Source: Candidatus Woesearchaeota archaeon
GTDB lineage: Archaea > Nanobdellota > Nanobdellia > Woesearchaeales > WJKL01
Assembly: GCA_014729675.1 (NCBI GenBank)
Contig: WJJM01000005.1
Location: 1-52,488, forward strand
DNA: 52,488 nt
Direction of reading: 5' to 3'
Shown here: positions 1-52,488 of the stretch, piece after piece
Numbering within the stretch: the first letter of the stretch is position 1
Layout of the letters: the number at the start of each line of letters is the position of its first letter
Translations under genes and position numbers: made by a program
The notes under the pieces: generated by a model
What the model saw: only the letters and a program-made list of their open reading frames with translations
Database searches by the model: none
Told to the model about the DNA's origin: nothing

Positions 1-47
1 ACTGCTCAAAGATTCGAAAGTTTTTTGTATGAATGATGTTATTTGTA

Positions 48-113
48 CCATGGTTTATTTCGCAAATTAAACCATGGGCTTCTCCTATGTGCTTTTTTCT
101 GAGCACTTAGGAG
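48..113. repeat. Two adjacent hairpins
   Basis: CCATGGTTTA (48-57) pairs with TAAACCATGG (68-77). CTCCTA-t-GTGCT (82-93) pairs with AGCAC-t-TAGGAG (102-113). Confidence 0.7.
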
Positions 114-200
114 GAGTCATTTTCTAATCGGAGATACTGAACTTAAAACCCTTCTTATTTAATAGGCGATTTGGGAACTTGCTTCCGCTTCGCTCCAGCA

Positions 201-291
201 CCTTTCCACTCTCAATTTCTCAGCCTATGCTCACTCTCGTTCGCATGGGAGAAATTGGAGGTCAGGGGAAAAGAACATCATTAGGCAAAAT
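201..291 (+). repeat. Cassette-boundary element 1 (CCACTCT hairpin plus core site)
   Basis: CCACTCT at 206, stem CAATTTCT/AGAAATTG, core AAGAA-CATCA-TTAGGCAAAAT; homologous to 758-851 and 1484-1576. Confidence 0.7.
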
Positions 292-306
292 TGAGAAAGG
301 GTAAAT

Positions 307-687
307 TTATTCTCTAAGTTTAAAATTTAATACTAATGACTCAAATGCAGAAGGTTCAATTTTTTCTTGTATTTTACTTTTGTTTAAATAAAGATAACAA
401 CATAATTCTTTGTATTTTTCAGGTGCATCATCTGAAATTCCTATAAAATGAATTGTAGCATCTTTAAATCCAGCATCTGTAAGTTGATGACCAAGAAATT
501 CAGGTCTTTTATTTTTATCAACATAATTTTTCCACATGTCAATTAAAACTTCACCATGTTCTTTGGGAGAATATTCAAATCCTTTTTCCCAACCACCTTG
601 CGGTTTTGGGATATAACCCCAATATCCACCATGACCTGAACCAAAACGAAGATCAACACCATCTACATTATCTATATTTATAGTCAT
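307..687 (-). CDS. Hypothetical protein (cassette gene 1)
   Basis: ORF 307..726. The ATG at 687 (MTINID) is preferred because a TTTATA box lies ~25 nt upstream and the 726 ATG falls inside the flanking inverted repeat. Confidence 0.65.
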   Translation of the reverse strand: MTINIDNVDGVDLRFGSGHGGYWGYIPKPQGGWEKGFEYSPKEHGEVLIDMWKNYVDKNKRPEFLGHQLTDAGFKDATIHFIGISDDAPEKYKELCCYLYLNKSKIQEKIEPSAFESLVLNFKLRE

Positions 688-757
688 TATTAAACAAAAG
701 TAAAACAAGTATAAATATTTTACCATTTCTCAACTCAAAATTTATTTCATAAATTTT

Positions 758-851
758 GCCCTTCCACTCTAAGATTTTCAGCACTGACCTCCTTATCAGT
801 CGGTCGTGGAAAATCTTGAGGGTAGGGTTGCCTAATACAATTGTGTCCAAT
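758..851 (+). repeat. Cassette-boundary element 2
   Basis: CCACTCT at 764; bulged stem CTC-t-AAGATTTTC..CAC-t-GACC / GGTC-GTG-GAAAATCTT-GAG; core CCTAA-TACAA-TTGTGTCCAAT. Confidence 0.75.
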
Positions 852-889
852 AAATCTGGAGTCCTAAATCTAGAAAGGGGCAAGAAAAC

Positions 890-1357
890 TTAAGAAAATA
901 ATCTTTTAAACCAATTTATTATTTTCTGTAAGAAATTTAATTTACAATCCTCAGGGCAATTACATTCATTTTCAATTTCACTATCACAAATCTCATCTCC
1001 ACAATTAGAACATATTGAAAGATAACCTGTAGGAGGATTCCAATTACATTTTGAATCAAAATATTCTTTCTGTTTTATAGCAACCAAACCTTCACAACAA
1101 GTATTTTCTGTTGGTGCAATTCCAAGCTCTGCACAAGGCAGTTCTGCATATTGACTGCATGGCTCTCCTCTTTCACCCCCTTCACCATCCATTGGATCAC
1201 ATTTAATTCCGCTTTCTAAAGTGCAGCTGTTGTTGTATGCATCATTATATTGACCACCATAAAGTCTACATCTTGTCCATGCAGGATTAGGTATTGCAGA
1301 AACTAATATTGCACCTAAGATAAAACTAATTGCAAAGGAAATAAATATTTTCTTCAT
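890..1357 (-). CDS. Secreted Cys-rich protein with DUF333-like N-terminal motif (cassette gene 2)
   Basis: Signal peptide, NPAxxxCxxxGG motif, CGDxICxxxxENxxNCPEDC motif, amphipathic C-terminal tail FLQKIINWFKRLF. Confidence 0.75.
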   Translation of the reverse strand: MKKIFISFAISFILGAILVSAIPNPAWTRCRLYGGQYNDAYNNSCTLESGIKCDPMDGEGGERGEPCSQYAELPCAELGIAPTENTCCEGLVAIKQKEYFDSKCNWNPPTGYLSICSNCGDEICDSEIENECNCPEDCKLNFLQKIINWFKRLFS

Positions 1358-1483
1358 TTTATGATATTTTATACCTTCTTATTTATTAAATTTTTGTTTT
1401 CTTGCCCTTACTATCTTTTATTAAGTATCGCATTCGCTCTTTTTATTTAACGGACTCCAGATTTACTCCTCCGCTTCGCTACG

Positions 1484-1576
1484 GTCGCCCCACTCTAAGT
1501 TTTGAGAAGGTCAAATGCTTCCGCTTTTGTCCATCAAATCTCGAAGGCAGGGCTACCTAACATCATTAGTTGCAAT
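1484..1576 (+). repeat. Cassette-boundary element 3
   Basis: CCACTCT at 1490; imperfect stem closed by GTCGCCC/GGGCTAC; core CCTAA-CATCA-TTAGTTGCAAT. Confidence 0.7.
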
Positions 1577-1600
1577 TAAGACTTCGGCAGTTACCAAGAA

Positions 1601-1828
1601 TTAAAATAATTTATTGACTATCTGTTCTATATTACTACAAAATTCTGGATTTGCTGTATATATGGTGGCCATCATCACAGGCACACTCTGGTAGTAAGTG
1701 TATCTCTTAATCTCTTTTTTACTCATATCACTTTTATCTCTAGGAATAAATGAAAAAAGTCCTAAATAAGGTATTTTGTCTACCCAGTTGGGCACATAAG
1801 AATTTACAAATTTTTCAAGTTTTTCCAT
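1601..1828 (-). CDS. Small hypothetical protein (cassette gene 3)
   Basis: 75-aa ORF with an upstream TATA-like AT box, enclosed by inverted repeats. Confidence 0.6.
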   Translation of the reverse strand: MEKLEKFVNSYVPNWVDKIPYLGLFSFIPRDKSDMSKKEIKRYTYYQSVPVMMATIYTANPEFCSNIEQIVNKLF

Positions 1829-1943
1829 TCTTATAAAATCATATAACCTCTATTAATAAATTTTTCTATTATCACCTGCCTTAGTCTTAAATTGCTCTGT
1901 TTTTCTCCGCAATCTTTTTAAAACAATATTCTTAATTTAACAT

Positions 1944-2867
1944 ATGCCAAAGCTCCCAAAAGAATTAAAACTTTTATTAGAAAAACAGCAGAACGAGGTC
2001 ATAGGAGAACATTCAGCTGTAAAGATATGCACCTGGACAAAAAAATCATTGAAAGACGAAGGAGTCTGCTATAAGGAGAAGTTCTACGGCATATCATCCC
2101 ATAGATGCTGCCAATTAAGCCCGTCTATGAATTTCTGTCAAAATTCTTGTATCTTCTGCTGGAGGCCTATTGAACACACCGTAGGAACAGAGATGAAGGG
2201 CAAGATTGACGACCCAAAAACTTTGATAGACAACGCGATAAAAGCACAAAGAAAGCTTCTTAACGGCTTTCCGGGCAATCCAAAAACAAACATGAAAAAG
2301 TTCAAACAAGCTCAGGACCCCAACCAGTTTGCCATATCTCTAAGTGGCGAACATACAATCTATCCAAAACTTGGAGAACTTATAGCTGAAATAAAAAAAA
2401 GAAAAGCAACGTCATATGTTGTTACAAATGGCATGCTCCCAGATAAGATAAAAACATTATCTCCTCTCCCGACCAACCTATACATATCCTTAGATGCACC
2501 AAATGAAACAATATTCAAAAAAGTAGACCGACCAAAGCTAAAAGATGCATGGAAAAGATTGAACAAGTCCTTAGATATACTAAAAACACTAGACACAACA
2601 ACTGTCCTAAGGGTAACTATGATAAAAGGCATGAACATGATAAAGCCGGAAAAATACGCAGAACTAATAGAAAAAGCACAGCCAGATCATGTAGAGCTAA
2701 AGGCCTATATGTTCGTCGGCTCCTCAAGACACAGGCTAACCATAGACAACATGCCTCGCCATCATGAAGTAAAAGAATTCACAGAACTCATCCTAAAACA
2801 TCTAAAAGATTACAGCTTAAAAGACGAAAAAAAAGAATCAAGAGTAGTTCTTCTCAAAAAACTATAG
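1944..2867 (+). CDS. taw1: 4-demethylwyosine synthase (radical SAM, Taw1/TYW1)
   Basis: HSAVKICTW, CYKEKFYGISSHRC, CQNSCIFCWRP (CxxxCxxC), ELKAYMFVGSSR, SRVVLL. Confidence 0.95.
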   Translation: MPKLPKELKLLLEKQQNEVIGEHSAVKICTWTKKSLKDEGVCYKEKFYGISSHRCCQLSPSMNFCQNSCIFCWRPIEHTVGTEMKGKIDDPKTLIDNAIKAQRKLLNGFPGNPKTNMKKFKQAQDPNQFAISLSGEHTIYPKLGELIAEIKKRKATSYVVTNGMLPDKIKTLSPLPTNLYISLDAPNETIFKKVDRPKLKDAWKRLNKSLDILKTLDTTTVLRVTMIKGMNMIKPEKYAELIEKAQPDHVELKAYMFVGSSRHRLTIDNMPRHHEVKEFTELILKHLKDYSLKDEKKESRVVLLKKL

Positions 2868-3959
2868 TTTGATGATCTGTGATTCTTTAACTCCTCTTTT
2901 TAACAGATATTTGTAATCCCTATTTGAGGGATTCAGCACATAAAGTTCTTTTTTCTTTTCTTTTGCAATGCCTGAAATATCTCCCAATACATTCTTTCCT
3001 ACAGAAGAAGCATAGTTAAGATCTATGAACAGGTCTTTATCATTATATCTTTTAAGCTTTTTCCTCAGTCTTTGAACCTCTTCCTGCAGTTTCTGGGGAT
3101 TTTTATCATATTTCACCATGACTTCTTCTTTTTCAAAAGAAAGGAATCCTTTCGTCCTGAATGAGACAACAGTCAGAAGCTCCTTGTATTTTTGCGCATC
3201 TATATCTACAGTCAATTTTATAGGTTTGCCGTTTGCTCTTTTGAACTGAAATGTTTTGTCTGTGACATCTCCTCCGCTTCTTGCTATCAGAAGATAGGCA
3301 TCAAACAATTTCTGGTTTATCTCATCATAGACTACTTCTTCATAATCTTTTTTCATGATGCCAGAACATTCATCATAACCCAATATCTTTCTGGCATTAT
3401 CGGTTACAGCTCGTATCTTATTGTCCCCATCTAAAAATATGACATTCTTGGTCTTGTAAGCAGAGAATAGGGTGTCCACAAGCTCTAAAGCGCTGTTTTC
3501 AAGAATATATGATTTGCTGGATATGTTGTCTTCTCTGCTCTTAAAAGATCCGTATTTGTTTTCAAGATAGTTGTTTATCTTTTCAAGTTCTGATACCTGT
3601 TTATCTCTTTCTTTAAGTTCATTCTTATATCCGAATAAAAGAGCATAAAGGCTTATTTCTTCTCTAAGATGTTTTAGTTTTGTCCCATCTTTCTGTTTGG
3701 TCATCTCCTCTTTTTCTTTTTCCTTTGTCCCAAGAGCATGTTCAAGATTCTCTATAACTTCCTCATCTCTTGTATATCTCTTCTCAGCTGCCTTGAAAAG
3801 CTCTTTGATCTCCTGCCTGTTCTTCTCCTGTTCTTCTATATGTTCGATCAGATCGTCCCTTAGTTTCTCTAACCTTTCTGTTCTTCTTTCCAGATCAGAA
3901 TAAGATGGCTTATCTTTCCATTCCTTAATCCTGCCTAATAATCCTTTTCTCTCTCCCAT
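2862..3959 (-). CDS. Coiled-coil + PAS-like + STAS-like domain protein
   Basis: N-terminal heptad-rich region; VIFLDGDNKIRAVTDNARKILGY is PAS-like; C-terminal LFIDLNY...LYVLNPS resembles STAS. Confidence 0.55.
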   Translation of the reverse strand: MGERKGLLGRIKEWKDKPSYSDLERRTERLEKLRDDLIEHIEEQEKNRQEIKELFKAAEKRYTRDEEVIENLEHALGTKEKEKEEMTKQKDGTKLKHLREEISLYALLFGYKNELKERDKQVSELEKINNYLENKYGSFKSREDNISSKSYILENSALELVDTLFSAYKTKNVIFLDGDNKIRAVTDNARKILGYDECSGIMKKDYEEVVYDEINQKLFDAYLLIARSGGDVTDKTFQFKRANGKPIKLTVDIDAQKYKELLTVVSFRTKGFLSFEKEEVMVKYDKNPQKLQEEVQRLRKKLKRYNDKDLFIDLNYASSVGKNVLGDISGIAKEKKKELYVLNPSNRDYKYLLKRGVKESQIIKL

Positions 3960-4094
3960 AATCCATAATATCAGAAAAAATCTAGTTTATATTTCTTTCT
4001 AAAATCTGTGCATTAGTATCAACAGCAAGATTTAAATACAATCTCTATCTTTTTGATAATATTATAACTAAACACTAAAAACGAGGTGCATACA

Positions 4095-5450
4095 ATGAAA
4101 AAAACATTGACTTTTTTTACAATCCTGATATTAGCTGCTAGTCTGGTTTCAGCGACAGAAACAAATCCAGGTCACTCAGCAGATGAGATAGGCGGGACAG
4201 ACATAGCAGACAGAACATTCCAGGATGCAGATTATTCTTTCCAGGATAATGTTGGGATAGGGACAGACAGCCCGACAAGATTATTGACTCTATCGGGTGA
4301 TGGCCCGGATGGCCTTAGGATAGAAAACAGCGGAGGAGACCCTAAAGCAAGGATTCTTGTTGATTCTAGTGACAGAGGTTTGCTTACATTATACAACTCA
4401 ACAGGTTCAGAAATAGTAAATCTAAGGACAGAAGGCGACAGCCATATCCGCGGCGGCAACGTAGGCATCGGAACATCATCTCCAACATCTAAACTCGAGG
4501 TAAAATCAGACCAGGGAAATGTTTTCATACTGAAGAACTCTTTAGACAACAACATATTCAGAGTATATAGCAACGAAGACGACCCCATTAATAATGGTGT
4601 CGTATTGCAGTTATCAAACGCATCAGGCGACATAAAAGCTGTAATAAGTTCAAGGGCAGAGCAGGACACTTATTTCAATGCAGGAAGCGGAAGCAACGTC
4701 GGCATCGGTACATCTTCACCATCTACCCCTTTCCATGTTTTGAGTGGAAGCGGTAATGAAGGAATCTATTCTCCAAGTGGATGGACAGTGGGTTTATTCC
4801 AGAGAAATGATGATTCTAATTACCATGCCAGAGTATCCATCTTAGCAGGTACTTCACAGACTGCAGGAATCTGGATGGGTGATAAAGATAATGAAGACAA
4901 TGGGGCCATCTGGACAGACAATTCAGACAATTCTCTTAATCTTGGAAATGGCCTATCCAATGCAGTCATAACTATAGATTCATCAGATAATGTCGGCATC
5001 GGAACAACAAGCCCAGGTGCTAAACTACAGGTGGGAGACATAAAGATAGGAAGCAAGCCTAGTGGCCTAGCAGGTCCTACAGGAGGAGATGGCATACATG
5101 CAGATGGACATCTGCATATCCAAAGTGATGGAAGTAATAATGGCAATGGAGATATTCAGTTGAATAAATGGTCATCAGGCGATGTATTCATGGTATTAGG
5201 TGGCGGAAGTGTCGGCATTGGCACAAATTCTCCAAGCTACAAACTGCATGTTGAGGGAAGCCTTGGAGCACATAACTTCTATGACGAACAGTCTCCTACA
5301 TATTACCTTAATCCTGGAGAGGCAGGCACTTCAGCTAACCTCAGGGGAGATATCACAGCAGGAGGGCTTTCAGGTACAGGCACAGCAAGAGTTTGTGCAT
5401 TAAGCGATGGAACACTGTGCAGGAACGGAGATTCAGGCTGCAGCTGTTGA
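4095..5450 (+). CDS. Secreted fibre/adhesin-like protein with five (N/S)VGIGTxSP repeats
   Basis: Signal peptide from MKKTL; five VGIGT.SP repeats; Gly/Ser/Asp/Asn-rich; Cys-rich C-terminus. Confidence 0.75.
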   Translation: MKKTLTFFTILILAASLVSATETNPGHSADEIGGTDIADRTFQDADYSFQDNVGIGTDSPTRLLTLSGDGPDGLRIENSGGDPKARILVDSSDRGLLTLYNSTGSEIVNLRTEGDSHIRGGNVGIGTSSPTSKLEVKSDQGNVFILKNSLDNNIFRVYSNEDDPINNGVVLQLSNASGDIKAVISSRAEQDTYFNAGSGSNVGIGTSSPSTPFHVLSGSGNEGIYSPSGWTVGLFQRNDDSNYHARVSILAGTSQTAGIWMGDKDNEDNGAIWTDNSDNSLNLGNGLSNAVITIDSSDNVGIGTTSPGAKLQVGDIKIGSKPSGLAGPTGGDGIHADGHLHIQSDGSNNGNGDIQLNKWSSGDVFMVLGGGSVGIGTNSPSYKLHVEGSLGAHNFYDEQSPTYYLNPGEAGTSANLRGDITAGGLSGTGTARVCALSDGTLCRNGDSGCSC

Positions 5451-5485
5451 TATTTTATATTATTTTTTTATCTTTTTTTCAAGAA

Positions 5486-6073
5486 CTATATTTCTATTAT
5501 CTTCCCGTCAGGACCAGGATTTACAACAACACAATCTTTTATCTTATCCTTCTTTCCGGAATTCTCATGAAGGTGCCCTGATATCGCCAACAATGGCTTG
5601 GCCTTCTTGATAAACTTTGTTATGCTTTTATTGCCCACATGCTCATCAAGTACAACATCTATCTTTGTACAGTAAGGAGGAGCATGCGTAACCAGCACCA
5701 CCTTCCTGCCTTTATACTTATCAGCCCATTTAGAAGAGATCCTTTCAAACCTTTTATCTCTTAGACTAAATCCTCCCCCTCCAAATCCAAGAAAAACATA
5801 ATCTCCCATCTTAAACACTTTTCTGTGTATGTCCTTAAGGTTTTTAAACATCCTGCATCCTTCCTTTATCTCAGAAACAGTCTCATGATTTCCGTGTATC
5901 ATCAGAACCTTCTTTCCGATCTTGTCAAGCTCGACCATCATCCTCTCAAGACCGTCTCCAAAAAGAGAGATGTCTCCTGCATTGATCAATATATCAGCCT
6001 TCTTGGCCTTCTTCACGATCCTTTTGATAGCAGCCTTGTTCGCATGCGTATCTGCAAAAGCAAGTATTTTCAT
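5486..6073 (-). CDS. Calcineurin-like metallophosphoesterase
   Basis: DxH (ADTH), GD, GNHE, THAPP, GHLHE, NPG motifs; start MKILAF. Confidence 0.92.
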   Translation of the reverse strand: MKILAFADTHANKAAIKRIVKKAKKADILINAGDISLFGDGLERMMVELDKIGKKVLMIHGNHETVSEIKEGCRMFKNLKDIHRKVFKMGDYVFLGFGGGGFSLRDKRFERISSKWADKYKGRKVVLVTHAPPYCTKIDVVLDEHVGNKSITKFIKKAKPLLAISGHLHENSGKKDKIKDCVVVNPGPDGKIIEI

Positions 6074-6113
6074 AAAGAAAAGAAAAAAATAGTGCAATAT
6101 ATAAAAGTTTACA

Positions 6114-6731
6114 TCATTGTCTTGAATATTTCAATGCATTCTTAGGGCAAACATCGATGCACCTGCCACACTTTATACAGTCAGGCTTATATTTTATCTC
6201 ATTTACTTTTAGGTGCATCGGACATACCTTGCTGCAAAGACCACAATCGATGCATTTTTCTTTGTCTACAACAATTGTATTCTTCTTTAGGTCAAACAAT
6301 CTCTGCAAGGTGCCTGCTGGGCATATTTGGCACCATGCTCTTGGACTGACAAATATCGCTATGACTGATATGATCAATGTTTGCATTATGTAAATTCCTA
6401 CAAATATCCCTCCTAACTTAACAAATACACCTTCAGATCCAATTATCCTGAAGACCATAAATCCCATCATAATGATAAGCAAAGCAATCCTGAATCCAGA
6501 ATTATAAAACAGTTTAGGGATCTTTATCTTTCTTGATATCTTGCTTAATACAAGATCATTGAAGATACCCCTTGAACAAAGATTTCCGCAGAACCACCTT
6601 CCCTTAGAAGGAGAGATTCCTATCAGAAGCAGCATATCCAAAAGCAAAAGATAACCTAAGATAGGATATATCAATCCGCCTATCACTACAACAGGGATTA
6701 TTATGGGGCATATAAGGCGTATTCTTAGCAT
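6114..6731 (-). CDS. Membrane polyferredoxin (NapH/MauN-like 4Fe-4S binding protein)
   Basis: TM helices, RWFCGNLC and RAWCQICPAG motifs, two CxxCxxCxxxCP motifs; start uncertain. Confidence 0.85.
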   Translation of the reverse strand: MLRIRLICPIIIPVVVIGGLIYPILGYLLLLDMLLLIGISPSKGRWFCGNLCSRGIFNDLVLSKISRKIKIPKLFYNSGFRIALLIIMMGFMVFRIIGSEGVFVKLGGIFVGIYIMQTLIISVIAIFVSPRAWCQICPAGTLQRLFDLKKNTIVVDKEKCIDCGLCSKVCPMHLKVNEIKYKPDCIKCGRCIDVCPKNALKYSRQ

Positions 6732-6732
6732 T

Positions 6733-7554
6733 TTATATCTTCTTCTTAAGAATTTCACACATCCTGCAAACTTCTTTCCTGCTTGGCTCTCCGCATTCGC
6801 TGCAGTACCTCAGCTTCTTATCACTCTTAAATTCTTCCTTCAGCAAAGGCAGGAACTCCATAAAATTTCTTACTATATTCTCTTTGACCTTATCACCCAT
6901 ATCATCAAGGATACCTCTCACTTTCCTCCTGAACACGTCAGCAGAACATGGGCATGGTTCATACACAACAGGAAACTTCTTGACTTGAGAATACCTTCTT
7001 ATCTCATCATTTGAACAGAAAAACAAGGGTTTTATCCTCTGGACAAACTTCTTATCCTTCAATGTGCCTGACTTCGGCCCCATCCCCAATCCAGCCTCAA
7101 GATTGCTCTTAAGCAGGTTCATCATCACAGTCTCTGCAGTATCATCAAGATTATGGCCTACTGCAATCTTATCCCCTTTAAGCTCCCTCGCTTTTTTGTT
7201 AAGAAGCCATCTTTTTATTATCCCGCATATCATGCAGTTGTTCAGCTTTGTCCTTTCCCTGATATAGCACATAGATGATCCTATCTCTTTTCTTATATCG
7301 ACAATATTAAGCTTTATCCCTTCCTCCCTGCAAAACTTTTTGACATTAGCAAGATTCTTCTCAGACCACTCACCTATCTTAAGATCTATAACCATACCCT
7401 CAACATCATAGCCAAATTTATTAAGAAGATAAAGAACAGTTGTAGAATCCTTGCCCCCTGAACAACCCACTATTACTTTATCACCCCTTCCTATCAGGTC
7501 ATGCTCTTCGATAGTCTTTCTTACTTTCTCCTCAAATTCCGCAGCATATCCCAT
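6733..7554 (-). CDS. tRNA 2-thiolation protein, TtuA/Ncs6/TtcA family
   Basis: SGGKDS PP-loop, CMICG, GHNLDD, CPC, C-terminal CxxCG..CxxC zinc finger; start at MGYAAE chosen. Confidence 0.9.
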   Translation of the reverse strand: MGYAAEFEEKVRKTIEEHDLIGRGDKVIVGCSGGKDSTTVLYLLNKFGYDVEGMVIDLKIGEWSEKNLANVKKFCREEGIKLNIVDIRKEIGSSMCYIRERTKLNNCMICGIIKRWLLNKKARELKGDKIAVGHNLDDTAETVMMNLLKSNLEAGLGMGPKSGTLKDKKFVQRIKPLFFCSNDEIRRYSQVKKFPVVYEPCPCSADVFRRKVRGILDDMGDKVKENIVRNFMEFLPLLKEEFKSDKKLRYCSECGEPSRKEVCRMCEILKKKI

Positions 7555-7616
7555 CTGGAAAACACACCCTTCATAGTTTTTAAAGCTTTCTTTGAAACCA
7601 AGCGACAAACCAATCC

Positions 7617-7750
7617 AGAATCCTATCGTCTTGCTTCTGCGGCAGGATTAGCGAACGAAGTGAGCGTTAGAGATTAGGATTGAAAATCCTGATCGCAAGG
7701 CAGCTCGTTTACATAGGGATAATTATCGCAAGGCAGTTTTCCGTCTTATT
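7617..7750 (+). repeat. Dispersed palindromic intergenic element, copy 1
   Basis: ATTAGGATTGAAAATCCTGAT (7673-7693) is identical to 29781-29801; two ATCGCAAGGCAG units. Confidence 0.8.
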
Positions 7751-7890
7751 GAGCATGGTTAAAAAATGTTATGCAAAAGATTTTCATGACTTAAAAATCA
7801 AGATGAAAAATAATATGTGCTTAATGAACAACTTTTAAACAGATAGATTTAAATAATAACAAGATTCTCATGTTCAACAGGGGAGTCTAG

Positions 7891-10095
7891 ATGCACAACA
7901 AAGAGCCTTCATTGATACTTACTATGGGCACTTACCCTCCGAGGGAGTGCGGCATAGCTACTTTTACAAAAGACCTTGCTGATTCTATAAACAGAAAGCT
8001 AAATTCTCGCCTTAAAAACAAGATAATAGCAATGAACAGGAACGGCGTTAATATCTACAACTATCCAAAAGAGGTTCTTTTTCAGATCAACGATGTAGAT
8101 ATAAAAGATTATAAAAAAAAGGCAGAGATGATAAACCAGATGCCGAATGTCAAGATAATCCATATCCAGCATGAGTTTGGCATCTTTGGAGGAGAATACG
8201 GAAGATACCTCTTGCATTTTCTGAACAAGATAAAAAAGCCGGTAATAATGACCTTCCATTCTGTCCTTCCCGATCCGGATGAAAAAAGAAAAAAGATAGT
8301 GAAAAAACTTGCAGAAAAGGTAAGCTGCATAATAGTGATGACTGAAAAGGCTGTTGAGATATTGAGAAAAGAATACCAGCTGAAGACAGACATACAGATT
8401 ATCCCTCATGGTATCCCACATACTCTTTTCCAGAAAAATAAAAAAGAGAAGGAGAAGATAGGGTATAAGGATAAGATTGTGCTTTCATCATTCGGACTTC
8501 TGAGCAGGGGAAAAGGATATGAATATGTGATAGAAGCTCTTCCCAGGGTGGTAAAGAGATTCAAGAATCTAAGATACCTCATAGTGGGCCAGACTCATCC
8601 TGTTGTAAGGAATGAAGAAGGGGAAAGATATAGGCATATGCTTGAGAAAAAAGTAAAGGAGCTTAAGCTTGAGGCCCATGTAAAGTTCTACAACAAATAC
8701 ATGACATTGAAAGAGATAATCCAGTATCTTAAGGCTTCAGACATCTATATCTCTGCTTCTCTTGATCCAGACCAGATAACTTCAGGAACTTTGGTCTATG
8801 CGATGGGTGTCGGCCGCGCAGTCGTCTCAACCCCATTCCTTCATGCAAAAGATATTGTAGATGCAGAAAGAGGATGCCTCACAAGATTCAGGGATCCAGA
8901 TTCTTTTGCAGAATCTATAATAAGCATATTAGATGACCCTGAAAAAAAGAGCATGATGGAGAGAAACGCATACAACTATACAAGATCTATGATCTGGCCT
9001 AATGTCGCTATAGCTTATCTAAAGGTGTTCAACAGATATGAAAGGATAAAAGATGCATATGAGAAGCAGTTCCCAGAGATACGGCTGGACCATCTTGAAC
9101 GTTTAACAGATGATTTTGGAGTTATCCAGTTTGCTGACAGGACAATGCCAGACCCAAAGTCAGGATACATGTTGGATGACAATTCAAGGGCATTGGTCGT
9201 AGCCTGTATGGATTACAGCATCTTTGGAGACCCGTACAGCCTTGCCCTTGTAAGAAAATATCTTAATTTCATATCCCATACTCAAACAAAAGATGGAAAG
9301 CTCTACAATTTTGTCAGACAGAACAGGGAGATAGATTTTAAGGACTGCAGCGAGGACGCATACGGCCGTACTTTGTGGGCATTAGGCTACCTTATGTCCT
9401 TGGATGAGATTCCTCTTGCTTTGAAGGAAAAGGCAGACACAATATTCAAGAGCTCCCAGAAACATATAAAAAACATACACTCTGCAAGAGGCAAGGCATT
9501 TTCGATAATAGGCCTTCATCATTATATCCAGACAAAATCCTCAAAAAGAGCAGCAAGACAGTTAAATACGCTTGCAGAATCCTTGGCAGCAATGTACAAC
9601 CAAAACTCTACAAACAAGTGGAAGTGGTTTGAAAGACATATGACATATTCCAATGCAAGAATCCCAGAATCTATGTTTTTTGCATACCTTTCCACAAAAA
9701 AGAAGAGATACCTTGATATAGCAGAATCATCCATGGATTTCTTGAGAAAAAAGACCATAGAAAAAAACTCCTTCTTCCCCATAGGACAGAACGGCTGGTA
9801 TTTTGACAGTAAAGAGCGTGCTTATTATGATCAGCAGCCTGTAGAAGCAGCTTCCATGACCCAGGCTTTGATAGCAGCATATACTGCAACAAAGAAAGCA
9901 AAATACAAGAAAGATGCATTAACAACATTCAGATGGTTTCTTGGAAAGAACTCTTTGAACCAGATGGTCTATGACGAATACACCGGAGGCTGCCAGGACG
10001 GACTTGGAGAATCTTCCCTAAACTTCAACCAGGGAGCAGAGTCAACTATTTCTTATCTGCTGGCAAGATTGAATCTTACTGATTTTGAAGACTAA
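7891..10095 (+). CDS. GT4 glycosyltransferase fused to a six-hairpin glycosidase-like domain
   Basis: GTYPPRECGIATFT, QHEFGIFGG, QITSGTL, VVSTPF in the N-terminal half; DDNSRAL, SEDAYGR, DQQPVEA, NQGAEST in the C-terminal half. Confidence 0.88.
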   Translation: MHNKEPSLILTMGTYPPRECGIATFTKDLADSINRKLNSRLKNKIIAMNRNGVNIYNYPKEVLFQINDVDIKDYKKKAEMINQMPNVKIIHIQHEFGIFGGEYGRYLLHFLNKIKKPVIMTFHSVLPDPDEKRKKIVKKLAEKVSCIIVMTEKAVEILRKEYQLKTDIQIIPHGIPHTLFQKNKKEKEKIGYKDKIVLSSFGLLSRGKGYEYVIEALPRVVKRFKNLRYLIVGQTHPVVRNEEGERYRHMLEKKVKELKLEAHVKFYNKYMTLKEIIQYLKASDIYISASLDPDQITSGTLVYAMGVGRAVVSTPFLHAKDIVDAERGCLTRFRDPDSFAESIISILDDPEKKSMMERNAYNYTRSMIWPNVAIAYLKVFNRYERIKDAYEKQFPEIRLDHLERLTDDFGVIQFADRTMPDPKSGYMLDDNSRALVVACMDYSIFGDPYSLALVRKYLNFISHTQTKDGKLYNFVRQNREIDFKDCSEDAYGRTLWALGYLMSLDEIPLALKEKADTIFKSSQKHIKNIHSARGKAFSIIGLHHYIQTKSSKRAARQLNTLAESLAAMYNQNSTNKWKWFERHMTYSNARIPESMFFAYLSTKKKRYLDIAESSMDFLRKKTIEKNSFFPIGQNGWYFDSKERAYYDQQPVEAASMTQALIAAYTATKKAKYKKDALTTFRWFLGKNSLNQMVYDEYTGGCQDGLGESSLNFNQGAESTISYLLARLNLTDFED

Positions 10096-10140
10096 AGATT
10101 TATAAACACATTCGCCTATAATAATCTAAAAAAGAGAAAA

Positions 10141-11232
10141 ATGATACACAAATGCTATGAAAAGTCTAAGGAAGTCATAAGGATATGTTCTACTAAACAC
10201 GGACTTTTCGCTTCTGGAGGGAAAGAAGGCTATGATGCAGTCTGGGCCAGAGACAGCGTAATAAGCATGCTTGGAGCTTCCCTGGAAAAAGAGTTCAAAC
10301 AGGTTTTCAAAGCTTCATTAGATACAGTAGCAAAACATCAATCTAGTTCAGGCCAGATCCCAAATGCAGTAGATAAGTTCTCAAAAAGAAAACCCCATGT
10401 CGATTATGCTTCTATAGATTCAACATTATTATACATAATTGGAATACATTTATACTCAAAAAGATACAAAGACAAAAAATTATTGAAAAAACATAAAAAA
10501 AACATACAGCTTGCACTTCAATGGCTAAGGTGCCAGGACTTTGGAGAGAAAGGATTATTGGTTCAGCAGCCAACATCAGACTGGCAGGACGCTTTCCCTC
10601 ATAAATACGGCTACACAATCAACACTCAGGCATTATACTACAAGGTTTTAAACTTAACAAACAACAAGAAAGATGCAAAAAATCTGAAAAATACAACCTA
10701 TTGCTCAAAAGACGACTGCCTTTGGAACAAAGATTTCTATTTGCCATTCAGATGGAAAAACCATGGAAAATACAAAGAACAGGGAGATTGGTTTGACACA
10801 TTAGGAAATCTTTTCGCAATAATCTTCGATTTGGCAGAAAAAAAGCAGGCAAAAAAGATCTTAAGCTATATAGAAAAGAACAACATTCACAAGCCTTATC
10901 CTATAAAAGCTATCTATCCTCCGATAAAAAAAGACTCAAAACACTGGCAGGATTACTATAATGACTGTGATGCAAAAAATCCATACCATTATCTCAATGC
11001 AGGCATCTGGCCGTTTATAGGAGGCTTCTATATCTTAGCTTTGATAAAACAAAAACAGTTCAGGAAAGCGCACCAGCAGCTTGAAAGGCTTGCAGAATCC
11101 AACCTGAAGAACAACTTCCCGGAATGGATCAATCCCCTGACAAGAGAAGCCTTTGGAAAACTCCAGGCATGGGATGCAGGAGTATACATGCTTGCATACA
11201 GGTCATTAAAGAAGAAAAAAGTTTTGTTATAA
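10141..11232 (+). CDS. Glycoside hydrolase, alkaline invertase (GH100)/amylo-alpha-1,6-glucosidase-like
   Basis: YDAVWARDS, GQIP, IDSTL, DWQD, YLNAGIWPF, FPEW, QAWDA. Confidence 0.8.
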   Translation: MIHKCYEKSKEVIRICSTKHGLFASGGKEGYDAVWARDSVISMLGASLEKEFKQVFKASLDTVAKHQSSSGQIPNAVDKFSKRKPHVDYASIDSTLLYIIGIHLYSKRYKDKKLLKKHKKNIQLALQWLRCQDFGEKGLLVQQPTSDWQDAFPHKYGYTINTQALYYKVLNLTNNKKDAKNLKNTTYCSKDDCLWNKDFYLPFRWKNHGKYKEQGDWFDTLGNLFAIIFDLAEKKQAKKILSYIEKNNIHKPYPIKAIYPPIKKDSKHWQDYYNDCDAKNPYHYLNAGIWPFIGGFYILALIKQKQFRKAHQQLERLAESNLKNNFPEWINPLTREAFGKLQAWDAGVYMLAYRSLKKKKVLL

Positions 11233-11958
11233 CTCAGAAGCAGCCCCCTTATCAACAATCCAAACACAATTCTTATGCTTCCTCAACACACTTGCAGGAA
11301 TCTCTTCAGAAATATCAGAATAGACTATCTTCTTCAATATCTCAGCCTTTCTCTTGCCAGAAACAATAAACACTATCTTCCTGCTTTTCATCCCTGTTGA
11401 AATCCCTGTTGTAACAGCATATTCAGGAACATCCATCCCAGTTAATTTCTTATTCACTCTAAGAGTATCTTCATCCATCTTTACTTTCCTTGTAACAGAA
11501 TCAAAACTACTTCCAGGAAAATTAAATCCAAATATATGCCCATCCTCTCCGCAGGCAACCAGACAAATATCTATCCCTCCTTTTTCAGCAATAAGCCTAT
11601 CATAGGCCCCTTCCTCAGAGATATTCTTCTCAGATGGAAAATAGCTTTCAAGACAGTCTATATTATCAAAAATATGTTTCTTCATATAATACTTGTAGCT
11701 TCTGGGATCGTCCTCTGGCAGAAGCCCGCCCTCTGTGCAGTATTCATCAAAATTAAAGAACCTGACATTTTCAAACACATCTTTTCCACTAAGTATTTTA
11801 TATATCCCTTTTGGTGTCGTTCCAGTAGGAACAAGAAGGTTGGTCTCTTTAGAACCTTCAATACTTTTCAATATTATCTCAGAAGCTATCCTGCACATCT
11901 CAGGATAATCATCAGCAACAGTAATTTCAATATCATTAAAGAACTTTTTCTCTGCCAT
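11227..11958 (-). CDS. nagB: Glucosamine-6-phosphate deaminase/isomerase family
   Basis: PTGTTP, FNFDEY, GEDGHI..NFPGS, T.GI..M, GKRKA, PASVL. Confidence 0.85.
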   Translation of the reverse strand: MAEKKFFNDIEITVADDYPEMCRIASEIILKSIEGSKETNLLVPTGTTPKGIYKILSGKDVFENVRFFNFDEYCTEGGLLPEDDPRSYKYYMKKHIFDNIDCLESYFPSEKNISEEGAYDRLIAEKGGIDICLVACGEDGHIFGFNFPGSSFDSVTRKVKMDEDTLRVNKKLTGMDVPEYAVTTGISTGMKSRKIVFIVSGKRKAEILKKIVYSDISEEIPASVLRKHKNCVWIVDKGAASEL

Positions 11959-13098
11959 TTAATCAAGCTTAAGCCTTTGTTTGGTTATATCCCTTATCTT
12001 CCTTCCTATATGCCTATAGTCAAGATTATCAACAGAATGTTTTCTTCCAGCCTGACCCATCCTTTCCCTAAGCTCTTTATCCTGCATCAGCTTCAATGCA
12101 TATTCTTTAAGCTCGTCGACATCAGCCCTATATGCAAATGTTTTTGGGGAATCAAACTTAACAACCTTTTTTTCGTCAAAGCCCATATGTGGATATACCC
12201 ATTCAGATTCAAGTTTAACTTCCCTTGCTACTTTTGCAAGGAATCCTGTCTTGTTATGAATGATAGTCTCACCAGGCCCCATCTTGTTGATAGAGATAAC
12301 AGGCTTTCCGCAGGCCATCGCCTCAACCTGTATCATACCATACCCTTCAAGCCTCGAAGGAGCAGCATATATATCACAGGCATTCACTAAGTCAGCCATA
12401 AACTCCTGGCTGAACTCGTCATCCATAAAAACAACCTTGTCCCTTATCCCAAGATCTTCAGCAAGTTTCTCCTCTTTCTCCCTCCATTCTGAAGCGCAGT
12501 CGCTTGGCCAGGACTTGCATACATATTTCCAGTTCTTGAATTCCTTGTTCGCTAAAGCCAAGGCCCTCATCATCTCCTGAGCACCTTTTGAGGTAACATC
12601 TCCCCCTACTGTCAGTATCATCTGCTCATCATCATTTACATTACACATTTTTCTTATTGCAGAATTGGCATTTGTATTGTTAGTGGGCATGAAAAGGTCA
12701 GTATCTATTCCAATATGCATCGGGACGATCTTGTTGACATTTACACCGTCTCTCTTGTAGGTTTGCTTTACCCATTCGCTTGTCGTGAACATCAGCTCAA
12801 GCTTGTCAAACTCTTCCTGATAATTGGCAACCCATCCGTCTGCATTGAACCACGGCACAGCAGGAACACCATACTTCTGCGGATGCCTTACGACCTCCTC
12901 GACATTTCCCCAGAATCCTACTCCAAAACTCACATCAATATTCATGTGCCTAAGATAGAATTTCTTCTGTATGCTTTCCCTATAATGACAGGGAAATGCT
13001 TTTTCTCCTGCCAGTTTAAGTCCTTTGAAAAGATGATCTCCCTGCAGGCTTGTCCCGTCCGGTTCTGTCGGATATGCATAAAAAACAGCGCATCTCAT
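11959..13098 (-). CDS. GT4 glycosyltransferase
   Basis: GIDT, KG, PSRLEGYGMIQVEAMACGKPVI. Confidence 0.9.
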   Translation of the reverse strand: MRCAVFYAYPTEPDGTSLQGDHLFKGLKLAGEKAFPCHYRESIQKKFYLRHMNIDVSFGVGFWGNVEEVVRHPQKYGVPAVPWFNADGWVANYQEEFDKLELMFTTSEWVKQTYKRDGVNVNKIVPMHIGIDTDLFMPTNNTNANSAIRKMCNVNDDEQMILTVGGDVTSKGAQEMMRALALANKEFKNWKYVCKSWPSDCASEWREKEEKLAEDLGIRDKVVFMDDEFSQEFMADLVNACDIYAAPSRLEGYGMIQVEAMACGKPVISINKMGPGETIIHNKTGFLAKVAREVKLESEWVYPHMGFDEKKVVKFDSPKTFAYRADVDELKEYALKLMQDKELRERMGQAGRKHSVDNLDYRHIGRKIRDITKQRLKLD

Positions 13099-13107
13099 AT
13101 TATCACA

Positions 13108-13665
13108 TTATAACTTAAAAGACTCGACAGCTCTGCAACAGATACTCTCAAAACTTTTTTTGTCAAATCCATAAACTCCCTCTATCAGTTTTTTCTTTTT
13201 ATCAAGAACATTACCGTCTAACTTTATAAATCTATCTGAATTCCTGCTGGGATAGCAATACTTTCCGTTTTTCACATAGGAAAAAAATATTAGCTTGCTG
13301 CAGTTTAACTCATCATGTTCAACCATCTCAACAACAGCATCATGGACATCAACATGCCTTTTATGGCCGTACTCTCCGTTCTTCCCATGCGTAAAAACAC
13401 AATCATAACTGCCGGCAAACTTTCTCAGTCTTTTTTTTATCTCATCAGAAGGAATATCCATCATCTTTTCGTCGTCAAGATCAGATATAAAAGACTTAGC
13501 TCCCAAAATCCTGCACACTTTCTTAAACTTAGGAGCCCTGTCCAGATCACCCTTCCTGCAAAGGCTGACTATTGTCCAGTCCCATCTCTTGTTCTTCAAT
13601 ATTGTACCCCCCATCCATATCGTCTCGTCATCAGGATGCGCAACCACTGCCAAAGCTTTCTTCAT
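13108..13665 (-). CDS. PIG-L/LmbE family deacetylase
   Basis: AHPDDE, THG..GEYGH..H. Confidence 0.9.
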   Translation of the reverse strand: MKKALAVVAHPDDETIWMGGTILKNKRWDWTIVSLCRKGDLDRAPKFKKVCRILGAKSFISDLDDEKMMDIPSDEIKKRLRKFAGSYDCVFTHGKNGEYGHKRHVDVHDAVVEMVEHDELNCSKLIFFSYVKNGKYCYPSRNSDRFIKLDGNVLDKKKKLIEGVYGFDKKSFESICCRAVESFKL

Positions 13666-13710
13666 GACCTCATAGAAAAGTTTTTAACTAATAAATCTTT
13701 CCATAATAAG

Positions 13711-14493
13711 ATGATATTAGGCATAGACATAGGCGGAACAACACTCAAGGCAGGTCTTGTAAAAGACAAGAGAATAATCAGGAAAAAAACAATAAAGACA
13801 GGCAGTACAAAAAAAGATATTATAGACAACCTTCTAGACCTTACAGATTCCCTGTTCGAAAAAAATATATCTCATATAGGCATAGGCTGCCCAGGTCCTG
13901 CAGATTATAAGAAAGGCATAATAGGAGACACTCCTAATCTTCCGTTAAAAGGCACTAATCTGAAAAAACTGATAAGACAAAGATTCAGAAAGAAAGTTCT
14001 CATCTCAAATGACGCAGCTTGCTTTGCTTTAGGAGAATCCATAAGACTGAAAAAATCAAACCTGGTTGCCCTAACATTGGGAACAGGGATAGGAGGAGGC
14101 ATAATAATAGACAAGAAGATATATTCAGGAAAAGGGAATGCAGGAGAAATGGGCCATACAACAATAAACTTCAAGGGCCCAAATAGCATCAACCATGGAG
14201 ACCTTGAGTCTTATATCTCAGCAAAAGCCATTGAAAGAGATTACAACCTGCCCCCTGAGAAACTCAAGTCAAAAAAAGCCTGGAACGAGATAGGAGAAAA
14301 GCTTGGCATAGGCATAGCTAATATAATAAACTCTCTTGATCCGGAAATCATAGTTCTTGGAGGAGGCATCTCAAATTCCTTCAGCTTGTTCAGGAAAGGC
14401 ATGCAAAAACAGATAACAGAAAGAGCGATAAGCAAAACAAGGACAATCAAAGGAAAACAGGAAAGCGGAATCCTTGGAGCAGCACTGCAATAG
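13711..14493 (+). CDS. ROK family sugar kinase
   Basis: GIDIGGT, NDA, LTLGTGIGGG, AGEMGH, LGGGI; true start MILGID at 13711. Confidence 0.92.
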   Translation: MILGIDIGGTTLKAGLVKDKRIIRKKTIKTGSTKKDIIDNLLDLTDSLFEKNISHIGIGCPGPADYKKGIIGDTPNLPLKGTNLKKLIRQRFRKKVLISNDAACFALGESIRLKKSNLVALTLGTGIGGGIIIDKKIYSGKGNAGEMGHTTINFKGPNSINHGDLESYISAKAIERDYNLPPEKLKSKKAWNEIGEKLGIGIANIINSLDPEIIVLGGGISNSFSLFRKGMQKQITERAISKTRTIKGKQESGILGAALQ

Positions 14494-15468
14494 TCATATC
14501 CTTATCTTTTCTATCTTTGCATCATCCATATTCTTTACTATAATGTCCTTATCAAAAGCTTTCTTTCCATAGATTATCTTAACCTTCCTCTGATCAGCAT
14601 CACAATATCTTGCAGTAAGAGAAGCAGCTATCTCTATAATCTTGTCATCAACTCTGCCTTTAACTATAGTTACAGGCCCTACAAAATCCTTAGCTTCCAG
14701 GATAAGATCATGTTTGGTCCTTTCCAGTTTCTCGTTGTCTTTCTCATCCTTTCCCACTATTATCTTTGTATCTCCGACCCTAAAATGCCTCCCGGTCTTC
14801 AGAAGAACGACATCTTCTTTTTTAATATCTTTATTATTCCTGAAAAGGTCCTTCAGCTTTTCTGAATATTCTTTGTTTGTAAGTATACATCCTCCTGCAG
14901 GAGTCTCATAATCTTTGACTCCTAATTTTCTGGCCAGTTCAATCTGCCTTTTCCTTCCTCTGCCTTTTATATCAAGAAGCTTCTCCCTGTCAACAAGGCC
15001 TTTTTTCTCAGCTTCTGTTTCCTCCAGCAGTTTTGCGCTTAATGGCCTTAACAGCTTTCCTTTCAGGCCAGCCTCTTCTTCTACAACACCTAATGCCTTC
15101 TTCCTCTGGCTCATAGGCCTCTCATCAAGAACTTCTCCTGTAAATATAAAACCTGCTCCTTCTGAATCCATCAGTTCTTTTGCTTTCCTAAGCATGAACG
15201 CATGACAGTCTATACATGGATTCATGTTCTTTCCATGCCCGTGCTTTGGCTTCTTTACCATATCAAAATAATCGTCCCTAAGCTCCATAAACCTAAGTTC
15301 AAACCCTTCTTTTTCAGCAACATCTCTAAGCCACCCTTTCTTCTCCTCGCTGTTCACAAAAAAAGGGCTTGTAAAAGCTACTCCGATAACTTCAATACCC
15401 TGCTCCTGCATAAGCTTCACAGCAAGTATCGAGTCCAACCCTCCTGAAAAAAGTCCTACTGCCCTCAT
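14494..15468 (-). CDS. PP-loop tRNA thiouridylase-like protein (ThiI/MnmA-related, DUF814 C-terminus)
   Basis: SGGLDS, NPCIDC, TGEV..RPMSQ, PAGGC.LT, GRHFR. Confidence 0.85.
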   Translation of the reverse strand: MRAVGLFSGGLDSILAVKLMQEQGIEVIGVAFTSPFFVNSEEKKGWLRDVAEKEGFELRFMELRDDYFDMVKKPKHGHGKNMNPCIDCHAFMLRKAKELMDSEGAGFIFTGEVLDERPMSQRKKALGVVEEEAGLKGKLLRPLSAKLLEETEAEKKGLVDREKLLDIKGRGRKRQIELARKLGVKDYETPAGGCILTNKEYSEKLKDLFRNNKDIKKEDVVLLKTGRHFRVGDTKIIVGKDEKDNEKLERTKHDLILEAKDFVGPVTIVKGRVDDKIIEIAASLTARYCDADQRKVKIIYGKKAFDKDIIVKNMDDAKIEKIRI

Positions 15469-15674
15469 AATCTGATCAAATAAACATTGCTTTTTAAAGA
15501 TTTGCCATTAAAATAAGCTTCAACACCCTTTGGCAATAACCCTTAATATCTATAAAAAGCATAATCAAAAATTTCAATCATATCCCTAAATCAGGCTTTA
15601 ATCCATACTATTGAAAGTTTCAGATTATATTCAATTTTGATAAAAAGTAAGATTAAACTTTTCAATCATATTGA

Positions 15675-16040
15675 TGGCACTCACAGCTTCGCTGTTCGTG
15701 CACAGCCCCTCTCCGCAGCTAAGTTGAGTTCTAACTTAGACTCTAATCTACCACTCTCTCAGTTAAGCTAACTTAGTTCTCAGCTTAAATCCAATCTTAG
15801 TGAAGCACAGAGCACTAAAACCTGGGTGGGAAAAAGAAAGATAGTTCTGCACCAAAAGGGGAGGAGCTAACTGCCGATAGGCAGTCTTCTTTGGCTATAG
15901 TGGCGAGCAAAGCGAGCGTTATAAATGATTATTGTTAAATTATTATTTTTGAATAATAATTGCAAGGCAGGTTTTCCTGACTTAGAAATTATTATTAAAT
16001 AATTATCGCAGGAAAATTTGTTAACATAGAAATAATTATG
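15675..16040 (+). repeat. Dispersed palindromic intergenic element, copy 2 (longest)
   Basis: GCGAGCAAAGCGAGCGTTATAAAT (15903-15926) is identical to 29759-29782; 5' part ACTCACAGCTTC shared with 29629; several hairpins. Confidence 0.8.
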
Positions 16041-16209
16041 GAATCTTATCTTTTAGGCAATTTAACTTACAGGCAAGATCTCTTGATCTATGAATCAATA
16101 TTGAACTATCTTATAAAAATAATTTTTCAAAATGATGCAAATCCAACATTAAAATAAAAAGATATAAAAACTAAAATCATTTTACACTTAAAAAAAAGGA
16201 GGATTAAAT

Positions 16210-16494
16210 ATGTTATCAAAAATACCTATAAACTTAGAAAAAGTAGAAAAGAAGAATATAGACACAGAGATATTAAGAGCGGCTATTATTGCAGAACTGG
16301 ATGCAGTTAATCTTTATGAGCAGATGGCTTCATTGACAGAAGACAAAAACCTTAAAGCCATCCTTATGGACGTAGCTAAAGAAGAAAAGACTCACGTAGG
16401 AGAGTTCCAGACCCTTCTCTTAAACAGGGACAAGCAGCAGACAGAAGAATTAAAGGCAGGCAAAGAAGAAATTAAGGAAGAGGTAGGTGAATAA
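16210..16494 (+). CDS. Short ferritin-like protein (encapsulated-ferritin/rubrerythrin half-domain type)
   Basis: AELDAVNLYEQ, EEKTHVGEF; GGAGG RBS. Confidence 0.85.
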   Translation: MLSKIPINLEKVEKKNIDTEILRAAIIAELDAVNLYEQMASLTEDKNLKAILMDVAKEEKTHVGEFQTLLLNRDKQQTEELKAGKEEIKEEVGE

Positions 16495-16684
16495 TATGGA
16501 AAAGAACATCGGAAAGACAGACAAGATAATAAGAGCCATAGCAGCGATAATATTCATAGTTCTTGGTCATATCTACACTCCCTGGTTTTATATAATCCCA
16601 GCACTGCTCCTGTTCACAATTCTGACAGGTTCATGCCTGCCTTACAAGATTTTGGGAATCAACACAGCCAAAAAAGAGAAATAA
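16487..16684 (+). CDS. DUF2892 (YgaP-like) membrane protein
   Basis: NIGKTDKIIR, two TM helices, G.CLPYKILGINT; start may be 16496. Confidence 0.85.
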   Translation: MNNMEKNIGKTDKIIRAIAAIIFIVLGHIYTPWFYIIPALLLFTILTGSCLPYKILGINTAKKEK

Positions 16685-16687
16685 TCT

Positions 16688-17722
16688 TTATTTTTTTCCT
16701 TTATCTTCCAGTTCATCTACAAGCTCATCTATATAAAGAGAAGCAGCTGCTATCCTGCTGTCAGCAGAACCATAATATATATACAGCTTTTCTCCGAAAA
16801 CAGCATGCCCTGTAGGAAAAACTACATTTCCTACCTCACCTTTTTGCTCCCATTCCAGCTCAGGACTTATCAAAGGATAGTCAAGCTTGCTTATTAGTTT
16901 ACAAGGATTTTTCTTATCTACCAATGAAGCAGCAGCCCTATAGACCTTCCCCTTCTCTCTTTTTTCAACAGCATGATATATTATAAGCCACCCTTTCTTT
17001 GTCTCGATAGGAGGACATCCTCCACCTACATGTCTTGATTCAAACCACTGGTCAGCCTTGATTCCAATATTCTTGTGCAGATTCTTGAAATGCTCTTTCC
17101 AGTAATCAATCGTAAGTTCACTAAATCTCTTGAATCTTATCAAAGGAGCATCAGGCAGTATCCTATGCATAAGAACATATTTTCCATTGATCTTTTTTGG
17201 AAATAAGATTGTATCCTTTCCCCAGACAGGCGTCGTTTTCTCTGTATCTTTCTCTTCTCTGTCATACAGGTCAAAACACCTATATCTTTTATTTTTCTTT
17301 TTTCCTATAAGCCTGATAGCTTCAGCATAAGGTATAAGCGGGACAATTACCCCTTTCTTATCAAAATTCTTAAGATCCTTGCTAACAGCATATGCCCCTG
17401 TAACATTCTTTCCGTCATAAGCCATATATGTAAGATAATATTTTCCGTTAATATATACAACTCTTGGATCTTCTATCCCATGTTTCTCATATTCATGCTC
17501 AGATTTTATTATAGGCTTTCTCCACCTTTCTTCAACATCCAGAGGCCCTTTAAACCTGCAGTACCCTACGCTTGAATGGTTTCCTTTAGCTACAGCCCTG
17601 TAGAACATATGCACATTATTTCCAACTTTTATACATCCTGGATTCAGGACCCCTTCTTCCTCAAATTTGAATTTTCTCGGCTCTAGAACTATTCCCTCTT
17701 TTTTTATAAGCACCATACTCAT
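16688..17722 (-). CDS. GH130/DUF377 beta-propeller glycosidase or phosphorylase
   Basis: VLNPG, YRAV, GIEDPR, KD..LFP.KING, HRI, GGGCPPI, YH, NVVFP.G, YYG.AD. Confidence 0.88.
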   Translation of the reverse strand: MSMVLIKKEGIVLEPRKFKFEEEGVLNPGCIKVGNNVHMFYRAVAKGNHSSVGYCRFKGPLDVEERWRKPIIKSEHEYEKHGIEDPRVVYINGKYYLTYMAYDGKNVTGAYAVSKDLKNFDKKGVIVPLIPYAEAIRLIGKKKNKRYRCFDLYDREEKDTEKTTPVWGKDTILFPKKINGKYVLMHRILPDAPLIRFKRFSELTIDYWKEHFKNLHKNIGIKADQWFESRHVGGGCPPIETKKGWLIIYHAVEKREKGKVYRAAASLVDKKNPCKLISKLDYPLISPELEWEQKGEVGNVVFPTGHAVFGEKLYIYYGSADSRIAAASLYIDELVDELEDKGKK

Positions 17723-17791
17723 TAGAATTAACTTCTCAAATATAAATCATTCGTTTTTGACATAAAAAAATAAAAAAATAATTTTAGCATA

Positions 17792-18175
17792 TCAGTTTTT
17801 CCACACTCCATGTACGTTGCAGTATATTCTTGCTTTCAGATCTTCAGTATCAGCAAGGCAGCAGAATTCAGCCTCTGGCTTATCTCCCTGCTTCAGCCTC
17901 TTTCCCATAACAACCCCATCAGGCCTTATGAGCTGTATTAGGCTTATAAAATGCATTTCTTCCATCGGGTGAGGAACTTCTCCCACTTTTACTTTTATCC
18001 CTGATTCATTCTTTTCTATAACAGGAACATGTTTTTCCTGTCCTTGGTCCATTGTCTTTTCAGAAAGGATTTCCATGGGCTTTCCACAGCACACAATTTC
18101 TCCATCATGGGCTTCTATCACACTGATGACATTTCCGCATATACTGCATCTATAGAGTCCATCTTTTTCAGCCAT
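17792..18175 (-). CDS. dfx: Desulfoferrodoxin (superoxide reductase)
   Basis: YRCSICGN..CCGKPM, EKHVP, HPM..HFI, CNVHG; start MAEKD. Confidence 0.93.
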   Translation of the reverse strand: MAEKDGLYRCSICGNVISVIEAHDGEIVCCGKPMEILSEKTMDQGQEKHVPVIEKNESGIKVKVGEVPHPMEEMHFISLIQLIRPDGVVMGKRLKQGDKPEAEFCCLADTEDLKARIYCNVHGVWKN

Positions 18176-18176
18176 C

Positions 18177-18722
18177 TTAGTTGCACACTCCGCATCCTTC
18201 TTCAAAACACATACATTCAGGCTCATAATATTCTCTTGCATGCTTGCATGAAGGACATTTCTCAGGAGGCTCTTCTCCTTCGTGGATAAATCCGCATTTG
18301 CTGCATTTCCATCTTATAGGTTTTTCTCTCTTGAAAACTTCCCTTTTCTCTACCATCTCAAGAAGTTTTTCATACCTTTTTGCATGATGTGATTCTACTT
18401 CAGCTATTCTTCTAAACAACTCAGCAGCTTCTTTTTGCCCTTCTTCTTCAGCTTCTTTTGCAAACTGCGGATACATCTCCATAGTCTCATGGCTTTCCCC
18501 TTCAAGAGCAGCCTTAAGATTTGCCTTTGTATCGCCGATGCCCTTCAGAAGCTTAAACTCGTCCTTTGCATGCTGTTTCTCATTCTCAGCAGCTTCCTCA
18601 AATATTTTTGCTATATAATGATAGCCTTCTTTTCTAGCCACTTTTGCAAAGAAAGTATACTTGTTCCTTGCCTGGCTTTCCCCTGCAAATGCAGCTTTTA
18701 GATTTTCTTCAGTCTTTGTCAT
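18177..18722 (-). CDS. rbr: Rubrerythrin
   Basis: AFAGESQARNKY, ENEKQHA, EVESHH, WKCSKCG..CPSCKH. Confidence 0.95.
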   Translation of the reverse strand: MTKTEENLKAAFAGESQARNKYTFFAKVARKEGYHYIAKIFEEAAENEKQHAKDEFKLLKGIGDTKANLKAALEGESHETMEMYPQFAKEAEEEGQKEAAELFRRIAEVESHHAKRYEKLLEMVEKREVFKREKPIRWKCSKCGFIHEGEEPPEKCPSCKHAREYYEPECMCFEEGCGVCN

Positions 18723-18879
18723 TTTATACCTCCTATTATTTCTGTATATCGTAAGGCCATTTAAATATTTTATCTTATCTCATGTTGTAAAGATAGTCTC
18801 ATGAAGATATTACCCTTGCATTATTGTACCTTTCATTCTTAACATAGCCTTATCTTGTTTTTTTGTATTGTACAGATTC

Positions 18880-19206
18880 TCATACATCTTTATCACTTTC
18901 AGCAAGGCAGATCAATATTGCTGTGTTTTCTTTTGCTTTCAGAGAATGCAAAGAATTTGCTGGCATAGATATAAATACTCCTTGCTTCATCTCAATCTTT
19001 TCACCCTCCAGATTAAATCTTCCTTTTCCTTTTAATACGACAACCACACCATCTTTTGAAGATGTATGCTCATCTATCTCAGTTCCTGCAGATAGACACA
19101 TCAGTGTATAGTCATAATTGTCTGCTTTTACAAGAACCTTGCTGAATATGCCTTTTTCAGGAAACTGCATCTCATCTTCAAGATCCTTAAACAATCCTTT
19201 TTTCAT
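18880..19206 (-). CDS. Cupin domain protein
   Basis: AGTEIDEHT, VLKGKG, MPANSLHSL. Confidence 0.88.
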   Translation of the reverse strand: MKKGLFKDLEDEMQFPEKGIFSKVLVKADNYDYTLMCLSAGTEIDEHTSSKDGVVVVLKGKGRFNLEGEKIEMKQGVFISMPANSLHSLKAKENTAILICLAESDKDV

Positions 19207-19244
19207 TTTTTATCTTTCTTTTTCTGGCATTTTCCGCATCCCAT
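19203..19244 (-). CDS. 13-aa CxxC peptide MGCGKCQKKKDKK
   Basis: Read from sequence; GGAGGG RBS 6 nt upstream; its TGA overlaps the cupin ATG (ATGA). Confidence 0.5.
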   Translation of the reverse strand: MGCGKCQKKKDKK

Positions 19245-19269
19245 GATTATCCCTCCTGTAATATTTAAT

Positions 19270-19310
19270 AAAAACCAGCTGCAGGGAAAAAGGGCAAAAA
19301 CCTGCAGCTG
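19270..19310 (-). terminator. Hairpin plus T-run, terminator/attenuator-like
   Basis: Perfect 11-bp stem CCAGCTGCAGG (19275-19285)/CCTGCAGCTGG (19300-19310) followed by a T-run on the minus strand. Confidence 0.6.
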
Positions 19311-19332
19311 GATTTTGAGGCGTTTTTAAACT

Positions 19333-19479
19333 TCAATTTCCATATAGATTAACCTTCCAAAGATCTTTTTCTATCTGCTCAACTATATTCTCATCTTCAA
19401 ACATCTCTTCTACTTTTCCGGTATTTGTTTTTCCTTCTTCCCAGCACTTTCCTGCATGGCAGGCAACTTTATTTATCAT
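19333..19479 (-). CDS. 48-aa micro-protein MINKVACHAGKCWEE...
   Basis: Read from sequence; GGAGGTGG RBS. Confidence 0.65.
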   Translation of the reverse strand: MINKVACHAGKCWEEGKTNTGKVEEMFEDENIVEQIEKDLWKVNLYGN

Positions 19480-19494
19480 AGTTTCCACCTCCAG

Positions 19495-19614
19495 TTATTT
19501 ATTCTTGAAATCCTTTGCTTTGCAAGATCCTTTTGCAGTCATAAATTTGCCATCTTCCCCATATACAAAAAATAAACTGCAGTTTCCGAACAATCTTTTC
19601 CCGTCCATACCCAT
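19495..19614 (-). CDS. 39-aa micro-protein MGMDGKRLFGNCSLFF...
   Basis: Read from sequence; TGATG overlap with the upstream ORF; may start at the second Met (19608). Confidence 0.5.
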   Translation of the reverse strand: MGMDGKRLFGNCSLFFVYGEDGKFMTAKGSCKAKDFKNK

Positions 19615-19700
19615 CACCTTATCTTTTGGCCAGACTCTTCAACCCCTTCAAGACCATGCTCGATATTTTCCCATATCTTTTCGGCTTTTTCAAGATCCAT
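19614..19700 (-). CDS. 28-aa micro-protein MDLEKAEKIWENIEHG...
   Basis: Read from sequence; overlaps both neighbouring ORFs. Confidence 0.45.
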   Translation of the reverse strand: MDLEKAEKIWENIEHGLEGVEESGQKIR

Positions 19701-19800
19701 TTTTATATACATATTTTTGAAAATGTTTCATGCAAAATCTTTCTAAAACAGCATCATTGATGCACCTTTCACCCATCTCAGTCTTTGCACAACATCTCAT
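19690..19800 (-). CDS. 36-aa C3H zinc-finger-like micro-protein MRCCAKTEMGERCINDAVLERFCMKH...
   Basis: Read from sequence; CxAxTxxGxRC-x9-CxxH pattern. Confidence 0.65.
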   Translation of the reverse strand: MRCCAKTEMGERCINDAVLERFCMKHFQKYVYKNGS

Positions 19801-19917
19801 ATTTTCCTTATCTATAAGATATACAATATCAGGAAGATATATAAATATAATTACTATAATTTATAAGTTATAATACATATAGACCTATAATAAAAAAGAA
19901 AAGCTTATATATTATCC

Positions 19918-20496
19918 ATGCATAACATATATAAAATGGTTAAAAAAACATTCTCAAAGATAGACGAATTCAAGAAAAAGACAAAGTTCAGTGACCACCT
20001 TAACTTAGACAAAAGAGACGACATGATATTGTCCCTTCTTCAGAAAGATCCACGTACATCCCAGGAAGAGATAGCAAAAGCTATAAAACTCTCCCAACCA
20101 TCGACCGGAGCAAGGATAAGAAAACTAAAGGAAAAAGGCATACTTTCCCACACAACAGGTATAAATTTCAACAAAGTAAACCTTCATCTTGCCAAGGTGG
20201 ATGTTTCAGCAAAGGATACGCAAGCAGTAATTGATGAATTCAGTGACTGCCCGCATTTTCTGAATGCATTAGTAACTTCAGGGAGGTTCAATGTCTGCCT
20301 TTTCTTCACAGGCGTCTCTCTTAAGCACATAGAAGGAATAGTCAATGAGCATCTAAGGGGGAACGAAAAGGTAAAAGAACTGGATCTTAGCATAGTGATC
20401 TCAACAGCAAAAGACATGATAATGCCTATGAACATAAATTACGATAATAAAGCACAGCTTTCATGTCCTCAGGATTGCAAGAACTGCCTGAATTAA
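19918..20496 (+). CDS. Lrp/AsnC family transcriptional regulator with a Cys-rich tail
   Basis: LDKRD..IL.LLQ.D.R.S..EIA...LSQPS...RI.KL..GI; C-terminal CPQDCKNC; start uncertain. Confidence 0.9.
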   Translation: MHNIYKMVKKTFSKIDEFKKKTKFSDHLNLDKRDDMILSLLQKDPRTSQEEIAKAIKLSQPSTGARIRKLKEKGILSHTTGINFNKVNLHLAKVDVSAKDTQAVIDEFSDCPHFLNALVTSGRFNVCLFFTGVSLKHIEGIVNEHLRGNEKVKELDLSIVISTAKDMIMPMNINYDNKAQLSCPQDCKNCLN

Positions 20497-20497
20497 T

Positions 20498-21118
20498 ATG
20501 AAATCTCTTATAGACGAGATAACAAGGATAAAGAAGACCAAAGTTAAGGATATTATAGATAAACGTATAAAAGAATTTAAGAGATTGAACAGCTCATCAG
20601 ACAGAAGATGGTTTTACGAACTTTGCTTCTGCCTTATGACAGCAAACTGGAAGGCTCAGGAAGGGATAGAGCTTCAGAAAGAGCTTTGCAAGGATGGCTT
20701 CTGCAACTGGTCTGAAAAAAGTCTTGCAAAACACCTTAAGAAAAGAGGCCACCGATTCTGGCCTCAAAGGGCAGAACGCATAGTCCTTGCAAGAAGATAC
20801 ACAGACAACATAAAGCAGATATTAAAAAAACAAGAAGACCCAAGACAATGGCTGGTAAAAAATATAAAGGGTCTTGGCTATAAAGAATCTTCTCATTTCC
20901 TGAGAAACGTAGGCTACACAGATTACGCTATACTTGACAGGCATATTCAAGATATCCTAAAAAAAGAAAAACTCCTTGAAGAATCAAAAACACTCACTCC
21001 AAAAAGATACCTAGAGACAGAAAGGGTTCTAAAAAAGATAGCACAAAAGACAAAACTCAACCAGGCAGAACTTGACCTTTATATATGGTACTTAAAGACA
21101 GGAAAAGTCCTCAAATAA
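20498..21118 (+). CDS. ogg: N-glycosylase/DNA lyase (archaeal 8-oxoguanine glycosylase)
   Basis: ELCFCLMTAN, GHRF, IKGLGYKESSHFLRNVG, AILDRH, LDLYIWY..TG.VLK. Confidence 0.93.
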   Translation: MKSLIDEITRIKKTKVKDIIDKRIKEFKRLNSSSDRRWFYELCFCLMTANWKAQEGIELQKELCKDGFCNWSEKSLAKHLKKRGHRFWPQRAERIVLARRYTDNIKQILKKQEDPRQWLVKNIKGLGYKESSHFLRNVGYTDYAILDRHIQDILKKEKLLEESKTLTPKRYLETERVLKKIAQKTKLNQAELDLYIWYLKTGKVLK

Positions 21119-22286
21119 CACTGTAATAATCTTCAAGCACTATCTCATCTACATCAGAAAGATTTTTCACTATATACAACCTTCCCTCTCCGATATTTAC
21201 TATATTCTCAGCAAGTTCTTTCCCTTTTTCAAGCCCTACACCTATAAGAGATACACTTATTCCGGCAGCCCTTGCAGCAGATACAGCCTCCAGAACATCT
21301 TCTTCCTTTCCGACAGTAGGCATAGCATCAGTAAGAAGCACAAGATGTTTTGTCACATCATCTTCAGAAAAAAGATCTATAGAATTCTTTATGGTCAACA
21401 CAAAATCAGTTTTCCTGCCTGCCCTTATAGCAGATATCTTCTTAAGAAGCTTTGGAAAATTCTTGCTCGGCTCTTCTTTTTCTTTTATCTCGCTTCCAAA
21501 CACTATCAGTCCAACCTTATCTTCCCTCTCGATAGCTTTATAAGAAAGCACAACCCCTGCCTTCTTACATGCTCCTATCTTCTCTCCTTTCATGCTTCCT
21601 GAAGCGTCTAGCGCATATATCATCTCTATGCTGCCCTTGCTTTCCCTTTCATAAGCTTTCAGGTCATCTTTTCTTAATCTATCATGCCCTCTTTTAACAG
21701 CAAGCCTTATACTTTTCTTTATAGAGATATCATCATATCTGTCTCCTTTCCTAAACTTTCTTACATCTCCTTTTTCTCCATAATAGCTCTTTTTTCTGCT
21801 CTCTTTCTCCCCTTTCATTCCCTTTGCATTCAGATTTTCAAGCTCTTCAGTATACATGACTAAACTTGCCAGCTCCAAAGCCTTATCAGTCATATTATCG
21901 TCTTTCAGAAGCTTTTCTTTTTCAAGTTCTTTTGTATTCTCATCCATCCTCTGTTTTAATTCCTTCTGAAATTCAGGAATCCTTATATTCTTCTCTACAT
22001 AGCCTTCTCCATAACCTGTAGCAAATCTTATTATCCTTTCTCCATATATCTGCTTTGCAAGCTTGAAATTCTTTACCATCTGATCAAACATAAGGTCAGG
22101 ATTAAAGCTGCTCAATCCTCTATTCACAGCATCCTGCAGAAGTTTTCCTTTTTCTATAGCATCCTTATCATTCTCAAGAACAGAATGCATTAGCTTATCA
22201 TTGATATTGCTGAACTCAAGCTTTCCTTCCAACTCTTCAATATCTTCCTTTTTCTTTATCTCTGTCTTTTTGTCACGGGCCACCAC
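21111..22286 (-). CDS. vWA domain protein (Mg-chelatase subunit D-like C-terminus)
   Basis: MIDAS DASGSM, T, LLTDAMP. Confidence 0.85.
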   Translation of the reverse strand: MVARDKKTEIKKKEDIEELEGKLEFSNINDKLMHSVLENDKDAIEKGKLLQDAVNRGLSSFNPDLMFDQMVKNFKLAKQIYGERIIRFATGYGEGYVEKNIRIPEFQKELKQRMDENTKELEKEKLLKDDNMTDKALELASLVMYTEELENLNAKGMKGEKESRKKSYYGEKGDVRKFRKGDRYDDISIKKSIRLAVKRGHDRLRKDDLKAYERESKGSIEMIYALDASGSMKGEKIGACKKAGVVLSYKAIEREDKVGLIVFGSEIKEKEEPSKNFPKLLKKISAIRAGRKTDFVLTIKNSIDLFSEDDVTKHLVLLTDAMPTVGKEEDVLEAVSAARAAGISVSLIGVGLEKGKELAENIVNIGEGRLYIVKNLSDVDEIVLEDYYSVI

Positions 22287-23190
22287 CTTTTGCCTTCAGC
22301 CCGCTGTATTTATTCTCAGCCAGCTTCTCAAACTTTTCCTTTACAAATCCTTCAGGACTCTTAAGGTATTTTACATTAGGTTTCAGCCTTATCCTATGAG
22401 CCAGAACAGAGACAACAGAATTCTTAATATCAGAAAAATCTACAGAACTTCTCCCGTTTACAAGAGCATTGCTTTGACTTCTTTCATAAAGCCCTATTGA
22501 AGCTCGGACAGATGGCTTTTTTTCAACATCATCGTCATCCCTTATCTCTCTTACAAGATCGATCATCAGATCCAGAAATTCTTCCTCTACCTTGGCCAAG
22601 CCTTTGTCCTTAATTGTTACGATATCTTTTTCTGATTCAGATGTTCCAGGATAGCCCATATACACTACATCAAACCTGTCTAGAAGAACATCACTAAGTT
22701 TCTCGGTAGAACTATCCTCTGGATTCATTGTCCCTATGAATATGAAATCAACATCAAAGTCAACATCATACCCCCCTATCGTAGCTTTTTTCTCTTCAAG
22801 TACCTGCAATAGGGCATTCTGCAGCTTTTCAGGACATCTGTTTAGCTCATCAAAGAACAGCACTCCTTTGTCAGCCTTGAATATTTTTCCTTTTGTGAAT
22901 GCTTCAATACTTGAAGCCCCGTATTTCATAGCTTTTATGGGGTCAATATCTCCAAGAAGGTCTTCTACCGTAAGATCAGGGCTTCCCTGTATCCTTACAA
23001 ACTTCCCCTCAGTCAACACATTTGCTATATTTCTTGCAAGCGTTGTTTTTCCTATTCCGGGAGCTCCAACTATAAGCAGGTTTCTTCCAGATATAAGCCC
23101 GCTTTTTATATTTTTCTTGACCTCTTCTTGTCCTATAATGTCTGTAAAAATATCTTTTCTGTCCAGCAGCCTTTTTTTGATGTTTTTCAT
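22273..23190 (-). CDS. MoxR/ChlI-type AAA+ ATPase
   Basis: GAPGIGKT, FFDELNR, QNALLQVLEE, TMNP, LLDRF. Confidence 0.9.
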   Translation of the reverse strand: MKNIKKRLLDRKDIFTDIIGQEEVKKNIKSGLISGRNLLIVGAPGIGKTTLARNIANVLTEGKFVRIQGSPDLTVEDLLGDIDPIKAMKYGASSIEAFTKGKIFKADKGVLFFDELNRCPEKLQNALLQVLEEKKATIGGYDVDFDVDFIFIGTMNPEDSSTEKLSDVLLDRFDVVYMGYPGTSESEKDIVTIKDKGLAKVEEEFLDLMIDLVREIRDDDDVEKKPSVRASIGLYERSQSNALVNGRSSVDFSDIKNSVVSVLAHRIRLKPNVKYLKSPEGFVKEKFEKLAENKYSGLKAKGGGP

Positions 23191-23245
23191 CTTGCAGAAT
23201 TTGAATATAGATAGATTTATATAACTTTTTATTTATAACAAAGAT

Positions 23246-24487
23246 ATGCAAAAATTTGACATAGCTATAGCAGGAGCAGGACCTGCAGGCTTATCTGCAG
23301 CTTCAAAACTAAGCAAACATTTTGATGTTCTTGTTTTTGACAATGCCCGGATCCCACATACAACCCATTCATGGTACAGCTATAAGGATCGCATTAAAAA
23401 ACACAATTTGGAAGATTCAGTCCTAAACAGCTGCAGTTCCCTGGTCTTTAAGGCTGTAACAAAAAGACACGTTATGAAAGACAATTGTGTGGTGCTTGAT
23501 GGAGATAAGATCCTGAAAAGATGGCATGACATTGCTCTTTCAAACAAGGCAGCTATAGGAAAAAAGAAGCTTAAATCCTACAGGAAAAATGAACAAGGCA
23601 TAAGCATCAAGACAGACAAGGGAAAAGTTGATGCAAAACTTTTGATCGACTGCACTGGCTGCAATTCTCCGATTCTTAAGAAGAATAGACTTATAAACCA
23701 CACCAATACATGGCTTTGTTATGGTTCAAGGATAAACAACATATCTGTAAAAGACAATGAACAGATAAAATTTCTTCCTCTCATGGACAAGCACAACACA
23801 TATACTACATTCTATCCCATAAGCAATAACAAGGCAGATTTTTATATATTCAGGAATCTAGAGAACAAGATCCCCGATCCAGAATCGCTTAAACCAATGT
23901 TCTCTCGTTCACTGAAAAAGATATTTCCAAAAGCAAAAAAATTGTCTGAGATTAAGGGAAACATAGTTTCAGGAGAGCTAAAAAGTTATGCATTGGATAA
24001 TGTTGCCTTTTTCGGAGAATCAGGCATGCTCACACCTCCTGCCTGCGGAATGGGATTCAATGAGATACTTATGAAACATTCAAATTTTTCAAAGGGCATA
24101 AAGAAATGTATGGACAACAACAATCTTGATAAGAAAAGCCTTAGCAATATATCTTTGAGCCTCAGGGACAGCAATATAGTGAACTTCCAGAGGATAATAG
24201 GCAAGTTCAGCTATTACTTCATAAACTCTCCCGACAAGTGGGATGGGGGAGTAGAATGGCTGAATTCCCTTGGAAACATGAGCAGATATTGGATGAGAAA
24301 TCAAGTAAGCCTGGAATGGATAACAAAAGCATCTTATAAGCTCTACAAGACAATCCCTTTTTCTGAAGCTGCAAAATACATGCCAAGAAAAGACCTCATT
24401 TTCATAGCAACTCAGTTTGCAAGGTTCATGAAAGGATCTATAATCCAGGAAGCAGAAGAGATTCTGAAGAATGTAAGATTAAATTGA
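23246..24487 (+). CDS. FAD-dependent oxidoreductase (lycopene cyclase/geranylgeranyl reductase-like)
   Basis: IAGAGPAG Rossmann motif, LIDCTG, GESG...P..G.G. Confidence 0.75.
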   Translation: MQKFDIAIAGAGPAGLSAASKLSKHFDVLVFDNARIPHTTHSWYSYKDRIKKHNLEDSVLNSCSSLVFKAVTKRHVMKDNCVVLDGDKILKRWHDIALSNKAAIGKKKLKSYRKNEQGISIKTDKGKVDAKLLIDCTGCNSPILKKNRLINHTNTWLCYGSRINNISVKDNEQIKFLPLMDKHNTYTTFYPISNNKADFYIFRNLENKIPDPESLKPMFSRSLKKIFPKAKKLSEIKGNIVSGELKSYALDNVAFFGESGMLTPPACGMGFNEILMKHSNFSKGIKKCMDNNNLDKKSLSNISLSLRDSNIVNFQRIIGKFSYYFINSPDKWDGGVEWLNSLGNMSRYWMRNQVSLEWITKASYKLYKTIPFSEAAKYMPRKDLIFIATQFARFMKGSIIQEAEEILKNVRLN

Positions 24488-25066
24488 TGCAAGTACCCTT
24501 ATCGCCCACACAGTGGCTCCTGCAGTGACAGGCATCAGGATATTATCATTTAAAGGATTCTCTTTCATCTTAATCCCGATACTTTCAACAGCCATTGCTA
24601 TTATCGCTGCAGCCAATGCTTCATACCACCCAATAAAAAGCCATGCTCCTAATGCTCCTGCAATAGCTCCGGCAATAATCCCTTCTATCTTTTTTTTCTT
24701 GTTCAGGGGATGTTCTATCTTCCCATATTTTCCGATCATAGGAGCAACAGCATCTCCAAGAGCAAGGATCATTATGGCTGCCATTGCTATATCTTTATCA
24801 AAGAGTACAAGTGAAAGAAATATGCCTGTCCCATAAAATACAGCACCTTTGCCAGGAAAAGATTTTATATCATGTTTCCTGTCCAGATATTTTAAAACAT
24901 TATACAGAACAGGAACCTTTATTTTCATACTCATCAGTGAGATAAGCAACCCCATAACAACTGCAACTGCAAAAAAGAACTTTCCTACAATATCATAATG
25001 TATCAATACCACAAACACTATGCCGCTTAGGATATGAAAGATCCGCCTTGCAGTTTCGTCCATCAT
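24479..25066 (-). CDS. Dolichol/phytol kinase-like membrane protein (CTP_transf_1 family)
   Basis: E..RRIFH, LALGDA.A...G, KK.EG, DNI. Confidence 0.85.
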   Translation of the reverse strand: MMDETARRIFHILSGIVFVVLIHYDIVGKFFFAVAVVMGLLISLMSMKIKVPVLYNVLKYLDRKHDIKSFPGKGAVFYGTGIFLSLVLFDKDIAMAAIMILALGDAVAPMIGKYGKIEHPLNKKKKIEGIIAGAIAGALGAWLFIGWYEALAAAIIAMAVESIGIKMKENPLNDNILMPVTAGATVWAIRVLASI

Positions 25067-25545
25067 ATCACCTTGATAAATAGGTTCCATGCTCCGTTTC
25101 CGGAAACACTTATCAGTGTAACTGCTATCCCTGAGATCAGAACCCCAATAATAGCAGCCCTTACATAATCTTTGAAATCAAATCCCAGAAGATAGGCTCC
25201 CAATCCTCCAGAATAAACTCCAGACCCTGGCAAAGGTATACCTATAAACAATGCAAGCCCTATCTTCCCGTACTTCTCCACATAAGGCTCAACTTTTTTC
25301 TGGTTGCTCTTTATAATCTTATCATAGTTTTTTTTGATAAATTCCACTTTAAGAAAAATATACATCAGTTTGTTAAGGAAGAACCATATGAAGGGAACAA
25401 GCACTATATTGGCCACTATGCATATTAAAAATACAGTCAGAACACTCAGCTCAGTCCTAAAAATCCCGTAAGGTATAGATGCTCTCAACTCAAGAAAAGG
25501 CATAAATGTCAGCAGTATAAGCAGTATTATATCGTTCATATTCAT
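25063..25545 (-). CDS. Small multidrug export-like membrane protein (COG2426)
   Basis: PFLELRASIP, LFIGIPLPGSG. Confidence 0.88.
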   Translation of the reverse strand: MNMNDIILLILLTFMPFLELRASIPYGIFRTELSVLTVFLICIVANIVLVPFIWFFLNKLMYIFLKVEFIKKNYDKIIKSNQKKVEPYVEKYGKIGLALFIGIPLPGSGVYSGGLGAYLLGFDFKDYVRAAIIGVLISGIAVTLISVSGNGAWNLFIKVI

Positions 25546-25581
25546 TTAGAATGTTTATCTATTTATATTCTTTTTGTTTAA

Positions 25582-26370
25582 TCACTTCATCATCTTAAGC
25601 GCATTCTCAACAGAAGAATTCTCAAAAATTATCTTCTTCAATGCAGCAGTAACTTTCATAGGGGTATCATGCTGCCAGACATTCCTTCCTACAGCCAGTC
25701 CGGAAACCCCGGTTCCCATTATATTTTTTACTTTTGTAAAAAAGCTGAGGTCATCTATCTTCTTACCTCCAGCAACCATGACTTTTGTATTGCCTGCACA
25801 TCTTACGATCCACTTAAACTCCTCAGGATTATCATTGTATTTTATCTTGATAAAGTCAGCTCCAAGCTCCAATCCCTGCCTTGCAGCATATGCAAGCATA
25901 GAAGTAGAGGTATCATTTGAAACATACCTCCCTCTTGGATACATCCATGCTATGACTGGCAAACCATAATCATGCGCTTCTTCCTGTACTTCTCCAAATT
26001 CCTTGAAGATATCTGGTTCTAGTGGAGATCCCACATAGACTGTATATCCCACTGCATCTGCTCCAAGATCGACAGCCTTCTTTACAGAGCACATCTGCTT
26101 TGCTATGGGGAATATTCTCGGGATATTACTTTTTCCGTTTAATTTTACTATAAGAGGAATCTTCTTGTGATAATGCTCATGATACTGTTCAGCTATACCT
26201 TTCTGCAATATCAATCCATTATATCTGCCGTGCATAGCTATGTATAATATGTAATTAGGGTCGACATTTCTTGTATTAAAATCAACAGGTCCGTGCTCAA
26301 GCCCCTGGTCATAAGCCAACAGCATGCTCTTGCCGTCTGTAAGAATCTTTTCTATCTTTATCCTTTTCAA
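25582..26370 (-). CDS. Class I fructose-bisphosphate aldolase (DhnA type)
   Basis: AYDQGLEHGP, LGADAVG.T.Y.GS, WMYPRG, ELGADFIK, AGG, GRNVWQ; TTG start with GAGG RBS. Confidence 0.93.
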   Translation of the reverse strand: MKRIKIEKILTDGKSMLLAYDQGLEHGPVDFNTRNVDPNYILYIAMHGRYNGLILQKGIAEQYHEHYHKKIPLIVKLNGKSNIPRIFPIAKQMCSVKKAVDLGADAVGYTVYVGSPLEPDIFKEFGEVQEEAHDYGLPVIAWMYPRGRYVSNDTSTSMLAYAARQGLELGADFIKIKYNDNPEEFKWIVRCAGNTKVMVAGGKKIDDLSFFTKVKNIMGTGVSGLAVGRNVWQHDTPMKVTAALKKIIFENSSVENALKMMK

Positions 26371-26389
26371 TCTATCAACCTCTTTTTAC

Positions 26390-27352
26390 TTATAACTCTT
26401 TTTTTACTATTTTAATCTTTCTCTTTTGAACTTCTTTTTTGGCATCTTTCCATCTAAGCAGATTGTTTTTTGCTCCAAGATGTGTTATTACGCTTTCTGC
26501 ATTAATTATACCCAATCTCAATGCAAACTCAATATCTTTCTTTTTTATCAGAGCAGCAACAAATGATGCAGCAAAAGCATCCCCTGCTCCAGTTGTCTCT
26601 TTTATCCTGACTTTATGTGGATTGGCCATATAAGCATTCTTCCCATCAGAACAGAATACAGATTTTGCTCCGTCAGTAACAGCTACGATTTCAGGTCCCA
26701 TATCCTTTAATCTCTGCAAGACTTCGATGATATTTTCTTTTTTAGACAGCATCTGAGCCTCTTCTTTGTTAAGCACAAGAACATTTGTTTTTGCCAGTAT
26801 TTTTTTTATTTTCCTAACACCCTTCTTTATAAGATAGCTGCTTGGATTATATGCTATATTTATCTCTCTATCTGCAGCAAACTCTGCTATCTTCTTCTGT
26901 GTGTCAAGGCTTTTCTTCATCATAGAGCTGAAATAAAACCATTTAGTCTTAAGTTTGCTCCATTTTACATCATCTTCCCTAAGATCATCGTTGCTTCCTT
27001 TATACACAAGTATGGTCCTGTCTCTTTTTTCAGCATCCAGCACCACAGAGAATCCAGTCCTAGCATCTTTATTTGATACAAGGCTGTCGTCTACCTTCTC
27101 TTTCCTGAGCATATAAGTTATCCTCTCAGAATTAGTTCCCTTTCCCATCTTCCCAAGATAAGCTGTCCTCAATCCCAATCTTGAAAAAGCCACAGCAGTA
27201 TTTGTTCCTCCGCCGCCAGTATCAAAATTAAGGTCTTCTATAAGCAATTTTGCACCTACAGGAAAAGAATAATATTTTCCCTTTACAGAACTCTTATCAG
27301 TATGCGCAAAACAATCTACAGTCGAACTTCCTACAGTTATTATATCATACAT
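26390..27352 (-). CDS. PfkB family carbohydrate kinase
   Basis: GGGGTNTA, NKEEA, TTGAGDAF; true start MYDIITVG at 27352. Confidence 0.92.
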   Translation of the reverse strand: MYDIITVGSSTVDCFAHTDKSSVKGKYYSFPVGAKLLIEDLNFDTGGGGTNTAVAFSRLGLRTAYLGKMGKGTNSERITYMLRKEKVDDSLVSNKDARTGFSVVLDAEKRDRTILVYKGSNDDLREDDVKWSKLKTKWFYFSSMMKKSLDTQKKIAEFAADREINIAYNPSSYLIKKGVRKIKKILAKTNVLVLNKEEAQMLSKKENIIEVLQRLKDMGPEIVAVTDGAKSVFCSDGKNAYMANPHKVRIKETTGAGDAFAASFVAALIKKKDIEFALRLGIINAESVITHLGAKNNLLRWKDAKKEVQKRKIKIVKKEL

Positions 27353-27497
27353 TTTCTTTAGTGGGACTGAGCGAGTGAAACGAGCGAATGTCGCACAACG
27401 GGTACCTATAACCTTTAGGTTCTTGGAAATCAAAGATTTCCAATAGGGTGTTAACCCTTAGCTACAATGCCCTTCCTACAGTTATTATATCACACAT
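27327..27497. mobile_element. 119-bp multi-hairpin insertion between 26-bp direct repeats
   Basis: CTTCCTACAGTTATTATATCA(T/C)ACAT at 27327-27352 and 27472-27497; internal palindromes such as TTGGAAATC-aaa-GATTTCCAA. Confidence 0.65.
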
Positions 27498-27541
27498 AAT
27501 CTTAACTCCATTTTATAATATAAAAAAATAAAAAAAGAATC

Positions 27542-27907
27542 TTAGTCTTTTGCCAGCGAGATTATAGTTTTTATAGCAACTACAATTGCCGCAGGCGAAA
27601 CAAACAAAACGACATTTACAAGCATATCACTCAATCCGCTCCATATAGCTGAGATGCTCACATAGCTCGCTGAACTTGCTATTATCAAAGACAATGCTGC
27701 AACTAAGAATCCTGTTGTCTCTTTTGCAGTAACATTAAGCAATCCTACTATAACTCCCAGAACAACTAAAGTCCATACTGTATATTCTACTCTCAATTGC
27801 GGAAACAATGCTAATGCAACAGCCAGAACTAATCCTGCTATAAACGCATAATGACCTGCTTTCTTAAGGTCTGCAGTCTGTTTTTTCTTTTTTGCCACTA
27901 AAATCAC
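27542..27907 (-). CDS. Small hydrophobic membrane protein, paralog of 28018..28374
   Basis: AFI.G, LG.IVGLLNVT.KE..GFL.A, PAA.VVA. Confidence 0.85.
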   Translation of the reverse strand: MILVAKKKKQTADLKKAGHYAFIAGLVLAVALALFPQLRVEYTVWTLVVLGVIVGLLNVTAKETTGFLVAALSLIIASSASYVSISAIWSGLSDMLVNVVLFVSPAAIVVAIKTIISLAKD

Positions 27908-28017
27908 CTCTTTTGATTATATCTCTGAAATAGGAGAACTAGTATATAAAGATTTCTGCTAAGAAATCTTTCTGCCTGAAAAATATAGAATCTAAAAAAA
28001 TAAAAAAACAAATTTGC

Positions 28018-28374
28018 TTATTCAGCAGCAAATCCATATACGGCTCTTAATGCTACGATCAAAGCTGCAGGCGCTACTAATACAACTGCCTTAGCGATGA
28101 TTCCTGCAAGGATTCCTCCCAGAGGATCAACAAGCGTATCTACGCTTCCAAGGTTAGCTGTATTTGCCATCAGTACTGCAACAGACGCAATTAAAAATCC
28201 CTGTACTTCTTTGGTTGTTATATTCACAAATCCCACAACTAATCCTAATACAACCAACAGCAGGGTTACCCATGCGCTTGTCCCCCATGCTGCATTAAGT
28301 CCAGCTCCAATTCCTGTTACAACTGCTACTATAACTCCGATCAAAAATGCCCATTTTCCTACTTGGTTAGCCAT
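28018..28374 (-). CDS. Small hydrophobic membrane protein, paralog of 27542..27907
   Basis: AFL.G, LG.VVGFVNIT.KE..GFL.A, PAA.IVA; GGAGG RBS. Confidence 0.85.
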   Translation of the reverse strand: MANQVGKWAFLIGVIVAVVTGIGAGLNAAWGTSAWVTLLLVVLGLVVGFVNITTKEVQGFLIASVAVLMANTANLGSVDTLVDPLGGILAGIIAKAVVLVAPAALIVALRAVYGFAAE

Positions 28375-28469
28375 TATTAACTACCTCCTTTTTGTTTAGA
28401 AGGGATAAAAACCCCTTTTACCTTATCTAGAGAATATATTATATAAACCTTAGTTACCATCAACTAGGA

Positions 28470-29483
28470 CTAATTCAAACTGTTCAGAATATCATGGCTA
28501 TTTTTCACATTCAACCTATTTTTTATCTCTTTCCATAATCCTCCTGCTTTTGCCTGAAATTTTGTGATAAAATATTCTTTTTCTTCTTCGCTTATCTTTG
28601 CAAACCTGTCAGCCATCAAAAGCCCGTAGGGATATCCTGGAAACCCCACATCTTTGGAATTATCACCAAGTTCCCCTGCGACAATAGGCACCATATCTTT
28701 CTGAGATTTGAAAACTTCAAGATTAAATAAATATTCGCTTCCACTGTTAAGTTTTACTATGCTTATCTCAGCCCTATAATTTTCGTCATCTATCTCAGCA
28801 ACAGGGTGATACAACCATGCGCCTTCAGGAGAAATAATATTTACAGAATTTAAAAGATCATTTCCTTTGTCAGTATATATACTGCTTGTCTTGTTAAGTG
28901 CAGCGACAACAGTATTCTCATGCATAGCATTTTCATAAAGCTGATCCATAATCTTTTTCTCTCCTTTCACACAGCATCTCAAGCTCCCGTCTAGAACAAC
29001 GATATCTGCATTTCCTGAAATCTCCCCAGCTATTTCAATCTCAGCAAACCTCCTCACGACCCCTCCTATCCTGCTGATATCTGCTTTATTTACTCCGTCT
29101 TTAAGAGTAGGATCGTCAGCATAAAAATCAAACCTCCTGCCCATAATGTCTCCTTTCACAGGAAATATCTCTGTCTTGTATTTCAATTTCCCATCTTCTG
29201 TATCAGAATGCACAAGAACATAGAATTCTTTTTTCTTTTCATCTATTTTTTTATTTTTCTGAAAAATATTTGCATAAATTCTAACCAGAGAAAGAGAAAA
29301 GTTTACAGCCTTCAAAAGTTCTGCATTCCCTCCGTCAACAAATGCAACCTTCTTGCCTTCACTCTCTTTGATTTTCTTGAAATTATCCCTGCTGAGATTT
29401 ACACCTCTTATCCCATGTTCCTCTAATATCGTGGAATCATCCTTTTCCATAAGCCTGCTTATCTTAGAGATTATCTCTTCCAT
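28470..29483 (-). CDS. nurA: NurA-family nuclease
   Basis: AFVDGG, RR.AE, VLDGSL, KTS, GYPYGL..AD..A.I; start MEEII. Confidence 0.8.
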   Translation of the reverse strand: MEEIISKISRLMEKDDSTILEEHGIRGVNLSRDNFKKIKESEGKKVAFVDGGNAELLKAVNFSLSLVRIYANIFQKNKKIDEKKKEFYVLVHSDTEDGKLKYKTEIFPVKGDIMGRRFDFYADDPTLKDGVNKADISRIGGVVRRFAEIEIAGEISGNADIVVLDGSLRCCVKGEKKIMDQLYENAMHENTVVAALNKTSSIYTDKGNDLLNSVNIISPEGAWLYHPVAEIDDENYRAEISIVKLNSGSEYLFNLEVFKSQKDMVPIVAGELGDNSKDVGFPGYPYGLLMADRFAKISEEEKEYFITKFQAKAGGLWKEIKNRLNVKNSHDILNSLN

Positions 29484-29624
29484 AAAAAGGTAATATTTGA
29501 CTATTTTAATAAACATTATGGTTTTTTACAAGACAAGAATTTCAAATAGCATTTTATATTTCTAAAAAGCAGAATAAGATAGCAAATATCCTTTTTTGCT
29601 TGATAAAAATCTCAATCCCATCAA

Positions 29625-29890
29625 TAGTACTCACAGCTTCACTACTCGTGTACAGTCCCACTCTGATCAAAGCCGAGTTCTGGCTTCGGGTTAATCAACT
29701 TAGCAATTCAGTCGCAAATAGAATTAGAATACATCGCCCCTGCTTCAGCGCTATAGTAGCGAGCAAAGCGAGCGTTATAAATTAGGATTGAAAATCCTGA
29801 TTGCAGGGCAACTCTGTTGACCTAGAGATTAAGATTGAATTATCTTAATCGCAAGGCAGATTTACTGACTTAAAGATAAGGATTCAATCT
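29625..29890 (+). repeat. Dispersed palindromic intergenic element, copy 3
   Basis: Shares 24-nt and 21-nt exact matches with copies 2 and 1; contains CCCACTCT and GCAAGGCAG units. Confidence 0.8.
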
Positions 29891-30052
29891 TATTTCTTAA
29901 AGCAACATTAATATACAAACTGCTGAATTAGAGAATAATATCAAATCCTATTTTCAATGATAAACTAGTCAATCTAAATAGATATAAAAATTTTCCAGTC
30001 AGCAATGCAAAAACCATAATTTTTTAAATCAACACTTGTTCCCAAAAAGCTA

Positions 30053-32341
30053 ATGTCTTATGAACTGGTAATATGCGAAAAGCCTGCAGCAGCAAAAAAG
30101 ATAGCTGAGTCTCTTGCAGACAAGAAGCCAACAAGAAATACATATACAAAAAAAGTCCCTTATTACGAACTGACCCATAACGGAAAAAATATCATAGTGG
30201 CCTGCGCAGTAGGCCACCTTTACGGATTGACAGAAAAAGAAAAGAAAGGTTGGGTCTATCCTGTATATGACATAGAGTGGAAGCCTCTCTCAGAGACGCA
30301 AAAATCTGCTAAATTCTCAAAACAATACCTTAATGCGATAAAAAAGCTTGCCAAAGACGCAGATGAATTTACAGTAGCTTCTGACTATGATGTTGAAGGA
30401 GAAGTTATAGGGTTAAACATAATAAGATATGCGTGCAAGAAAAAAGATGCAAACAGGATGAAGTTCTCCACATTGACTAAAGAGGACTTGGTAGAGGCAT
30501 ACGAGAACAAATCTCCTTCTCTTGACTGGGGTCAGGCTCATGCAGGGGAGACAAGACATATGCTTGACTGGTATTATGGTATAAACACTTCAAGAGCACT
30601 AACCTCAGCTATAAAGACAACAGGCATGTTCAAACTGATGTCTACTGGGCGTGTTCAGGGCCCTGCATTGAAGCTTATAACTGATAAGGAAAAAGAAAGA
30701 AGAAAATTTGTCCCAAAACCTTTCTGGCAGATACAGCTGATAGGAGAATCAGAGAGCCAGATAGACGAAGGCAAGTCAGGATCTTCACCCAAAAAAGAGA
30801 TAGACAGCTGGCACGAAGAAGGAAAGTTCTGGGACCAGAAGCCAGCTAAAGAGATATACAAAAAGATAAGCAAGGAAAAGATAGCAACCATAGATTCTGT
30901 AAAAAAGAAACAGTTCAAGCAATCTCCTCCTTTTCCATTTGACCTTACCTCTCTTCAGACAGAAGCTTACAGGGCGCTGCATATCCCTCCTAAGCAAACA
31001 CTGTCCATAGCCCAGGAACTCTATACAGCAGGATACATATCATACCCAAGAACATCTTCCCAGAAACTTCCTGCAAAGATAGGGTATAAGAAGATACTCA
31101 ACAAGCTTGCTTCAAGATTCCCTGAAACAAAGATCATATTAAACAAGAAACAGCTAAAGCCGAATGAAGGTAAGAAATCAGACCCAGCCCATCCTGCTAT
31201 CTATCCAACAGGAATCATCCCCAAAAAACTGGACAAGGATGAGAATAATGTTTACGAATTGATAGCAAGAAGATTCCTGGCTACTTTCGGAGACCATGCT
31301 GTAAGGGAGACTATGAACATAAAGATAGACTGCAGGGAAGAGATATTCATAGCAAAAGGCACAACAACTTTAGAGCCTGGCTGGCACAAGCTTTACGGAA
31401 GATTCACACCCTCAAAAGAAGAAGAACTTCCTAAGGTAGAGAAAGGCCAGACAATAGACATTAAGAAAGTGGAGCTGCATGCAAAAGAGACCCAGCCCCC
31501 AAAAAGATATACAGAAGCATCTATAATAAAAGAGCTTGAAAAAAGAAACCTGGGGACAAAAGCAACAAGAGCATCCATAATAGATACGTTGTTCCAGAGA
31601 GATTATACAGAAGGAAAGAAGATAAAAGCTACAGAGCTTGGAGTAAGAACCTCTGATACCTTGGAAAAATACAATCCTGATATAGTTGACGAAGCTCTAA
31701 CAAAAGAGTTTGAAGAAGACATGGAGAAGATAAGAGAGGGCAATGAAAAAGAAGAGACTGTCCTTGAAAAAGCTAAAAAAGTCCTTAACAAGATCTGCGC
31801 AAACTTCAAGAAGCATGAGAAAGAGATAGGAAAAGAGCTTGCTCAGGCCCAAAAAGAGACAAGAGAAGAACTCTCCACCTTGGGCCCCTGTCTTGTCTGC
31901 AATAAAGGCAATCTCCAGATAAAGAGGGGAAAATATGGATTCTTTGCAGCCTGCAGCAGATACCCTGACTGCGAGGCAACATTTTCATTCCCTTCAAATG
32001 CATTAGTAAAGCCTGCAAAAAAGATATGCGAGACATGCGGTTTTCCAAAGATACTGGTAATAAAAAAGAAAAAGCGCCCTCAGGAGGTCTGCTTAAATCC
32101 AAAATGTCCTGCAAAGCTTGAAGGCTATACAAAAAAGCAGCTCAAGAGACTGGAAGACATAGAGTCTGGCAAGCTCAAGCCTGTCTGCCCTAAATGCAAA
32201 AAAGGCCATCTTAAGGTCAGAAAATCAGTCTACGGTTCATTCATAGCATGCGACCAATATCCTAGATGCAGATATGTAGAACCTCTTGAAGGTGAGCCTA
32301 AAAAAGAAGAGTCAAAAAAAGAAAAATCTAAGAGATCCTGA
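30053..32341 (+). CDS. topA: DNA topoisomerase IA with C-terminal zinc ribbons
   Basis: ICEKP, DYDVEGE, STGRVQ, ISYPRT, AHPAI.PT, LGT.ATR, C4 zinc ribbons. Confidence 0.96.
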   Translation: MSYELVICEKPAAAKKIAESLADKKPTRNTYTKKVPYYELTHNGKNIIVACAVGHLYGLTEKEKKGWVYPVYDIEWKPLSETQKSAKFSKQYLNAIKKLAKDADEFTVASDYDVEGEVIGLNIIRYACKKKDANRMKFSTLTKEDLVEAYENKSPSLDWGQAHAGETRHMLDWYYGINTSRALTSAIKTTGMFKLMSTGRVQGPALKLITDKEKERRKFVPKPFWQIQLIGESESQIDEGKSGSSPKKEIDSWHEEGKFWDQKPAKEIYKKISKEKIATIDSVKKKQFKQSPPFPFDLTSLQTEAYRALHIPPKQTLSIAQELYTAGYISYPRTSSQKLPAKIGYKKILNKLASRFPETKIILNKKQLKPNEGKKSDPAHPAIYPTGIIPKKLDKDENNVYELIARRFLATFGDHAVRETMNIKIDCREEIFIAKGTTTLEPGWHKLYGRFTPSKEEELPKVEKGQTIDIKKVELHAKETQPPKRYTEASIIKELEKRNLGTKATRASIIDTLFQRDYTEGKKIKATELGVRTSDTLEKYNPDIVDEALTKEFEEDMEKIREGNEKEETVLEKAKKVLNKICANFKKHEKEIGKELAQAQKETREELSTLGPCLVCNKGNLQIKRGKYGFFAACSRYPDCEATFSFPSNALVKPAKKICETCGFPKILVIKKKKRPQEVCLNPKCPAKLEGYTKKQLKRLEDIESGKLKPVCPKCKKGHLKVRKSVYGSFIACDQYPRCRYVEPLEGEPKKEESKKEKSKRS

Positions 32342-33584
32342 TTCCTTTCACCCTTTCCTTAACATATCCATCTCTTAGAACATTCCTTAAAAAACTCTCA
32401 GCTTTCCTGTATTTTCTTTTGACTTTTGCATATAGCTTTCCATCTTTCACAAAAGTCTTACCTTCATAAATCTTCTTGAACTTATCAGCATGCTTCTTTA
32501 TCTTAGCAGGAGGACCCTCCTTTATTTCAAACTCTCTTAGTTTCTCATCCTTTAGGACGATATAAAACACAGCTTTTCCATCCCATTCCCAGACAGTATC
32601 TATAATTTCAAATCCTGCTTTTTTCATCTTTCTTTTTATGTGCTCGAGAACTTTTACCAGCTTGCTTCCTACAACATCTTTTTTCCCTTTTAAAGGACTG
32701 GCTTCTACAGTGATTACCTTTTTCCCATGATAATTTTCTTTTAGCTCTTCAACCCCTATACTTTTTTCTTCAAAAGATTCCTTGTCTGGCTCTTTGAGAA
32801 ACTTATGAGCAGATTTCCTGAACATATCATAGTTCTCTTTGCTTAACGCAGCAGCAGCATTCCTGTTTTTCTGGACAGGATCTACCAGCAGCAATGGCCC
32901 TTGCTGCTTGCTCTTGTTTATCCCCATCTTTACTTCAAGCCTGTTCCTATAATGTTTTTCAGTATCTATAATTTCTTCATCTTTCCACTTTGGAGCAGCC
33001 CTGAGCAGATTAACAAACCCCTTGTAATGTATCACAAGTATCTCGCATATATATCCGCTGAATCCATTGATATAACTCTCAGCCCCATAAATTCTATGCG
33101 CTTTGCAGAACTTTTTCATCAGCCTTATATCATCAGCATACTTCTTATGCTTCCTGACCCACTTTGCATGCAAAGGACTCACATCAGTTATATTGACAGC
33201 TTTCTCAGCTTTAGCTATCTTTAGCACAGGAACAACTTCAAATACAAATCCTTTCTTTTCTATCTGGAAATAATCTCTGCTTCCATGCAGCCTTTTTACG
33301 CCATCAAATTTCTTATTAAGATGCTTCTCAAGTATATCACTTAATTCATCGCTTTTGCCCTTATACTTCTCATAATTGAACTGAACAAAAACATCAGCAT
33401 CATGCGCCCCTCTCAGCCAAGTTCCCTTGGCTCCTGATCCTCCGAGAACAGCATTTGCATCCTTAAGCCCTTTGTTCAGTTTTTCTAAAAAAGAATGAAT
33501 CCTCTTGTTTACCTTTTCTTTTTCTTCCTTATCTGGCTTTATATCATCTAATACAGCATCCAGCACTTCATCATATTTCCTCAT
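32328..33584 (-). CDS. cca: Archaeal CCA-adding tRNA nucleotidyltransferase
   Basis: GGSGAKGTWL...DADVF, YGAE..I.GFSGY.CE, DPV..RN.AAA, GPP; start MRKYD. Confidence 0.93.
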   Translation of the reverse strand: MRKYDEVLDAVLDDIKPDKEEKEKVNKRIHSFLEKLNKGLKDANAVLGGSGAKGTWLRGAHDADVFVQFNYEKYKGKSDELSDILEKHLNKKFDGVKRLHGSRDYFQIEKKGFVFEVVPVLKIAKAEKAVNITDVSPLHAKWVRKHKKYADDIRLMKKFCKAHRIYGAESYINGFSGYICEILVIHYKGFVNLLRAAPKWKDEEIIDTEKHYRNRLEVKMGINKSKQQGPLLLVDPVQKNRNAAAALSKENYDMFRKSAHKFLKEPDKESFEEKSIGVEELKENYHGKKVITVEASPLKGKKDVVGSKLVKVLEHIKRKMKKAGFEIIDTVWEWDGKAVFYIVLKDEKLREFEIKEGPPAKIKKHADKFKKIYEGKTFVKDGKLYAKVKRKYRKAESFLRNVLRDGYVKERVKGIRIS

Positions 33585-33687
33585 TATATTCTGATTTATC
33601 TTTTCATTTAAATAAATTACTATACATACACCAATCAATACATTTATAAACAATATGATCCAAACGATATAAAAGAGGCAGGACCAG

Positions 33688-34890
33688 ATGGAAGAATCTA
33701 TAACGACTATAATCCTTATAGCATCAATACTTTTGCTTGGCTTAATCTCATCTATCATTTCAAGAAAACTAAAGATTCCAAATCTCCTCCTTCTTATACT
33801 GCTGGGGATGGGCCTTAGCCACATAAGTGTAAACCATCAGCCTTTGATAGACTTCCCTCCTTTGTTTCTTACATCGATAGCTGTGATAACTCTCGCATTA
33901 GTTGTTTTCGATTCAAGTTCAAAGTTCAAATTCAAGAAATTCGATTCACTTACCATCTCTGGGCTTAAGATATCTATGCTTTTCCTAGCAATTAATCTTG
34001 TCTGTATGTCTTTCTTGGCATTTTACATATTCAATCTTGATTCCATCTTTCTTGCTTTGATATTTGCAGCAGTCATCTCAGGAACAGACCCTTCTGCAAC
34101 CTTGATGATACTTGCAGGAGCAAAGACAAAGCTTTTCGAGCTGCTAAAGATAGAAGCCATACTCAATACACCTTTGATAGTGCTTATACCTTTTTTGCTT
34201 GTAGACATCATAGAGAAAGTGGGTGGGAGATTCACAGTTGATATACTTTCAGAGCAGTCCCTTCCATTCCTGCAGCAGTTCGTTACAGGGATAGGAACAG
34301 GGATACTTATAGCATTGATCTTTTTTAGATTCATGAAAAAATATTATTCTGCTACTCTATCCCCTCTTGCTATGATAACTGCAGCCTTGCTAACCTACAC
34401 ATTATCAGAGACACTCGGTGGAAACGGGGTTCTTGGAGTAACCACAGCAGGTCTTGTTTTCGGAAATCTTTATCATGTCAAGCACATGAAAACCCTCCTG
34501 AAATTCGGAGAGATATTCTCAGAAGTTCTTGAGATACTTGTATTCGTTCTCATAGGAACAGTCATAACATTGCCTTTGAGCTTTTCTTTCCTTTTCCCTG
34601 CAACCATCCTTTTCATAGTTTATCTTTTTATAAGGCTGTTGTCTGTTGAGATAGCTTTCAGAAAAGAATATTCATTCAAGGAAAAGCTCTACATGACCCT
34701 TAATACCCCTAAAGGCATAGCAGTTGCTGTTGTTGTTTTTACGCTTGCTACAAAATCTATTTCTGGATTGGACCTGATACTTGATATGATCCTATTATTC
34801 ATGATATACTCTATAGTGATTTCGACTGTAGTGACTCATTTCACTAAATTTTTTACAAAGACAGAGATAAAAGTAAGTGAAAAAGAATGA
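33688..34890 (+). CDS. CPA1/NhaP-type cation:proton antiporter
   Basis: Many TM helices, SGTDP, E..LN, PKG.A. Confidence 0.88.
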   Translation: MEESITTIILIASILLLGLISSIISRKLKIPNLLLLILLGMGLSHISVNHQPLIDFPPLFLTSIAVITLALVVFDSSSKFKFKKFDSLTISGLKISMLFLAINLVCMSFLAFYIFNLDSIFLALIFAAVISGTDPSATLMILAGAKTKLFELLKIEAILNTPLIVLIPFLLVDIIEKVGGRFTVDILSEQSLPFLQQFVTGIGTGILIALIFFRFMKKYYSATLSPLAMITAALLTYTLSETLGGNGVLGVTTAGLVFGNLYHVKHMKTLLKFGEIFSEVLEILVFVLIGTVITLPLSFSFLFPATILFIVYLFIRLLSVEIAFRKEYSFKEKLYMTLNTPKGIAVAVVVFTLATKSISGLDLILDMILLFMIYSIVISTVVTHFTKFFTKTEIKVSEKE

Positions 34891-35663
34891 AGATTCTATT
34901 TGGCTCAGCAGGGACAGGGGGACTAGGCTATGAAAGAGGTCTTGAAACTTGCAAAGATATGGGGCTTGATGCCATGGAGGTAGAATTCACATATGGTGTC
35001 AGGATGACAGATGCCCAGGCAAAAAATGTTGGCAAACTTGCAAAGGAACTGAATATAAGATTATCTGTCCATGCTCCTTATTATATCAATCTTGCCTCAA
35101 AGGAAAAAGCAAAGCTGAATGCTTCCAAAAAAAGGATCCTTATGTCATGCGAAAGAGCACACCACCTCGGAGCCTCTCCAGTTGTCTTCCATGCAGGCTT
35201 CTATCAGCAGAGAAATCCTGAAGATGTTCACGATATGATAAAAAAAGAGATAAATGCCTTAAAACAGAAGATAAAAGAAAAAAAATGGAAAGTCCGTCTT
35301 GCTCCTGAGACCACAGGCAAACCATCTCAATACGCTGGCCTGGACGAACTTTTGAGATTAAAAAAAGGAACAAGATGCTATCTCTGCATAGATTTTGCTC
35401 ATCTATATGCAAGAGCCCAGGGAGATATAGATTATACAGGCATAATGAAAAAGATAAAAAGATTTTCCCATATACATGCGCATTTCTCTGGAATAACCTA
35501 TACTTCTAAAGGGGAAAGATCCCATAAGCTGATGGAAAAAGACTTTTTCATGCCCTTGGCAAAAGCCATAAAAAAAGCAAAGCCAAGATCCATGACAATC
35601 ATTTGCGAGTCCCCAGATCCTATGGGGGACGCAGTTAAGATGAAAGAATGGTTTGAATCTTAG
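34887..35663 (+). CDS. nfo: Endonuclease IV-like TIM-barrel protein
   Basis: HAPYYINL, VFHAG, PETTGK, IDFAH, HAHFSG, ICESP. Confidence 0.88.
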   Translation: MKILFGSAGTGGLGYERGLETCKDMGLDAMEVEFTYGVRMTDAQAKNVGKLAKELNIRLSVHAPYYINLASKEKAKLNASKKRILMSCERAHHLGASPVVFHAGFYQQRNPEDVHDMIKKEINALKQKIKEKKWKVRLAPETTGKPSQYAGLDELLRLKKGTRCYLCIDFAHLYARAQGDIDYTGIMKKIKRFSHIHAHFSGITYTSKGERSHKLMEKDFFMPLAKAIKKAKPRSMTIICESPDPMGDAVKMKEWFES

Positions 35664-35664
35664 A

Positions 35665-36069
35665 TTATTGCATTATTAGTACAGTATTTCCAAGAAGAAG
35701 CAAATCATCTTTTTCCAGTTTGAATTCATCTGACCCTATTTCAAAAATCTTACCATTTCTTTTTATCTTTGTACCTGATTTTGAACCTAGATCTTTTACA
35801 TACCACCCTTTAAACATATGGTGAACTATATCGCAATGTAATCTTGAAACTTTGCTGTCATCAAGCACAATATTATTGATCTCATTTCTTCCGACATTTA
35901 TATTGTGTCCTTTTAATCTTATGACTCTGAATTCCTTGTCAAGAAACTCAATATTGTCTTTAACATGAGGTGATTCTATCAGCGAATTAAATTTGTTAGA
36001 ATATTTTTTATGATCTTTGTATATCCTTCTGAACCAAGTTCCTTTTAATATCTGCATCTTCAATTTCAT
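35665..36069 (-). CDS. FHA domain protein
   Basis: VGR, VSRLHC, DLGS..GT, D.L.LG. Confidence 0.85.
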   Translation of the reverse strand: MKLKMQILKGTWFRRIYKDHKKYSNKFNSLIESPHVKDNIEFLDKEFRVIRLKGHNINVGRNEINNIVLDDSKVSRLHCDIVHHMFKGWYVKDLGSKSGTKIKRNGKIFEIGSDEFKLEKDDLLLLGNTVLIMQ

Positions 36070-36176
36070 CCTTTGTCCACCTTTGATTATATATTATTAT
36101 CACCAGATATATAATTTTTTCTTTTTATCTTATTAAAATCGAATGATTTATAATATATTATCTATTCATAATTACC

Positions 36177-36560
36177 ATGAAAGAGATAATACTAGACACA
36201 AACTTTCTGCTTATTCCCGGACAGTTCAACATAGATATATTTGAAGAGATAGACCGCATAATCCCTGAGAAACACAAGCTATATGCCCTTGACAAGACTC
36301 TTGACGAGCTTAAAAAGATCCTGAATAATGAGGAGCAGAAGAAAAAGAATAAACATGCAGCAGAACTAGCAATACAATTGATAGATTCAAAAGATATCCC
36401 TATAATAAAAACAAGCTCTAATCTTGATGTAGACAGTATTCTGGTAAAAAAATCACAAAACAAAGATACCATAATAGCTACACAGGACATTATTCTTAAA
36501 AAAAGGATAAAAAATAAAGTAATAACTCTCAGGCAGAAGAAAAAGCTAATATTAGCCTGA
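36177..36560 (+). CDS. PIN-domain protein (Fcf1/Utp24-like)
   Basis: IILDTNFL, EL, VD, IATQD..L; conserved position before rpoE1. Confidence 0.88.
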   Translation: MKEIILDTNFLLIPGQFNIDIFEEIDRIIPEKHKLYALDKTLDELKKILNNEEQKKKNKHAAELAIQLIDSKDIPIIKTSSNLDVDSILVKKSQNKDTIIATQDIILKKRIKNKVITLRQKKKLILA

Positions 36561-36625
36561 TTTCACCACTTTTATAGAAAACTTTATAAAGCCCTGCAGT
36601 TCCTCAATTCAAGTAGGTAATCAAA

Positions 36626-37213
36626 ATGTTCTACAAGACAGAGATACAAGACCATGTAAGGGTGCCTCCAAGCTTGTTCAACCTGAGCAAGGACGAGGCA
36701 GTATTGAAGCAAGTCAAACAGGACTATGCAGGTTACATATCCCAGGACCTTGGAATCGTGATAGATGTAAGCGAAGTCACAGAAGTTGGAGAAGGCATAG
36801 TCATTCCTGGAGACGGAGCTTCATATTACCAGACAACATTTAAGATACTCACATTCAAGCCAGAGATGCAGGAGATTGTCATGGGAAGAATAAAAGATAT
36901 AGCTGATTTCGGTGCATTTATATCGATAGGCCCTATAGAAGGCATGATTCATATTTCCCAGACAATGGATGATTTTGTTTCATTTGCAAAAGATAAATCA
37001 TTAGCTGGAAAAGATACAAAAAGAACACTAAAAGTAGGAGACGAATGCAAGGCAAGAATAATAGCAGTATCCTTTAAAGATCTTACAAACCCAAAGATAG
37101 GCCTTACTATGAGGCAGGCAGGGCTTGGAAGGTTGGACTGGATTGAAGATGACCTTGGAAAAACAGGGGAAAAAGCTTCACAATCCAAAGAAAATAAAGA
37201 ATCAAAAAAATAA
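36626..37213 (+). CDS. rpoE1: RNA polymerase subunit Rpo7 (E')
   Basis: VRVPP, PGDGA, FGAFI.IGP.EG.IHISQ, KIGLTMRQ.GLG. Confidence 0.96.
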   Translation: MFYKTEIQDHVRVPPSLFNLSKDEAVLKQVKQDYAGYISQDLGIVIDVSEVTEVGEGIVIPGDGASYYQTTFKILTFKPEMQEIVMGRIKDIADFGAFISIGPIEGMIHISQTMDDFVSFAKDKSLAGKDTKRTLKVGDECKARIIAVSFKDLTNPKIGLTMRQAGLGRLDWIEDDLGKTGEKASQSKENKESKK

Positions 37214-37261
37214 AAGTTTTATAAATCCCCATCAAAATATATAAAAAATAAATACTTAAAA

Positions 37262-37450
37262 ATGGCAAAAAAGAAAGTATGCAAAAAATGCAAGATATTT
37301 GTTGAGGGCAATGAGTGTCCTGTCTGCAAGGGAAATAAGTTTTCAACAAACTGGCAGGGAAGGATAAACATCCTGGATACTGGAAGATCTTCAATAGCTA
37401 AAAAGATAGGCGTTCAAATGGAAGGGGAATACGCCATAAAAGTAAGGTAA
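37262..37450 (+). CDS. spt4: Transcription elongation factor Spt4 (RpoE'')
   Basis: CKKC..CPVC, W.G, S.IAKK.G...G.YAIKVR. Confidence 0.95.
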   Translation: MAKKKVCKKCKIFVEGNECPVCKGNKFSTNWQGRINILDTGRSSIAKKIGVQMEGEYAIKVR

Positions 37451-37457
37451 TTCTAAA

Positions 37458-37907
37458 ATGGCTTTCGATATAAAAGATCAAACAGAAAATAACCTGCTCT
37501 CAAGAAAAGAAATTATAGCAGAGATGATTTTCGAAGGTCCAACTCCATCAAAACAGGACGTGGCTAAGAAGATAGCCGAATCCCTTAAATCAGATGCAGA
37601 AAATATAGTTGTAAAACATATATACACAGAATTTGGAAAGCCTAAGGCAAGCATACTGGCTTATGTTTATAATTCAAAAAAAGACAGAGAGGAGATAGAG
37701 ACAAAGCACAAGAAGCAAAGAGAAAAAGAAGAAGCAGAAAAAAAGAAAGCTGCTGAAGAAGCAGAAAAAGCAAAACAAGAGGCTGCACCTGCTGAAGAAA
37801 AGAAAGAAGAAGCCCCAGCAGAAGAGAAAAAAGAACAATCACCATCTGAAAAGCCAGCAGAAGAAGCTAAAAAAGAAGCACCTGCCGAGGAGAAAAAAGA
37901 AGCATAA
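37458..37907 (+). CDS. rps24e: 30S ribosomal protein S24e with an E/K/A/P-rich tail
   Basis: N.LL.RKE, PTPS, T.FG, .Y; tail with repeated APAEEKKE. Confidence 0.9.
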   Translation: MAFDIKDQTENNLLSRKEIIAEMIFEGPTPSKQDVAKKIAESLKSDAENIVVKHIYTEFGKPKASILAYVYNSKKDREEIETKHKKQREKEEAEKKKAAEEAEKAKQEAAPAEEKKEEAPAEEKKEQSPSEKPAEEAKKEAPAEEKKEA

Positions 37908-38027
37908 TCAACATCCTAAAGGATGAATCAAGTTTGCCCGCTTCTTGTTTAGAAGTATGCATCTGGCAAACGTAAGAATAATATATATCGGGATTAAAAA
38001 ATATCAAAATAACAGTTCAAAATAAAA

Positions 38028-38255
38028 ATGGCAGACCAAAAAGAACAACCAAAACCAGAAACAAGAAAATCAGCAGTAAAGATTCACGAGCTTTATGAAG
38101 TCAAGGGAGACACTGTTGAAAGAAAGAACAAGTCCTGCCCAAAGTGCGGAAAAGGAACATTCCTTGCAAAGCATAAAAACAGATTAACTTGCGGCAAATG
38201 CGGCTATTCCGAGATGCAGACTTCTAAAGACAAAGAAGAGCCTAAAAAAGAGTAA
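38028..38255 (+). CDS. rps27ae: 30S ribosomal protein S27ae
   Basis: CPKCG.G.FLA.H..R..CGKCGY. Confidence 0.95.
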   Translation: MADQKEQPKPETRKSAVKIHELYEVKGDTVERKNKSCPKCGKGTFLAKHKNRLTCGKCGYSEMQTSKDKEEPKKE

Positions 38256-38286
38256 GTTTTTTATTTCTTTTACATTATCTATCGAT

Positions 38287-38580
38287 ATGCAAGACCTAGA
38301 AGAAAGAAAAGCACACAATATTCTCAGAAGATTTGCAGAACAGAACTCCATAGCTGCAATATTCAGAGGGGTAGATCCTGAAGACAATTCCAGAAAATAC
38401 TACATCTTTCCTTCTAAAAAAAGCTACAGCTCACAGCTGGAAGATTCTATCTCAAATACAGAAATTAAGATATCAAATGAAACAAAGCATAGATGCAGCC
38501 TTCAGGCATGGCCTGTTTCAGTTTCAGAATCATCGCAGTATGGGTTTCTAGAAGAGCCGATATATATGAAGAGTATCTGA
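38287..38580 (+). CDS. Hypothetical protein
   Basis: 97-aa ORF filling the gap; no motif recognised. Confidence 0.55.
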   Translation: MQDLEERKAHNILRRFAEQNSIAAIFRGVDPEDNSRKYYIFPSKKSYSSQLEDSISNTEIKISNETKHRCSLQAWPVSVSESSQYGFLEEPIYMKSI

Positions 38581-39462
38581 TTACTCAATCTCCTGCATAA
38601 TCAAAAGATCATCAGTCGTAAGCTTTTCTCCTCTTTTCATCTTCTCTTCAACTTCTTTTTCTTTCTCTTTAAGCTTTCTCTTGTCAGATTTTTCTTTTCT
38701 CTCTTTTTTATGCTTTTTTTCTATGCCTAGTTTCTGGTTCATCTCAGAAAGATCTGTAAGCTTTTTCTTAAGCTCATCATTTACCTTGTTGAACTCTTCC
38801 TTCTTTTTCCTGAACTTTTCAGCAGCTTCTTTTTCTTTCTTCCTGAGCTCATCTACTTCTTTGGAAGACTCTATAAGGCTCTCATGCTTTTCTTGGCTTT
38901 CTTTTGCTTTTGCCTGCACATTTCTGTGATATTTTTCAGATTCTTTCTTAAGTTCATCTATCTCTTTGCTTAACTTGTTTGCTTTATCAAAAACATCGCT
39001 TACTTTCTCAGCTTCCTTTACCTTTTTCTTAAGCTCATTTATCTCTTTCATGAGCTTTTTTTCTTTTTCAAAAGAAGGAGCCTCGGTCTCTATGACTATG
39101 TCTAACCTTTCTATCTGTTTCTTTATCTGGCTGGGGTCTTCTTTTATGCCGAATTTCTGCTGGATATTCCTCTTCTCTTCATTAAGCTTCTTTACTTCAC
39201 TTATCTTCTCTTTTATCTTATTGTTGAACTCTTCCCTTTTTTTCTTGCTCTCTCTGACTTCGTCTGTAAACTTATTTCTTTCAGCTTTATCCCCTTTCAA
39301 TTCGCCTATAATGTTAGAAATCTGCTTGTTATACTTGTCCTTTTCCTTAAATAGCTCTTCTTTTTGTTCGTTTAACTGGTTTAAACTCTTCTTCAGGTCT
39401 GATATTTCCTTTTTGCATCGGTCTAATTTTTTTATCAGTTCTTTATTTTCTTGTGTTGTCAT
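38581..39462 (-). CDS. Archaeal coiled-coil protein (COG1340-like)
   Basis: Long heptad repeats, ET....EKEK.L, C-terminal GEKLTTDDLL. Confidence 0.85.
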   Translation of the reverse strand: MTTQENKELIKKLDRCKKEISDLKKSLNQLNEQKEELFKEKDKYNKQISNIIGELKGDKAERNKFTDEVRESKKKREEFNNKIKEKISEVKKLNEEKRNIQQKFGIKEDPSQIKKQIERLDIVIETEAPSFEKEKKLMKEINELKKKVKEAEKVSDVFDKANKLSKEIDELKKESEKYHRNVQAKAKESQEKHESLIESSKEVDELRKKEKEAAEKFRKKKEEFNKVNDELKKKLTDLSEMNQKLGIEKKHKKERKEKSDKRKLKEKEKEVEEKMKRGEKLTTDDLLIMQEIE

Positions 39463-39494
39463 CTAATTAACCTGCTTGCTGGTCAAATTAAAAT

Positions 39495-39517
39495 AAAAAA
39501 ATGCGGAATATTTCCGC
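39495..39517 (-). terminator. Hairpin plus T-run after rpl12
   Basis: GCGGAA-tat-TTCCGC (39503-39517) followed by a T-tract on the minus strand. Confidence 0.55.
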
Positions 39518-39534
39518 TGATTTTTTAAAGTAAT

Positions 39535-39867
39535 CTAACCGAATAAAGCTCCTAGTCCAGCAGCAGCCTGTTCTTCTTTTTTCTTCTCTTCTTCAGGAGA
39601 TTTTTCTTCTTTCTTTTCTCCTTCTCCGCCTTCAGCTTTCTCTCCACCTTCAGCAGGTGCAGCAGCAGCTGCAGGAGCGGCAGCAACAGGTGTCGCAGCT
39701 TTTTCAACAGCCTCGTCTATATTGACTCCTTCAAGACTAGCAACTAATGCCTTTACCCTTGCTTCGTCAACATCTACGCCAGCTGCTTCTAGGACTTTTT
39801 TAACAGCATCTTCATTTACTTCTTTTCCTGCTTTGTGCAACAACATCGCAGCATATATGTATTCCAT
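39535..39867 (-). CDS. rpl12: 50S ribosomal stalk protein P1 (L12p)
   Basis: [11 protein letters not shown], Ala hinge, GLGALFG terminus. Confidence 0.97.
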
Positions 39868-39906
39868 TTTTTTGACCTCCTATTTCACTATAATAGTTTG
39901 TGAATA

Positions 39907-41772
39907 TTATTCTTTCTTTTTCTTCATCAGATCATGCGCGCTGGGCACACTATCCTTTGATTTTTCCTTCATTTCTTTTCTTCCTTTCTCTATGATATCC
40001 TGCGGGCTCATCGGCTCTTTAGGCCCTTCTTCTTTCTCTTCACCCTGTATTGAGCCTGTCTTCTTCAGCTGTTCATAATACTTCTCAGCCTCATCTACTA
40101 TCTTCTTTTTATCAGGATCAACTTTTCTTTCCTGTTTTTCTTGCTTTTTTTCACTTAGTTTCTGCTCAACTTTTTTCAGCAGTTCTTTTTTCATATTTTC
40201 TTTTTCACTGTCTTCGCCTATTACTTCCTTCTCCTGCTCAATACCTTCTATGTCTTCTTCAACTTCTTTTATCTTATCCTCGACCTTTTCTATATCAGCA
40301 GTCTTAGGCTCTTTTTCTTTGGATATCTTTTCAACATCATCTTTTATATCCTTAACTTCTTCTTTGATATCCTCTTCTCTTCCTTCAATCCTTTTTTCTA
40401 TTATCTCTTTAGCCTTGTCTTCTTCACTTTCATCTGTTTTTTCTTGATAATTGTCATCTGATCCAGTATTGGAATCTTTTTGATTATTATCTGCTTTTTC
40501 ATCATTTTCAGGCTTCTCTTCAGCATTTCCTTCTTCATTCTCAGCAGCTTCTTTTTGCCCTTCTTCCTCTGTTTTTTCTTCCTTTTTCTCTTCAGCCTCT
40601 TTTTCTGTTTCTTTCTTTACTTCTTTAGGTGATTTTTTAGGAATATCATTTTCTTTATCATTATCCTCAGTTTCTTCCTTTCTCTCTTCTGCAGGAGCTT
40701 CTTTTTTCTCTTCTTGCTCTTCCTTAGGCTTTTCAGAAGTTTCTTCCTTCTTTTCTTCAGTCTTCTCTTTCACTTCTTCTTTAGAAGCATCATCTTCTTT
40801 TGGCTTTTCTTCTTCATTCTTCTCAGCAGTAGCTTCTTCTTTCTCTTCAGATTTTTCTTCTTTAGGTTCTTCATCTTTTTCTGAAGATTTAGATTCAACA
40901 GTCTCTATCTTAGCTTCAGCTTTTATATTAAGTGCACATCTTTCAGCTTTTCCCAGAAGCTCTTCAGCAGTTGCATCATTCATAACTCTGCCTTCTAAAG
41001 CAACAGCTTTGGCTTCCCTGAAAGCTTTTGGAACAAGAACATTGACAGTTTCTTTTGTGAAATGTCCCATCTCCACTGCCAAATTGAAAGCCCATCTTGC
41101 AGCATTATCAATATCTGCTGCAAACTGTTCTTCATCTATAGCAAGGACATCTTTTCCATATATAACTCCGTCTTCATATACTGCAACAAGATCCAATCCA
41201 ACCTCCATAGGCTCTATCCCAAGCCTTGTAAGCATACCTGCAGCCTCAGCACTTATCTCATCGCCTTCTTTTGCCACTACACTATCTTCTTTAACAGCTA
41301 CTTTTCCATTCTCCACTCCAGCTTTTATACCTATAGAGCCAAGTTCAGATATAACCGGGCCTGGTGCAAATGGCGTTGGACCTGCAGGGACCACTATATC
41401 TTTTGGAGCTGTCTGTCCTGGTTTTGCAGGAGCAGGACTCTTGCTTTTTTCAAGCGTCTTGTATAATTTAAATGGATTTTCTTTTGTAAACAATAATGCA
41501 GGCATCCCTTTAAGCTTTTCCTTAAGCTTGTTTATTTCTTTCTTATCTTTAACCTTATCTAGAGCTATATTCATGAGCCTTCTTTTGGCCATCAATATCT
41601 CAACATCCCCTCTAAGCTGATCCCTCATCTTCTGAAGCTGTGGAGCAGGCATCCCCCCCATATTCAATACACCTATTATAGGGTATTCTTTCATAAGCTT
41701 TGCAAGCCTATCAACTACTTTTTGCTTGTATTTTGCTACTTCCTCTGCTTTATGGACTTTCTCTTCTGCCAT
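39907..41772 (-). CDS. rpl10: 50S ribosomal protein L10/P0 with a very long charged C-terminal extension
   Basis: Q..R..LR, NPFKL, APAKPG..AP.DI.VPAGPT.F.PGP, L..LGI.P; residues ~295-621 are E/K-rich. Confidence 0.93.
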   Translation of the reverse strand: MAEEKVHKAEEVAKYKQKVVDRLAKLMKEYPIIGVLNMGGMPAPQLQKMRDQLRGDVEILMAKRRLMNIALDKVKDKKEINKLKEKLKGMPALLFTKENPFKLYKTLEKSKSPAPAKPGQTAPKDIVVPAGPTPFAPGPVISELGSIGIKAGVENGKVAVKEDSVVAKEGDEISAEAAGMLTRLGIEPMEVGLDLVAVYEDGVIYGKDVLAIDEEQFAADIDNAARWAFNLAVEMGHFTKETVNVLVPKAFREAKAVALEGRVMNDATAEELLGKAERCALNIKAEAKIETVESKSSEKDEEPKEEKSEEKEEATAEKNEEEKPKEDDASKEEVKEKTEEKKEETSEKPKEEQEEKKEAPAEERKEETEDNDKENDIPKKSPKEVKKETEKEAEEKKEEKTEEEGQKEAAENEEGNAEEKPENDEKADNNQKDSNTGSDDNYQEKTDESEEDKAKEIIEKRIEGREEDIKEEVKDIKDDVEKISKEKEPKTADIEKVEDKIKEVEEDIEGIEQEKEVIGEDSEKENMKKELLKKVEQKLSEKKQEKQERKVDPDKKKIVDEAEKYYEQLKKTGSIQGEEKEEGPKEPMSPQDIIEKGRKEMKEKSKDSVPSAHDLMKKKKE

Positions 41773-41773
41773 C

Positions 41774-42430
41774 TTATGCCTCTATTTTCTTTGGCTTGCT
41801 CATAGTAAGCTTGATATAGACATTTTTTACGTTCTGCTTTCCACCTGGAAGATGGTTCATCAATGAATCAAATATAGCCATAACATTTTCTGCTATCTTT
41901 TCCTCTTCTTGGTCTTCTTTTCCAACAGTGTTCTGGCACATCAATGATGTTTTTGCAGTAACTCTTGAAGTGCTTTTTAATCTTGCAACCAGCTGTTTTA
42001 GGTTGGCATTTGGAGGAACAACACATCCAGCTTTAGGATTAGGCATTTTTCCTCTTGGCCCCAACACCTTACCAAAAGTACTTGCAACCTTTGGCATTAT
42101 GTTTGCCTGCGCTATAAAATAATCATATTCCTTGCTTAGCTTCTTGATAGATTTTTTGTCTTTTGCATATTTTGGAAATTCATCAACATCTATGACCTCA
42201 TCGCAGTTCTCTTTTGCACTTGCCTTTAATTCAGGCCCTGTAAAAGCAGCAACCTTGATGTCTTTACCAGTAGGATTAGGCAGATTTAGTGTAAAATCAA
42301 CTTGATTTTCTGATTTTTTAAGATCAAGCCCGCTTAAGGTAACAACTAAGTCAACAGTCTGCTTAAAATTACGCTTAGAAGATTTCTCCTTCAGTTCTTT
42401 TATTGCTTTTATTACGTCTTCTTTTTCCAT
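41774..42430 (-). CDS. rpl1: 50S ribosomal protein L1
   Basis: RNFKQTVDL, GKVLGPRGKMP.PK.G, KLTM. Confidence 0.96.
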   Translation of the reverse strand: MEKEDVIKAIKELKEKSSKRNFKQTVDLVVTLSGLDLKKSENQVDFTLNLPNPTGKDIKVAAFTGPELKASAKENCDEVIDVDEFPKYAKDKKSIKKLSKEYDYFIAQANIMPKVASTFGKVLGPRGKMPNPKAGCVVPPNANLKQLVARLKSTSRVTAKTSLMCQNTVGKEDQEEEKIAENVMAIFDSLMNHLPGGKQNVKNVYIKLTMSKPKKIEA

Positions 42431-42505
42431 TCTCTACCCTCCTATCCTATACAAAGATAGTCTCTGGGAACTCTTATAGCCAAGAAATCAATAGGTTATT
42501 TATAA

Positions 42506-42589
42506 AGATTGCGAAAATGCGTAGCATTTTCCAATCTCCAAGAATCTCTGATTTTTGACAGATTGCGAAAATGCGTAGCATTTTCCAAT
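42506..42589. repeat. Two identical 30-bp palindromic repeats with a 24-bp hairpin spacer
   Basis: AGATTGCGAAAATGCGTAGCATTTTCCAAT at 42506-42535 and 42560-42589. Confidence 0.9.
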
Positions 42590-42603
42590 ATCGCTAATAT
42601 AAT

Positions 42604-43275
42604 CTATACATACCTTTTATCAGCTTTAACAACATTATAGCTTAATTCCCCAAATTCACAGCTTTTGCAGGCAGCATCTAAAGCAACCCAATCTCCATCC
42701 ATCTTATATCTGTTCAAAGCAGAAGGAAGATACGCTTCTATATATACATGCCCCGGAACAAAAACAAACCTTGTTTCTACCCCTGCAGCTTCAAGAAGAT
42801 TAGCCAATAGCACAGAACTATCATCACAATCCCCTCCTCTTGAAACAAGACTTTCTTTGGCACTTTTCACATACTCTACAGATGCAGGATCATTTATATA
42901 GTTGAAATTATCTCTTACAAAGTAAAACTCAGCTTTTGCATGGCATATCTTATTCCCGGAACAACCGTAAGCAGCAATATTATCAGCCAGTTGTTTTATC
43001 ACAGGATCAGAGGATTTCATAAGTTTTTCATAATCATAAGGAGATTCAACAGAAAAATCATGCTGCCCAGCCTCAACTGCAGGAATTATATCCATCCCTG
43101 GAATCTCAGAAGGCCTTGGATCTAACTTAACACCATAATAAGGAACAGCCATCATTATAAGCAATAAAGCCAAAAATATCCCTAAGACCCACCATAATGA
43201 ATTTCTGGAATCTTTTTCAACATCTGGCTCTTTTTCTATCTCTTTAGCCTCTTTTAACATATCTTTTTCTTCCAT
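42604..43275 (-). CDS. Membrane-anchored transglutaminase-like cysteine protease domain protein
   Basis: N-terminal TM; GDCDD, GHVY, W..LD triad. Confidence 0.88.
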   Translation of the reverse strand: MEEKDMLKEAKEIEKEPDVEKDSRNSLWWVLGIFLALLLIMMAVPYYGVKLDPRPSEIPGMDIIPAVEAGQHDFSVESPYDYEKLMKSSDPVIKQLADNIAAYGCSGNKICHAKAEFYFVRDNFNYINDPASVEYVKSAKESLVSRGGDCDDSSVLLANLLEAAGVETRFVFVPGHVYIEAYLPSALNRYKMDGDWVALDAACKSCEFGELSYNVVKADKRYV

Positions 43276-43308
43276 AATCTTTATAAATATAAAATCACTT
43301 AAAAACCT

Positions 43309-43794
43309 ATGCCCAATAAAGATGAAGATTCACTGTCTCAGGAAGATGTAGACAGCCTATTAGCTGCTGTTCAGGAAGATCCAGCCGAAGAGAGTCATAC
43401 CCCTTTGCCAAAGCAAGAGCCACAAAAAACGTCAAACTTTAACATAGTCCGATATGATCCCGATGCATATCATGATTTTAAGACTCCGGTAAAACTAGGC
43501 AATTTAAGATCTCAAGAAGAGCATTTAAATGATAAGTACATCACATTTATCAGCAGAGAAGGTATAAATGAAACAACTATCCCCAAAAACATGCCTGAAG
43601 GTTATATACATATCACTACAGATCCTGTTCTCAAAAGCTATGGGGTAAGGACAAAAGATACTTATGTCAGCGAAAATCTGTTTAATATAAATACAGATGA
43701 AAAACAAGATGACAACTTTCACACCTTGGATTCTTTTGAGCTTGCTAAAGGGCTTATAAGAAAGATTCAGAAAAGAGACATAAATTCTGATTGA
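43309..43794 (+). CDS. Hypothetical protein with N-terminal LSQEDVDSLL peptide
   Basis: 161-aa ORF with an upstream TTTATAAA box. Confidence 0.65.
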   Translation: MPNKDEDSLSQEDVDSLLAAVQEDPAEESHTPLPKQEPQKTSNFNIVRYDPDAYHDFKTPVKLGNLRSQEEHLNDKYITFISREGINETTIPKNMPEGYIHITTDPVLKSYGVRTKDTYVSENLFNINTDEKQDDNFHTLDSFELAKGLIRKIQKRDINSD

Positions 43795-43896
43795 TCGCTC
43801 AAATTGGACCTCATACTTTGTAGCCTGCTGCAGTTGGGATTTTTATTGCTTAAATTGTATATTTATATCTCACCGCACATAAAATTAGGATTTTTG

Positions 43897-44598
43897 TTAC
43901 TTCCCAAATCTTCTCTCACGATTATTAAAGTTATTAACACATGCAATAAGATCTTCTTTTTCAAACTCAGGCCATGTTTTCTCTAAGAACATCCATTCAG
44001 AATAAACAGATTGCCATGCTAAAAAATTAGAAGTTCTATGATCCCCGCCAGTCCTTATGATAAAATCAGGATCAGAATCCATGTAAAGGAATTTTGAAAA
44101 CTTATCTTCATCTAAAGAAGCAGGATCTATCTTGCCATCTTCTATATCTCTGCCCAACTTCTTGACAGCATCGATCAACTCCTCTCTTCCCCCGTAAGCC
44201 ATAGCAAAATTTATCTTATAATCAGAATAATTCTTGGACACATCCATAAGATTCTTCATTTGTGAATATACTTCAGAAGGAAATAAGTTGATTCTGCCAA
44301 CAAAATTAACATGTATCTTATTGTCATGTATCTTTTTCAAAGTTTTTTCATCACTAAAAAATTCCATAAACACTTTCATAAGATAGTTAAATTCATGCTT
44401 AGGACGATTAAAGTTCTGCATAGAAAAAGCATACAAGGTCATCTCTTTTATCCCTAGTTCTTTGCACCAGTCAAAAAGATTATTGACCTTCTCAGCACCA
44501 TATTCATGACCTTTCCAGGGCTCTTTCATAAGTTTTTTAGCAAACCTTCTATTCCCGTCCAGTATGATGCCTATATGGTTTATTGAATTTCCACCCAT
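43897..44598 (-). CDS. uppS: cis-prenyltransferase (polyprenyl diphosphate synthase)
   Basis: HIGIILDGNRR, YAFS.QNF.RP, YGGR.E, IRTGG..R.SNFL.WQ; start MGGNS. Confidence 0.95.
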   Translation of the reverse strand: MGGNSINHIGIILDGNRRFAKKLMKEPWKGHEYGAEKVNNLFDWCKELGIKEMTLYAFSMQNFNRPKHEFNYLMKVFMEFFSDEKTLKKIHDNKIHVNFVGRINLFPSEVYSQMKNLMDVSKNYSDYKINFAMAYGGREELIDAVKKLGRDIEDGKIDPASLDEDKFSKFLYMDSDPDFIIRTGGDHRTSNFLAWQSVYSEWMFLEKTWPEFEKEDLIACVNNFNNRERRFGK

Positions 44599-44665
44599 AT
44601 TGCATATATTTTTTAAATCATTTAAAAAGTTTTTGTTATTAATGATATGTCTCTGAATCCTAACC

Positions 44666-45181
44666 TCATAGTCTGGACAACCCTTCCTTGCTGCAAAGCC
44701 CCACAAAAACCTCTTTAGGAACATTAAGCCCTGTTTCAACAAAAAGCTTTGCAAGCCTGTAAACATCTGATTCATCATTTTTCTTCCTGAAATTTATAAG
44801 CCTTCTTATCCCATATTCACAGAGATAACCTTCATTAAAAGCAAGAGCTGCCTTTGAATTTTTCTTGTTATATACTTTCTTTTTAGCAGTATCAACAAAG
44901 CATTCGTCTTTTCTCCATATACCTTCCTTTTGTTTAAATCCATGGTTGTAAAGCTCCCATTCTACTATCTCTTTGATTATCTCAGAACTTTTTTTTTCTT
45001 TGATATGCCCCATAACATCTACAATAGTATAGATATCAAAAAAATCAGATTCCTTCCTGTCAAACCTGTAAACCCTCCCCAGATATTTCCTTGATTTCTG
45101 CTTTACCTTGCCTCTGCTAAGCTTATTTGAAACAAGATAAGCATATTCATATCCTTTTACCTTTTTAGTCCTTATGAACAT
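44666..45181 (-). CDS. Hypothetical basic protein
   Basis: MFIRTKKVKGYEYAYLV..KQK..KYLG N-terminus, possibly nucleic-acid binding. Confidence 0.75.
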   Translation of the reverse strand: MFIRTKKVKGYEYAYLVSNKLSRGKVKQKSRKYLGRVYRFDRKESDFFDIYTIVDVMGHIKEKKSSEIIKEIVEWELYNHGFKQKEGIWRKDECFVDTAKKKVYNKKNSKAALAFNEGYLCEYGIRRLINFRKKNDESDVYRLAKLFVETGLNVPKEVFVGLCSKEGLSRL

Positions 45182-46388
45182 CAGATATTACCTCTAAAAA
45201 GCGTTTAGGCCCTTCTTTATTATATTTTTTAAGTGCTTCCTCCATATTTCCATGGTTCCTTATCCAGGTGATAGCATCAGGAACATATCTATAAGCCACA
45301 TTTCTGCCCATAACTCTCCCGTGATCATCTTCTATAATCCTAACACCATCAGGTATATTAAACTTTTTTGCCATTTCTATCGAAAGAAGATAGCTAATAG
45401 CTTCAGATATCGCTTCTTCTGCCTGATGAGATTTATCTACACCCATCTCACTAAAATAAAAAGAGTTTGTTGTTGCAGTTGTTAAAGGTATGACCTCAGA
45501 AAAAGGGCTCCTTAACGCACTTACCCCTGTTCCGATAAATATGCAATAATGGATATATTCTCCTTTATCCACCTTGGATATATTAAATCCTCCTTTATTA
45601 TGCCTATGTCTTGCTATACTAAATTCCTGTGCAGGATTCTCATTATTTTTAAGATAAACTCTCTCAACTATAAAATAATTCTTTCCAAAAAAAACCCTTT
45701 TATTGAAATCCTTGCTGTAATCATCTCCTTCTTCTATGATTATTTTTTCAAGATTATATTTCTTGATTCCTTTGACATTTTTATACAAAAAATCAACAGA
45801 CCTTTCAAAATGCAGCATAAGTTGTTCTGCAAACACATTTTCTTCAGGAACAGCATAAATCTGTTCAGTGGCATATCCTTCATATTTCCCATCAACATCA
45901 AAATTGTTCACCCTAGCATGAAACTTTACAATATCATTGGTTACACTCTTGCTTAAATCCTTAAACTGCTTACTTTCTTCATAAAGCTTTTTTTCCTCTC
46001 CTATAGGCACGCACTTAGATATAACCTTATCAACACTCCAACCAGTATAATCAAAATCCCTTTTAAGGAAAGCAAATTCCTTTATTTCATCCTTAACAGC
46101 GGAATCAACAGAAGGGCATTTCTTACCACGAGCATTACCAGAATTGTAATATAAAGCCCCAAATACACCTAAACTCAAGCTTAAAACACTCAATATTGCC
46201 AAAGAATTTGCATGTCTCAGCCCATCCTTCGGCTTGTCAGGAATAGCACTTGTTTCGCTATTTTTTACTGCAGATCTTCTTCCTTCCTTCCTTCCCATAT
46301 TCCAGTTAGGCACTATAAGGTTTATATATTTTTCCCTTTTAAGAAGCTCTCTAATACGCGAATTCATGCATTTCAGCAAAAATAGCAA
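45165..46388 (-). CDS. Hypothetical membrane-anchored protein
   Basis: Single TM segment near the N-terminus; start uncertain. Confidence 0.65.
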   Translation of the reverse strand: MLFLLKCMNSRIRELLKREKYINLIVPNWNMGRKEGRRSAVKNSETSAIPDKPKDGLRHANSLAILSVLSLSLGVFGALYYNSGNARGKKCPSVDSAVKDEIKEFAFLKRDFDYTGWSVDKVISKCVPIGEEKKLYEESKQFKDLSKSVTNDIVKFHARVNNFDVDGKYEGYATEQIYAVPEENVFAEQLMLHFERSVDFLYKNVKGIKKYNLEKIIIEEGDDYSKDFNKRVFFGKNYFIVERVYLKNNENPAQEFSIARHRHNKGGFNISKVDKGEYIHYCIFIGTGVSALRSPFSEVIPLTTATTNSFYFSEMGVDKSHQAEEAISEAISYLLSIEMAKKFNIPDGVRIIEDDHGRVMGRNVAYRYVPDAITWIRNHGNMEEALKKYNKEGPKRFLEVISDVHKD

Positions 46389-46393
46389 AAATC

Positions 46394-46984
46394 TCAGTAT
46401 AGCTTTTTCTCTACTACTCTACCTTTATCTTCTGTAAATACCTGAGCCTGAAACTTATACACATTTCTCTTCATATTGTTCCAGCAGTCAGGGGAAAGCC
46501 CTGCTTTTAAGCATGTCTGATTAAGAAATTCTTCAGGTCCCCAATCCCAGTCTTTAGCTACTTGTGGCAGCAATATACCATATCCAAACTCGTCTTTTAT
46601 AACAAGTCCATCTTTACCTATTTTTATTTTAGAAAGGTATTCAGAGGGTTTTTTAACATCTATCTCCCTGAGCTTTGAAAGCACTGAAATCTCTATCTTA
46701 AGTTTCTTATACTGCTTTTTGGTAAGTGGAGGAAATCTTGGGTCTTCAAAAGCTGCGCCTTGTGCAGCCTGTACAACAGATTCCCAGAGAGGCATAGTCG
46801 GCTCTACATATCCTATACACCCTACAAGTTCATCATCAATATAAAGGCTTACAAATACCCCTGATTTCTCATCAAATTCCTTTTTAAGGCCTGCACCTGT
46901 TTTTACATCTTCTCCTTTAAAATACGCAGAAATAGATTTTCTTGCAAGTTTCACTAGCTTCTCAGCTTGTTTTACTTCCATCAT
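46394..46984 (-). CDS. AMMECR1 domain protein
   Basis: GVFVSL, GCIG, AF.DPRF, EISVL, G.DGL, LLPQV, C.KAG, FQA.VF. Confidence 0.93.
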   Translation of the reverse strand: MMEVKQAEKLVKLARKSISAYFKGEDVKTGAGLKKEFDEKSGVFVSLYIDDELVGCIGYVEPTMPLWESVVQAAQGAAFEDPRFPPLTKKQYKKLKIEISVLSKLREIDVKKPSEYLSKIKIGKDGLVIKDEFGYGILLPQVAKDWDWGPEEFLNQTCLKAGLSPDCWNNMKRNVYKFQAQVFTEDKGRVVEKKLY

Positions 46985-47259
46985 TTGGCCGCTTTAGCAA
47001 AAGCAGATTTAAAATCTTCACCCTGTTTTTTAAGCCTTTTTACAGCATCATTCAATGCTTTCTTAGGGTTTTCTTTTCCGTTTGTTTCCACTATAAATTT
47101 TATCTCATCTATCAATGGATGTGTAACATCATAGCCTGCAACCTTTATGTTTGGATCCTGCCATAGCTCTTTCTTCAATGCATTGCACATTGTATGGTTT
47201 TCTCCTTTCAACTGAAATACAAGCTTGTTATTCTTTTCTTCTTTTATTTCTAGTTCCAT
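46981..47259 (-). CDS. rpoL: RNA polymerase subunit Rpo11 (L)
   Basis: GENHT.CN.L, AGY...HPL; start MELEI. Confidence 0.93.
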   Translation of the reverse strand: MELEIKEEKNNKLVFQLKGENHTMCNALKKELWQDPNIKVAGYDVTHPLIDEIKFIVETNGKENPKKALNDAVKRLKKQGEDFKSAFAKAAK

Positions 47260-47383
47260 TTTAGATAAGGAATCGATAAGGTGTTTAAAAACCTTGCGGA
47301 AATGATAAGCTTTTTGGCAGTAATTTCCATGCCTCATCAGCAGGAAATAAAACTTTTTTTTATATCGCCCCATAAGGACAAGA

Positions 47384-47461
47384 TTGTCCCAGATATTTAT
47401 TTCCTAAGTTTATCGTCGGGAAAACGCATATTCCCAGACATTCCCAGCATGGGAATGACAA
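47384..47461. repeat. TCCCA/TGGGAAT box cluster A
   Basis: TCCCA at 47387, 47432, 47442; ATGGGAATGACAA (47449) is identical to 48832. Confidence 0.7.
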
Positions 47462-47473
47462 TCTTAAATATTG

Positions 47474-48112
47474 CTAGTTGACTTTCTCCAGTCTCCAACA
47501 CCCCACTTCAATATGCTGTATCTTTTTCCTATGATGCACATAAACATTCTTCAGCGGGAACTCAAATCTCCAGAACCCTTCAACATTGAATCCATTATCT
47601 TTGCTTAACTCTTTGATAAATTTTACACTGTCAGCCTTGTGAAAGCTGTATATAACATCAGCTATTTCCATAGCCTTCACTAAGAACTTCCTGTCTGCAT
47701 GCCTTTCTTTTTGCAGCCCGAAAGGAGGATTCTGGACGACAACATCAACTTCCTCGTCGAAAAGCAAAACATCTTCCTGCAAAAAATCTGTTTTTCTTCT
47801 CAGTTTGATTTCAAATCTGTCCTCGATAATCTTAAGGTTTTCCTTAGCTGTCTGGATAGCATCTTCATCTTTCTCGACGAAAAAAACATGTTTGGCCCCT
47901 AACAGCAATGCACCTATTCCAAGAACACCTGTCCCTGCTCCGAGGTCAGCTATTGTTTTGCCTTCGATCTCTCTTCTAAAAAACGCGTTCCAGAGCACCT
48001 CAGCAGCGATATCCGCCTCTGTAGGATACTGCTCGAGCAGCACCTTAGGCTTTTCAAAACTCTTGAGTGATGACAATACTACTGCCAGCCCTTTTTTTGA
48101 CGAAATTTTCAT
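47474..48112 (-). CDS. METTL5-like N6-adenine RNA methyltransferase (COG2263)
   Basis: LEQYPT, DLGAGTG.L, NPPFG, D..F, YS.H. Confidence 0.92.
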   Translation of the reverse strand: MKISSKKGLAVVLSSLKSFEKPKVLLEQYPTEADIAAEVLWNAFFRREIEGKTIADLGAGTGVLGIGALLLGAKHVFFVEKDEDAIQTAKENLKIIEDRFEIKLRRKTDFLQEDVLLFDEEVDVVVQNPPFGLQKERHADRKFLVKAMEIADVIYSFHKADSVKFIKELSKDNGFNVEGFWRFEFPLKNVYVHHRKKIQHIEVGCWRLEKVN

Positions 48113-48120
48113 GTCAAGAC

Positions 48121-48615
48121 CTCACTTTTCCAGCACTTATTTTTCTTGATCTCATTTTTTCTGAATTCTTCTCAAGTATATCTCACTTTTTCCAGATATT
48201 TATAACTTTTCATTTCATCCTTATTTTTTCTTCTCACTTTTTCTGATCCTTTCTTTATTGTCTGTTTTTCTCCTCTAAAAATACTCACTTTTTCACCCAT
48301 AATCCTAAAATAACAAATTTATAGATCTTCCTGATAATACTCTATTATATCCAACTCTCACTTTTTTACCATATCTCCCTATATCTGCTTATTCTTTCCC
48401 ATTTTTGCATGTTGACGCTGCACCTAACTCTCACTTTTGCCTCTTTTTACCTTATTTCTTTTGTTTTTAGTGCCATTCTTCTCATATTTACTCTCACTTT
48501 CTGTATATTCTAGCTGATTTCAGCCTTATTTCACCCATTTTCCCTGAAATCAACTCTCACTTTTTGCCAAAATAGCCTTATTTTAGCATTTTTTCACCTT
48601 TTTTACTCTCACTTT
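48121..48615 (+). repeat. Array of nine phased CTCACTTT boxes
   Basis: Starts at 48121, 48182, 48233, 48284, 48357, 48430, 48493, 48556, 48608 in a pyrimidine-rich non-coding tract. Confidence 0.9.
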
Positions 48616-48780
48616 CATCTATTTTAAGTCTAAAAATTAGCTTTTTGATTCTATATTTTTGCATAAATCCTCCCCAAAATTTCAAAACCCTGCCTTGCTT
48701 TTTTGATCAAAATTTACAAAGAAAAACAGTTAAACAATATTCATCTCAGATATATTCTGCCTCTTTTTCTAAAATCTTTC

Positions 48781-48945
48781 ATTCCCAAAATATTCCCAAG
48801 ATAGTCCTGGGAATGTCCCAATATTGTCCCAATGGGAATGACAAATAAAGCCTAAAAAACTAAAATTTGTCCTCTAAAAACCAAATATATTCCCAGATAT
48901 AGTCCCAAGATATTCCCAAAATAATCCCATTTTTGTCTTGGGAAT
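48781..48945. repeat. TCCCA/TGGGAAT box cluster B (11-bp period)
   Basis: TCCCA at 48783, 48794, (TCCT 48805), 48816, 48827 and 48891, 48903, 48914, 48925; inverted TGGGAAT at 48808, 48833, 48939. Confidence 0.88.
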
Positions 48946-48985
48946 TAGAAAGATTTAAATAAATAAGAGATATTTTTATTTTAAA

Positions 48986-49642
48986 ATGGGAATATTTTCA
49001 TCATTATCACAGAAAGACAGCCATGTTCACAAGCTGCACCAGGCAGTATCATTTGCTTTCCAAAAAGTGAAAGATGACACTTCCCAGATATTCCAATGGC
49101 TGCAGCACTTTCATCAGAAGCAGCAGGATACTGATCAAAGGCTGGCAAGGATTGAAGAACACATAGCCAGCTCTGACAGTCAGGATTCATTAGAGCTAAA
49201 GCAAAGGCTTAGAAAGCTAGAATACCACACACAATATCAGCCTCAGATTTCAAGAGAAGAGATAAGAAGGATAGCTGAAAACTCTGTATCATACGATCAC
49301 ATATTAAGAAAGATTGAAGAGATAAATTTAAGGATAGATACATTAGAAAAGAGGAAATCTGCACAGAGAATAGAGAAAAAACAGTCCATCAAAGACAGGA
49401 TAGTCAAAAAGATAACAAAGAACAGCAAGGATTACATAAAAAGCGTTGTCTTGTCTCTTATCAAGAAATATCAGCAGATATCTGGCTCCCAATTAAGGGA
49501 AATAGTAGTAGAAGAGCAGGGATTGTGCTCAAAATCCTCTTTTTACCGTGCTTTGGAAGAGCTTGAACAATCTTCAGATATAGAGATGATGAAAAAAGGC
49601 AAGGAAAAAACATATGCTTTTAAGACGACGATCCAAAGGTAA
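48986..49642 (+). CDS. Coiled-coil protein with a C-terminal winged-helix-like domain
   Basis: Heptad region, then VLSLIKKY..IS..QL...V...GLCSKSSFYRALEELE...I...K.GKEK.Y. Confidence 0.75.
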   Translation: MGIFSSLSQKDSHVHKLHQAVSFAFQKVKDDTSQIFQWLQHFHQKQQDTDQRLARIEEHIASSDSQDSLELKQRLRKLEYHTQYQPQISREEIRRIAENSVSYDHILRKIEEINLRIDTLEKRKSAQRIEKKQSIKDRIVKKITKNSKDYIKSVVLSLIKKYQQISGSQLREIVVEEQGLCSKSSFYRALEELEQSSDIEMMKKGKEKTYAFKTTIQR

Positions 49643-49700
49643 ATAGAAAAGTTTAAAAACAAGAAGCATTTTGAAATTAATACCAAATGGGGTGGTGGTA

Positions 49701-50240
49701 ATGACAAATTTAGTATTAGACAATAGAGATTCTGCTCTAGCAGAACTAAAAAAACTGACTAAAAACGTCAAGATAGCTTTTTCTGAGGTGCACAACGAAT
49801 TCGAGGATCATCTGGAGGGTATAAATGAAAATACAAACGAGATACAGTCTAATTATGAGTACATCTGTGAGGTAGACAACAAGATATCTAAGCTAAATGA
49901 AAGGATAGATGATATCTACAATGTCCTGTCTAACATCACAGGCAAAAAGCTAAAAAAGATGCCTTCTTATGAGGATATAGATCCTCTAACAACAGAGGAA
50001 AAGAATGTATTTCTTAACCTTTACACAGAGCCAGAGTCCATTTCCTATGTTGAATTGGCTAAGAAGATGAACATGCCAATTTCATTAACAAGGCAGTACA
50101 TAACAAATCTGCTTGAAAAAGGCATACCTATTCAGAAAGAATACAAGAAAACAAGGCCTTTTATCTATCTGGACAAAAAGTTCAAAAACCTTCAGGCAAA
50201 AAAGAATGTTTTGAAGATTGAACAAAAAATATTAACTTAA
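49701..50240 (+). CDS. Coiled-coil protein with a C-terminal HTH (HTH_11/BirA-like)
   Basis: GGTGGTGG RBS; LT..EK.VF..LY...ISYVELAKKMNM...LTRQYITNLLEKGIPI. Confidence 0.78.
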   Translation: MTNLVLDNRDSALAELKKLTKNVKIAFSEVHNEFEDHLEGINENTNEIQSNYEYICEVDNKISKLNERIDDIYNVLSNITGKKLKKMPSYEDIDPLTTEEKNVFLNLYTEPESISYVELAKKMNMPISLTRQYITNLLEKGIPIQKEYKKTRPFIYLDKKFKNLQAKKNVLKIEQKILT

Positions 50241-50735
50241 AACTTTTAAGATTTTATTATTTATTTTATTCTCTATTTTTTCTAAGCTTTGCTTAAAACT
50301 TTTAAATATAGAATATTTTTAAAAATTTGATTATGACTTTTTATTTGCATACATCAATTTATATTTTTAATATTGAAAATAATCAGGATAGATTATACAT
50401 TTAAATCAACCCAAAATGCCTAACTTCTATAACCTTAGAATTAGGGCTTAATATGTTCAAATTCACCCTTTTTAGCCATTTTTATCATTTTTAGTGTAAA
50501 AACTGCGTTTAATGTACCTTAGATGCCGTTTTATGAATCTCTACAGAAAAATGTAAAACTATAATCTAGATCAATGAAATAACACAATTAATTTTCTATA
50601 TTATAAAACATTTAGTTTTTGCTTAATACTTTTATATTCTATTTATTTTAGTTTTTGCTTAAATGTTTTATACGCACTGACCACTGTTCAAGTGTAGGCA
50701 TAATATTTATATATACGAACATCTTTTTACTAATA

Positions 50736-51221
50736 ATGGAAAGAAATCCTAATCAAAGAAGAATAATAAAATGTGAAGGTTGTGGGGAAGAAAAAGAACA
50801 TCATGCAAAAGAGATGTGTTTGAACTGCTATAGGCGAATTGCATGGAAAAGAAAGAATGTTATCTGTAAAAATTGTGGAAGAAACTTACCCCACAAAGCA
50901 TATGGACTTTGTCAAACATGTCATATTAAGCTGCACCATTATGATAAAGTAAAAGCCCATAATTATAGAAAATGGCATAATGTAGATTTAGATTTATACC
51001 GAAAAATAATTAAAAAATGTCTAATATGTGATTTTGATAAAATTGTTGATTTACACCATTTAGATGGAGATCATAAGAATAATTCTGAAGAAAATCTTAT
51101 TGGATTATGCCCAAACCATCACAAATTACTCCATGATATGCGTTTTAAGGAAGAAACTCAGAAAGAAATAGATAAAAGGCTCAATCCTGAATATTTTAAA
51201 CGCACTTTTCAAAACAATTAA
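50736..51221 (+). CDS. HNH endonuclease with two N-terminal zinc-finger repeats
   Basis: Two CxxC..HxAxxxCxxC repeats; CxxC..DLHHLDGDHKNN..NL..LCPNHH. Confidence 0.88.
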   Translation: MERNPNQRRIIKCEGCGEEKEHHAKEMCLNCYRRIAWKRKNVICKNCGRNLPHKAYGLCQTCHIKLHHYDKVKAHNYRKWHNVDLDLYRKIIKKCLICDFDKIVDLHHLDGDHKNNSEENLIGLCPNHHKLLHDMRFKEETQKEIDKRLNPEYFKRTFQNN

Positions 51222-51251
51222 ATACTTCTAAGTTAATTATAATTAAAAAAG

Positions 51252-52100
51252 ATGGTGCTCCAAAAACTAGAAACAGAACTAAGGCTAAGAGGATTTTCAG
51301 AAAAGACAGTAAAAAACTATATTTTCTATAATCAAAAATTCTTAGATTTTATAAACAAGCAGCCAGAAGATATCCAAGAAGATGATATAAAATCATTCAT
51401 TGCACATCTGATGTCAGACAAAAACTATAAGCCTGCATCAACAAACTTAGCTATCTGCTCTTTAAGGTATTTCTATGAAAAAGTCCTTGAAAAAGAGATA
51501 TTTACAAAAATAACTCCTCCAAAATCAGAAAAAAAGATCCCTACAGTTCTAACAAAAGAAGAATTGAGCCAATTGTTCAATGCAATAAATAACAAAAAAC
51601 ACAGGATACTATTAGAACTCATGTATTCTTCAGGATTAAGGGTCAGTGAAGCAGTATCATTAAAGTTTGAAGACCTAAACTTAAATGAAAAAGTGGGTAT
51701 TGTACGCCAGGCAAAAGGAAGAAAAGACAGGATCATAATCCTCTCAAATAATACCGTAGACAAACTGGAAAAATATAAGAAAAAAAGAGATAAAAAGAAA
51801 CTATTCCCAGATAATCCTTATATATTCCCATCAAACAAACAAAAAGAATCCCATATGTCTATAAGGCAGGCTCAGAAAGTGATAAATGACGCAGCTAAAA
51901 AAGCAGGCATAAAAAAGAGGGTATTCTGCCATTCATTAAGAAGCAGCTTTGCAACACATCTGTTAGACTCAGGCACAGATATAAGAGTCATCCAGGAATT
52001 GCTAGGCCACTCTAACCTCTCTACTACAGAAAGATACACAAAAGTCTCTACAGAGCAATTAAAGAAAGTAAGATCTCCTTTTGATAATATTAAATTCTAA
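51252..52100 (+). CDS. xerA: Tyrosine recombinase, XerA/integron-integrase-like
   Basis: SAM-like N-domain (LRGFSEKT..Y), SGLRVSE, KG.K.R, HSLR, LGH, T..Y; no IntI-specific insertion visible. Confidence 0.88.
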   Translation: MVLQKLETELRLRGFSEKTVKNYIFYNQKFLDFINKQPEDIQEDDIKSFIAHLMSDKNYKPASTNLAICSLRYFYEKVLEKEIFTKITPPKSEKKIPTVLTKEELSQLFNAINNKKHRILLELMYSSGLRVSEAVSLKFEDLNLNEKVGIVRQAKGRKDRIIILSNNTVDKLEKYKKKRDKKKLFPDNPYIFPSNKQKESHMSIRQAQKVINDAAKKAGIKKRVFCHSLRSSFATHLLDSGTDIRVIQELLGHSNLSTTERYTKVSTEQLKKVRSPFDNIKF

Positions 52101-52117
52101 TCACAATATTTGAAGAA

Positions 52118-52163
52118 GTTTGTCTCCATCACATTTAGGACAATGTTACAGACAAACCTAAAT
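52118..52163. other. Overlapping inverted repeats just downstream of the recombinase
   Basis: GTTTGTCT/AGACAAAC and ATTTAGG/CCTAAAT pairs around CAATG-TTACAGACAAA. Confidence 0.45.
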
Positions 52164-52312
52164 AAAAAATAAATTATTGTTTTTAGATTAAAAAATAATA
52201 AGTCCACAAAAAAACATCAATTTTATAAATAAAATAAGAAAATTTATTAATATTTGAGCGGATTGTTTTTGGTTAGTGCTCGTAAATTTGATTCTTAATA
52301 AGGTTTTAGCAC

Positions 52313-52340
52313 TGGGAATTTGGGAATGTGCTTTGGGAAT
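52313..52340. repeat. TGGGAAT box cluster C
   Basis: TGGGAAT at 52313, 52321, 52334, directly before the ATG at 52341. Confidence 0.7.
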
Positions 52341-52488
52341 ATGGCAATACACAGATATATTGAAACAGAATCTCATAAAAGGATAAAAAAGACAGAAAGA
52401 AGAATAAAAAGAAAAGGCTATTCTATTACAAGACCTGCAAAACTTAACGGTATTGGCCAGGTTGACCTGTGTTTTATGAATCAACAGG
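52341..52488 (+). CDS. Truncated CDS, possibly a PD-(D/E)XK nuclease
   Basis: Read from sequence: MAIHRYIETESHKRIKKTERRIKRKGYSITRPAKLNGIGQVDLCF..., open to the window end. Confidence 0.5.
   Translation, partial: MAIHRYIETESHKRIKKTERRIKRKGYSITRPAKLNGIGQVDLCFMNQQ

Follow-up and report, generated by a model that had tools for sequence, protein, structure and literature searches.

The left end of the window, by which we mean the whole stretch of 52,488 nucleotides analysed from a Candidatus Woesearchaeota archaeon (contig WJJM01000005.1), raises the question of what placed three small genes in a row, each between its own pair of inverted repeats. Integrons are the classic bacterial gene-capture machines, and their attC site is a single imperfect hairpin, ordered R''-L''-variable loop-L'-R' so that the R boxes form its base. 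An earlier note on this DNA had proposed that the three genes are cassettes of a non-canonical integron-like system, and recurrence, half-site covariation, a linked tyrosine recombinase and variable cargo now support that proposal, while its account of the unit, of the enzyme and of the uniqueness of the arms had to be corrected. We consider it reasonably likely that a chromosomal cassette array has its distal end at positions 1-1914 and belongs to an integron-like system for gene capture in DPANN archaea of the Woesearchaeota type, and the cassettes of this array are probably mobile.

The five repeat pairs described in the earlier note were all found where it had placed them. For gene 1, 284-292 matched 752-760 at 9 of 9 positions and 291-305 matched 719-733 at 14 of 15; for gene 2 the matches were complete (851-864 with 1452-1465, 14 of 14; 878-889 with 1396-1407, 12 of 12), and the repeats of gene 3, 1572-1590 and 1876-1895, were 19 and 20 nt long and differed by one indel and two mismatches. 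The idea that each gene would be the loop of a long stem in single-stranded DNA (ssDNA) agreed with minimum-energy folds of either strand, which closed every cassette: cassette 1 by 280-288 with 828-836 plus 291-310 with 711-733, cassette 2 by 851-889 with 1396-1465, and cassette 3 by 1572-1614 with 1856-1895. The proposed mobile unit of repeat, gene and repeat was incomplete, as a conserved hairpin module and both half-sites of a dif-like core are further parts of the candidate unit.

These additional parts belong to three homologous elements, absent from the earlier note, that separate the genes (198-286, 756-846 and 1482-1571). Each element consists of a covarying hairpin of about 70 nt followed by a core of the form RYYYAAC-N3-(G/A)TTRRRY-NCAA, and whole sites span about 150-250 nt. 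In an alignment of 31 rows the main hairpin was 87.5% paired and 22 of 23 pairs varied on both sides, the covariance-model alignment and the PWM being fitted to the same family and trained largely on one genome (G141). This pairing was matched by 0 of 500 shuffles, and sliding the partners left at most 56% paired. The R'' and R' boxes are 3-4 nt apart, and both come after the hairpin, not at its base. Within the core, inversion covers the inner 6-7 nt, with a centre of 5 nt (C-N3-G) or of 6 nt (C-N4-A), the latter in the sites with a four-letter spacer, whose R' mostly starts with ATT. The outer 5 nt are a conserved NCAAT on the right side; those on the left side are not inverted and coincide in part with the hairpin end (..GGG..). 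All cores within an array point the same way. Judged by its letters, the R''/R' pair resembles a Xer/dif core, with inverted half-sites, a centre of 5-6 nt and the conserved outer NCAAT on one side, and we presume that the element core likewise resembles the bacterial dif consensus. In passages of PMC5357621, the dif core is described as having a 6-nt centre between two inverted arms of 11 nt.

The layout of the window array is as follows, with elements and arms given on the plus strand. A partial further cassette (1-165) is truncated where the contig begins. The left flank of element A (166-197) carries a mini-hairpin motif with a CTTCG loop, TGCTTCCGCTTCGCTCC at 180-196, of direct-repeat family D1, and most elements in relatives are preceded by the same class of motif. 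The main imperfect hairpin of element A was placed at 198-269 by the consensus fold (covariance-model match 198-286, 92.9 bits), and its core, a putative crossover site, at 270-290 (AAAGAAC ATC ATTAGGC plus AAAA, that is R''-spacer-R'-NCAA; PWM 20.9). The proximal arm of cassette 1 (291-310) pairs with 711-733, and 284-292 also pairs with 752-760, these two segments forming the distal arm region (711-760). The gene of this cassette is an ORFan on the minus strand (307-726), with a product of 126 aa if translation starts at the ATG at 687 and of 139 aa if it starts at 726. Element B follows with its main hairpin at 756-829 (match 756-846, 97.6 bits; ssDNA z-score -3.6 on the plus and -3.8 on the minus strand) and its core at 830-850 (GCCTAAT ACA ATTGTGT plus CCAA; PWM 14.6).

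Cassette 2 begins with a proximal arm (851-889) that pairs with 1396-1465 and has the start motif AAATYTGRAGTCCTAAA, common to cassettes in the genomes G141 and G107. Its gene (890-1357, minus strand) encodes 155 aa with many cysteines and a hydrophobic N-terminus, by eye a putative signal peptide, and the distal arm region (1396-1465; segments 1396-1407 and 1439-1465) ends in a segment that also occurs in G141 and G107 cassettes. A second mini-hairpin of family D1, CTCCTCCGCTTCGCTA at 1466-1481, precedes element C, of which the main hairpin (1482-1554; match 1482-1571, 84.4 bits) folds more weakly alone, with a z-score that was not significant, and the core lies at 1555-1571 (ACCTAAC ATC ATTAGTT; PWM 27.2). 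In cassette 3 the proximal arm (1572-1614) pairs with the distal arm (1856-1895) around an ORFan gene of 75 aa (1601-1828, minus strand). A TATA-like box was seen by eye in each cassette. The array ends at a truncated remnant of a terminal element, TCTGTTTTTCTCCGCAATC at 1896-1914, because neither hairpin nor core comes after it, and the conserved chromosomal neighbour taw1 (radical SAM, wyosine formation; Pfam PF08608 and PF04055) lies at 1944-2867 on the plus strand.

Further copies of the element were not found elsewhere in the genome with nhmmer and regular expressions, a whole-genome PWM scan did not rise above background anywhere but at the three sites, and Rfam returned nothing relevant for positions 1-2500 (two sub-threshold chance matches). 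A pattern scan of viral contigs gave 8 matches, about the chance estimate, and none had the hairpin according to the covariance model, so there was no sign of a viral carrier. Of 151 genomes in the order, 9, the source genome among them, gave matches to the covariance model built from the three window elements, and the same architecture was present on 57 metagenome contigs, a set that was chosen by a pattern derived from the same element family.

The arms were compared with chance in two ways. In a generic control with the 110-nt flanks of 1409 ORFs of the same genome (mean 16.5, sd 3.3, 99th percentile 27), gene 2 scored 31 and was among the top 5, and genes 1 and 3 scored only 21 and 23, the ORF call of gene 1 overlapping one of its arms; most other high scorers were A/T low-complexity matches. 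The position-specific test was much stronger, as 17 of 19 adjacent element pairs from the window and its relatives scored at least 26, with a 99th percentile of 25 among 851 mismatched pairings. Altogether an arm score of at least 26 was reached by 33 of 40 cassettes, and in the metagenome set by 86 of 123 versus 13 of 1285 mismatched controls. The arm begins exactly 4 nt past R' in 28 of 40 cassettes and in 76 of 123 metagenome cassettes. Arm lengths were 13-60 nt. The claim that each gene has a different repeat pair holds for neighbouring cassettes, whose arms do differ, but arm pairs form families, and that of cassette 2 was found with other cargo in two other genomes (three genomes in total). 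Comparative evidence also agreed that the cassette ends pair far beyond the R box, unlike those of integron cassettes. Mismatches in arms and hairpins had no strand bias (G-T versus A-C, 17 vs 16 and 21 vs 13), so that neither strand is singled out as the folding one, and the pairing could be kept for another reason.

A second signal was found in the core itself. When the four variable R' letters of each site were compared with the R'' of the next one, 29 of 43 cassettes showed full complementarity; comparisons inside one site gave it in 5 of 55 cases and those between non-adjacent sites in 237 of 2927, and the metagenome cassettes behaved in the same way (91 of 123 versus 141 of 1285 controls). 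In the window, the R' of element A (280-286) is exactly complementary to the R'' of element B (830-836), 7 of 7 letters, whereas B to C reached only 4 of 7. The TTRRRY start of a cassette is thus complementary to its own RYYYAAC box (29 of 43 and 91 of 123; controls 8-11%), as in integron cassettes, where the crossover falls at G|TT. Complementarity of this kind is what the recombination of circular cassettes within the core is predicted to leave.

In the genome G157, a core-like site and four or more cassettes lie next to a divergently oriented gene of XerA type, whose product has 278 aa. Orthologs of this array-linked recombinase were present in 28 of 151 genomes of the order. Core sites lay upstream, on the strand reading away from the gene, at 13 of 33 ortholog loci; where the upstream sequence was 1.9 kb or longer (11 loci), 9 had them. 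The sites numbered 46 on this strand versus 4 on the other. Opposite-strand sites were seen at 4 of the 33 loci, and among the 11 with long upstream sequence 2 had no sites. The upstream sequence ended at a contig end within less than 800 nt for 15 of 29 ortholog genes, as expected because repeats break assemblies. In relatives the recombinase sits 5' of the arrays in element orientation, and the window array, together with any integrase, would therefore continue leftward past the contig start. The array-linked type was not found in the source genome, whose assembly is 91.67% complete and where the array runs off the contig start. The two best XerA-like genes there share 39% and 32% identity with the array-linked gene, and the one of them that lies within the window (51252-52100) belongs to the other paralog group.

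IntI is a tyrosine recombinase with a specific extra domain near patch III. The G157-type recombinase scored 233 bits on NF040815 (archaeal XerA, cut-off 220), and its best solved relatives were the XerA structures 5hxy and 4a8e (E about 1e-41). On the integron-integrase model TIGR02249 it reached 201 bits in two stretches, below the cut-off of 265, and in the comparison with IntI4 (2a3v) query residues 170-194 spanned chain residues 175-240, with about 40 residues missing where IntI4 has the extra domain. Going by these profiles, the recombinase is XerA-like, not IntI. Genomes with the array-linked gene keep a second XerA paralog elsewhere (36-44% identical), and the array-linked enzyme would then be a dedicated accessory paralog, not the housekeeping one.

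None of the three window genes had a Pfam match, and 98 of 150 scanned cargo ORFs (150 out of 173 extracted) were without a Pfam family. About 21 of the 52 with an assignment were related to toxin-antitoxin systems (PIN, ParE, HicA, MazF, Fic, RHH and others), and restriction-modification, OLD-family and HNH genes were found in G141 cassettes; this cargo profile is typical of cassettes. The longest ORF ran opposite to the site in 19 cassettes and in the same direction in 17. The C-terminal 60 aa or so of the cassette 2 protein recur in larger proteins of the order; we rejected these homologs as copies of the same cassette, as only a Cys-rich domain is shared. A diverged pair of paralogous cassettes in G141 (69% identity) gave no usable breakpoint information. 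The neighbour taw1 was present in 29 of 31 relatives searched. The region upstream of it was compared with relatives, as the earlier note had suggested: a same-genus genome and three family relatives have no core sites there, and the first 1913 bases of the window had no match upstream of taw1 in these four. From about 1915 onward the sequence looks, by eye, like what precedes taw1 in the same-genus genome.

We read this as a non-canonical, Xer-based integron-like system whose sites appear to lack attC architecture. The unit would run on the plus strand from TTRRRY-NCAA through an arm, a gene with its own promoter in either orientation, the second arm (arm'), the mini-hairpin and the main hairpin of about 70 nt to RYYYAAC-N3/4-G. 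In an excised circle its ends would join into one long interrupted palindrome of arm', hairpin module, R''-spacer-R' and arm. A tyrosine recombinase of the XerA family at the head of the array would catalyse strand exchange inside the conserved centre, where the exact cleavage position presumably lies. In attC the crossover is at the base of the palindrome; here it would be close to the apex, so that integration would split the palindrome and leave the gene bracketed by its own inverted repeats. In ssDNA, the arms and half-sites of one cassette may pair and bring the two crossover points together, leading to precise excision. Going further, we tentatively suggest, as a quite possible reading, that this is a second kind of archaeal integron built from a XerA paralog and dif-like cores, in which each cassette has a foldable palindrome of about 200 nt split at its apex, genes lie inside cassette-specific stems that guide the excision of single cassettes from ssDNA, and the whole may be a sister or precursor linking Xer/dif to integrons.

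The arrays share with integrons a tandem order of small, variable cassettes, often ORFans or toxin-antitoxin genes, structured bounding sites that end in a GTTRRRY box, cassettes whose first letters are complementary to the RYYYAAC box at the other end and, in the arrays of relatives, a divergent tyrosine recombinase gene at the array head beside a simpler first site. Unlike in integrons, R'' and R' are adjacent, so that the R''-L''-loop-L'-R' hairpin is absent, and the long pairing joins the two ends of the integrated cassette with the gene within the stem. The IntI insertion is missing from the recombinase, which is XerA-like, and genes occur in both orientations, apparently with their own promoters, whereas the cassettes of integrons are mostly promoterless and co-oriented.

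The alternative that survives best, which we judge unlikely, is a pile-up of IMEX-like elements at a chromosomal dif, with XerA as the housekeeping dimer resolvase, tandem integration by double-strand Xer recombination, and arms that are by-products or have some other role. In Xer/dif systems the housekeeping enzyme uses a single site at the replication terminus. The DNA of CTX phage is single-stranded and folded when it integrates, and with the Xer/dif and IMEX systems of the CTX, VGJ and TLC phages the arrays share a Xer-family enzyme (in relatives) and inverted half-sites around a short centre in the core. The scoring of this enzyme as archaeal XerA (NF040815), with 5hxy and 4a8e as nearest structures, fits a dif-based process as well. 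Passages of the review PMC5357621 describe archaea that carry xerA and dif as one module and mobile elements that integrate at dif, and the tandem integration of circular elements at one site, known from review passages, is comparable if circles are assumed here. Against it, the array-linked clade is patchy (28 of 151 genomes), the second XerA paralog (36-44% identical) is kept in the same genomes, and double-strand recombination leaves unexplained the covariation, across each cassette, of both the variable half-site letters and the arms (13-60 nt). The arrays also differ from IMEX in what appears to be a dedicated accessory paralog, in dozens of gene-sized cassettes rather than phages, in the conserved side hairpin and cassette-specific arms, and in their archaeal host. 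The pdif modules of Acinetobacter plasmids are small cargo modules bounded by oppositely oriented Xer-type sites; the arrays likewise have small cargo units between Xer-type sites, but the cores of one array all have the same direction.

It is less probable still that the elements are non-mobile intergenic modules, with T-run hairpins acting as terminators or insulators, flanking repeats that act in read-through RNA (for instance as processing stems), and an ordinary variable gene island around them. Hairpin loops of the TTCG and GAA(A) type, such as are found here, are of the stable kind, both hairpins, being followed in coding orientation by AGTTTT-type runs, could serve as transcription terminators, and the TATA-like stretch seen by eye in each cassette would suit resident genes. 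This explanation accounts neither for the RYYYAAC/GTTRRRY core and its complementarity across cassettes nor for arms that begin at a constant +4, for sites that are linked to the recombinase gene with a set strand polarity, or for identical arm pairs around different cargo. G-T pairs were not in excess on either strand, and the distal arm of gene 2 lies, by eye, upstream of the likely promoter, so its own mRNA cannot contain both arms.

We regard as very improbable that the units are MITE- or IS-like transposons that carry cargo between terminal inverted repeats, with a transposase encoded elsewhere and a hairpin-marked target. Transposons of this kind have terminal repeats that are identical throughout a family, and a target-site duplication. 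Terminal inverted repeats are present on each unit and arm families recur with different cargo, but the arms of neighbouring cassettes differ, so that a single transposase could not read them by sequence. Target-site duplications were not seen by eye, and the enzyme found repeatedly beside arrays is a tyrosine recombinase, an IS110 family transposase occurring at one element only (L042). A MITE reading with the arms around the element was rejected, as the arms pair across genes and flank genes, not the repeated elements. IS200/IS605 and REP/RAYT elements have imperfect intergenic hairpins read as structure, a feature that the arrays share; no HUH transposase was noticed beside the arrays, and the boundaries carry a core of tyrosine-recombinase type. 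It is scarcely credible that the sites are canonical attC and the array an ordinary one of integron cassettes (CALIN): R' fits GTTRRRY, R'' fits RYYYAAC and, in passages of PMC9668308, archaeal integrons are known, Nanoarchaeota included, but R'' and R' are 3-4 nt apart with the hairpin 5' of R'' instead of one hairpin with the R boxes at its base (inspection of the site architecture led us to reject attC in either orientation), the linked recombinase lacks about 40 residues at the extra domain of IntI4 (201 vs 265 bits), and genes have both orientations (19 opposite, 17 same).

The archaeal integrons reported so far are, in the passages of PMC9668308 (Ghaly et al. 2022) on which we draw, canonical ones that were found with attC models. 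Descriptions of Xer-linked cassette arrays in archaea were not found in the literature searched, and the supplementary attC lists of PMC9668308 might include members of the order. If the integron-like reading is true, a Xer-type enzyme with another site topology follows the same logic and is invisible to attC-based surveys. It would concern a sizeable fraction of one DPANN order, with recombinase orthologs in 28 of the 151 sampled genomes, and would offer a testable case of structured-DNA recombination sites evolving from dif-like cores. The recombinase and its site might also yield a compact pair for tools. For the archaea themselves, such a system would help to explain how defence and toxin-antitoxin genes are shuffled in small symbiotic archaea.

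The three small genes that lie upstream of taw1 (1944-2867), at the start of a contig (C61) in an archaeal assembly of 1.44 Mb and 72 contigs, correspond to minus-strand ORFs at 307-687 or 307-726, 890-1357 and 1601-1828, and a Pfam scan found no family in any of them. All the inverted repeat pairs that the earlier note had described around these genes were found in place, and when each cassette was folded as ssDNA they closed the minimum-energy structure as stems on either strand (280-288/828-836 and 291-310/711-733 for cassette 1, 851-889/1396-1465 for cassette 2 and 1572-1614/1856-1895 for cassette 3). Compared with a generic genome-wide control using the 110-nt flanks of 1409 ORFs (mean score 16.5, 99th percentile 27), gene 2 was a clear outlier with a score of 31, but genes 1 (21) and 3 (23) were not; A/T low-complexity matches accounted for most of the other high scorers. 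The strong repeat statistics rest on position-specific tests of adjacent against mismatched pairings, and not on this generic control. The last ~60 residues of the Cys-rich protein encoded by cassette 2 (890-1357) recur as a domain in nine other genomes of the order, in much larger ORFs of up to 2014 aa.

The three intergenic stretches A (198-286), B (756-846) and C (1482-1571), which had escaped the earlier note, are higher in G+C and mutually homologous. Each contains an imperfect hairpin of ~70 nt whose base is conserved (CCxCTCT ... GAGxGGxAGGG) and whose upper stem covaries, and then a short tail that fits RYYYAAC-N3-(G/A)TTRRRY (AAAGAAC ATC ATTAGGC in A, GCCTAAT ACA ATTGTGT in B and ACCTAAC ATC ATTAGTT in C). 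A covariance model built from these three copies found no more copies in the same genome and matched 9 of the 151 sampled genomes of the order, this one counted; one unpublished genome, G141, has 14 matches, in arrays. Over 31 aligned matches, 16 of them from G141, the hairpin is 87.5% paired and both sides change in 22 of 23 pairs, none of 500 shuffles equalling this pairing and partner-slid controls reaching at most 56%, statistics that are limited by the alignment being fitted to the covariance model itself. Read in element orientation, the flanks of all matches follow a common plan, namely arm', AAAACT(T/C)CTC, a mini-hairpin with a CTTCG-type loop, the main hairpin, R'' (RYYYAAC), 3-4 nt, R' ((G/A)TTRRRY), NCAA, arm and gene. 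A different intergenic segment of higher GC content, with mini-hairpins of the CTTCG-loop kind (…ggcactcacagcttcgctgtt…) and no core site, lies upstream of taw1 in a same-genus genome (L013, G001:C6, ~6040-6240), and it occurs once in the genome of the window (contig C62, near 4330-4362).

In a relative with a 100% complete genome (G157), a tyrosine recombinase gene (278 aa) is divergent from such an array, which starts with a hairpin-less core-like site ~220 nt upstream of the gene and continues with four or more cassettes that have arms and whose half-sites match. The protein scored 233 bits on NF040815 (cut-off 220) and 201 against the integron-integrase cut-off of 265, does not have the ~40 residues at the position of the IntI4 extra domain, and has XerA (5hxy, 4a8e) as its closest solved relatives. 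The array-linked recombinase is XerA-like. Orthologs (E<=1e-70) were found in 28 of 151 genomes of the order and not in the genome of the window, where the contig begins inside the array, cutting it off on the side expected to hold the recombinase gene. For 15 of 29 ortholog genes less than 800 nt of upstream sequence precedes the contig end, as would be expected of a gene adjoining repeats that break assemblies. Core sites reading away from the gene lie upstream of it at 13 of 33 loci, including 9 of the 11 with at least 1.9 kb available; 46 sites read away and 4 are on the other strand, and one metagenome contig has the same arrangement. Genomes holding this gene also have a second XerA paralog (36-44% identical). 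Its group, to which the window's own gene at 51252-52100 belongs, is present in 47 of 151 genomes. A rival reading is that a housekeeping XerA integrates elements in tandem at dif.

Several further observations concern recombinase and transposase genes. At L104 (G017:C5) core sites at 416, 516 and 616 have an exact 100-nt spacing and the first two share identical downstream sequence, which suggests units without ORFs repeated in tandem next to the recombinase. At L068, upstream of the recombinase (~2450-3980 nt), several ORF-less units of 157-165 nt with a common start (tcaatttttccccaaaattttgg...) alternate with cassettes of 500-545 nt. Near the other contig end of the window (50655-52100), an ORF that is HNH-like by eye precedes the second-group XerA-type gene; the best background weight-matrix score in the window (11.8, minus strand, 50393) lies ~860 nt upstream of that gene and reads away from it, but this match is not obviously a palindrome and could have arisen by chance. 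At L042 (G094:C71, 6274-7251) an IS110-family transposase gene immediately adjoins two elements at the end of a contig.

All four variable letters of R' and of the R'' of the next site were complementary in 29 of 43 cassettes, against 5 of 55 when R' and R'' of the same site were compared and 237 of 2927 when the sites were not adjacent; in metagenomes this was the case in 91 of 123 cassettes and 141 of 1285 controls. In the window, complementarity was 7/7 from A to B and only 4/7 from B to C. This is the integron-type signature and suggests that R'' and R' of each cassette once lay side by side, complementary to each other, in the circle from which it arose, with strand exchange inside the conserved centre between them, so that the hairpin module would belong to the arm'-side cassette. 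A rival reading is that the modules act as terminators or at the RNA level.

The arm following one site is an inverted repeat of the arm' preceding the next. In the first array statistics, largely based on G141, the arm score was at least 26 in 17 of 19 adjacent site pairs, whereas the 99th percentile of 851 mismatched pairings was 25. A 25-nt weight matrix, about half of its training set coming from G141, gave 40 cassettes, of which 33 scored at least 26 and 28 had an arm beginning exactly 4 nt past R'. The 57 metagenome contigs recovered by a 23-nt pattern contained 205 sites, and 44 contigs had at least two on one strand; here arms scored at least 26 in 86 of 123 cassettes, compared to 13 of 1285 mismatched controls, and began at +4 in 76. 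These metagenome results and the loci of G107, G157, G090, G116 and G017 involve no direct G141 sequence, although they use the matrix that is partly G141-trained. TIR transposons are another reading of genes flanked in this way. Arm pairs are not strictly gene-specific, and the segments at the start and at the end of cassette 2 of the window are also present in cassettes of G141 and G107 that hold quite different genes. Outside the window, on contig C56 of its own genome (~1890-1940), two core half-sites with NCAATTTTT flanks stand head to head, scoring 14.0 and 13.6 on the two strands, and may mark a place where two cassette starts were joined in inverted orientation.

A further rival is that the sites are ordinary attC. 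According to Results and Methods text of PMC9668308, attC models were the means by which the archaeal integrons reported so far were detected, and their integrases are of the IntI type. No account of Xer-linked cassette arrays came up in full-text literature searches or in passages of a review on archaeal tyrosine recombinases. MITEs are excluded because the arms bracket genes rather than repeated elements.

The median cassette is 743 nt long (range 110-7991), and cassette genes are found in both orientations (19 opposite to the sites, 17 the same). Out of 173 ORFs extracted from metagenome cassettes, 150 were scanned for Pfam; 98 had no family, and about 21 of the 52 that did are toxin-antitoxin related. 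The G141 cargo list, which stems largely from this unpublished genome, includes a restriction-modification set, an OLD-family nuclease, HNH, PIN and others, and the contig also encodes an intein-bearing PolB, so that the array sits on an archaeal chromosome. In the same unpublished genome, a single 7.9-kb cassette with matching half-sites (L037, G141:C20, 1568-9469) encodes an NgoPII-type endonuclease, a Dcm methylase, Vsr, HNH, a Cas4/RNase H-like protein and an OLD-family ATPase-nuclease, and would represent an entire defence island moved as one unit. The window array ends in a truncated element ~48 nt before taw1. This gene is kept in a genome of the same genus (G001) and in three family relatives, with other DNA upstream and no core sites there.

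The action of the enzyme, the circles and a role for single strands are inferred, and mismatches show no strand bias. After excision as a circle, a cassette would have as its site a long interrupted palindrome (arm', hairpin module, R''-spacer-R', arm), and a crossover close to its apex would split it on integration, which would explain the inverted repeats on both sides of each integrated gene. In ssDNA both ends of one cassette could pair, aligning its two crossover points. The window array is best read as part of an integron-like capture system in which an enzyme of the Xer type acts on dif-like cores.

Follow-up and report, generated by a model that had tools for sequence, protein, structure and literature searches.

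Three elements of one common plan lie at the start of the 52,488-nt stretch of DNA analysed here (the window), on the + strand at 199-296, 757-856 and 1483-1581. Each consists of a bulged hairpin of ~70 nt followed by a core of the form TAA-5 nt-TTA, and the ORFs around them lie on the - strand (Table 1), the elements falling 16-39 nt past the stop codon of one ORF and 33-128 nt ahead of the start of the next. The original prediction had recognized the elements by the heptamer CCACTCT at 206, 764 and 1490, with cores 70, 72 and 71 nt further on, and by TCCGCTTCGCT ahead of elements 1 and 3; all of these positions were confirmed, the distances being those to the first base of the spacer. The cores read AAGAA-CATCA-TTAGG (271-285), CCTAA-TACAA-TTGTG (831-845) and CCTAA-CATCA-TTAGT (1556-1570). 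The heptamer alone is not enriched in the window, where it is matched 7 times (5.2 expected), a number equalled or exceeded in 26 of 100 shuffles.

Is the structure real? When each sequence is folded singly on the + strand, the z-scores are -1.58, -4.66 and -0.34, and only element 2 is significant. When the three copies are fitted to one common structure, 13 of 27 pairs are changed on both sides, and 86% of the cells are paired, against 70% in shuffles, a level reached by 0 of 500 shuffles; the claim that the stems differ in sequence while pairing is kept is borne out. The element is also longer than first described. Hairpin and core stand as its center, and to these are added a linker bounded by ACT(C/T) and containing the TCCGCTTCGCT motif, arms of 8 nt that are specific to the cassette, and, farther out, inverted repeats that are likewise cassette-specific. 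The ACT(C/T) boundary and a CTTCG-type linker motif are found again in other arrays.

Table 1. Features at the left end of the window, with the XerA orthologue at its right end (L, R: left and right arm of a core; IR, IR': the two halves of a cassette-specific inverted repeat)
Feature	Position	Strand	Details
Candidate inverted short-hairpin element E0 (tentative)	26..77	-	From sequence and inverted repeats I20, I21; hairpin 77-48, L arm 46-39 ACAAATAA, spacer 38-34 CATCA, R arm 33-26 TTCATACA
Linker of element 1	176..200	+	Begins ACTT; contains TCCGCTTCGCT 184-194
Main bulged hairpin, element 1	201..268	+	Folding, pairing; model 88.5 bits
Core of element 1	268..290	+	L arm GAAAAGAA 268-275, CATCA 276-280, R arm TTAGGCAA 281-288, AA 289-290
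IR of cassette 1	291..305	+	Partner 719-733; score 12.5
Cassette 1 ORF	307..726	-	139 aa as listed; 126-aa form in collection
IR' of cassette 1 and linker of element 2	719..758	+	IR' 719-733, then ACTC and linker mini-hairpin 734-758
Main bulged hairpin, element 2	759..827	+	z -4.66; model 89.2 bits
Core of element 2	828..850	+	L arm TTGCCTAA 828-835, TACAA 836-840, R arm TTGTGTCC 841-848, AA 849-850
IR of cassette 2	851..864	+	TAAATCTGGAGTCC; partner 1451-1464; inverted repeat I2, score 14
Cassette 2 ORF	890..1357	-	155 aa, Cys-rich, N-terminus hydrophobic
IR' of cassette 2 and linker of element 3	1451..1484	+	IR' 1451-1464, then linker with TCCGCTTCGCT 1470-1480
Main bulged hairpin, element 3	1485..1552	+	Worst paired of the three, several non-standard pairs marked; z -0.34 (+), -1.69 (-); model 66.3 bits
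Core of element 3	1553..1575	+	L arm CTACCTAA 1553-1560, CATCA 1561-1565, R arm TTAGTTGC 1566-1573, AA 1574-1575
IR of cassette 3	1576..1591	+	Imperfect partner 1873-1893; from sequence
Cassette 3 ORF	1601..1828	-	75 aa; no Pfam family
IR' of cassette 3 (tentative)	1873..1893	+	
TYW1-like gene	1944..2867		
XerA orthologue (group A)	51252..52100	+	Pfam; NF040815 254 bits; 63-70% identical orthologues; group A clade

The window's genome holds three copies only, all on contig C61. An nhmmer search of that genome with the three copies returned the copies themselves and one match at E 8.2, an Rfam scan of the whole window gave 0 matches at gathering score, and a core-only HMM, run against the genome in search of a solitary dif-like site, found just the three cores at useful E-values and identified no dif. 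The candidate element E0 scores only 9.5 bits in the model (E 0.63 over 4 kb). Between 1893 and the TYW1-like gene there is neither a hairpin and core nor a model match, which tentatively marks the distal end of the array. The window carries a recombinase-less array of three to four sites at a contig end, between a conserved gene of contig C1 and the TYW1-like gene. In G001, a genome of the same genus, no element lies in the interval next to TYW1, and this interval shows no similarity to window positions 1-1900. A circular 52-kb replicon that would join the recombinase gene at 51252 to the array was considered and rejected; the ends do not overlap, and by synteny with G001 the place of contig C1 is on the left of the array. 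As to the cassette genes, the cassette 1 ORF has no Pfam family and no homologue except itself, and the cassette 2 ORF has no Pfam family and two homologues at 58-63% identity.

The element family in other genomes

A covariance model built from the three window copies, the check that the original prediction had named, finds full-length relatives in other genomes, with E-values down to 1.5e-12. Matches to model R1 occur in 9 of 61 relatives, the window's genome included, and in 7 of the 10 further genomes in its family; model R2, whose training alignment draws 15 of its 26 rows from unpublished genomes, matches in 12 of 151 genomes sampled across the order. These genomes are metagenome bins, and arrays frequently reach contig ends. 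Within a genome the copies cluster at one or a few loci, where they follow each other in the same direction in arrays of as many as ~13, and two genomes (G005 and G010) each have one contig with at least 6 copies. Start-to-start spacing over 40 cassettes runs from 184 to 2919 bp (median 662), and includes units of only 184-208 bp that lack an ORF. The genes keep only a loose orientation: in 22 of the 40 the longest ORF runs antisense to the modelled strand, in 12 it runs sense, and the other 6 have no ORF of at least 50 aa. Arrays differ in size between the same flanking genes, with 8 model matches in G010 versus 1 in G004.

Larger samples confirm the hairpin. Double changes are seen in 24 of 26 pairs among 26 copies, and in all 26 pairs among 45 copies taken from public records only; in the latter 89.9% of the cells are paired, versus 60.9% after shuffling and ~50% when the partner is shifted by one column. 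Two bulge columns, 3 bp apart, are conserved, as A in 33 and T in 48 of 55 copies. The 1355 ungapped hairpin cells comprise 1196 Watson-Crick pairs, 20 G-T and 27 A-C, so that neither strand shows tolerance of wobble, which fits a structure formed by DNA rather than RNA. For the outer repeats the counts are 35 G-T versus 49 A-C, but the alignments run into the flanks and the counts carry no strand information.

In genome contigs amounting to ~596 billion bases, the exact core pattern (18 fixed bases) is found in 21 stretches, where by our own estimate ~17 are expected by chance, and a hairpin stands beside the exact core in only six of them (L157, L159, L160, L163, L164 and L168). Viral contigs yielded 2 stretches with the exact pattern, and a hairpin in neither. 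A literature search outside the supplementary attC tables of PMC9668308, which might include some of the elements, returned no description of such an arrangement.

Core, cassette ends and crossover

The family core has the consensus RYYYAAC-3 nt-GTTRRRY. Among 55 aligned copies, TT is preceded by G in 34 cases, by A in 19 and by C in 2, and the spacer that separates TAA from TTA measures 5 nt in 50 and 6 nt in the other 5; related sites in a complete genome, G107, have a 6-nt spacer. The original prediction held that ATT and a 5-nt spacer fit neither attC nor dif. The spacer length stands as a family trait, and the ATT does not, being a minority variant of a consensus GTT like that of attC. 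The suggestion of a new type of site is supported, with a correction: judged by sequence the site is not unlike attC, its boxes being those of the integron R box, and the novelty lies in how the boxes are arranged.

Where would strands be exchanged? The right arm of one core and the left arm of the next, which bound the same cassette, are complementary at 8 of 8 positions in 16 of 29 cassettes (mean 6.97), as compared with a mean of 5.11 for the two arms of the same core (n=55) and 4.89 for all pairs. With public records only, 16 of 24 cassettes reach 8/8 (mean 7.29, versus 5.27 within the same core), a value reached by 4.1% of all arm pairs. In the window, the right arm of element 1 and the left arm of element 2 match at 8/8, and those bounding cassette 2 at only 4/8. 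Such complementarity of 8-nt arms across cassettes places the crossover in the 5-nt spacer, and suggests that each cassette was once a circle with a palindromic site. The outer repeats behave in the same way: 25 of 27 adjacent pairs score at least 12, while the 99th percentile of 1163 non-adjacent pairs is 11, and with public records and a narrower window, 11 of 22 adjacent versus 2 of 734 non-adjacent pairs reach 12. Cassette 3 of the window has no following element, and its repeat was left out of these statistics. Simulated circle junctions fold with a mean energy of -37.8 kcal/mol, and of -25.0 when the right half is replaced by a non-cognate one; in 25 of 26 cases the cognate junction has the lower energy, and in the simulated folds the outer stem forms in 25 and the arms pair in 22.

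Comparison of homologous cassettes is in line with a boundary at the core. Two pairs of homologous cassettes in G141 (contigs C20 and C23) are near-identical from the TT on, and differ in the preceding base and the left arm. In G005, the left part of one element is 96% shared with one site and its right flank with another. Unrelated hairpin modules separate homologous neighbouring cassettes in G141, an arrangement unexplained by a single crossover point. The spacers within one array may differ, those of G010 including CACAG, CTATG, CAATG and CATCA. In attC recombination one strand only is exchanged, and differing spacers within one array fit an exchange of that kind. The usual spacer of tyrosine recombinases is 6-8 bp, and the shorter spacer of 5 bp counts against an integron-like reading.

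On balance, we think it likely that the three elements are the sites at which gene cassettes recombine in an integron-like array, and that the system is an analogue of the integron whose site is non-canonical. The site would comprise a linker started by ACT(C/T), the ~70-nt hairpin, free in sequence and fixed in shape with its two bulged bases, and then the core, in which 5 nt of spacer separate a left arm (8 nt, ending in YTAA) from a right arm (8 nt, beginning with TTAR). A tyrosine recombinase would cut and exchange strands in the spacer, directly before TT. A cassette would then begin with the right arm of one core, continue with its gene or genes, and end with the hairpin and left arm of the next. 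Excision between neighbouring sites would give a circle in which the two arms of the same cassette join as a perfect palindrome, and in which the outer cassette-specific repeats would close a stem around the whole site. Since a complementarity that varies from cassette to cassette could be read only by base pairing, we infer that the site is used as folded single-stranded DNA in at least one step, as attC is. The predicted fold is branched, with an outer stem, the main hairpin and a core mini-hairpin, rather than one hairpin.

Recombinases beside the arrays

Which enzyme would act at these sites? The original prediction named the product of the gene at 51252, and this part of it calls for correction. 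That protein is an XerA orthologue, 63-70% identical to one copy in each relative, which passes the NF040815 cut-off of 220 bits with 254 bits and falls outside the array-linked clade; it is probably not a dedicated recombinase. The recombinases that adjoin arrays are different. We scanned 61 loci, the surroundings of group B recombinase relatives, and in six public records (L069, L070, L075, L077, L097 and L088) the elements lie upstream of the recombinase gene on the opposite strand, the array starting 130-300 bp upstream of the divergent gene. All 5 array-linked recombinases placed in a tree share one clade, group B (support 100/99). Its sister group is formed by the archaeal XerA orthologues (93/86), and IntI makes up a clade of its own (100/100). 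The tree has 42 rows and a midpoint root; the truncated ORFs L105, L111 and L117 and two non-recombinase ORFs were dropped.

On TIGR02249 the array-linked recombinases score 200-220 bits, below the cut-off of 265, and their best stretch ends at about profile position 180, whereas in the same search bacterial IntI scores 439-483 bits over positions 1-315; the array-linked recombinases lack the IntI-specific additional domain around patch III. On NF040815 eight group B proteins score 213.5-233.2 bits, six above the cut-off and two just below. A hairpin-less, attI-like core is found ~215 bp (L063) or ~190 bp (L070) upstream of the start codon; by eye, a softer count, such cores occur at no fewer than 12 of 23 loci, and by a strict regular expression at 5 of 30. 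The most likely enzyme is a DPANN-specific XerA paralogue, group B. In other genomes the group B gene stands divergent beside the array, with the attI-like core.

The linkage is incomplete. In the order sample, group B is present in 6 of 12 model-positive and 21 of 139 model-negative genomes, and among ~18 group B loci with at least 1.5 kb upstream, strong model matches occur at only 5. Divergent elements, as in G107, can explain part of this. A group B gene was not detected in the window's genome (92% complete), where the group B profile matches the XerA orthologue best, at 246 bits, and in G010 a search with the window's XerA-like protein found the XerA orthologue and a weak 27% match only.

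One might think that housekeeping XerA, encoded at 51252, moves the cassettes, and that group B is irrelevant or redundant. The cores would then be mimics of dif, much as in Xer-exploiting mobile elements or plasmid pdif modules. Arrays such as those just named, in genomes without a detected group B gene, speak for this, as do the Xer-site TAA...TTA inner arms of the core, the XerA-family scores of all recombinases here (NF040815, 214-254 bits), and the 6-nt, dif-like spacer of the G107 sites. XerA orthologues, however, are present in all five relatives searched, element-rich or single-element, so that their presence does not track the arrays, and the gene that recurs beside arrays, constantly in the divergent orientation, is a member of the other clade. 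Most copies have a spacer of 5 nt, not 6. In the part of PMC2958812 consulted, dif occurs as one site, with arms of 11 bp and a spacer of 6 bp, and can do without a hairpin, whereas here there are many sites per locus, with cassette-specific outer arm positions and a conserved structured module alongside. What the two share is the family scores, the inner arms and a simple inverted-repeat core. We consider XerA-driven movement unlikely.

Relation to known systems and meaning

Are the elements then simply attC sites of the described archaeal integrons, a plain attC cluster without an integrase? Nanoarchaeota integrons and integrase-less attC clusters are reported in the part of PMC9668308 consulted, the core boxes match RYYYAAC and GTTRRRY, cassette homology begins at TT as in integrons, and the hairpin has bulged bases. 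In attC, as described in the part of PMC7439510 consulted, the two boxes lie at opposite ends and pair as the base of the hairpin, and the extrahelical bases are G and T, ~6 bp apart. In the present elements, on the other hand, the boxes are adjacent, AAC and GTT being separated by 3 nt, and both lie to one side of the hairpin, whose other side has no conserved AAC or GTT in the 55 copies, and the bulges are A and T, 3 bp apart. The linked recombinase, with its low TIGR02249 score and its place outside the IntI clade, does not fit either, and an ordinary attC is in our view very improbable.

The likeness to integrons as a system is nevertheless extensive, as our favored reading of an integron analogue would have it. 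In both, a recombinase gene is divergent from an array of short cassettes, mostly of unknown function, and a hairpin-less proximal site lies beside the gene; the cassette sites vary in sequence and keep their shape and bulged bases; the boxes correspond and, by comparison, cassette homology runs from TT on; and the complementarity of the cassette ends reflects their former union as a single site in a circle. The differences, beyond box placement and bulges, are the outer cassette-specific repeats of 12-25 nt and the linker, which make the predicted fold branched, a recombinase from an archaeal XerA-related clade without the IntI-specific domain, and genes that mostly face the recombinase gene rather than away from it.

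The subterminal hairpins of IS200/IS605 elements and palindrome-associated repeats are dispersed, and moved by HUH (Y1) transposases. They too are imperfect bulged DNA hairpins, read as single-stranded DNA near a short cleavage motif, and one could picture the present elements as selfish structured repeats (REP, MITE or palindrome-associated), spread by a HUH transposase or by replication slippage with no exchange of cassettes. Y1 transposases are encoded in the window's genome on contigs C35, C71 and C30, the ORF-less units of 184-208 bp would suit such repeats, and the hairpin modules of G141 look exchangeable independently of cassettes. Against this, there is no strong model match on those three contigs and no Y1_Tnp match on C61; the copies are not dispersed but gathered at one or a few loci, in arrays that run in one direction and are linked to a tyrosine recombinase; and complementary ends that are cassette-specific would be unrecognizable by any transposase. 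We give this explanation hardly any weight. The same slight weight attaches to a role as RNA, whether as terminators of the upstream minus-strand genes, the alternative raised with the original prediction, or as 5' leader or processing structures downstream, for which the position of the elements between stop and start codons and the ability of cassette-end repeats to pair both mRNA ends might be cited, and against which stand the symmetric wobble, the lack of an Rfam family match, the mixed ORF orientation, and the arm complementarity and recombinase linkage that it would leave unexplained.

The prediction of a structure-defined tyrosine recombinase site separating cassettes gains support from the arrays in relatives, the complementarity of cassette ends and the adjacency to one recombinase clade, all of which argue for an integron analogue. 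It is quite possible, if short of probable, that Woesearchaeota-like DPANN archaea have a second, independently built kind of integron, in which an XerA-derived recombinase without the IntI domain captures circular cassettes at a cloverleaf-like site in single-stranded DNA (an outer cassette-specific stem, a linker hairpin, the main bulged hairpin and a palindromic core hairpin), with one strand exchanged at the 5-nt spacer. If so, structure-read sites arose more than once, or the present ones preserve an intermediate between Xer sites and attC.

Integrons serve as the classic example of recombination guided by the shape of DNA rather than its sequence, and how attC and IntI arose is a standing question. 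Here the same shape-reading logic would be used by a Xer-type enzyme that lacks the IntI domain. The site keeps a simple Xer/attI-like core beside a structured module, which provides either an intermediate open to testing or a case of convergence. Whole classes of cassette platform may escape integron finders that rely on IntI and canonical attC, and sites that are free in sequence and defined by structure are also of interest for recombination technology. For the very small, host-dependent archaea that carry them, such a system would explain the gain and shuffling of accessory genes.

A conserved hairpin beside a simple core

The window is the whole of C61, a 52,488-bp contig in a bin of 1.44 Mb (72 contigs, 92% complete). 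The original prediction described three elements that begin with CCACTCT at 206, 764 and 1490, each followed by a core, and both the heptamers and the cores lie exactly where it placed them. The single signals are weak: CCACTCT is not enriched in the window (7 observed vs 5.2 expected), and of the plus-strand folds of elements 1, 2 and 3 (z-scores -1.58, -4.66 and -0.34) only that of element 2 beats shuffled sequences. The combined evidence is strong. In a common structure of 27 pairs the three copies pair in 86% of cells, a level that none of 500 shuffles attains (70% when shuffled). The contention that pairing is kept while stem sequences vary holds well, with both sides changed at 13 of the 27 pairs in the window, at 24 of 26 in an alignment of 26 copies, and at all 26 in 45 copies from public records only. 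The 45 copies are paired in 89.9% of cells; shuffling lowers this to 60.9%, and a one-column shift of the partner to about 50%. The larger alignments were fitted to a covariance model, which favours the model structure; the slid-column controls and the three-copy MAFFT alignment are independent of that fitting. No Rfam family matches anywhere in the window.

On the modelled strand, the aligned copies and their flanks give the site order as a cassette-specific inverted repeat (IR'), ACT(C/T), a linker, the main hairpin, an L arm, a spacer, an R arm, AA and another cassette-specific inverted repeat (IR). The linker (16-40 nt) takes one of two forms, an AAAAYCC-TTCG-GGRTTTT-like mini-hairpin or a motif of the CTCCGCTTCG type. 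The TCCGCTTCGCT motif that had been remarked before elements 1 and 3 is indeed there, and is now placed as a linker motif of the latter type within a wider element. The main hairpin of about 70 nt has two bulge columns, with A in 33/55 and T in 48/55 copies. Its pairs are nearly all Watson-Crick (1196, plus 20 G-T and 27 A-C), and this near-absence of wobble pairs argues against an RNA read from either strand, and so against the alternative that the elements are simply terminators.

Both arms are 8 nt long, the L arm ending in YTAA and the R arm starting with TTAR. The 5-nt spacer of the original prediction is a family trait (50/55 copies, with 6 nt in 5/55; CATCG is commonest, 21/55), but ATT in place of GTT is not: TT is preceded by G in 34 aligned copies, by A in 19 and by C in 2. 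This makes RYYYAAC-3 nt-GTTRRRY the family core, of which the window's ATT is a minority form. Contrary to the claim that the cores are unlike attC boxes, the family core is the box consensus of integron sites.

How widely do such elements occur? The window's genome has only its three copies, and R1, a covariance model built from them, matches at full length in 9 of the 61 related genomes, the window's own counted. The proposed covariance-model scan thus yielded further copies; of the 10 other genomes in the family to which the window's belongs, 7 have them. They are clustered, with seven copies, six of them on one contig, in each of G005 and G010. In an even sample of 151 genomes across the order, R2, a second model built from 26 copies, matched 12, patchily across families; one of them, G141, has 18 copies. 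Public records carrying the linked recombinase are titled as Woesearchaeota, Nanoarchaeota or Nanoarchaeia bins, so the earlier guess of a DPANN distribution was reasonable. A 4569-bp public contig from a Gammaproteobacteria-titled bin (L164) includes several gene-less units of 184-208 bp, at GC 0.35-0.46; either the contig is archaeal and was mis-binned, or the elements occur in more than one domain. A 2.2-kb contig from a Hydrothermarchaeales-titled bin (L168) has two model matches.

Coordinates of the elements and of other features noted
Feature	Location	Strand	Remark
Candidate inverted site	window 26-77	-	short hairpin, then CATCA-spaced core; weak model support, 9.5 bits
TCCGCTTCGCT motif	window 184-194, 1470-1480		
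Element 1	window 199-296	+	
Element 2	window 757-856	+	
Element 3	window 1483-1581	+	
IR' of cassette 1	window 719-733		overlaps listed start codon (724-726) of a 139-aa ORF
454-aa ORF	window 4086-5450	+	N-terminal hydrophobic segment; many N-V-G-I-G-T-x-S-P-like repeats
188-aa ORF	window 50655-51221	+	directly upstream of XerA orthologue; weak zinc-ribbon and HNH-endonuclease matches
XerA orthologue	window 51252-52100	+	
Solitary weak match	window's genome, C33:2720-2796		hairpin part only (model positions 3-76, E 3.7e-4), without core
Linker-like end of contig	window's genome, C1:7420-7542		last 120 bp; ACTC and AAAAATC-TGT-GATTTTT mini-hairpin
Y1 (IS200/IS605-type) transposase matches	window's genome, C35:3905-4267, C71:1374-1736, C71:127-420, C30:35629-35778		one with internal TAG; none near array
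Broken group B gene	L033 / G007:C51:218-1017		three stop codons (1 TAG, 2 TAA); G007 has a single element
Group B gene, attI-like core, array	L179 (G107), 4369-14764		
Public-contig array	L164, 99-4538		ten full model matches and one weak in 4.5 kb

Cassette boundaries and surroundings

The ends of the cassettes are complementary at two levels. An R arm complements the L arm of the next core at 8/8 positions in 16 of 29 cassettes and at 7/8 in 4 (mean 6.97), whereas arms within the same core have a mean complementarity of 5.11 (n=55), like random pairs (4.89). With public records only, 16 of 24 cassettes are 8/8 complementary, against 4.1% of all pairs. In the window, the arms of cassette 1 match at 8/8 (TTAGGCAA vs TTGCCTAA) and those of cassette 2 at only 4/8. 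The outer level is pairing between the IR following a core and the IR' ahead of the next hairpin; scores of at least 12 were obtained for 25 of the 27 adjacent pairs, where the 99th percentile of 1163 non-adjacent pairs is 11. In a public-only set with a narrower window, 12 was reached by 11/22 adjacent vs 2/734 non-adjacent pairs, and short gene-less units scored lower.

Complementarity of arms across cassettes is the pattern that an integron-type history would predict: a circle would carry one palindromic site, and insertion would open that site in the spacer, so that one half of it would come to stand at each end of the cassette. Junction comparisons, which rest wholly on unpublished genomes, agree with this boundary and place the cassette limit at TT. 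Two neighbouring G141 cassettes, found on both C20 and C23, reach near-identity exactly at the R-arm TT, while the base before TT, the spacer and the L arm differ; in G005, one element shares its hairpin and L arm with one site (96%) and its right flank with another. The homologous cassette pairs of G141 are separated by unrelated linker-hairpin modules, a pattern that the model leaves unexplained.

Cassette units range from 184 to 2919 bp (median 662). Of 40 cassettes, 22 have their longest ORF (at least 50 aa) antisense to the modelled strand, 12 have it sense and 6 have no such ORF. No Pfam family matches the window's cassette genes, and relatives of them are almost absent: one gene has only itself as a match, and two homologues, at 58-63%, were found for the other. 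IR' overlaps the listed start of the 139-aa ORF. The protein collection includes a 126-aa form of this ORF, so its true start is probably further in.

Elsewhere, the two genes that in G004 enclose just one element have eight model matches between them in G010. In G001, of the same genus as the window's genome, the interval beside the TYW1-like gene lacks any element and has nothing similar to window 1-1900. The G001 genes beyond that interval match the end of contig C1 of the window's genome. This synteny places C1 left of the start of the window, so the array lies between C1 and TYW1, with the assembly broken inside it. The last 120 bp of C1 include a motif like the elements' linker, and the array probably continues into the gap next to C1. 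The 454-aa ORF looks like a secreted repeat protein.

Unpublished genomes (G003, G005, G006, G008 and G141) contribute to R2, to alignments A3, A5 and A7, to the statistics on 29 cassettes (arms), 27 pairs (outer repeats), 55 copies (core, bulge, wobble) and circle folds and, in part, to the 40-cassette counts. The public-only repeats for structure, arms and outer repeats still used R2 as the search tool.

The linked recombinase and its proximal site

Which enzyme might act at these sites? The window's genome has five tyrosine-recombinase matches. The original prediction named the recombinase at 51252 for its assays. That gene, for which each of five relatives has one orthologue at 63-70% identity, is the housekeeping XerA (here group A). 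The array-linked genes form another clade, group B, with 36-39% identity to group A. Among the 42 recombinases placed in a tree, the 18 rows of group B cluster as one clade (100/99), which includes all five array-linked genes sampled. This clade has the XerA orthologues as its sister (93/86), and a bacterial clade of true IntI stands separate (100/100). The IntI proteins reach 439-483 bits on TIGR02249 across profile positions 1-315. For group B the scores are 200-220 bits, under the cut-off of 265, and the best stretch stops near position 180, just short of the IntI-specific region.

In G005 a group B gene is 2.5 kb away from the first element, and in G157 the distance to an element is 1.1 kb. 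In a public survey with a group B alignment as query, 61 of 79 returned loci were scanned with R2, and elements lie upstream, on the strand opposite to the gene, in six records (L069, L070, L075, L077, L097 and L088, the last cut by a contig end), a count that omits our sampled genomes to avoid double counting. Many other group B genes begin 170-760 bp from a contig end on the array side. About 18 loci have at least 1.5 kb upstream and 5 of these have strong R2 matches; the link is therefore frequent, not universal, at the sensitivity of R2. Order-wide, group B (E 1e-90 or better) occurs in 27 of 151 sampled genomes, 6 of 12 R2-positive vs 21 of 139 R2-negative. Half of the array-bearing genomes in this sample thus have no detected group B gene, a gap that the model leaves unexplained, and none was found in the window's genome (92% complete).

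Between gene and array there is a simple, attI-like site. This hairpin-less core, TATAA(A)-N-GTTA...CAAT, lies upstream of the start codon by about 215 bp in L063 and 190 bp in L070, and its right flank pairs with the first cassette's IR'. Inspection by eye gave similar sites in at least 12 of 23 loci, and a strict pattern in 5 of 30. The complete, one-contig genome G107 has the same layout, with divergent hairpins and a 6-nt spacer (TAA-N6-TTA) in an array missed by R2, so the system is broader than R2 detects.

A possible mechanism and its relation to integrons

Excision and insertion would proceed by tyrosine recombination in the spacer, with a folded single strand as the substrate. A single-strand substrate is suggested because arm and IR sequences vary by cassette yet stay complementary, which a protein could not read on duplex DNA. 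When circle junctions were simulated, the cognate right half improved folding by 12.8 kcal/mol (better in 25/26 cases), the outer stem forming in 25 of the 26 and the arm hairpin in 22. Spacers differ within one array. Unlike spacers would block classical two-strand exchange, but a one-strand exchange resolved by replication, as at attC, would tolerate them.

The arrays, the TT boundaries and the linkage to one recombinase clade fit, on a comparative basis, the proposal of a structure-defined tyrosine recombinase site of a new type. Archaeal dif, which PMC2958812 gives as one site with 11-bp arms and a 6-bp spacer, is rejected as an identity. The likeness to integrons is in the overall logic of the system, as PMC9668308 and PMC7439510 describe it. 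By the same accounts the core boxes RYYYAAC and GTTRRRY are like those of attC, but the defining arrangement of boxes differs here and the group B recombinases lack the IntI-specific domain, and on both grounds membership of attC and IntI is rejected. Full-text searches brought up no published description of such sites, though archaeal attC lists in the supplements of PMC9668308 may overlap with them, and the review PMC8371274 contains nothing on DPANN or cassettes.

Follow-up and report, generated by a model that had tools for sequence, protein, structure and literature searches.

In Streptococcus pneumoniae, the BOX element is built as boxA–boxB(n)–boxC, with RUP and SPRITE as related repeats. 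The account of BOX in PMC3049150 treats it as a parasite with incidental effects on adjacent genes, and names no convincing transposase partner. According to the same source, BOX occurs in one species and its closest relative, and many insertions are common to genomes, indicating a slow turnover. For one Woesearchaea genome, a census of prokaryotic MITEs gives a density of 105 per Mb (PMC11602168).

We analysed a window of 52,488 nt, positions 1–52,488 of contig WJJM01000005.1 of a Candidatus Woesearchaeota archaeon. A previous sequence-only reading had recognised three homologous elements here and proposed either a REP/MITE-like family or a structured non-coding RNA related to nearby gene-cassette sites, possibly as empty sites. 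The explanation that we favour, and hold to be probable, is that they belong to a family of composite interspersed repeats of the BOX/BIME/MITE-like kind, small, non-coding and confined to one lineage, which are selfish or near-neutral to the host. Most likely they are neither a new RNA gene nor a gene-cassette site.

Anatomy of the element and its hairpins

The three elements lie where they had been placed, all on the + strand, and share exact blocks of 21 nt (copy 1 and copy 3, at 7673 and 29781) and 24 nt (copy 2 and copy 3, at 15903 and 29759). In all three, a GCGA..GAGCGTTA module is followed by hairpin units. The copies had been located correctly but drawn too short, as copy 2 spans ~15545–16060 and copy 3 ~29555–29905. 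Their features are as follows.

7636..7835, + strand: copy 1, 5′-truncated, ~200 nt, with 3′ box and units only (pairwise alignment with contig 6 of the sister genome, G001)
7649..7672, + strand: copy 1, 3′ box, minor variant GCGAAC..GTGAGCG (direct-repeat families D10 and D14; sequence reading)
7673..7736, + strand: copy 1, unit array of AT-rich hairpin SL-a, degenerate SL-b (7695–7717) and a partial second unit (strict unit regex for 7695–7717; 21-nt block identical to copy 3)
15545..15676, + strand: copy 2, left arm, two promoter-like A modules (starts 15551 and 15639) around one inverted unit (13-copy alignment with flanks; genome-wide A-motif listing)
15677..15701, + strand: copy 2, hairpin P1, with 4-bp base GCAC/GUGC, conserved UC-UC internal loop and variable upper stem (covariation, 33 copies)
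15702..15784, + strand: copy 2, variable hairpin region, holding CCACTCT at 15751 (alignment)
15785..15892, + strand: copy 2, constant long-form segment, 108 nt (identity among copies)
15893..15926, + strand: copy 2, 3′ box and 3′ hairpin, conserved flanks around the stem (identity 93.9%)
15927..16060, + strand: copy 2, right arm, two units (SL-a + SL-b; strict SL-b at 15962–15986) and a terminal half-unit (strict SL-b match)
29555..29626, + strand: copy 3, left arm, two A modules (A-motif listing; comparison with G001)
29627..29749, + strand: copy 3, short-form core, with decayed P1 (29627–29651) and variable hairpins holding CCACTCT at 29658 (nhmmer matches, profile positions 2–124 and 242–270)
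29750..29784, + strand: copy 3, 3′ box (24-nt block identical to copy 2; direct-repeat family D10)
29781..29905, + strand: copy 3, right arm, two full units (SL-b at 29803–29826 and 29851–29874) and a terminal half-unit (strict SL-b match)

Read from 5′ to 3′, an element thus consists of inverted promoter-like left modules, P1, variable hairpins, an optional 108-nt segment, the 3′ hairpin and the units. The core measures ~150–270 nt. Each locus has one to four units, each a hairpin pair (SL-a + SL-b), placed 3′ of the core and all in its orientation; the left arm carries inverted copies of the right-arm unit type, both arms being arrays of variable length. Copy 3 lacks the long-form segment, and no stable fold was obtained for its P1 (29627–29651).

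The hairpins of the family are maintained by compensatory changes. Among 33 copies of P1, 91.9% of the alignment cells are paired and both sides have changed in four of the nine pairs; the covariation score of 0.157, against 0.101 in shuffles, was reached by none of 500 shuffles. Several copies hold a further P1-type hairpin nested within the P1 tip. The stem of the 3′ hairpin is UAGCG/CGUUA here and GUGUGC/GCACAC in G001, wholly replaced as judged by eye, and a third stem form was seen, also by eye, at the orthologous site of G001. SL-b is an imperfect palindrome of ~24 nt with a conserved G-A mismatch, and occurs here as GCAGGGCAA..TTGACCT (30 copies) and GCAAGGCAG..CTGACTT (14 copies), and in G001 as GCAAAGCAG..CTGATTT in four of its eight matches. 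Mispairs in SL-a were G-T in six cases and A-C in none (17 distinct hairpins, p=0.031); the corresponding counts for SL-b were 4 and 1.

Conservation is uneven along the core. In 15 full copies the variable hairpin region has a mean pairwise identity of 63.9%, while that of the 108-nt segment is 93.7%; the 3′ half is 94% identical as against 64% for the 5′ hairpins. The 108-nt segment is present in these 15 complete copies and in two more cut by contig ends, 17 in this genome.

CCACTCT had been taken as the link to the cassette boundaries, and with it the family would be relatives of integron attC-like cassette-boundary elements, empty sites included. The motif is indeed present in copies 2 and 3 and in three boundary elements (206, 764, 1490), and a boundary hairpin at ~228–247 has, by eye, a P1-like design with a UC-UC internal loop. 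However, in the two copies it stands at non-homologous positions (alignment columns 78 and 176), and only 2 of 43 aligned family copies have it. The window holds 7 occurrences where 5.18 ± 2.33 are expected, a number reached by 26 of 100 shuffles; the link is one of chance. A generic scan for UC-UC hairpins was unspecific (216 matches, against 121–164 for control motif pairs). The boundary elements (150–300, 730–890, 1400–1600) did not match a profile built from the 5′ portion of the family, even with E values as high as 100 allowed, and showed no BLAST similarity to the family, whose units are tight local hairpins in direct arrays with no genes between them. Kinship with cassette sites is hardly credible on these results, and identification of the elements as integron attC or gene-cassette sites was rejected on the same three counts: no genes between units, no similarity to the boundary elements, and CCACTCT at chance frequency. 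The genome holds five tyrosine recombinases, none typed as an integron integrase.

Family size, genomic setting and range

The repeat family is real and far beyond chance. A genome-wide nhmmer search with the core profile gave 47 matches, which merged into 40 core-bearing loci in 1.44 Mb (genome completeness 91.7%); a covariance model found 41 matches in the same genome, and the unit pattern 52 matches, against 0 for its reversed control. Loci are ~0.2–0.6 kb long and together cover ~0.87% of a genome whose coding share is ~88% by crude ORF calls. Long, short and 5′-truncated forms are present, and truncated or decayed copies, including window copies 1 and 3, are numerous.

Gene neighbourhoods were evaluated from crude ORF calls at 31 loci. 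Thirty lie between ORFs, and the remaining one overlaps only with a 91-aa ORF inside the element itself. Only one of the 40 loci contains an ORF of ≥70 aa, and therefore the element has no conserved coding potential. Nine loci occupy contig ends, a location typical of assembly-breaking repeats. All three window copies do sit between head-to-head genes, as had been remarked (left gene on the minus strand, right gene on the plus strand), but genome-wide this holds for just 8 of the 31 loci. Transcription of the left-hand gene leads away from the element at 22 of 31 loci (p=0.029), whereas the right neighbour shows no preference (15 vs 16); the bias on the left hints at selection or a targeting preference.

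Among the genomes searched, the family is restricted to one genus. The covariance model had no match in 9 further genomes of the taxonomic family or in 149 further ones of the order, with genome G003 included in these tallies. Of 200 further genomes of the order, six contained matches to the unit pattern, all of them standing singly with no units beside them. An exact 22-mer was found among 185,579 species genomes only in the G001 record, and together with the unit pattern it had no match in JGI metagenome contigs or in IMG/VR.

Shared and empty sites in a sister genome

G001 (88% complete; 1.07 Mb searched, with 18.5 kb of its five longest contigs left out) has 22 family matches. At 21 loci both flanks lie on one G001 contig, and a core is present there in 9 and missing in 12, so the empty orthologous sites that had been suggested as a check do exist. 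At three more loci, split over two G001 contigs, family sequence stands at the G001 contig end as well. The two cleanest empty sites have G001 spacers of 58 and 27 nt, compared with 795 and 465 nt here. At these two (C7:24401 and C25:19640, 2 of the 12 sites, examined at base level) we observed neither a target-site duplication nor sharp common termini. In the window, the stretch of copy 1 is missing at the orthologous site, where the intergenic spacer is ~100 nt instead of 338 nt, and at the site of copy 3 G001 retains just an A-like module. Movement itself was not seen, and sites occupied only in the present genome could reflect loss from G001.

The 108-nt segment is in no G001 copy, and at two loci a long-form copy in this genome is matched by a short-form one at the orthologous G001 site. 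Identity between site-matched copies is 51–75% (six of six pairs), whereas paralogs within a genome reach 73–95%, and those of G001 94–95%. Copies thus resemble their own-genome paralogs more than the copy at the matching site, which points to concerted evolution. The three youngest G001 copies share the A modules, core and 3′ hairpin, the unit array and outer arms being unshared, and the left-hand start of similarity differs between pairs. The sequence comparison suggests, indirectly, that homologous recombination and gene conversion are active among dispersed sites of this uncultured DPANN lineage.

Transposition, RNA genes, regulation and known systems

The designation REP/MITE-like proved apt: the family is multi-copy, intergenic, non-coding, hairpin-rich and lineage-restricted, and its presence varies between two sister genomes. 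Of the defining features of a MITE, it has those of being small, non-coding, multi-copy and mostly intergenic; a parent IS with matching ends was not found in the same genome. Nor does it form the arrays of palindromes in alternating orientation that characterise a REPIN, as units on the same side all point one way.

A nearby HUH/RAYT transposase had been proposed as a check, and IS200-like Y1 genes do exist in the genome, with ends unrelated to the family and not found in G001. The elements might be moved in trans by such a Y1 HUH transposase, in a REPIN/RAYT- or IS200/IS605-like manner; the travelling form would then be single-stranded DNA, and the transposase would recognise its ends by P1 and the 3′ hairpins. 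Transposition of IS200/IS605 would fit imperfect end hairpins, strand specificity and the lack of a target-site duplication, and the family has imperfect hairpins at both core ends, strand-specific G-T mispairs and no target-site duplication; the genome itself has four Y1_Tnp matches, and high-copy IS ends at 12 + 6 contig ends. However, the ends of the IS copies bear no similarity to the family (blastn, E up to 1e-4), none of the four Y1 genes is flanked by family sequence or hairpins, and neither TnpB nor a reverse transcriptase was found in the 91.7% complete genome. The single DDE transposase locus has no similarity to the family either. In the 1.07 Mb of G001, neither Y1 type (tblastn) nor either IS end (blastn) was matched, yet it has 22 elements, paralogs of 94–95% identity among them; this absence is to be read with the 88% completeness of that assembly and the fact that repeats are often left unassembled. 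We consider transposition by Y1 very unlikely.

Next, a multi-copy family of structured non-coding RNA genes has to be weighed, in which the A module would be the promoter and the RNA would start near P1, comprise variable 5′ hairpins and a constant 3′ domain, and stop either with the 3′ hairpin or within the unit array. Its copies would stay alike through gene conversion, as those of multi-copy RNA genes do. The compensatory changes, the G-T but not A-C mispairs (which indicate folding of the + strand), the contrast between the 3′ half and the 5′ hairpins in 15 copies and the 9 of 21 sites common to the sister species are all in keeping with such genes. What the youngest G001 copies have in common looks like a gene, the forward A module (AAAAAG-N4-ATTAAAAC) resembles tRNA promoters of the same genome, and a promoter-like module at fixed distance is also expected of a functional RNA gene family. 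Against it, the TATA-like box of the A module is by eye only 16 nt from P1, compared with 24–25 nt to the tRNA 5′ end, so that the start site would fall inside P1. Folding does not distinguish the two strands (copy 2, z = −2.50 and −2.54; Wilcoxon p = 0.15 for 15 cores), no oligo-T terminator follows the 3′ hairpin by eye, many copies are truncated or decayed, and the family was not found outside one genus. The check for a known RNA family came back negative: the whole window had no Rfam match at the gathering threshold, and at E up to 10 the region 15450–16250 gave just three chance-level matches of snoRNA type (E 0.51–8.5). The element may be a structured non-coding RNA, but no analysis here favours it, and we judge the RNA-gene family rather unlikely.

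A bolder proposal is quite unlikely. It would make the core either a family of structured RNA genes peculiar to the genus or an element that copies itself through an RNA template, with its own archaeal promoter (the A module) in each copy, a protein-recognised 5′ hairpin with the conserved UC-UC internal loop, variable 5′ hairpins and a constant 3′ domain; transposase-independent gene conversion would keep ~40 copies uniform in a symbiont-type genome of 1.4 Mb, the constant 3′ segment having arisen and swept through pre-existing copies in one species only. If true, DPANN archaea would have a small-RNA system of a new kind, or else a non-coding element of the homing type.

The elements could also be domesticated cis-regulatory cassettes, used by the host as portable promoters, insulators or terminators. 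In the reverse complement of the A module, GAAAG is immediately followed by TTTTAATT, which fits the promoter layout of the genome (in 446 upstream regions, GAAAG peaks at −40..−31 and TATA-like hexamers at −30..−21). The bias of the left neighbours agrees with this, and stable hairpin arrays might block read-through. But the A modules lie 45–245 nt from neighbouring start codons, which is not the usual distance; the genes at window loci 2 and 3 keep, by eye, their own AT-rich promoter boxes outside the element, in common with G001; the right neighbours have no orientation bias; and in the sister species half of the sites lack an element although the same genes are there. Such domestication is improbable to a similarly high degree as movement by Y1.

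We therefore return to the selfish or near-neutral repeats. Such elements would reach new intergenic sites only rarely, gene conversion between dispersed copies would continually homogenise them, and unit arrays would lengthen and shorten through local duplication. The imperfect hairpins, with their UC-UC loop and G-A mismatch, are putative recognition features that may be read in single-stranded form on the + strand; they are candidate protein-binding sites. Effects on neighbouring genes, by A-module promoters or by stable hairpins in co-transcripts, would be secondary. Four observations count against a parasitic reading, as they also fit RNA genes: retention at 9 of 21 sites, hairpin covariation, the 94%-conserved 3′ half and the module at fixed distance.

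A tightly packed, very small DPANN genome tolerates a hairpin-rich repeat family amounting to ~0.9% of its sequence, which breaks the assembly at no fewer than 9 contig ends. The reshaping has been rapid: 17 copies of this genome carry the 108-nt segment, which the sister species lacks altogether. For annotation, knowing the family avoids misreading such regions as promoters, new RNA genes or cassette sites.

The REP/BIME and REPIN–RAYT systems of Proteobacteria, as described in PMC2817692, PMC3116915 and PMC3733652, resemble the family in their short imperfect palindromes, intergenic arrays and conserved stem imperfections. Unlike REP/BIME, the units on each side are direct and not alternating, and the two species share no conserved GTAG or CGTC tag; as for REPIN–RAYT, the search did not find a Y1 gene in single copy with the repeats on its flanks, those present here being IS200-like with unrelated ends. 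With the prokaryotic MITEs characterised in PMC11602168, the family has in common that it is small, AT-rich, non-coding, intergenic, multi-copy and taxon-specific, with mutually inverted flanks. It differs from them in that the two cleanest sites lack a target-site duplication, no IS was found whose inverted repeats would mark it as the parent, and the termini are made of unit arrays in place of one defined inverted repeat. The likeness to BOX, as the latter is portrayed in PMC3049150, is functional only, with no sequence relation claimed: both are composite modular non-coding repeats with a variable number of tandem sub-units and extensive predicted secondary structure, a narrow range (here two genomes of one genus), shared sites (here 9 of 21) and no transposase partner. 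The present units, however, are terminal and 3′ of the core, whereas those of BOX have an end module on either side; the core, at ~150–270 nt, is far larger and has a covariation-supported hairpin; the host is a DPANN archaeon; and copies at matching sites have been homogenised within each genome.

Organization and copy number of the composite repeat

Three non-coding, hairpin-rich sequences of the window belong to a composite repeat family that is real, well structured and restricted to one genus. The three copies and their flanking genes are as follows.

7636..7835, + strand: copy 1, a truncated family member, between a PP-loop ATPase gene (leftward) and a GT1 glycosyltransferase gene (rightward)
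15545..16060, + strand: copy 2, between a ThiI/NFACT-R gene (leftward) and an EncFtn-like gene (rightward)
29555..29905, + strand: copy 3, between NurA (leftward) and a topoisomerase gene (rightward)

The sequence-only reading had located all three stretches correctly and in one shared orientation, and the exact blocks that it reported, 21 nt shared by copies 1 and 3 and 24 nt shared by copies 2 and 3, were recovered. The anatomy of the full element and the forms found show, however, that its extents for copies 2 and 3 were too short.

Parts of the element in + strand reading
Part 1, left arm: one to several promoter-like A modules, each with an AAAAAG box, ATTAAAAC and TTTCAATCC in this order
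Part 2, hairpin P1 (first core hairpin): 4-bp base GCAC/GUGC, conserved UC-UC internal loop, variable upper stem
Part 3, variable hairpins: ~80 nt
Part 4, constant segment: 108 nt, optional (present in the long form, absent from the short form)
Part 5, 3' box: a short hairpin within the conserved flanks GCUAUAG .. UUAUARAU
Part 6, right arm: one to four direct units, each with two hairpins, first SL-a (AT-rich, variable), then SL-b (conserved, imperfect, with a G-A mismatch)

An inverted right-arm unit often sits between two A modules. In an alignment of 33 copies from the window's assembly (the own genome) and from G001, a sister genome of the same genus, 91.9% of the P1 cells were paired and four of the nine pairs were altered on both sides. 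The covariation score of P1 was 0.157 compared with 0.101 in shuffles, a value reached by none of 500 shuffles, and sliding the 3' partner by 1–3 columns reduced pairing to 11–42% of the cells. The base and internal loop are invariant and are topped by at least eight different upper stems. In several copies, for example those on own-genome contigs C64 (C64:37384), C11 (C11:10432) and C25 (C25:54503) as well as copies in G001, the P1 tip holds another, nested hairpin with this plan (stem, UC-UC internal loop, stem), apparently an insertion of the motif into itself.

Main forms of SL-b
GCAGGGCAA..TTGACCT: own genome, 30 copies
GCAAGGCAG..CTGACTT: own genome, 14 copies
GCAAAGCAG..CTGATTT: G001, four of its eight matches

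These forms differ by paired changes, with Watson-Crick switches in three of seven pairs and a constant G-A mismatch. As judged by eye, the two species have wholly different stems in the 3' hairpin, one G001 locus has a further replacement, and the flanks are kept. Mispairs in the SL-a stems were G-T in six cases and A-C in none (17 distinct hairpins, p=0.031), and those in the SL-b stems were four G-T and one A-C; folding of the + strand is therefore mildly favoured. By whole-element folding energy the two strands cannot be told apart (copy 2: z = -2.50 and -2.54; 15 cores: p = 0.15). At the gathering threshold, Rfam had no match in the whole window, and copy 2 searched at E up to 10 gave chance-level snoRNA-type matches only. 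The mild strand preference on one side, and the strand-neutral energies and empty Rfam search on the other, bear on a reading of the family as a functional RNA gene, which we consider unlikely.

The own assembly comprises 1.44 Mb in 72 contigs (36% GC), of which the window is C61; the genes that flank the elements are of archaeal type, in keeping with a Woesearchaeota (DPANN) organism. A DNA search with copy 2 yielded 55 matches there and 13 in G001, the sole genome of the same genus, and an nhmmer core profile built from 12 long copies gave 47 own-genome hits, which merged into 40 loci. There were 57 matches to a strict pattern of the conserved unit hairpin and 52 to an IUPAC unit pattern, compared with none for its reversed control. 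A looser unit regex allowing mismatches returned 166 isolated matches, mostly noise, and the strict patterns were used instead; a generic scan for UC-UC internal-loop hairpins was likewise uninformative (216 matches vs 121–164 for control motif pairs; family loci accounted for just 17). Combined, the matches of the three window regions cover 12,547 bases (0.87% of the own genome).

The long form is represented by 15 complete copies and two cut by contig ends. Six short-form copies, window copy 3 included, combine the 5' part with the 3' box, and all remaining copies listed by the core profile have the 5' part only. Unit arrays with the 3' box and without P1 are found at window copy 1, on C5 and at C2:27372, and arrays of units alone on C6, on C18 and at C20:19225. 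At C25:54168-54286, three tandem units are spaced by 47–48 nt.

Distribution and comparison with the sister genome

Covariance model R1, which comprises the first 99 positions, gave 41 hits in the own genome, 22 in G001 and none in nine other genomes of the taxonomic family (five genera); with stricter filters, it gave none in 149 other genomes of the order. The R1 and copy 2 DNA-search tallies take in an unpublished genome, G003, with one weak 38-nt DNA match and no R1 match. In 200 other genomes of the order, the unit pattern had seven isolated matches in six genomes, without neighbouring units or core. Neither the P1 22-mer, searched exactly, nor a degenerate pattern of the unit had a match in JGI metagenome contigs or in IMG/VR, and among 185,579 species genomes the exact 22-mer occurred in the G001 record only. 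We found no published description of the family in the literature on Woesearchaeota/DPANN intergenic repeats, MITEs and palindromic repetitive elements; the sole related statement found in print comes from a census, which describes a Woesearchaea genome as rich in MITEs (PMC11602168).

We compared the 40 own loci with 135 contigs (1.07 Mb) of G001, the five longest of which were used without 18.5 kb of end sequence.

Own loci in the G001 comparison
Core at the matching site, with both flanks on a single G001 contig: 9 of 40
No core, with both flanks on a single G001 contig: 12 of 40, the gap estimate for one being unreliable
Flanks split between two G001 contigs: 5 of 40
A flank not found in G001: 5 of 40
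Locus at an own contig end: 9 of 40

For three of the five split loci, window copy 2 among them, family sequence lies at the G001 contig end. Window copy 1 is missing from G001, and at the site of copy 3 only an A-like module is kept. All 22 core hits in G001 are of the short form. About half of the elements lie at matching places in the two genomes.

In six pairs of copies at matching sites, identity over the first 125 nt was 51–75%, compared with 73–95% for the paralogs of each member within its respective genome, and in all six the within-genome paralog was the closer sequence. At C2:13158 and C55:4915, the element is of the long form in the own genome and of the short form at the matching G001 site; the P1 tips and 3' hairpins follow the consensus of whichever of the two genomes they stand in.

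Mean pairwise identity among 15 full copies
108-nt constant segment: 93.7%
3' box: 93.9%
P1: 73%
Variable hairpins: 63.9%

In G001, the three youngest copies agree in core, A modules and 3' hairpin; their unit array is not shared. The left-hand start of their similarity varies from pair to pair, so that these stretches look like conversion tracts and not like fixed transposon ends. These sequence comparisons indicate concerted evolution, with the copies of the family probably kept uniform by recombination.

Gene context, promoter-like modules and boundary elements

A head-to-head setting had been proposed for the three window loci, and it holds for all of them, but genome-wide it was seen at eight loci only.

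Strands of left and right neighbours, from crude ORF calls (70 aa or more), normalised to the element strand
Left -, right -: 14 loci
Left -, right + (head-to-head): 8 loci
Left +, right +: 7 loci, one with an overlapping 91-aa ORF inside the element
Left +, right -: 2 loci
Locus at a contig end of the own genome: 9

The left neighbour is directed away from the element at 22 of 31 loci (p=0.029), and the right neighbour has no orientation bias (15 vs 16). In 446 upstream regions of the own genome, promoters carry TATA-like hexamers at -30..-21, preceded by GAAAG at -40..-31. This layout is matched by the reverse complement of the A module, GAAAG followed by TTTTAATT. Read forward, the A module resembles the tRNA promoters of the own genome, with a shorter spacing to P1 (16 nt vs 24–25 nt). 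The A modules lie 45–245 nt from neighbouring start codons, and the genes beside loci 2 and 3, as judged by eye, retain promoter boxes of their own outside the element.

ARAGORN found only 10 tRNA genes in the 1.44 Mb, and a tRNA-like gene with a long insertion lies at the start of C31; together, these suggest that many tRNA genes of the own genome are intron-containing or split.

The motif CCACTCT had been taken to link the family to three cassette-boundary elements at 150-1600 of the window. This link did not hold: the motif occurs seven times in the window (5.18 +/- 2.33 expected, at chance level) and in two of 43 aligned family copies, in differing columns, and profile and BLAST searches showed no similarity between the boundary elements and the family. 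They are unrelated to the composite repeat. These GC-richer non-coding elements (~180-290, 750-830 and 1460-1560) each contain a long imperfect palindrome with CCACTCT at its opening, and each is single in the genome by BLAST. They flank two small minus-strand ORFs (307-726 and 890-1357) without Pfam match, and look like structure-conserved, sequence-variable boundary sites.

Mobilising enzymes and known repeat classes

The own genome has four matches to Y1 (HUH) transposases, of two IS200-like types, whose IS ends lie at 12 and 6 contig ends. The IS ends have nothing in common with the family, and neither they nor the Y1 genes were found in the 1.07 Mb of G001. Searches of the own genome for TnpB and for a reverse transcriptase were negative. 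As a partner of the family, a DDE transposase was discarded, being a lone, single-copy and unrelated gene. One of five tyrosine recombinases adjoins an element on C41; the five have no consistent link with the family.

The two high-copy types of IS end break the own assembly. The first, at 12 contig ends, is a 140-nt AT-rich sequence that closes with a CTGTA..TACAG hairpin. The second, at six, consists of the 3' end of a Y1 gene and a CTGTGGGC..GCCCACAG hairpin, and has a diverged, interrupted copy inside C71. Examples of both kinds are C71:1-140, the starts of C27, C47, C42, C31 and C20, and the end of C11.

Other repeats of the window were also observed. In the region of 48353-48945 and 50655-52100, two small direct-repeat families, D12 and D13, lie within a 0.9-kb gap, downstream of which are genes for winged-helix, HNH/zinc-ribbon and XerA-like tyrosine recombinase (51252-52100) proteins; this region is a candidate for an integrated element or for a recombination site. 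At 37700-41000, genes of both strands contain long coding repeats of low complexity, rich in lysine and glutamate (direct families D1-D5 and D8, inverted pairs I1-I3).

The sequence-only reading had proposed a REP/MITE-like family. Having no target-site duplication at the two cleanest empty sites and no parent IS, the composite repeat is not placed among the MITEs themselves, nor, having no cognate Y1 gene, among REPIN-RAYT systems. It probably works like the BOX, BIME and MITE elements.

Follow-up and report, generated by a model that had tools for sequence, protein, structure and literature searches.

Conserved micro-ORFs and a covarying RNA hairpin at the head of a putative oxidative-stress gene cluster in a woesearchaeal genome

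The apparent gap of about 600 bp ahead of a cupin gene in a contig of a woesearchaeal DPANN archaeon probably forms the promoter-proximal portion of a gene cluster for oxidative stress, with at least three genuine microproteins, an RNA hairpin, and a leader ORF coupled to the cupin gene. The arguments for this reading are conservation, purifying selection, covariation, and gene context, observed in a 52,488-nucleotide stretch of DNA (the window; contig WJJM01000005.1) and its relatives. The family comparison set consists of 11 genomes, and the family genomes are 78-92% complete and come from uncultured organisms. G001 is the closest relative and belongs to the same genus; G009 and G005 belong to other genera of the same family.

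Organization of the gap and its flanking genes

Reading of the sequence confirms five micro-ORFs on the minus strand ahead of the cupin gene. The original prediction had placed ORFs of 36, 28, 39, 48, and 13 aa here (ORF1 to ORF5), and each of them is found at its coordinates. It had also linked them by TGATG and ATGA overlaps and by strong ribosome-binding sites (GGAGGTGG and GGAGGG), which the sequence bears out: the ORF1 stop and the ORF2 start overlap by 11 nt, TGATG joins the ORF2 stop with the ORF3 start, GGAGGTGG (19492-19485) is positioned 5 nt upstream of the ORF4 ATG, and ATGA is the ORF5 stop overlapping the cupin ATG. The Cys patterns attributed to four of the ORFs are present as well, namely C3/C13/C23/H26 in ORF1, a Cys pair in ORF3, C-x4-C in ORF4, and CxxC in ORF5.

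Between positions 19150 and 19750, base composition and purine skew are like those of the flanking minus-strand genes, and GC falls to 0.28 only in 19750-20049. ATG-initiated ORFs of at least 13 aa cover 83% of the 598 nt, compared with 55% +/- 15% in dinucleotide shuffles, and 49 of 2000 shuffles reach the real value. Tiling by itself is only moderately unusual; the feature stands beyond chance because it is conserved in relatives.

Downstream of the micro-ORFs, the minus strand carries the genes of a 108-aa cupin (18880..19206; Pfam Cupin_2, E=4.6e-9), a rubrerythrin (18177..18722; Pfam Rubrerythrin, E=1.8e-27; rubredoxin-like domain, E=3.6e-13), and a desulfoferrodoxin-type superoxide reductase (SOR; 17792..18241; Pfam Desulfoferrodox, E=3.3e-20; N-terminal domain, E=9.5e-13). 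In the sequence, the cupin gene has no SD of its own. On the other side, a divergent gene on the plus strand (19918..20496) encodes an Lrp/AsnC-type protein (Pfam HTH_24, E=6.5e-13; HTH_AsnC-type, E=3.9e-11) with C-x3-C-x2-C at its C-terminus, which is likely the regulator of the cluster. The region between this gene and ORF1 (19801..19917) is AT-rich (GC 0.28), with TATA-like blocks and inverted repeats. Blocks within it are conserved across the window, G001, G009, and G005, and the region would serve as a divergent promoter.

The hairpin and ORF5

A perfect 11-bp stem (19311-19301 paired with 19285-19275) closes a 15-nt U/C-rich loop between ORF4 and ORF5 and is followed by TTTTT. The hairpin (19273..19313, minus strand), with an A-run before it and a T-run after it, splits the microprotein cistrons from the enzyme cistrons. 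An 11-bp hairpin with a T-run had been predicted at this place. Stem and T-run are real, but the prediction underestimated the element, which is more than a terminator-like stem and belongs to a covarying family with a conserved loop in stress operons. A simple terminator scan is blind to it because the loop exceeds 8 nt.

Relative to G001, the stem contains two compensatory pairs, and the fold has a z of -3.2 in the window and of -2.8 to -4.4 across four genomes. We aligned the hairpin using a four-sequence ungapped seed and a CM-based alignment; MAFFT versions had the 3' arms out of register. In 20 sequences, 97.7% of the cells are paired, double changes occur in 10 of the 11 pairs, and double-change cells number 75 versus 19.9 in shuffles, whereas slid controls pair in just 27-55%. 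Matches to the CM (R1/R2) are as strong as E about 1e-10. Across the window, Rfam 15 gives 0 matches at the gathering threshold, and the best Rfam resemblance of the hairpin, LhrC, is at chance level (23.6 bits versus a gathering threshold of 110; E=0.42). The hairpin is a member of a covarying RNA family that Rfam lacks.

CM matches are found in 24 of 151 genomes of the order, at 27 places with one or two copies per genome, and in 14 of the 22 loci of the ORF4 family described below; the genome of the window has a single strong copy. The hairpin always lies between co-directional genes. The 12 strongest places comprise six with oxidative-stress genes, three with chaperone genes (dnaK, grpE, hsp20), one with pdxS, and two with unclear contexts. 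Weaker matches occur in mixed contexts, some within ORFs.

The conserved part of the hairpin is the loop (13-20 nt), and the stem is variable; many members have the A-run before and the T-run after. The loop consensus of most relatives, CACCUCUUUU, reads like the 16S rRNA 3' end and is complementary to the GAGGUG SD of the genome, whose own 16S rRNA ends in ...GGATCACCTCCTTA. The loop of the window, UUUUUGCCCUUUUUC, is without the CACCUC core of most relatives. A role of the hairpin as substrate mimic for Nob1, the nuclease of the 16S 3' end (PMC3326319), was set aside as pure speculation.

ORF5 (19203..19244, minus strand) encodes 13 residues (MGCGKCQKKKDKK) with a CxxC motif. Its SD, GGAGGG (19251..19256, minus strand), is positioned 6 nt before the ATG and is complementary to the 3' end of the genome's own 16S rRNA; ACAGGAG at this site is conserved in G001. 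In the minimum-energy fold of the window, the ORF5 SD is paired with a CCUC located upstream of the hairpin; in the fold of G001 it is not. In G001, ORF5 takes a 14-aa form in which an in-frame codon indel leaves CxxC intact, and in G009 a 13-aa MCGCCGCKPKKKK follows the equivalent hairpin. The tiny ORFs found at this position in G019 (MGCGCG) and G048 (MCGDGCC) have no direct coupling to the gene that follows. SD-led tiny ORFs rich in Cys are thus found at the ORF5 spot in four lineages (2-4 Cys in 6-14 aa at four other loci), which lends support to the earlier suggestion of a 13-aa leader coupled to the cupin gene. At the codon level, ORF5 has no signature of selection (omega 0.47 over 13 codons; differences of 3/4/2 by codon position). 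In the genome as background, 29 of 505 SD-led tiny ORFs (5.7%) carry at least two Cys. The arrangement fits a leader ORF that would be translationally coupled to the cupin gene.

There is precedent for translational sensing by Cys-rich short ORFs (sORFs). Canestrari et al. (bioRxiv 10.1101/834739) describe polycysteine short ORFs of mycobacteria as cysteine-responsive attenuators, in which ribosomes pausing at Cys codons block RNA structures that would otherwise hide the 3' gene's ribosome-binding site. ORF5 resembles the sORFs of that account in being very short, Cys-rich (2 Cys in 13 aa), and directly upstream of operon genes. On its two sides, ORF5 has a structured RNA and an SD-less gene with a stop-start coupling. 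The mycobacterial sORFs, as characterized there, are leaderless, bacterial, and govern cysteine-metabolism genes, whereas ORF5 is archaeal and led by an SD, its two Cys stand apart instead of forming a run, and the genes that follow it are antioxidant genes. In addition, the hairpin lies before ORF5 and not after it, unlike in the attenuators of that report.

Archaeal termination relies on oligo-T, not on hairpins. A GC-rich stem with a T-run, as in the window and many relatives, resembles an intrinsic terminator or attenuator of the bacterial type, and a possible, though unlikely, explanation is that the hairpin merely terminates a short transcript of ORF1-ORF4. The cupin, rubrerythrin, and SOR genes would then have their own promoter immediately past the hairpin, and ORF5 would be a chance frame within this promoter or leader, with meaningless Cys codons. 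In the window, the stem and TTTTT are indeed followed by a TATA-like TTTATTAAAT; the A- and T-runs of many family members, the missing codon-level signal of ORF5, and the frequency of at least two Cys in SD-led tiny ORFs all agree with this explanation. The T-run, however, follows the stem in the window, in G009, and in several other members but not in G001 and G005, although compensatory changes keep the stem, and a plain terminator needs no large conserved loop. One strong copy per genome, or one to two counting all matches, indicates that the hairpin is not a general terminator. In G055, the grpE start follows the hairpin after only 12 nt, so that there is no room for a promoter. The conserved SD of ORF5, the Cys-rich tiny ORFs at its spot in four lineages, and the cupin gene without its own SD further argue against a chance frame.

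With its anti-SD-like U/C-rich sequence beside heat-shock and stress genes, the hairpin also resembles RNA thermometers that sequester an SD. Whereas the hairpin of ROSE and fourU thermometers contains the SD itself, the stem here is very stable, the SD follows 10-57 nt downstream of it, and the loop is what carries the anti-SD-like sequence.

The C-rich loops of bacterial small RNAs of the RsaE/RoxS type pair with Shine-Dalgarno sequences of mRNAs. By analogy, the hairpin could be the core of a trans-acting or 3'-UTR-derived small RNA whose C/U-rich loop pairs with the SDs of other mRNAs, consistent with the complementarity of the loop consensus to GAGGUG, with the one or two copies per genome beside stress genes, and with LhrC as the best, chance-level, Rfam resemblance. 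We consider this very unlikely: the hairpin is always placed between co-directional genes and is not free-standing with its own promoter, and the loop of the window has lost the CACCUC core.

The micro-ORFs

ORF4 (19333..19479, minus strand) encodes 48 aa. It is not a missed gene, because the public protein collection already lists its product among the proteins of this contig; of the genes originally listed as missed, ORF1, ORF2, and ORF3 are absent from that collection. A tblastn-type search with ORF4 gives matches in 17 of 301 genomes of the order, representing 15 of 216 genera. A family profile built from 18 sequences, including the window protein (P0006), matches 65 protein clusters at E<=0.001, with lengths of 43-96 aa and names that are lacking or 'hypothetical'; the window protein scores E=5.3e-17, and the other 64 clusters match as well. 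The alignments show an N-terminal x-C-x-x-G-K-C-x-E motif and a C-terminal N-I-V-x-Q-I-E-x-D-L helix. Omega is 0.18 in frame versus 0.81 and 1.47 off frame, and a GAGGTG-type SD is conserved in four genomes. ORF4 is, on this sequence evidence, evidently a real gene of an unnamed family of about 45 aa that extends across the order and occurs in Woesearchaeota and Pacearchaeota.

The AF2 model of ORF4 (pLDDT 68) predicts a beta-hairpin (residues 5-14) with the C-x4-C motif, followed by two acidic helices (residues 20-27 and 32-46). In a large subfamily, Val-Val takes the place of the Cys pair, which argues against an obligatory metal site. In Foldseek, the model has no match in the PDB at E<=0.001 (best E=6.2). 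Among look-alikes in the ESM Atlas, LigD_N clusters rank highest, scoring 0.86 and sharing 127 features with ORF4, which is chance level by the guidance of the tool. A ribbon-helix-helix DNA binder was also considered for ORF4. One beta element and two helices fit such a fold, but the protein is acidic, has no Pfam match, and is predicted to form a hairpin, and the candidate was rejected.

The genomic context of the family is recurrent. At 22 ORF4 loci, a homolog of the regulator is divergent in 18, the window included, and 11 have, directly upstream, the gene of a DUF1858 redox-disulfide protein, whose stop overlaps the start of the ORF4 homolog. At loci other than the window, the family member is the first or second gene of a cluster beside the divergent regulator. 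The genes located 3' encode peroxiredoxin, rubrerythrin, glutaredoxin together with cupin, Fe/Mn-SOD, or a 4Fe-4S protein, and in one locus a Fur/PerR-family gene replaces the Lrp-type regulator. A metagenome scan for relatives of ORF4 finds 5 loci only, all of the ORF4-first type.

ORF1 (19690..19800, minus strand) is the first cistron and encodes 36 aa with a C-x9-C-x9-C-x2-H knuckle. It has no strong SD. Homologs lie at the same position in G009 (L003) and G005 (L004, unpublished), and M1, R2, C3, T7, G10, R12, C13, C23, H26, and F27 are invariant, so that the four putative ligands C3, C13, C23, and H26 are kept in all of the three sequences available. In-frame pS exceeds pN in 3 of 3 pairs, and the off-frame comparisons mostly do not show this. 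ORF1 is dispensable, because G001 carries a clean deletion of it. The AF2 model from the three-sequence alignment (pLDDT 60.7) is too weak for judging a metal site.

In 301 genomes, the ORF1 profile gives hits in 35 at E<=0.05, of which the window alone is strong. The other hits are at the level of the motif, many of them to an N-terminal Cys/His finger of proteins of about 290-340 aa or to small basic proteins, and the CCCH motif also occurs in free-standing proteins of 37-52 aa. ORF1 is less basic than the 37-42-aa proteins of the CAAKTKAGKxC type in relatives. A large-database search for ORF1 relatives finds nothing beyond the G009 protein, which is annotated as hypothetical. All three homologs align to profile positions 4-28 of DUF5763 (Pfam PF19067), a family of about 39 residues with unknown function, their Cys and His apparently falling in register, at 13.5, 13.3, and 12.7 bits, below the gathering cut-off of 26.3 bits (Pfam E=0.05). 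The literature search returned no paper mentioning DUF5763.

ORF2 (19614..19700, minus strand) encodes 28 aa, or 32 aa from an upstream ATG at 19712, with the motif W-x2-I-x2-GLEG-x-E and no Cys. It has four strong homologs among the 11 family genomes. Compared with G001, omega is 0.24 and the three codon positions carry 8/2/11 differences, and in-frame pS exceeds pN in 6 of 6 pairs, mostly without such an excess off frame. ORF2 has its own SD, of the GAGGTG type in G009 and G005 and AAGGTG in G001. The order of ORF1 and ORF2, their frame relation, and their place beside the regulator are the same in G009 and G005.

ORF1 and ORF2 were detected in 3-4 of the 11 family genomes only. Both are uncalled, yet they are conserved in frame in three genera with pS above pN. 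ORF1 is probably a genuine CCCH zinc-knuckle-like microprotein and ORF2 probably a genuine helical peptide of 28 aa, each restricted to the family. A programmed +1 frameshift fusing the two was set aside, because ORF2 comes with an SD of its own and G001 retains it in the absence of ORF1.

ORF3 (19495..19617, minus strand; 39 or 40 aa, start at 19614 or 19617) was detected, among the 11 family genomes, in the window and G001 only, and G009 and G005 have no ORF3 segment between ORF2 and ORF4. Omega is 0.45, differences by codon position (7/9/11) lack periodicity, a 1-nt indel alters the C-terminus, and the second Cys is missing in G001. ORF3 is a doubtful frame, which may be young and genus-specific or spurious. 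In tblastn and blastn searches for paralogs of ORF1, ORF2, ORF3, and ORF5 in the window's own genome, only self-hits and noise are found among the matches listed.

The original prediction had anticipated that the frames might be frameshifted remnants of one decayed gene, and the natural candidate is the DUF1858 gene. DUF1858 (Pfam PF08984) is a small CxxC domain related to ScdA_N; in relatives, it is a small Cys-bearing protein of the same oxidative-stress gene cluster. Upstream of ORF4, it occupies in half of the loci the slot where the window's family has ORF1 and ORF2. W-E-x-I-E-x-G of ORF2 resembles W-E-T-L-E-Q-G of DUF1858 (hhalign probability 36%, E=3.7e-4, 13 columns), and ORF2 is constantly in the +1 frame relative to ORF1. 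ORF1, however, is unlike DUF1858 (hhalign probability 0.2%) and has a different CCCH motif seen in free-standing proteins; C-x9-C-x9-C-x2-H of ORF1 and the Cys-free ORF2 both differ from the CxxC of DUF1858, and neither matches its Pfam model at E<=1. Purifying selection acts on both ORFs across three genera, ORF2 has its own SD in three genomes, and G001 keeps ORF2 without ORF1. Intact DUF1858 genes exist elsewhere in the window's genome and in the operon of G009. No longer or fused forms of ORF4 are found among 7999 scored candidates, although this is weak evidence. Decay of a single gene is highly improbable, and the in-frame conservation of ORF1, ORF2, and ORF4 indicates that the frames are probably not its pieces.

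A long structured 5' leader or a non-coding RNA with accidental micro-ORFs has a near-negligible probability: the modest excess of tiling and the failure of gene callers to report ORFs 1-3 agree with it, but third-position excess and pS above pN appear in the proposed frames only, conservation extends to start codons and SDs, 65 relatives of ORF4 at the protein level match it in length, and no Rfam family matches. The preferred reading of small genes at the head of an oxidative-stress cluster, as originally proposed, is in agreement with the in-frame conservation and purifying selection of ORF1, ORF2, and ORF4.

A possible control module for stress genes

Together, the micro-ORFs, the leader, and the hairpin resemble a so far undescribed module that would control and assist stress genes. 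We infer that the cluster is a transcription unit with translated micro-ORFs, metal or redox chemistry, and regulatory action. The Lrp/AsnC-type regulator would control the divergent promoter, and the 5' cistrons would yield microproteins that act as thiol- or metal-based helpers of the antioxidant enzymes. The hairpin may act post-transcriptionally, either through attenuation or termination or through an anti-SD-like loop that masks a Shine-Dalgarno sequence, and may thereby set the expression level of the downstream enzyme message. Ribosomes could be passed from ORF5 to the cupin start by termination-reinitiation, and the Cys codons of ORF5 could render this hand-over sensitive to cysteine supply.

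A more specific and quite unlikely version is that the hairpin, with a loop mimicking the 16S rRNA 3' end, and the SD-led Cys-rich mini-ORF form a ribosome-operated switch in stress operons of DPANN archaea. Ribosomes and the loop would be rivals for an SD, translation of the Cys codons would signal the supply of thiols or cysteine and control re-initiation at the first gene for an antioxidant enzyme, and ORF1, ORF2, and ORF4 would be thiol or metal partners. If true, no earlier case of attenuation by a leader peptide or an anti-SD would have been described in Archaea.

The genomes of DPANN archaea are tiny, and these mostly anaerobic organisms must survive exposure to oxygen. To our knowledge, next to nothing has been described of their sensing and regulation of oxidative stress, and our literature searches returned nothing specific to these genes. 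The widespread ORF4 family of about 45 aa, tied to an Lrp-type regulator and DUF1858, provides a handle on this regulation. Family-specific microproteins overlooked by gene callers suggest much hidden small-protein content in such genomes. The hairpin provides a candidate cis-regulatory RNA motif that operons for oxidative stress and for chaperones have in common, and a Cys-rich leader ORF recurs beside it. Should the RNA and the leader work in the proposed way, ribosome-mediated attenuation would reach into Archaea as well.

Five small frames and a hairpin upstream of the cupin gene

The minus strand of the interval 19203-19800 is tiled by five frames: ORF1 (19800..19690, 36 aa), ORF2 (19700..19614, 28 aa, or 32 aa if the ATG at 19712 is the start), ORF3 (19617/19614..19495, 40/39 aa), ORF4 (19479..19333, 48 aa), and ORF5 (19244..19203, 13 aa). 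An 11-nt overlap joins ORF1 and ORF2, the stop codon of ORF2 is contained in TGATG, GGAGGTGG lies 5 nt ahead of ORF4, GGAGGG lies 6 nt ahead of ORF5, and the stop codon of ORF5 overlaps the cupin start (ATGA). Between ORF4 and ORF5, a minus-strand hairpin (19311-19275) consists of a perfect 11-bp stem and a 15-nt loop and is followed by TTTTT. The original prediction, which described these frames, overlaps, ribosome-binding sites, and hairpin, is confirmed as an observation on re-reading of the sequence.

The GC content and purine skew of the interval are like those of the adjoining minus-strand genes; an intergenic appearance is confined to 19750-20049. ORFs tile 83% of the interval, compared with 55 ± 15% in dinucleotide shuffles (49 of 2000 as high); the tiling by itself is only modestly unusual. 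Downstream lie the genes of the cupin, rubrerythrin, a desulfoferrodoxin-type superoxide reductase, and a GH130 enzyme, and divergently upstream lie those of an Lrp/AsnC-type regulator and an Ogg glycosylase. No tRNA or Rfam family was found in the window.

The hairpin and the putative leader ORF

We compared 22 loci with ORF4 or a homolog (the window, L002-L004, L015-L028, L030, L059, L061, and L063), leaving out L060 and L062 as near-duplicates, L029 as spurious, and L031 as a look-alike; the 22 loci are kin, so they are not independent samples. In G001, a genome of the same genus, 11-12 perfect pairs of the hairpin are kept via two compensatory changes, and the T-run after the stem is missing. 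In G009 and G005, from other genera of the family, equivalent stems of unrelated sequence lie 3' of ORF4. The fold z-scores of the hairpins are -3.2, -4.2, -2.8, and -4.4. Across families, the stem is variable and the loop is conserved as GG-UUU(U)..(C)ACCUCUUUU-CC. A covariance model seeded with four ungapped sequences finds the hairpin at 14 of the 22 loci (E<=0.01 at 13). In a 20-sequence alignment (without G005) fitted to this model, the stems having originally been detected by a plain hairpin search, 97.7% of cells are paired, and both-side changes occur at 10 of 11 stem pairs (75 cells versus 19.9 ± 3.8 in shuffles, 0/500 as high). Slid controls reach only 27-55% pairing.

The genome of the window (1.44 Mb in 72 contigs) contains 603 hairpins of similar size, one of which is GC-rich with this loop type, and gives one strong match to the covariance model plus a second at E=0.5. 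Therefore, the hairpin is not a general terminator. With a refined model, 24 of 151 genomes of the order have matches at E<=0.01 (27 places, one or two per genome); in a phylum-wide sample, 9 of 151 match at E<=0.001, each labelled as the same order. The 12 strongest places (E<1e-8) comprise six oxidative-stress contexts, three chaperone contexts (after dnaK, in an hsp20/grpE interval, and in a grpE to DUF3467/dnaK interval), one place before pdxS, and two unclear cases. At two of the six oxidative-stress places (G011 and G146), the hairpin directly follows the gene of DUF1858, a small CxxC domain protein (PF08984), ahead of the cupin gene. Weaker matches have mixed contexts, two lying ahead of toxin-antitoxin pairs and some inside ORFs, and such matches are therefore probably false.

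In four other genomes of the order (L071 in G087, L072 in G055, L076 on contig 15 of G037, and L074 in G048), hairpins with a conserved CACCUCUUUU loop are located in chaperone operons (dnaK, grpE, hsp20, DUF3467, dnaJ) or before pdxS, which suggests a common post-transcriptional element for stress genes. The 16S rRNA of the window's genome ends in ...GGATCACCTCCTTA, so the loop consensus resembles the anti-Shine-Dalgarno (SD) tail and is complementary to the GAGGUG-type ribosome-binding sites of this genome. In the loop of the window itself (UUUUUGCCCUUUUUC), the CACCUC core is lost, but the retained CCCU appears able to pair with AGGG of the ORF5 SD. The hairpin has no Rfam match at the gathering threshold (best sub-threshold score, 23.6 bits versus 110), and no description of the family was found in the portions of the literature consulted. 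The hairpin is a covarying, conserved RNA structure that belongs to an undescribed stress-operon RNA motif.

The G001 counterpart of ORF5 (MECRRCKRKRDKER) retains the CxxC, differs by a one-codon in-frame indel, follows a conserved ACAGGAG SD, and likewise overlaps the cupin start as ATGA. In G009, MCGCCGCKPKKKK follows the hairpin and a GGAGGAG SD, 3 nt ahead of a 4Fe-4S protein gene, and SD-led MGCGCG (G019) and MCGDGCC (G048) occupy the equivalent position in two further families. Altogether, SD-led Cys-rich tiny ORFs occur at 5 of the 22 loci, in four lineages. In the genome of the window, 29 of 505 SD-led ORFs of 5-20 codons contain at least two Cys, so a single case could be due to chance, but the recurrence is unlikely to be. 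Since the cupin gene has no SD of its own, termination-reinitiation from ORF5 would be the simplest route for its translation. The proposal that the 13-aa peptide is a leader coupled to the cupin gene gains from the recurrence and the ATGA overlap but not at the codon level, where comparison with G001 gives no signal (omega 0.47 for the 13 codons). ORF5 probably functions as a leader ORF. As a precedent, bacterial Cys-rich short ORFs sense cysteine via ribosome pausing (Canestrari et al., bioRxiv 10.1101/834739); they are leaderless and control cysteine-metabolism genes, unlike the SD-led ORF5 before a cupin gene. Alternatively, the hairpin could be a plain terminator and ORF5 a chance frame. 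We consider this unlikely, as it does not account for why the loop is conserved, why each genome has a single copy, why the stem is retained where the T-run is lost, or why Cys-rich ORFs recur.

Conservation of ORF1 to ORF4

A translated search with ORF4 gives matches at E<=0.01 in 17 of 301 genomes of the order, the window's own genome counted (13/223 high-quality genomes; 15/216 genera). The match in G177 (E=0.0096) sits within a 660-aa frame and is taken as spurious. A second match in the window's genome (contig C6:23856-23933, L031 1411-1602; E=0.0065) is a 63-aa look-alike of the C-terminal helix (EDIVEDIERDIW) without either Cys, which may be a distant paralog. Among 5.8 billion proteins, the ORF4 profile matches 65 clusters at E<=0.001 (43-96 aa, mostly 44-48 aa), all unnamed or 'hypothetical', and the relatives carry the names Candidatus Woesearchaeota/Pacearchaeota, which puts the organism of the window in that group. 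The exact 48-aa product from this contig is in the collection; ORF1 and both versions of ORF2 and ORF3 are not. Thus, the description of the genes as missed holds for ORF1, ORF2, and ORF3, and not for ORF4, which had already been called.

Between the window and G001 (77% nucleotide identity), omega of ORF4 is 0.18 in frame versus 0.81 and 1.47 in the other frames, and the codon-position differences are 7/4/13. A moderate AlphaFold2 model (69-sequence alignment, pLDDT 68) predicts a β-hairpin (residues 5-8 and 11-14) and two helices (residues 20-27 and 32-46), with Cys7 and Cys12 on facing strands. Both Cys are replaced by Val throughout a large subfamily; such a joint replacement is easier to reconcile with a cross-strand contact (possibly a disulfide) than with a metal site that is indispensable. 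No fold match to the model was found, an Atlas neighbour search returned nothing informative, and no longer or fused forms were found, the last being weak evidence. By these comparisons, ORF4 is a genuine gene and belongs to a widespread family.

The same ORF1-ORF2-ORF4 chain lies beside the divergent regulator gene in G009 (L003) and G005 (L004). G005 is an unpublished genome that supplies the third ORF1 genus, one of the four ORF2 sequences, one ORF4 sequence, and one hairpin example. ORF1 is cleanly deleted in G001. Its residues M1, R2, C3, T7, G10, R12, C13, A17, V18, C23, M24, H26, F27, and K29 are kept in all three sequences. In frame, pS exceeds pN in all three pairs (0.51/0.27, 0.78/0.34, and 0.83/0.30) with an excess of third-position changes; in shifted frames, pS does not exceed pN in this way, except for shift 1 of the window-G009 pair (0.40/0.30). 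ORF1 has no strong SD and starts 30-40 nt past a conserved TATA-like block, which would fit a first cistron whose leader is short or absent. The three homologs score 12.7-13.5 bits against the ~39-residue Pfam family DUF5763 (PF19067), below the cut-off of 26.3 bits, and the AlphaFold2 model is weak (pLDDT 61). The C...C...C-x2-H theme of ORF1 recurs in relatives in free-standing proteins of 37-52 aa, and it is also found N-terminally in ~290-340-aa proteins. One 52-aa protein with such a motif (KCKAITKKTGRKCRLNATMDGYCIKHF; L033, contig 201 of G197, 1483-1641) lies in a compact co-directional run of small ORFs ending at a 445-aa ORF that may be virus-derived, so the CCCH knuckle may also occur in mobile elements.

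ORF2 has four strong homologs among 11 family genomes; a fifth match (G008) is weak and lies within a 201-aa frame. Residues W10, I13, G16, L17, E18, G19, and E21 are invariant, pS exceeds pN in frame in all six pairs, and the comparison with G001 gives an omega of 0.24 and codon-position differences of 8/2/11. In three genomes, ORF2 is preceded by an SD of its own (AAGGTG in G001, GAGGTG-type in G009 and G005). The conservation and dN/dS check proposed with the original prediction thus finds ORF1, ORF2, and ORF4 kept in frame in relatives, and ORF1 and ORF2 are real genes confined to this taxonomic family.

The frames could instead be frameshifted pieces of one decayed gene, for which the sole hint is that 13 columns of ORF2 resemble the W-E-T-L-E-Q-G helix of DUF1858 (hhalign probability 36%). 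However, ORF1 has no resemblance to DUF1858, the frames are under selection and have start signals of their own, and intact DUF1858 genes coexist in the window's genome and in G009. A purely non-coding leader is excluded because the substitution patterns are frame-specific.

ORF3 is doubtful as a gene. It is seen in this genus only (2 of 11 family genomes, including the window's own), and the segment is missing between ORF2 and ORF4 in G009 and G005. Compared with G001, omega is 0.45, the codon-position differences (7/9/11) lack periodicity, and two indels are in frame and one is of 1 nt, altering the C-terminus; the second Cys is absent in G001.

Gene context and the oxidative-stress regulon

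The Lrp/AsnC-type regulator gene is divergent from the ORF4 homolog at 18 of the 22 loci, and a DUF1858 gene lies directly upstream at 11, the stop and start codons mostly overlapping or abutting. Downstream lie genes of peroxiredoxin, rubrerythrin, glutaredoxin together with the same cupin, Fe/Mn superoxide dismutase, or a 4Fe-4S protein, and at L026 a Fur/PerR-family gene precedes the ORF4 homolog. The DUF1858 gene lies further along the same operon in G009 and away from the locus (contig C64) in the window's genome. Given these neighbours, ORF4 belongs to the core of an oxidative-stress regulon.

At L068 (G146) and L069 (G011), the operon starts with a 69-71-aa membrane protein (…GYGMMG…WW…) and DUF1858, lacks ORF4, and carries the hairpin directly 3' of DUF1858; the L069 cupin is apparently split into 77-aa and 31-aa frames by a frameshift or assembly error. 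Further Cys-rich small ORFs are present in or near L016/L060 (67 aa), L059 (33 aa), L019 (1830-1952, 40 aa), L029 (1381-1500, 39 aa), and L073 (1308-1511, 67 aa). Their sequences include ...KVCKVCGCKDGSCKCE..., MCSTKCCKENKGMCKHEK ahead of a hydrophobic tail, and ...CCHHCCGDVCTTKKKK; as in ORF5, Cys clusters with a Lys run after them are a recurrent feature.

The regulator (19918-20496, plus strand) has a C-terminal C-x3-C-x2-C motif (...SCPQDCKNCLN), conserved in L003, L004, L060, and L069, and one more Cys in FxDCP[HYF]F. Together, the four Cys could constitute a redox sensor based on a metal or Fe-S centre, which would be unusual for an Lrp-family regulator. The gene of the Ogg-HhH 8-oxoguanine DNA glycosylase (20498-21118, plus strand; E=2e-63) starts 2 nt past the regulator stop codon, so the regulator and this oxidative-DNA-damage repair enzyme are probably co-transcribed; the pair is also present in G001.

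Taken from sequence comparison, the five frames comprise three convincing genes, one plausible leader ORF, and one doubtful frame. The interpretation of the region as an operon of putative metal- or redox-binding microproteins is partly supported, and the region is a real module of small genes and RNA that heads a probable DPANN oxidative-stress operon.
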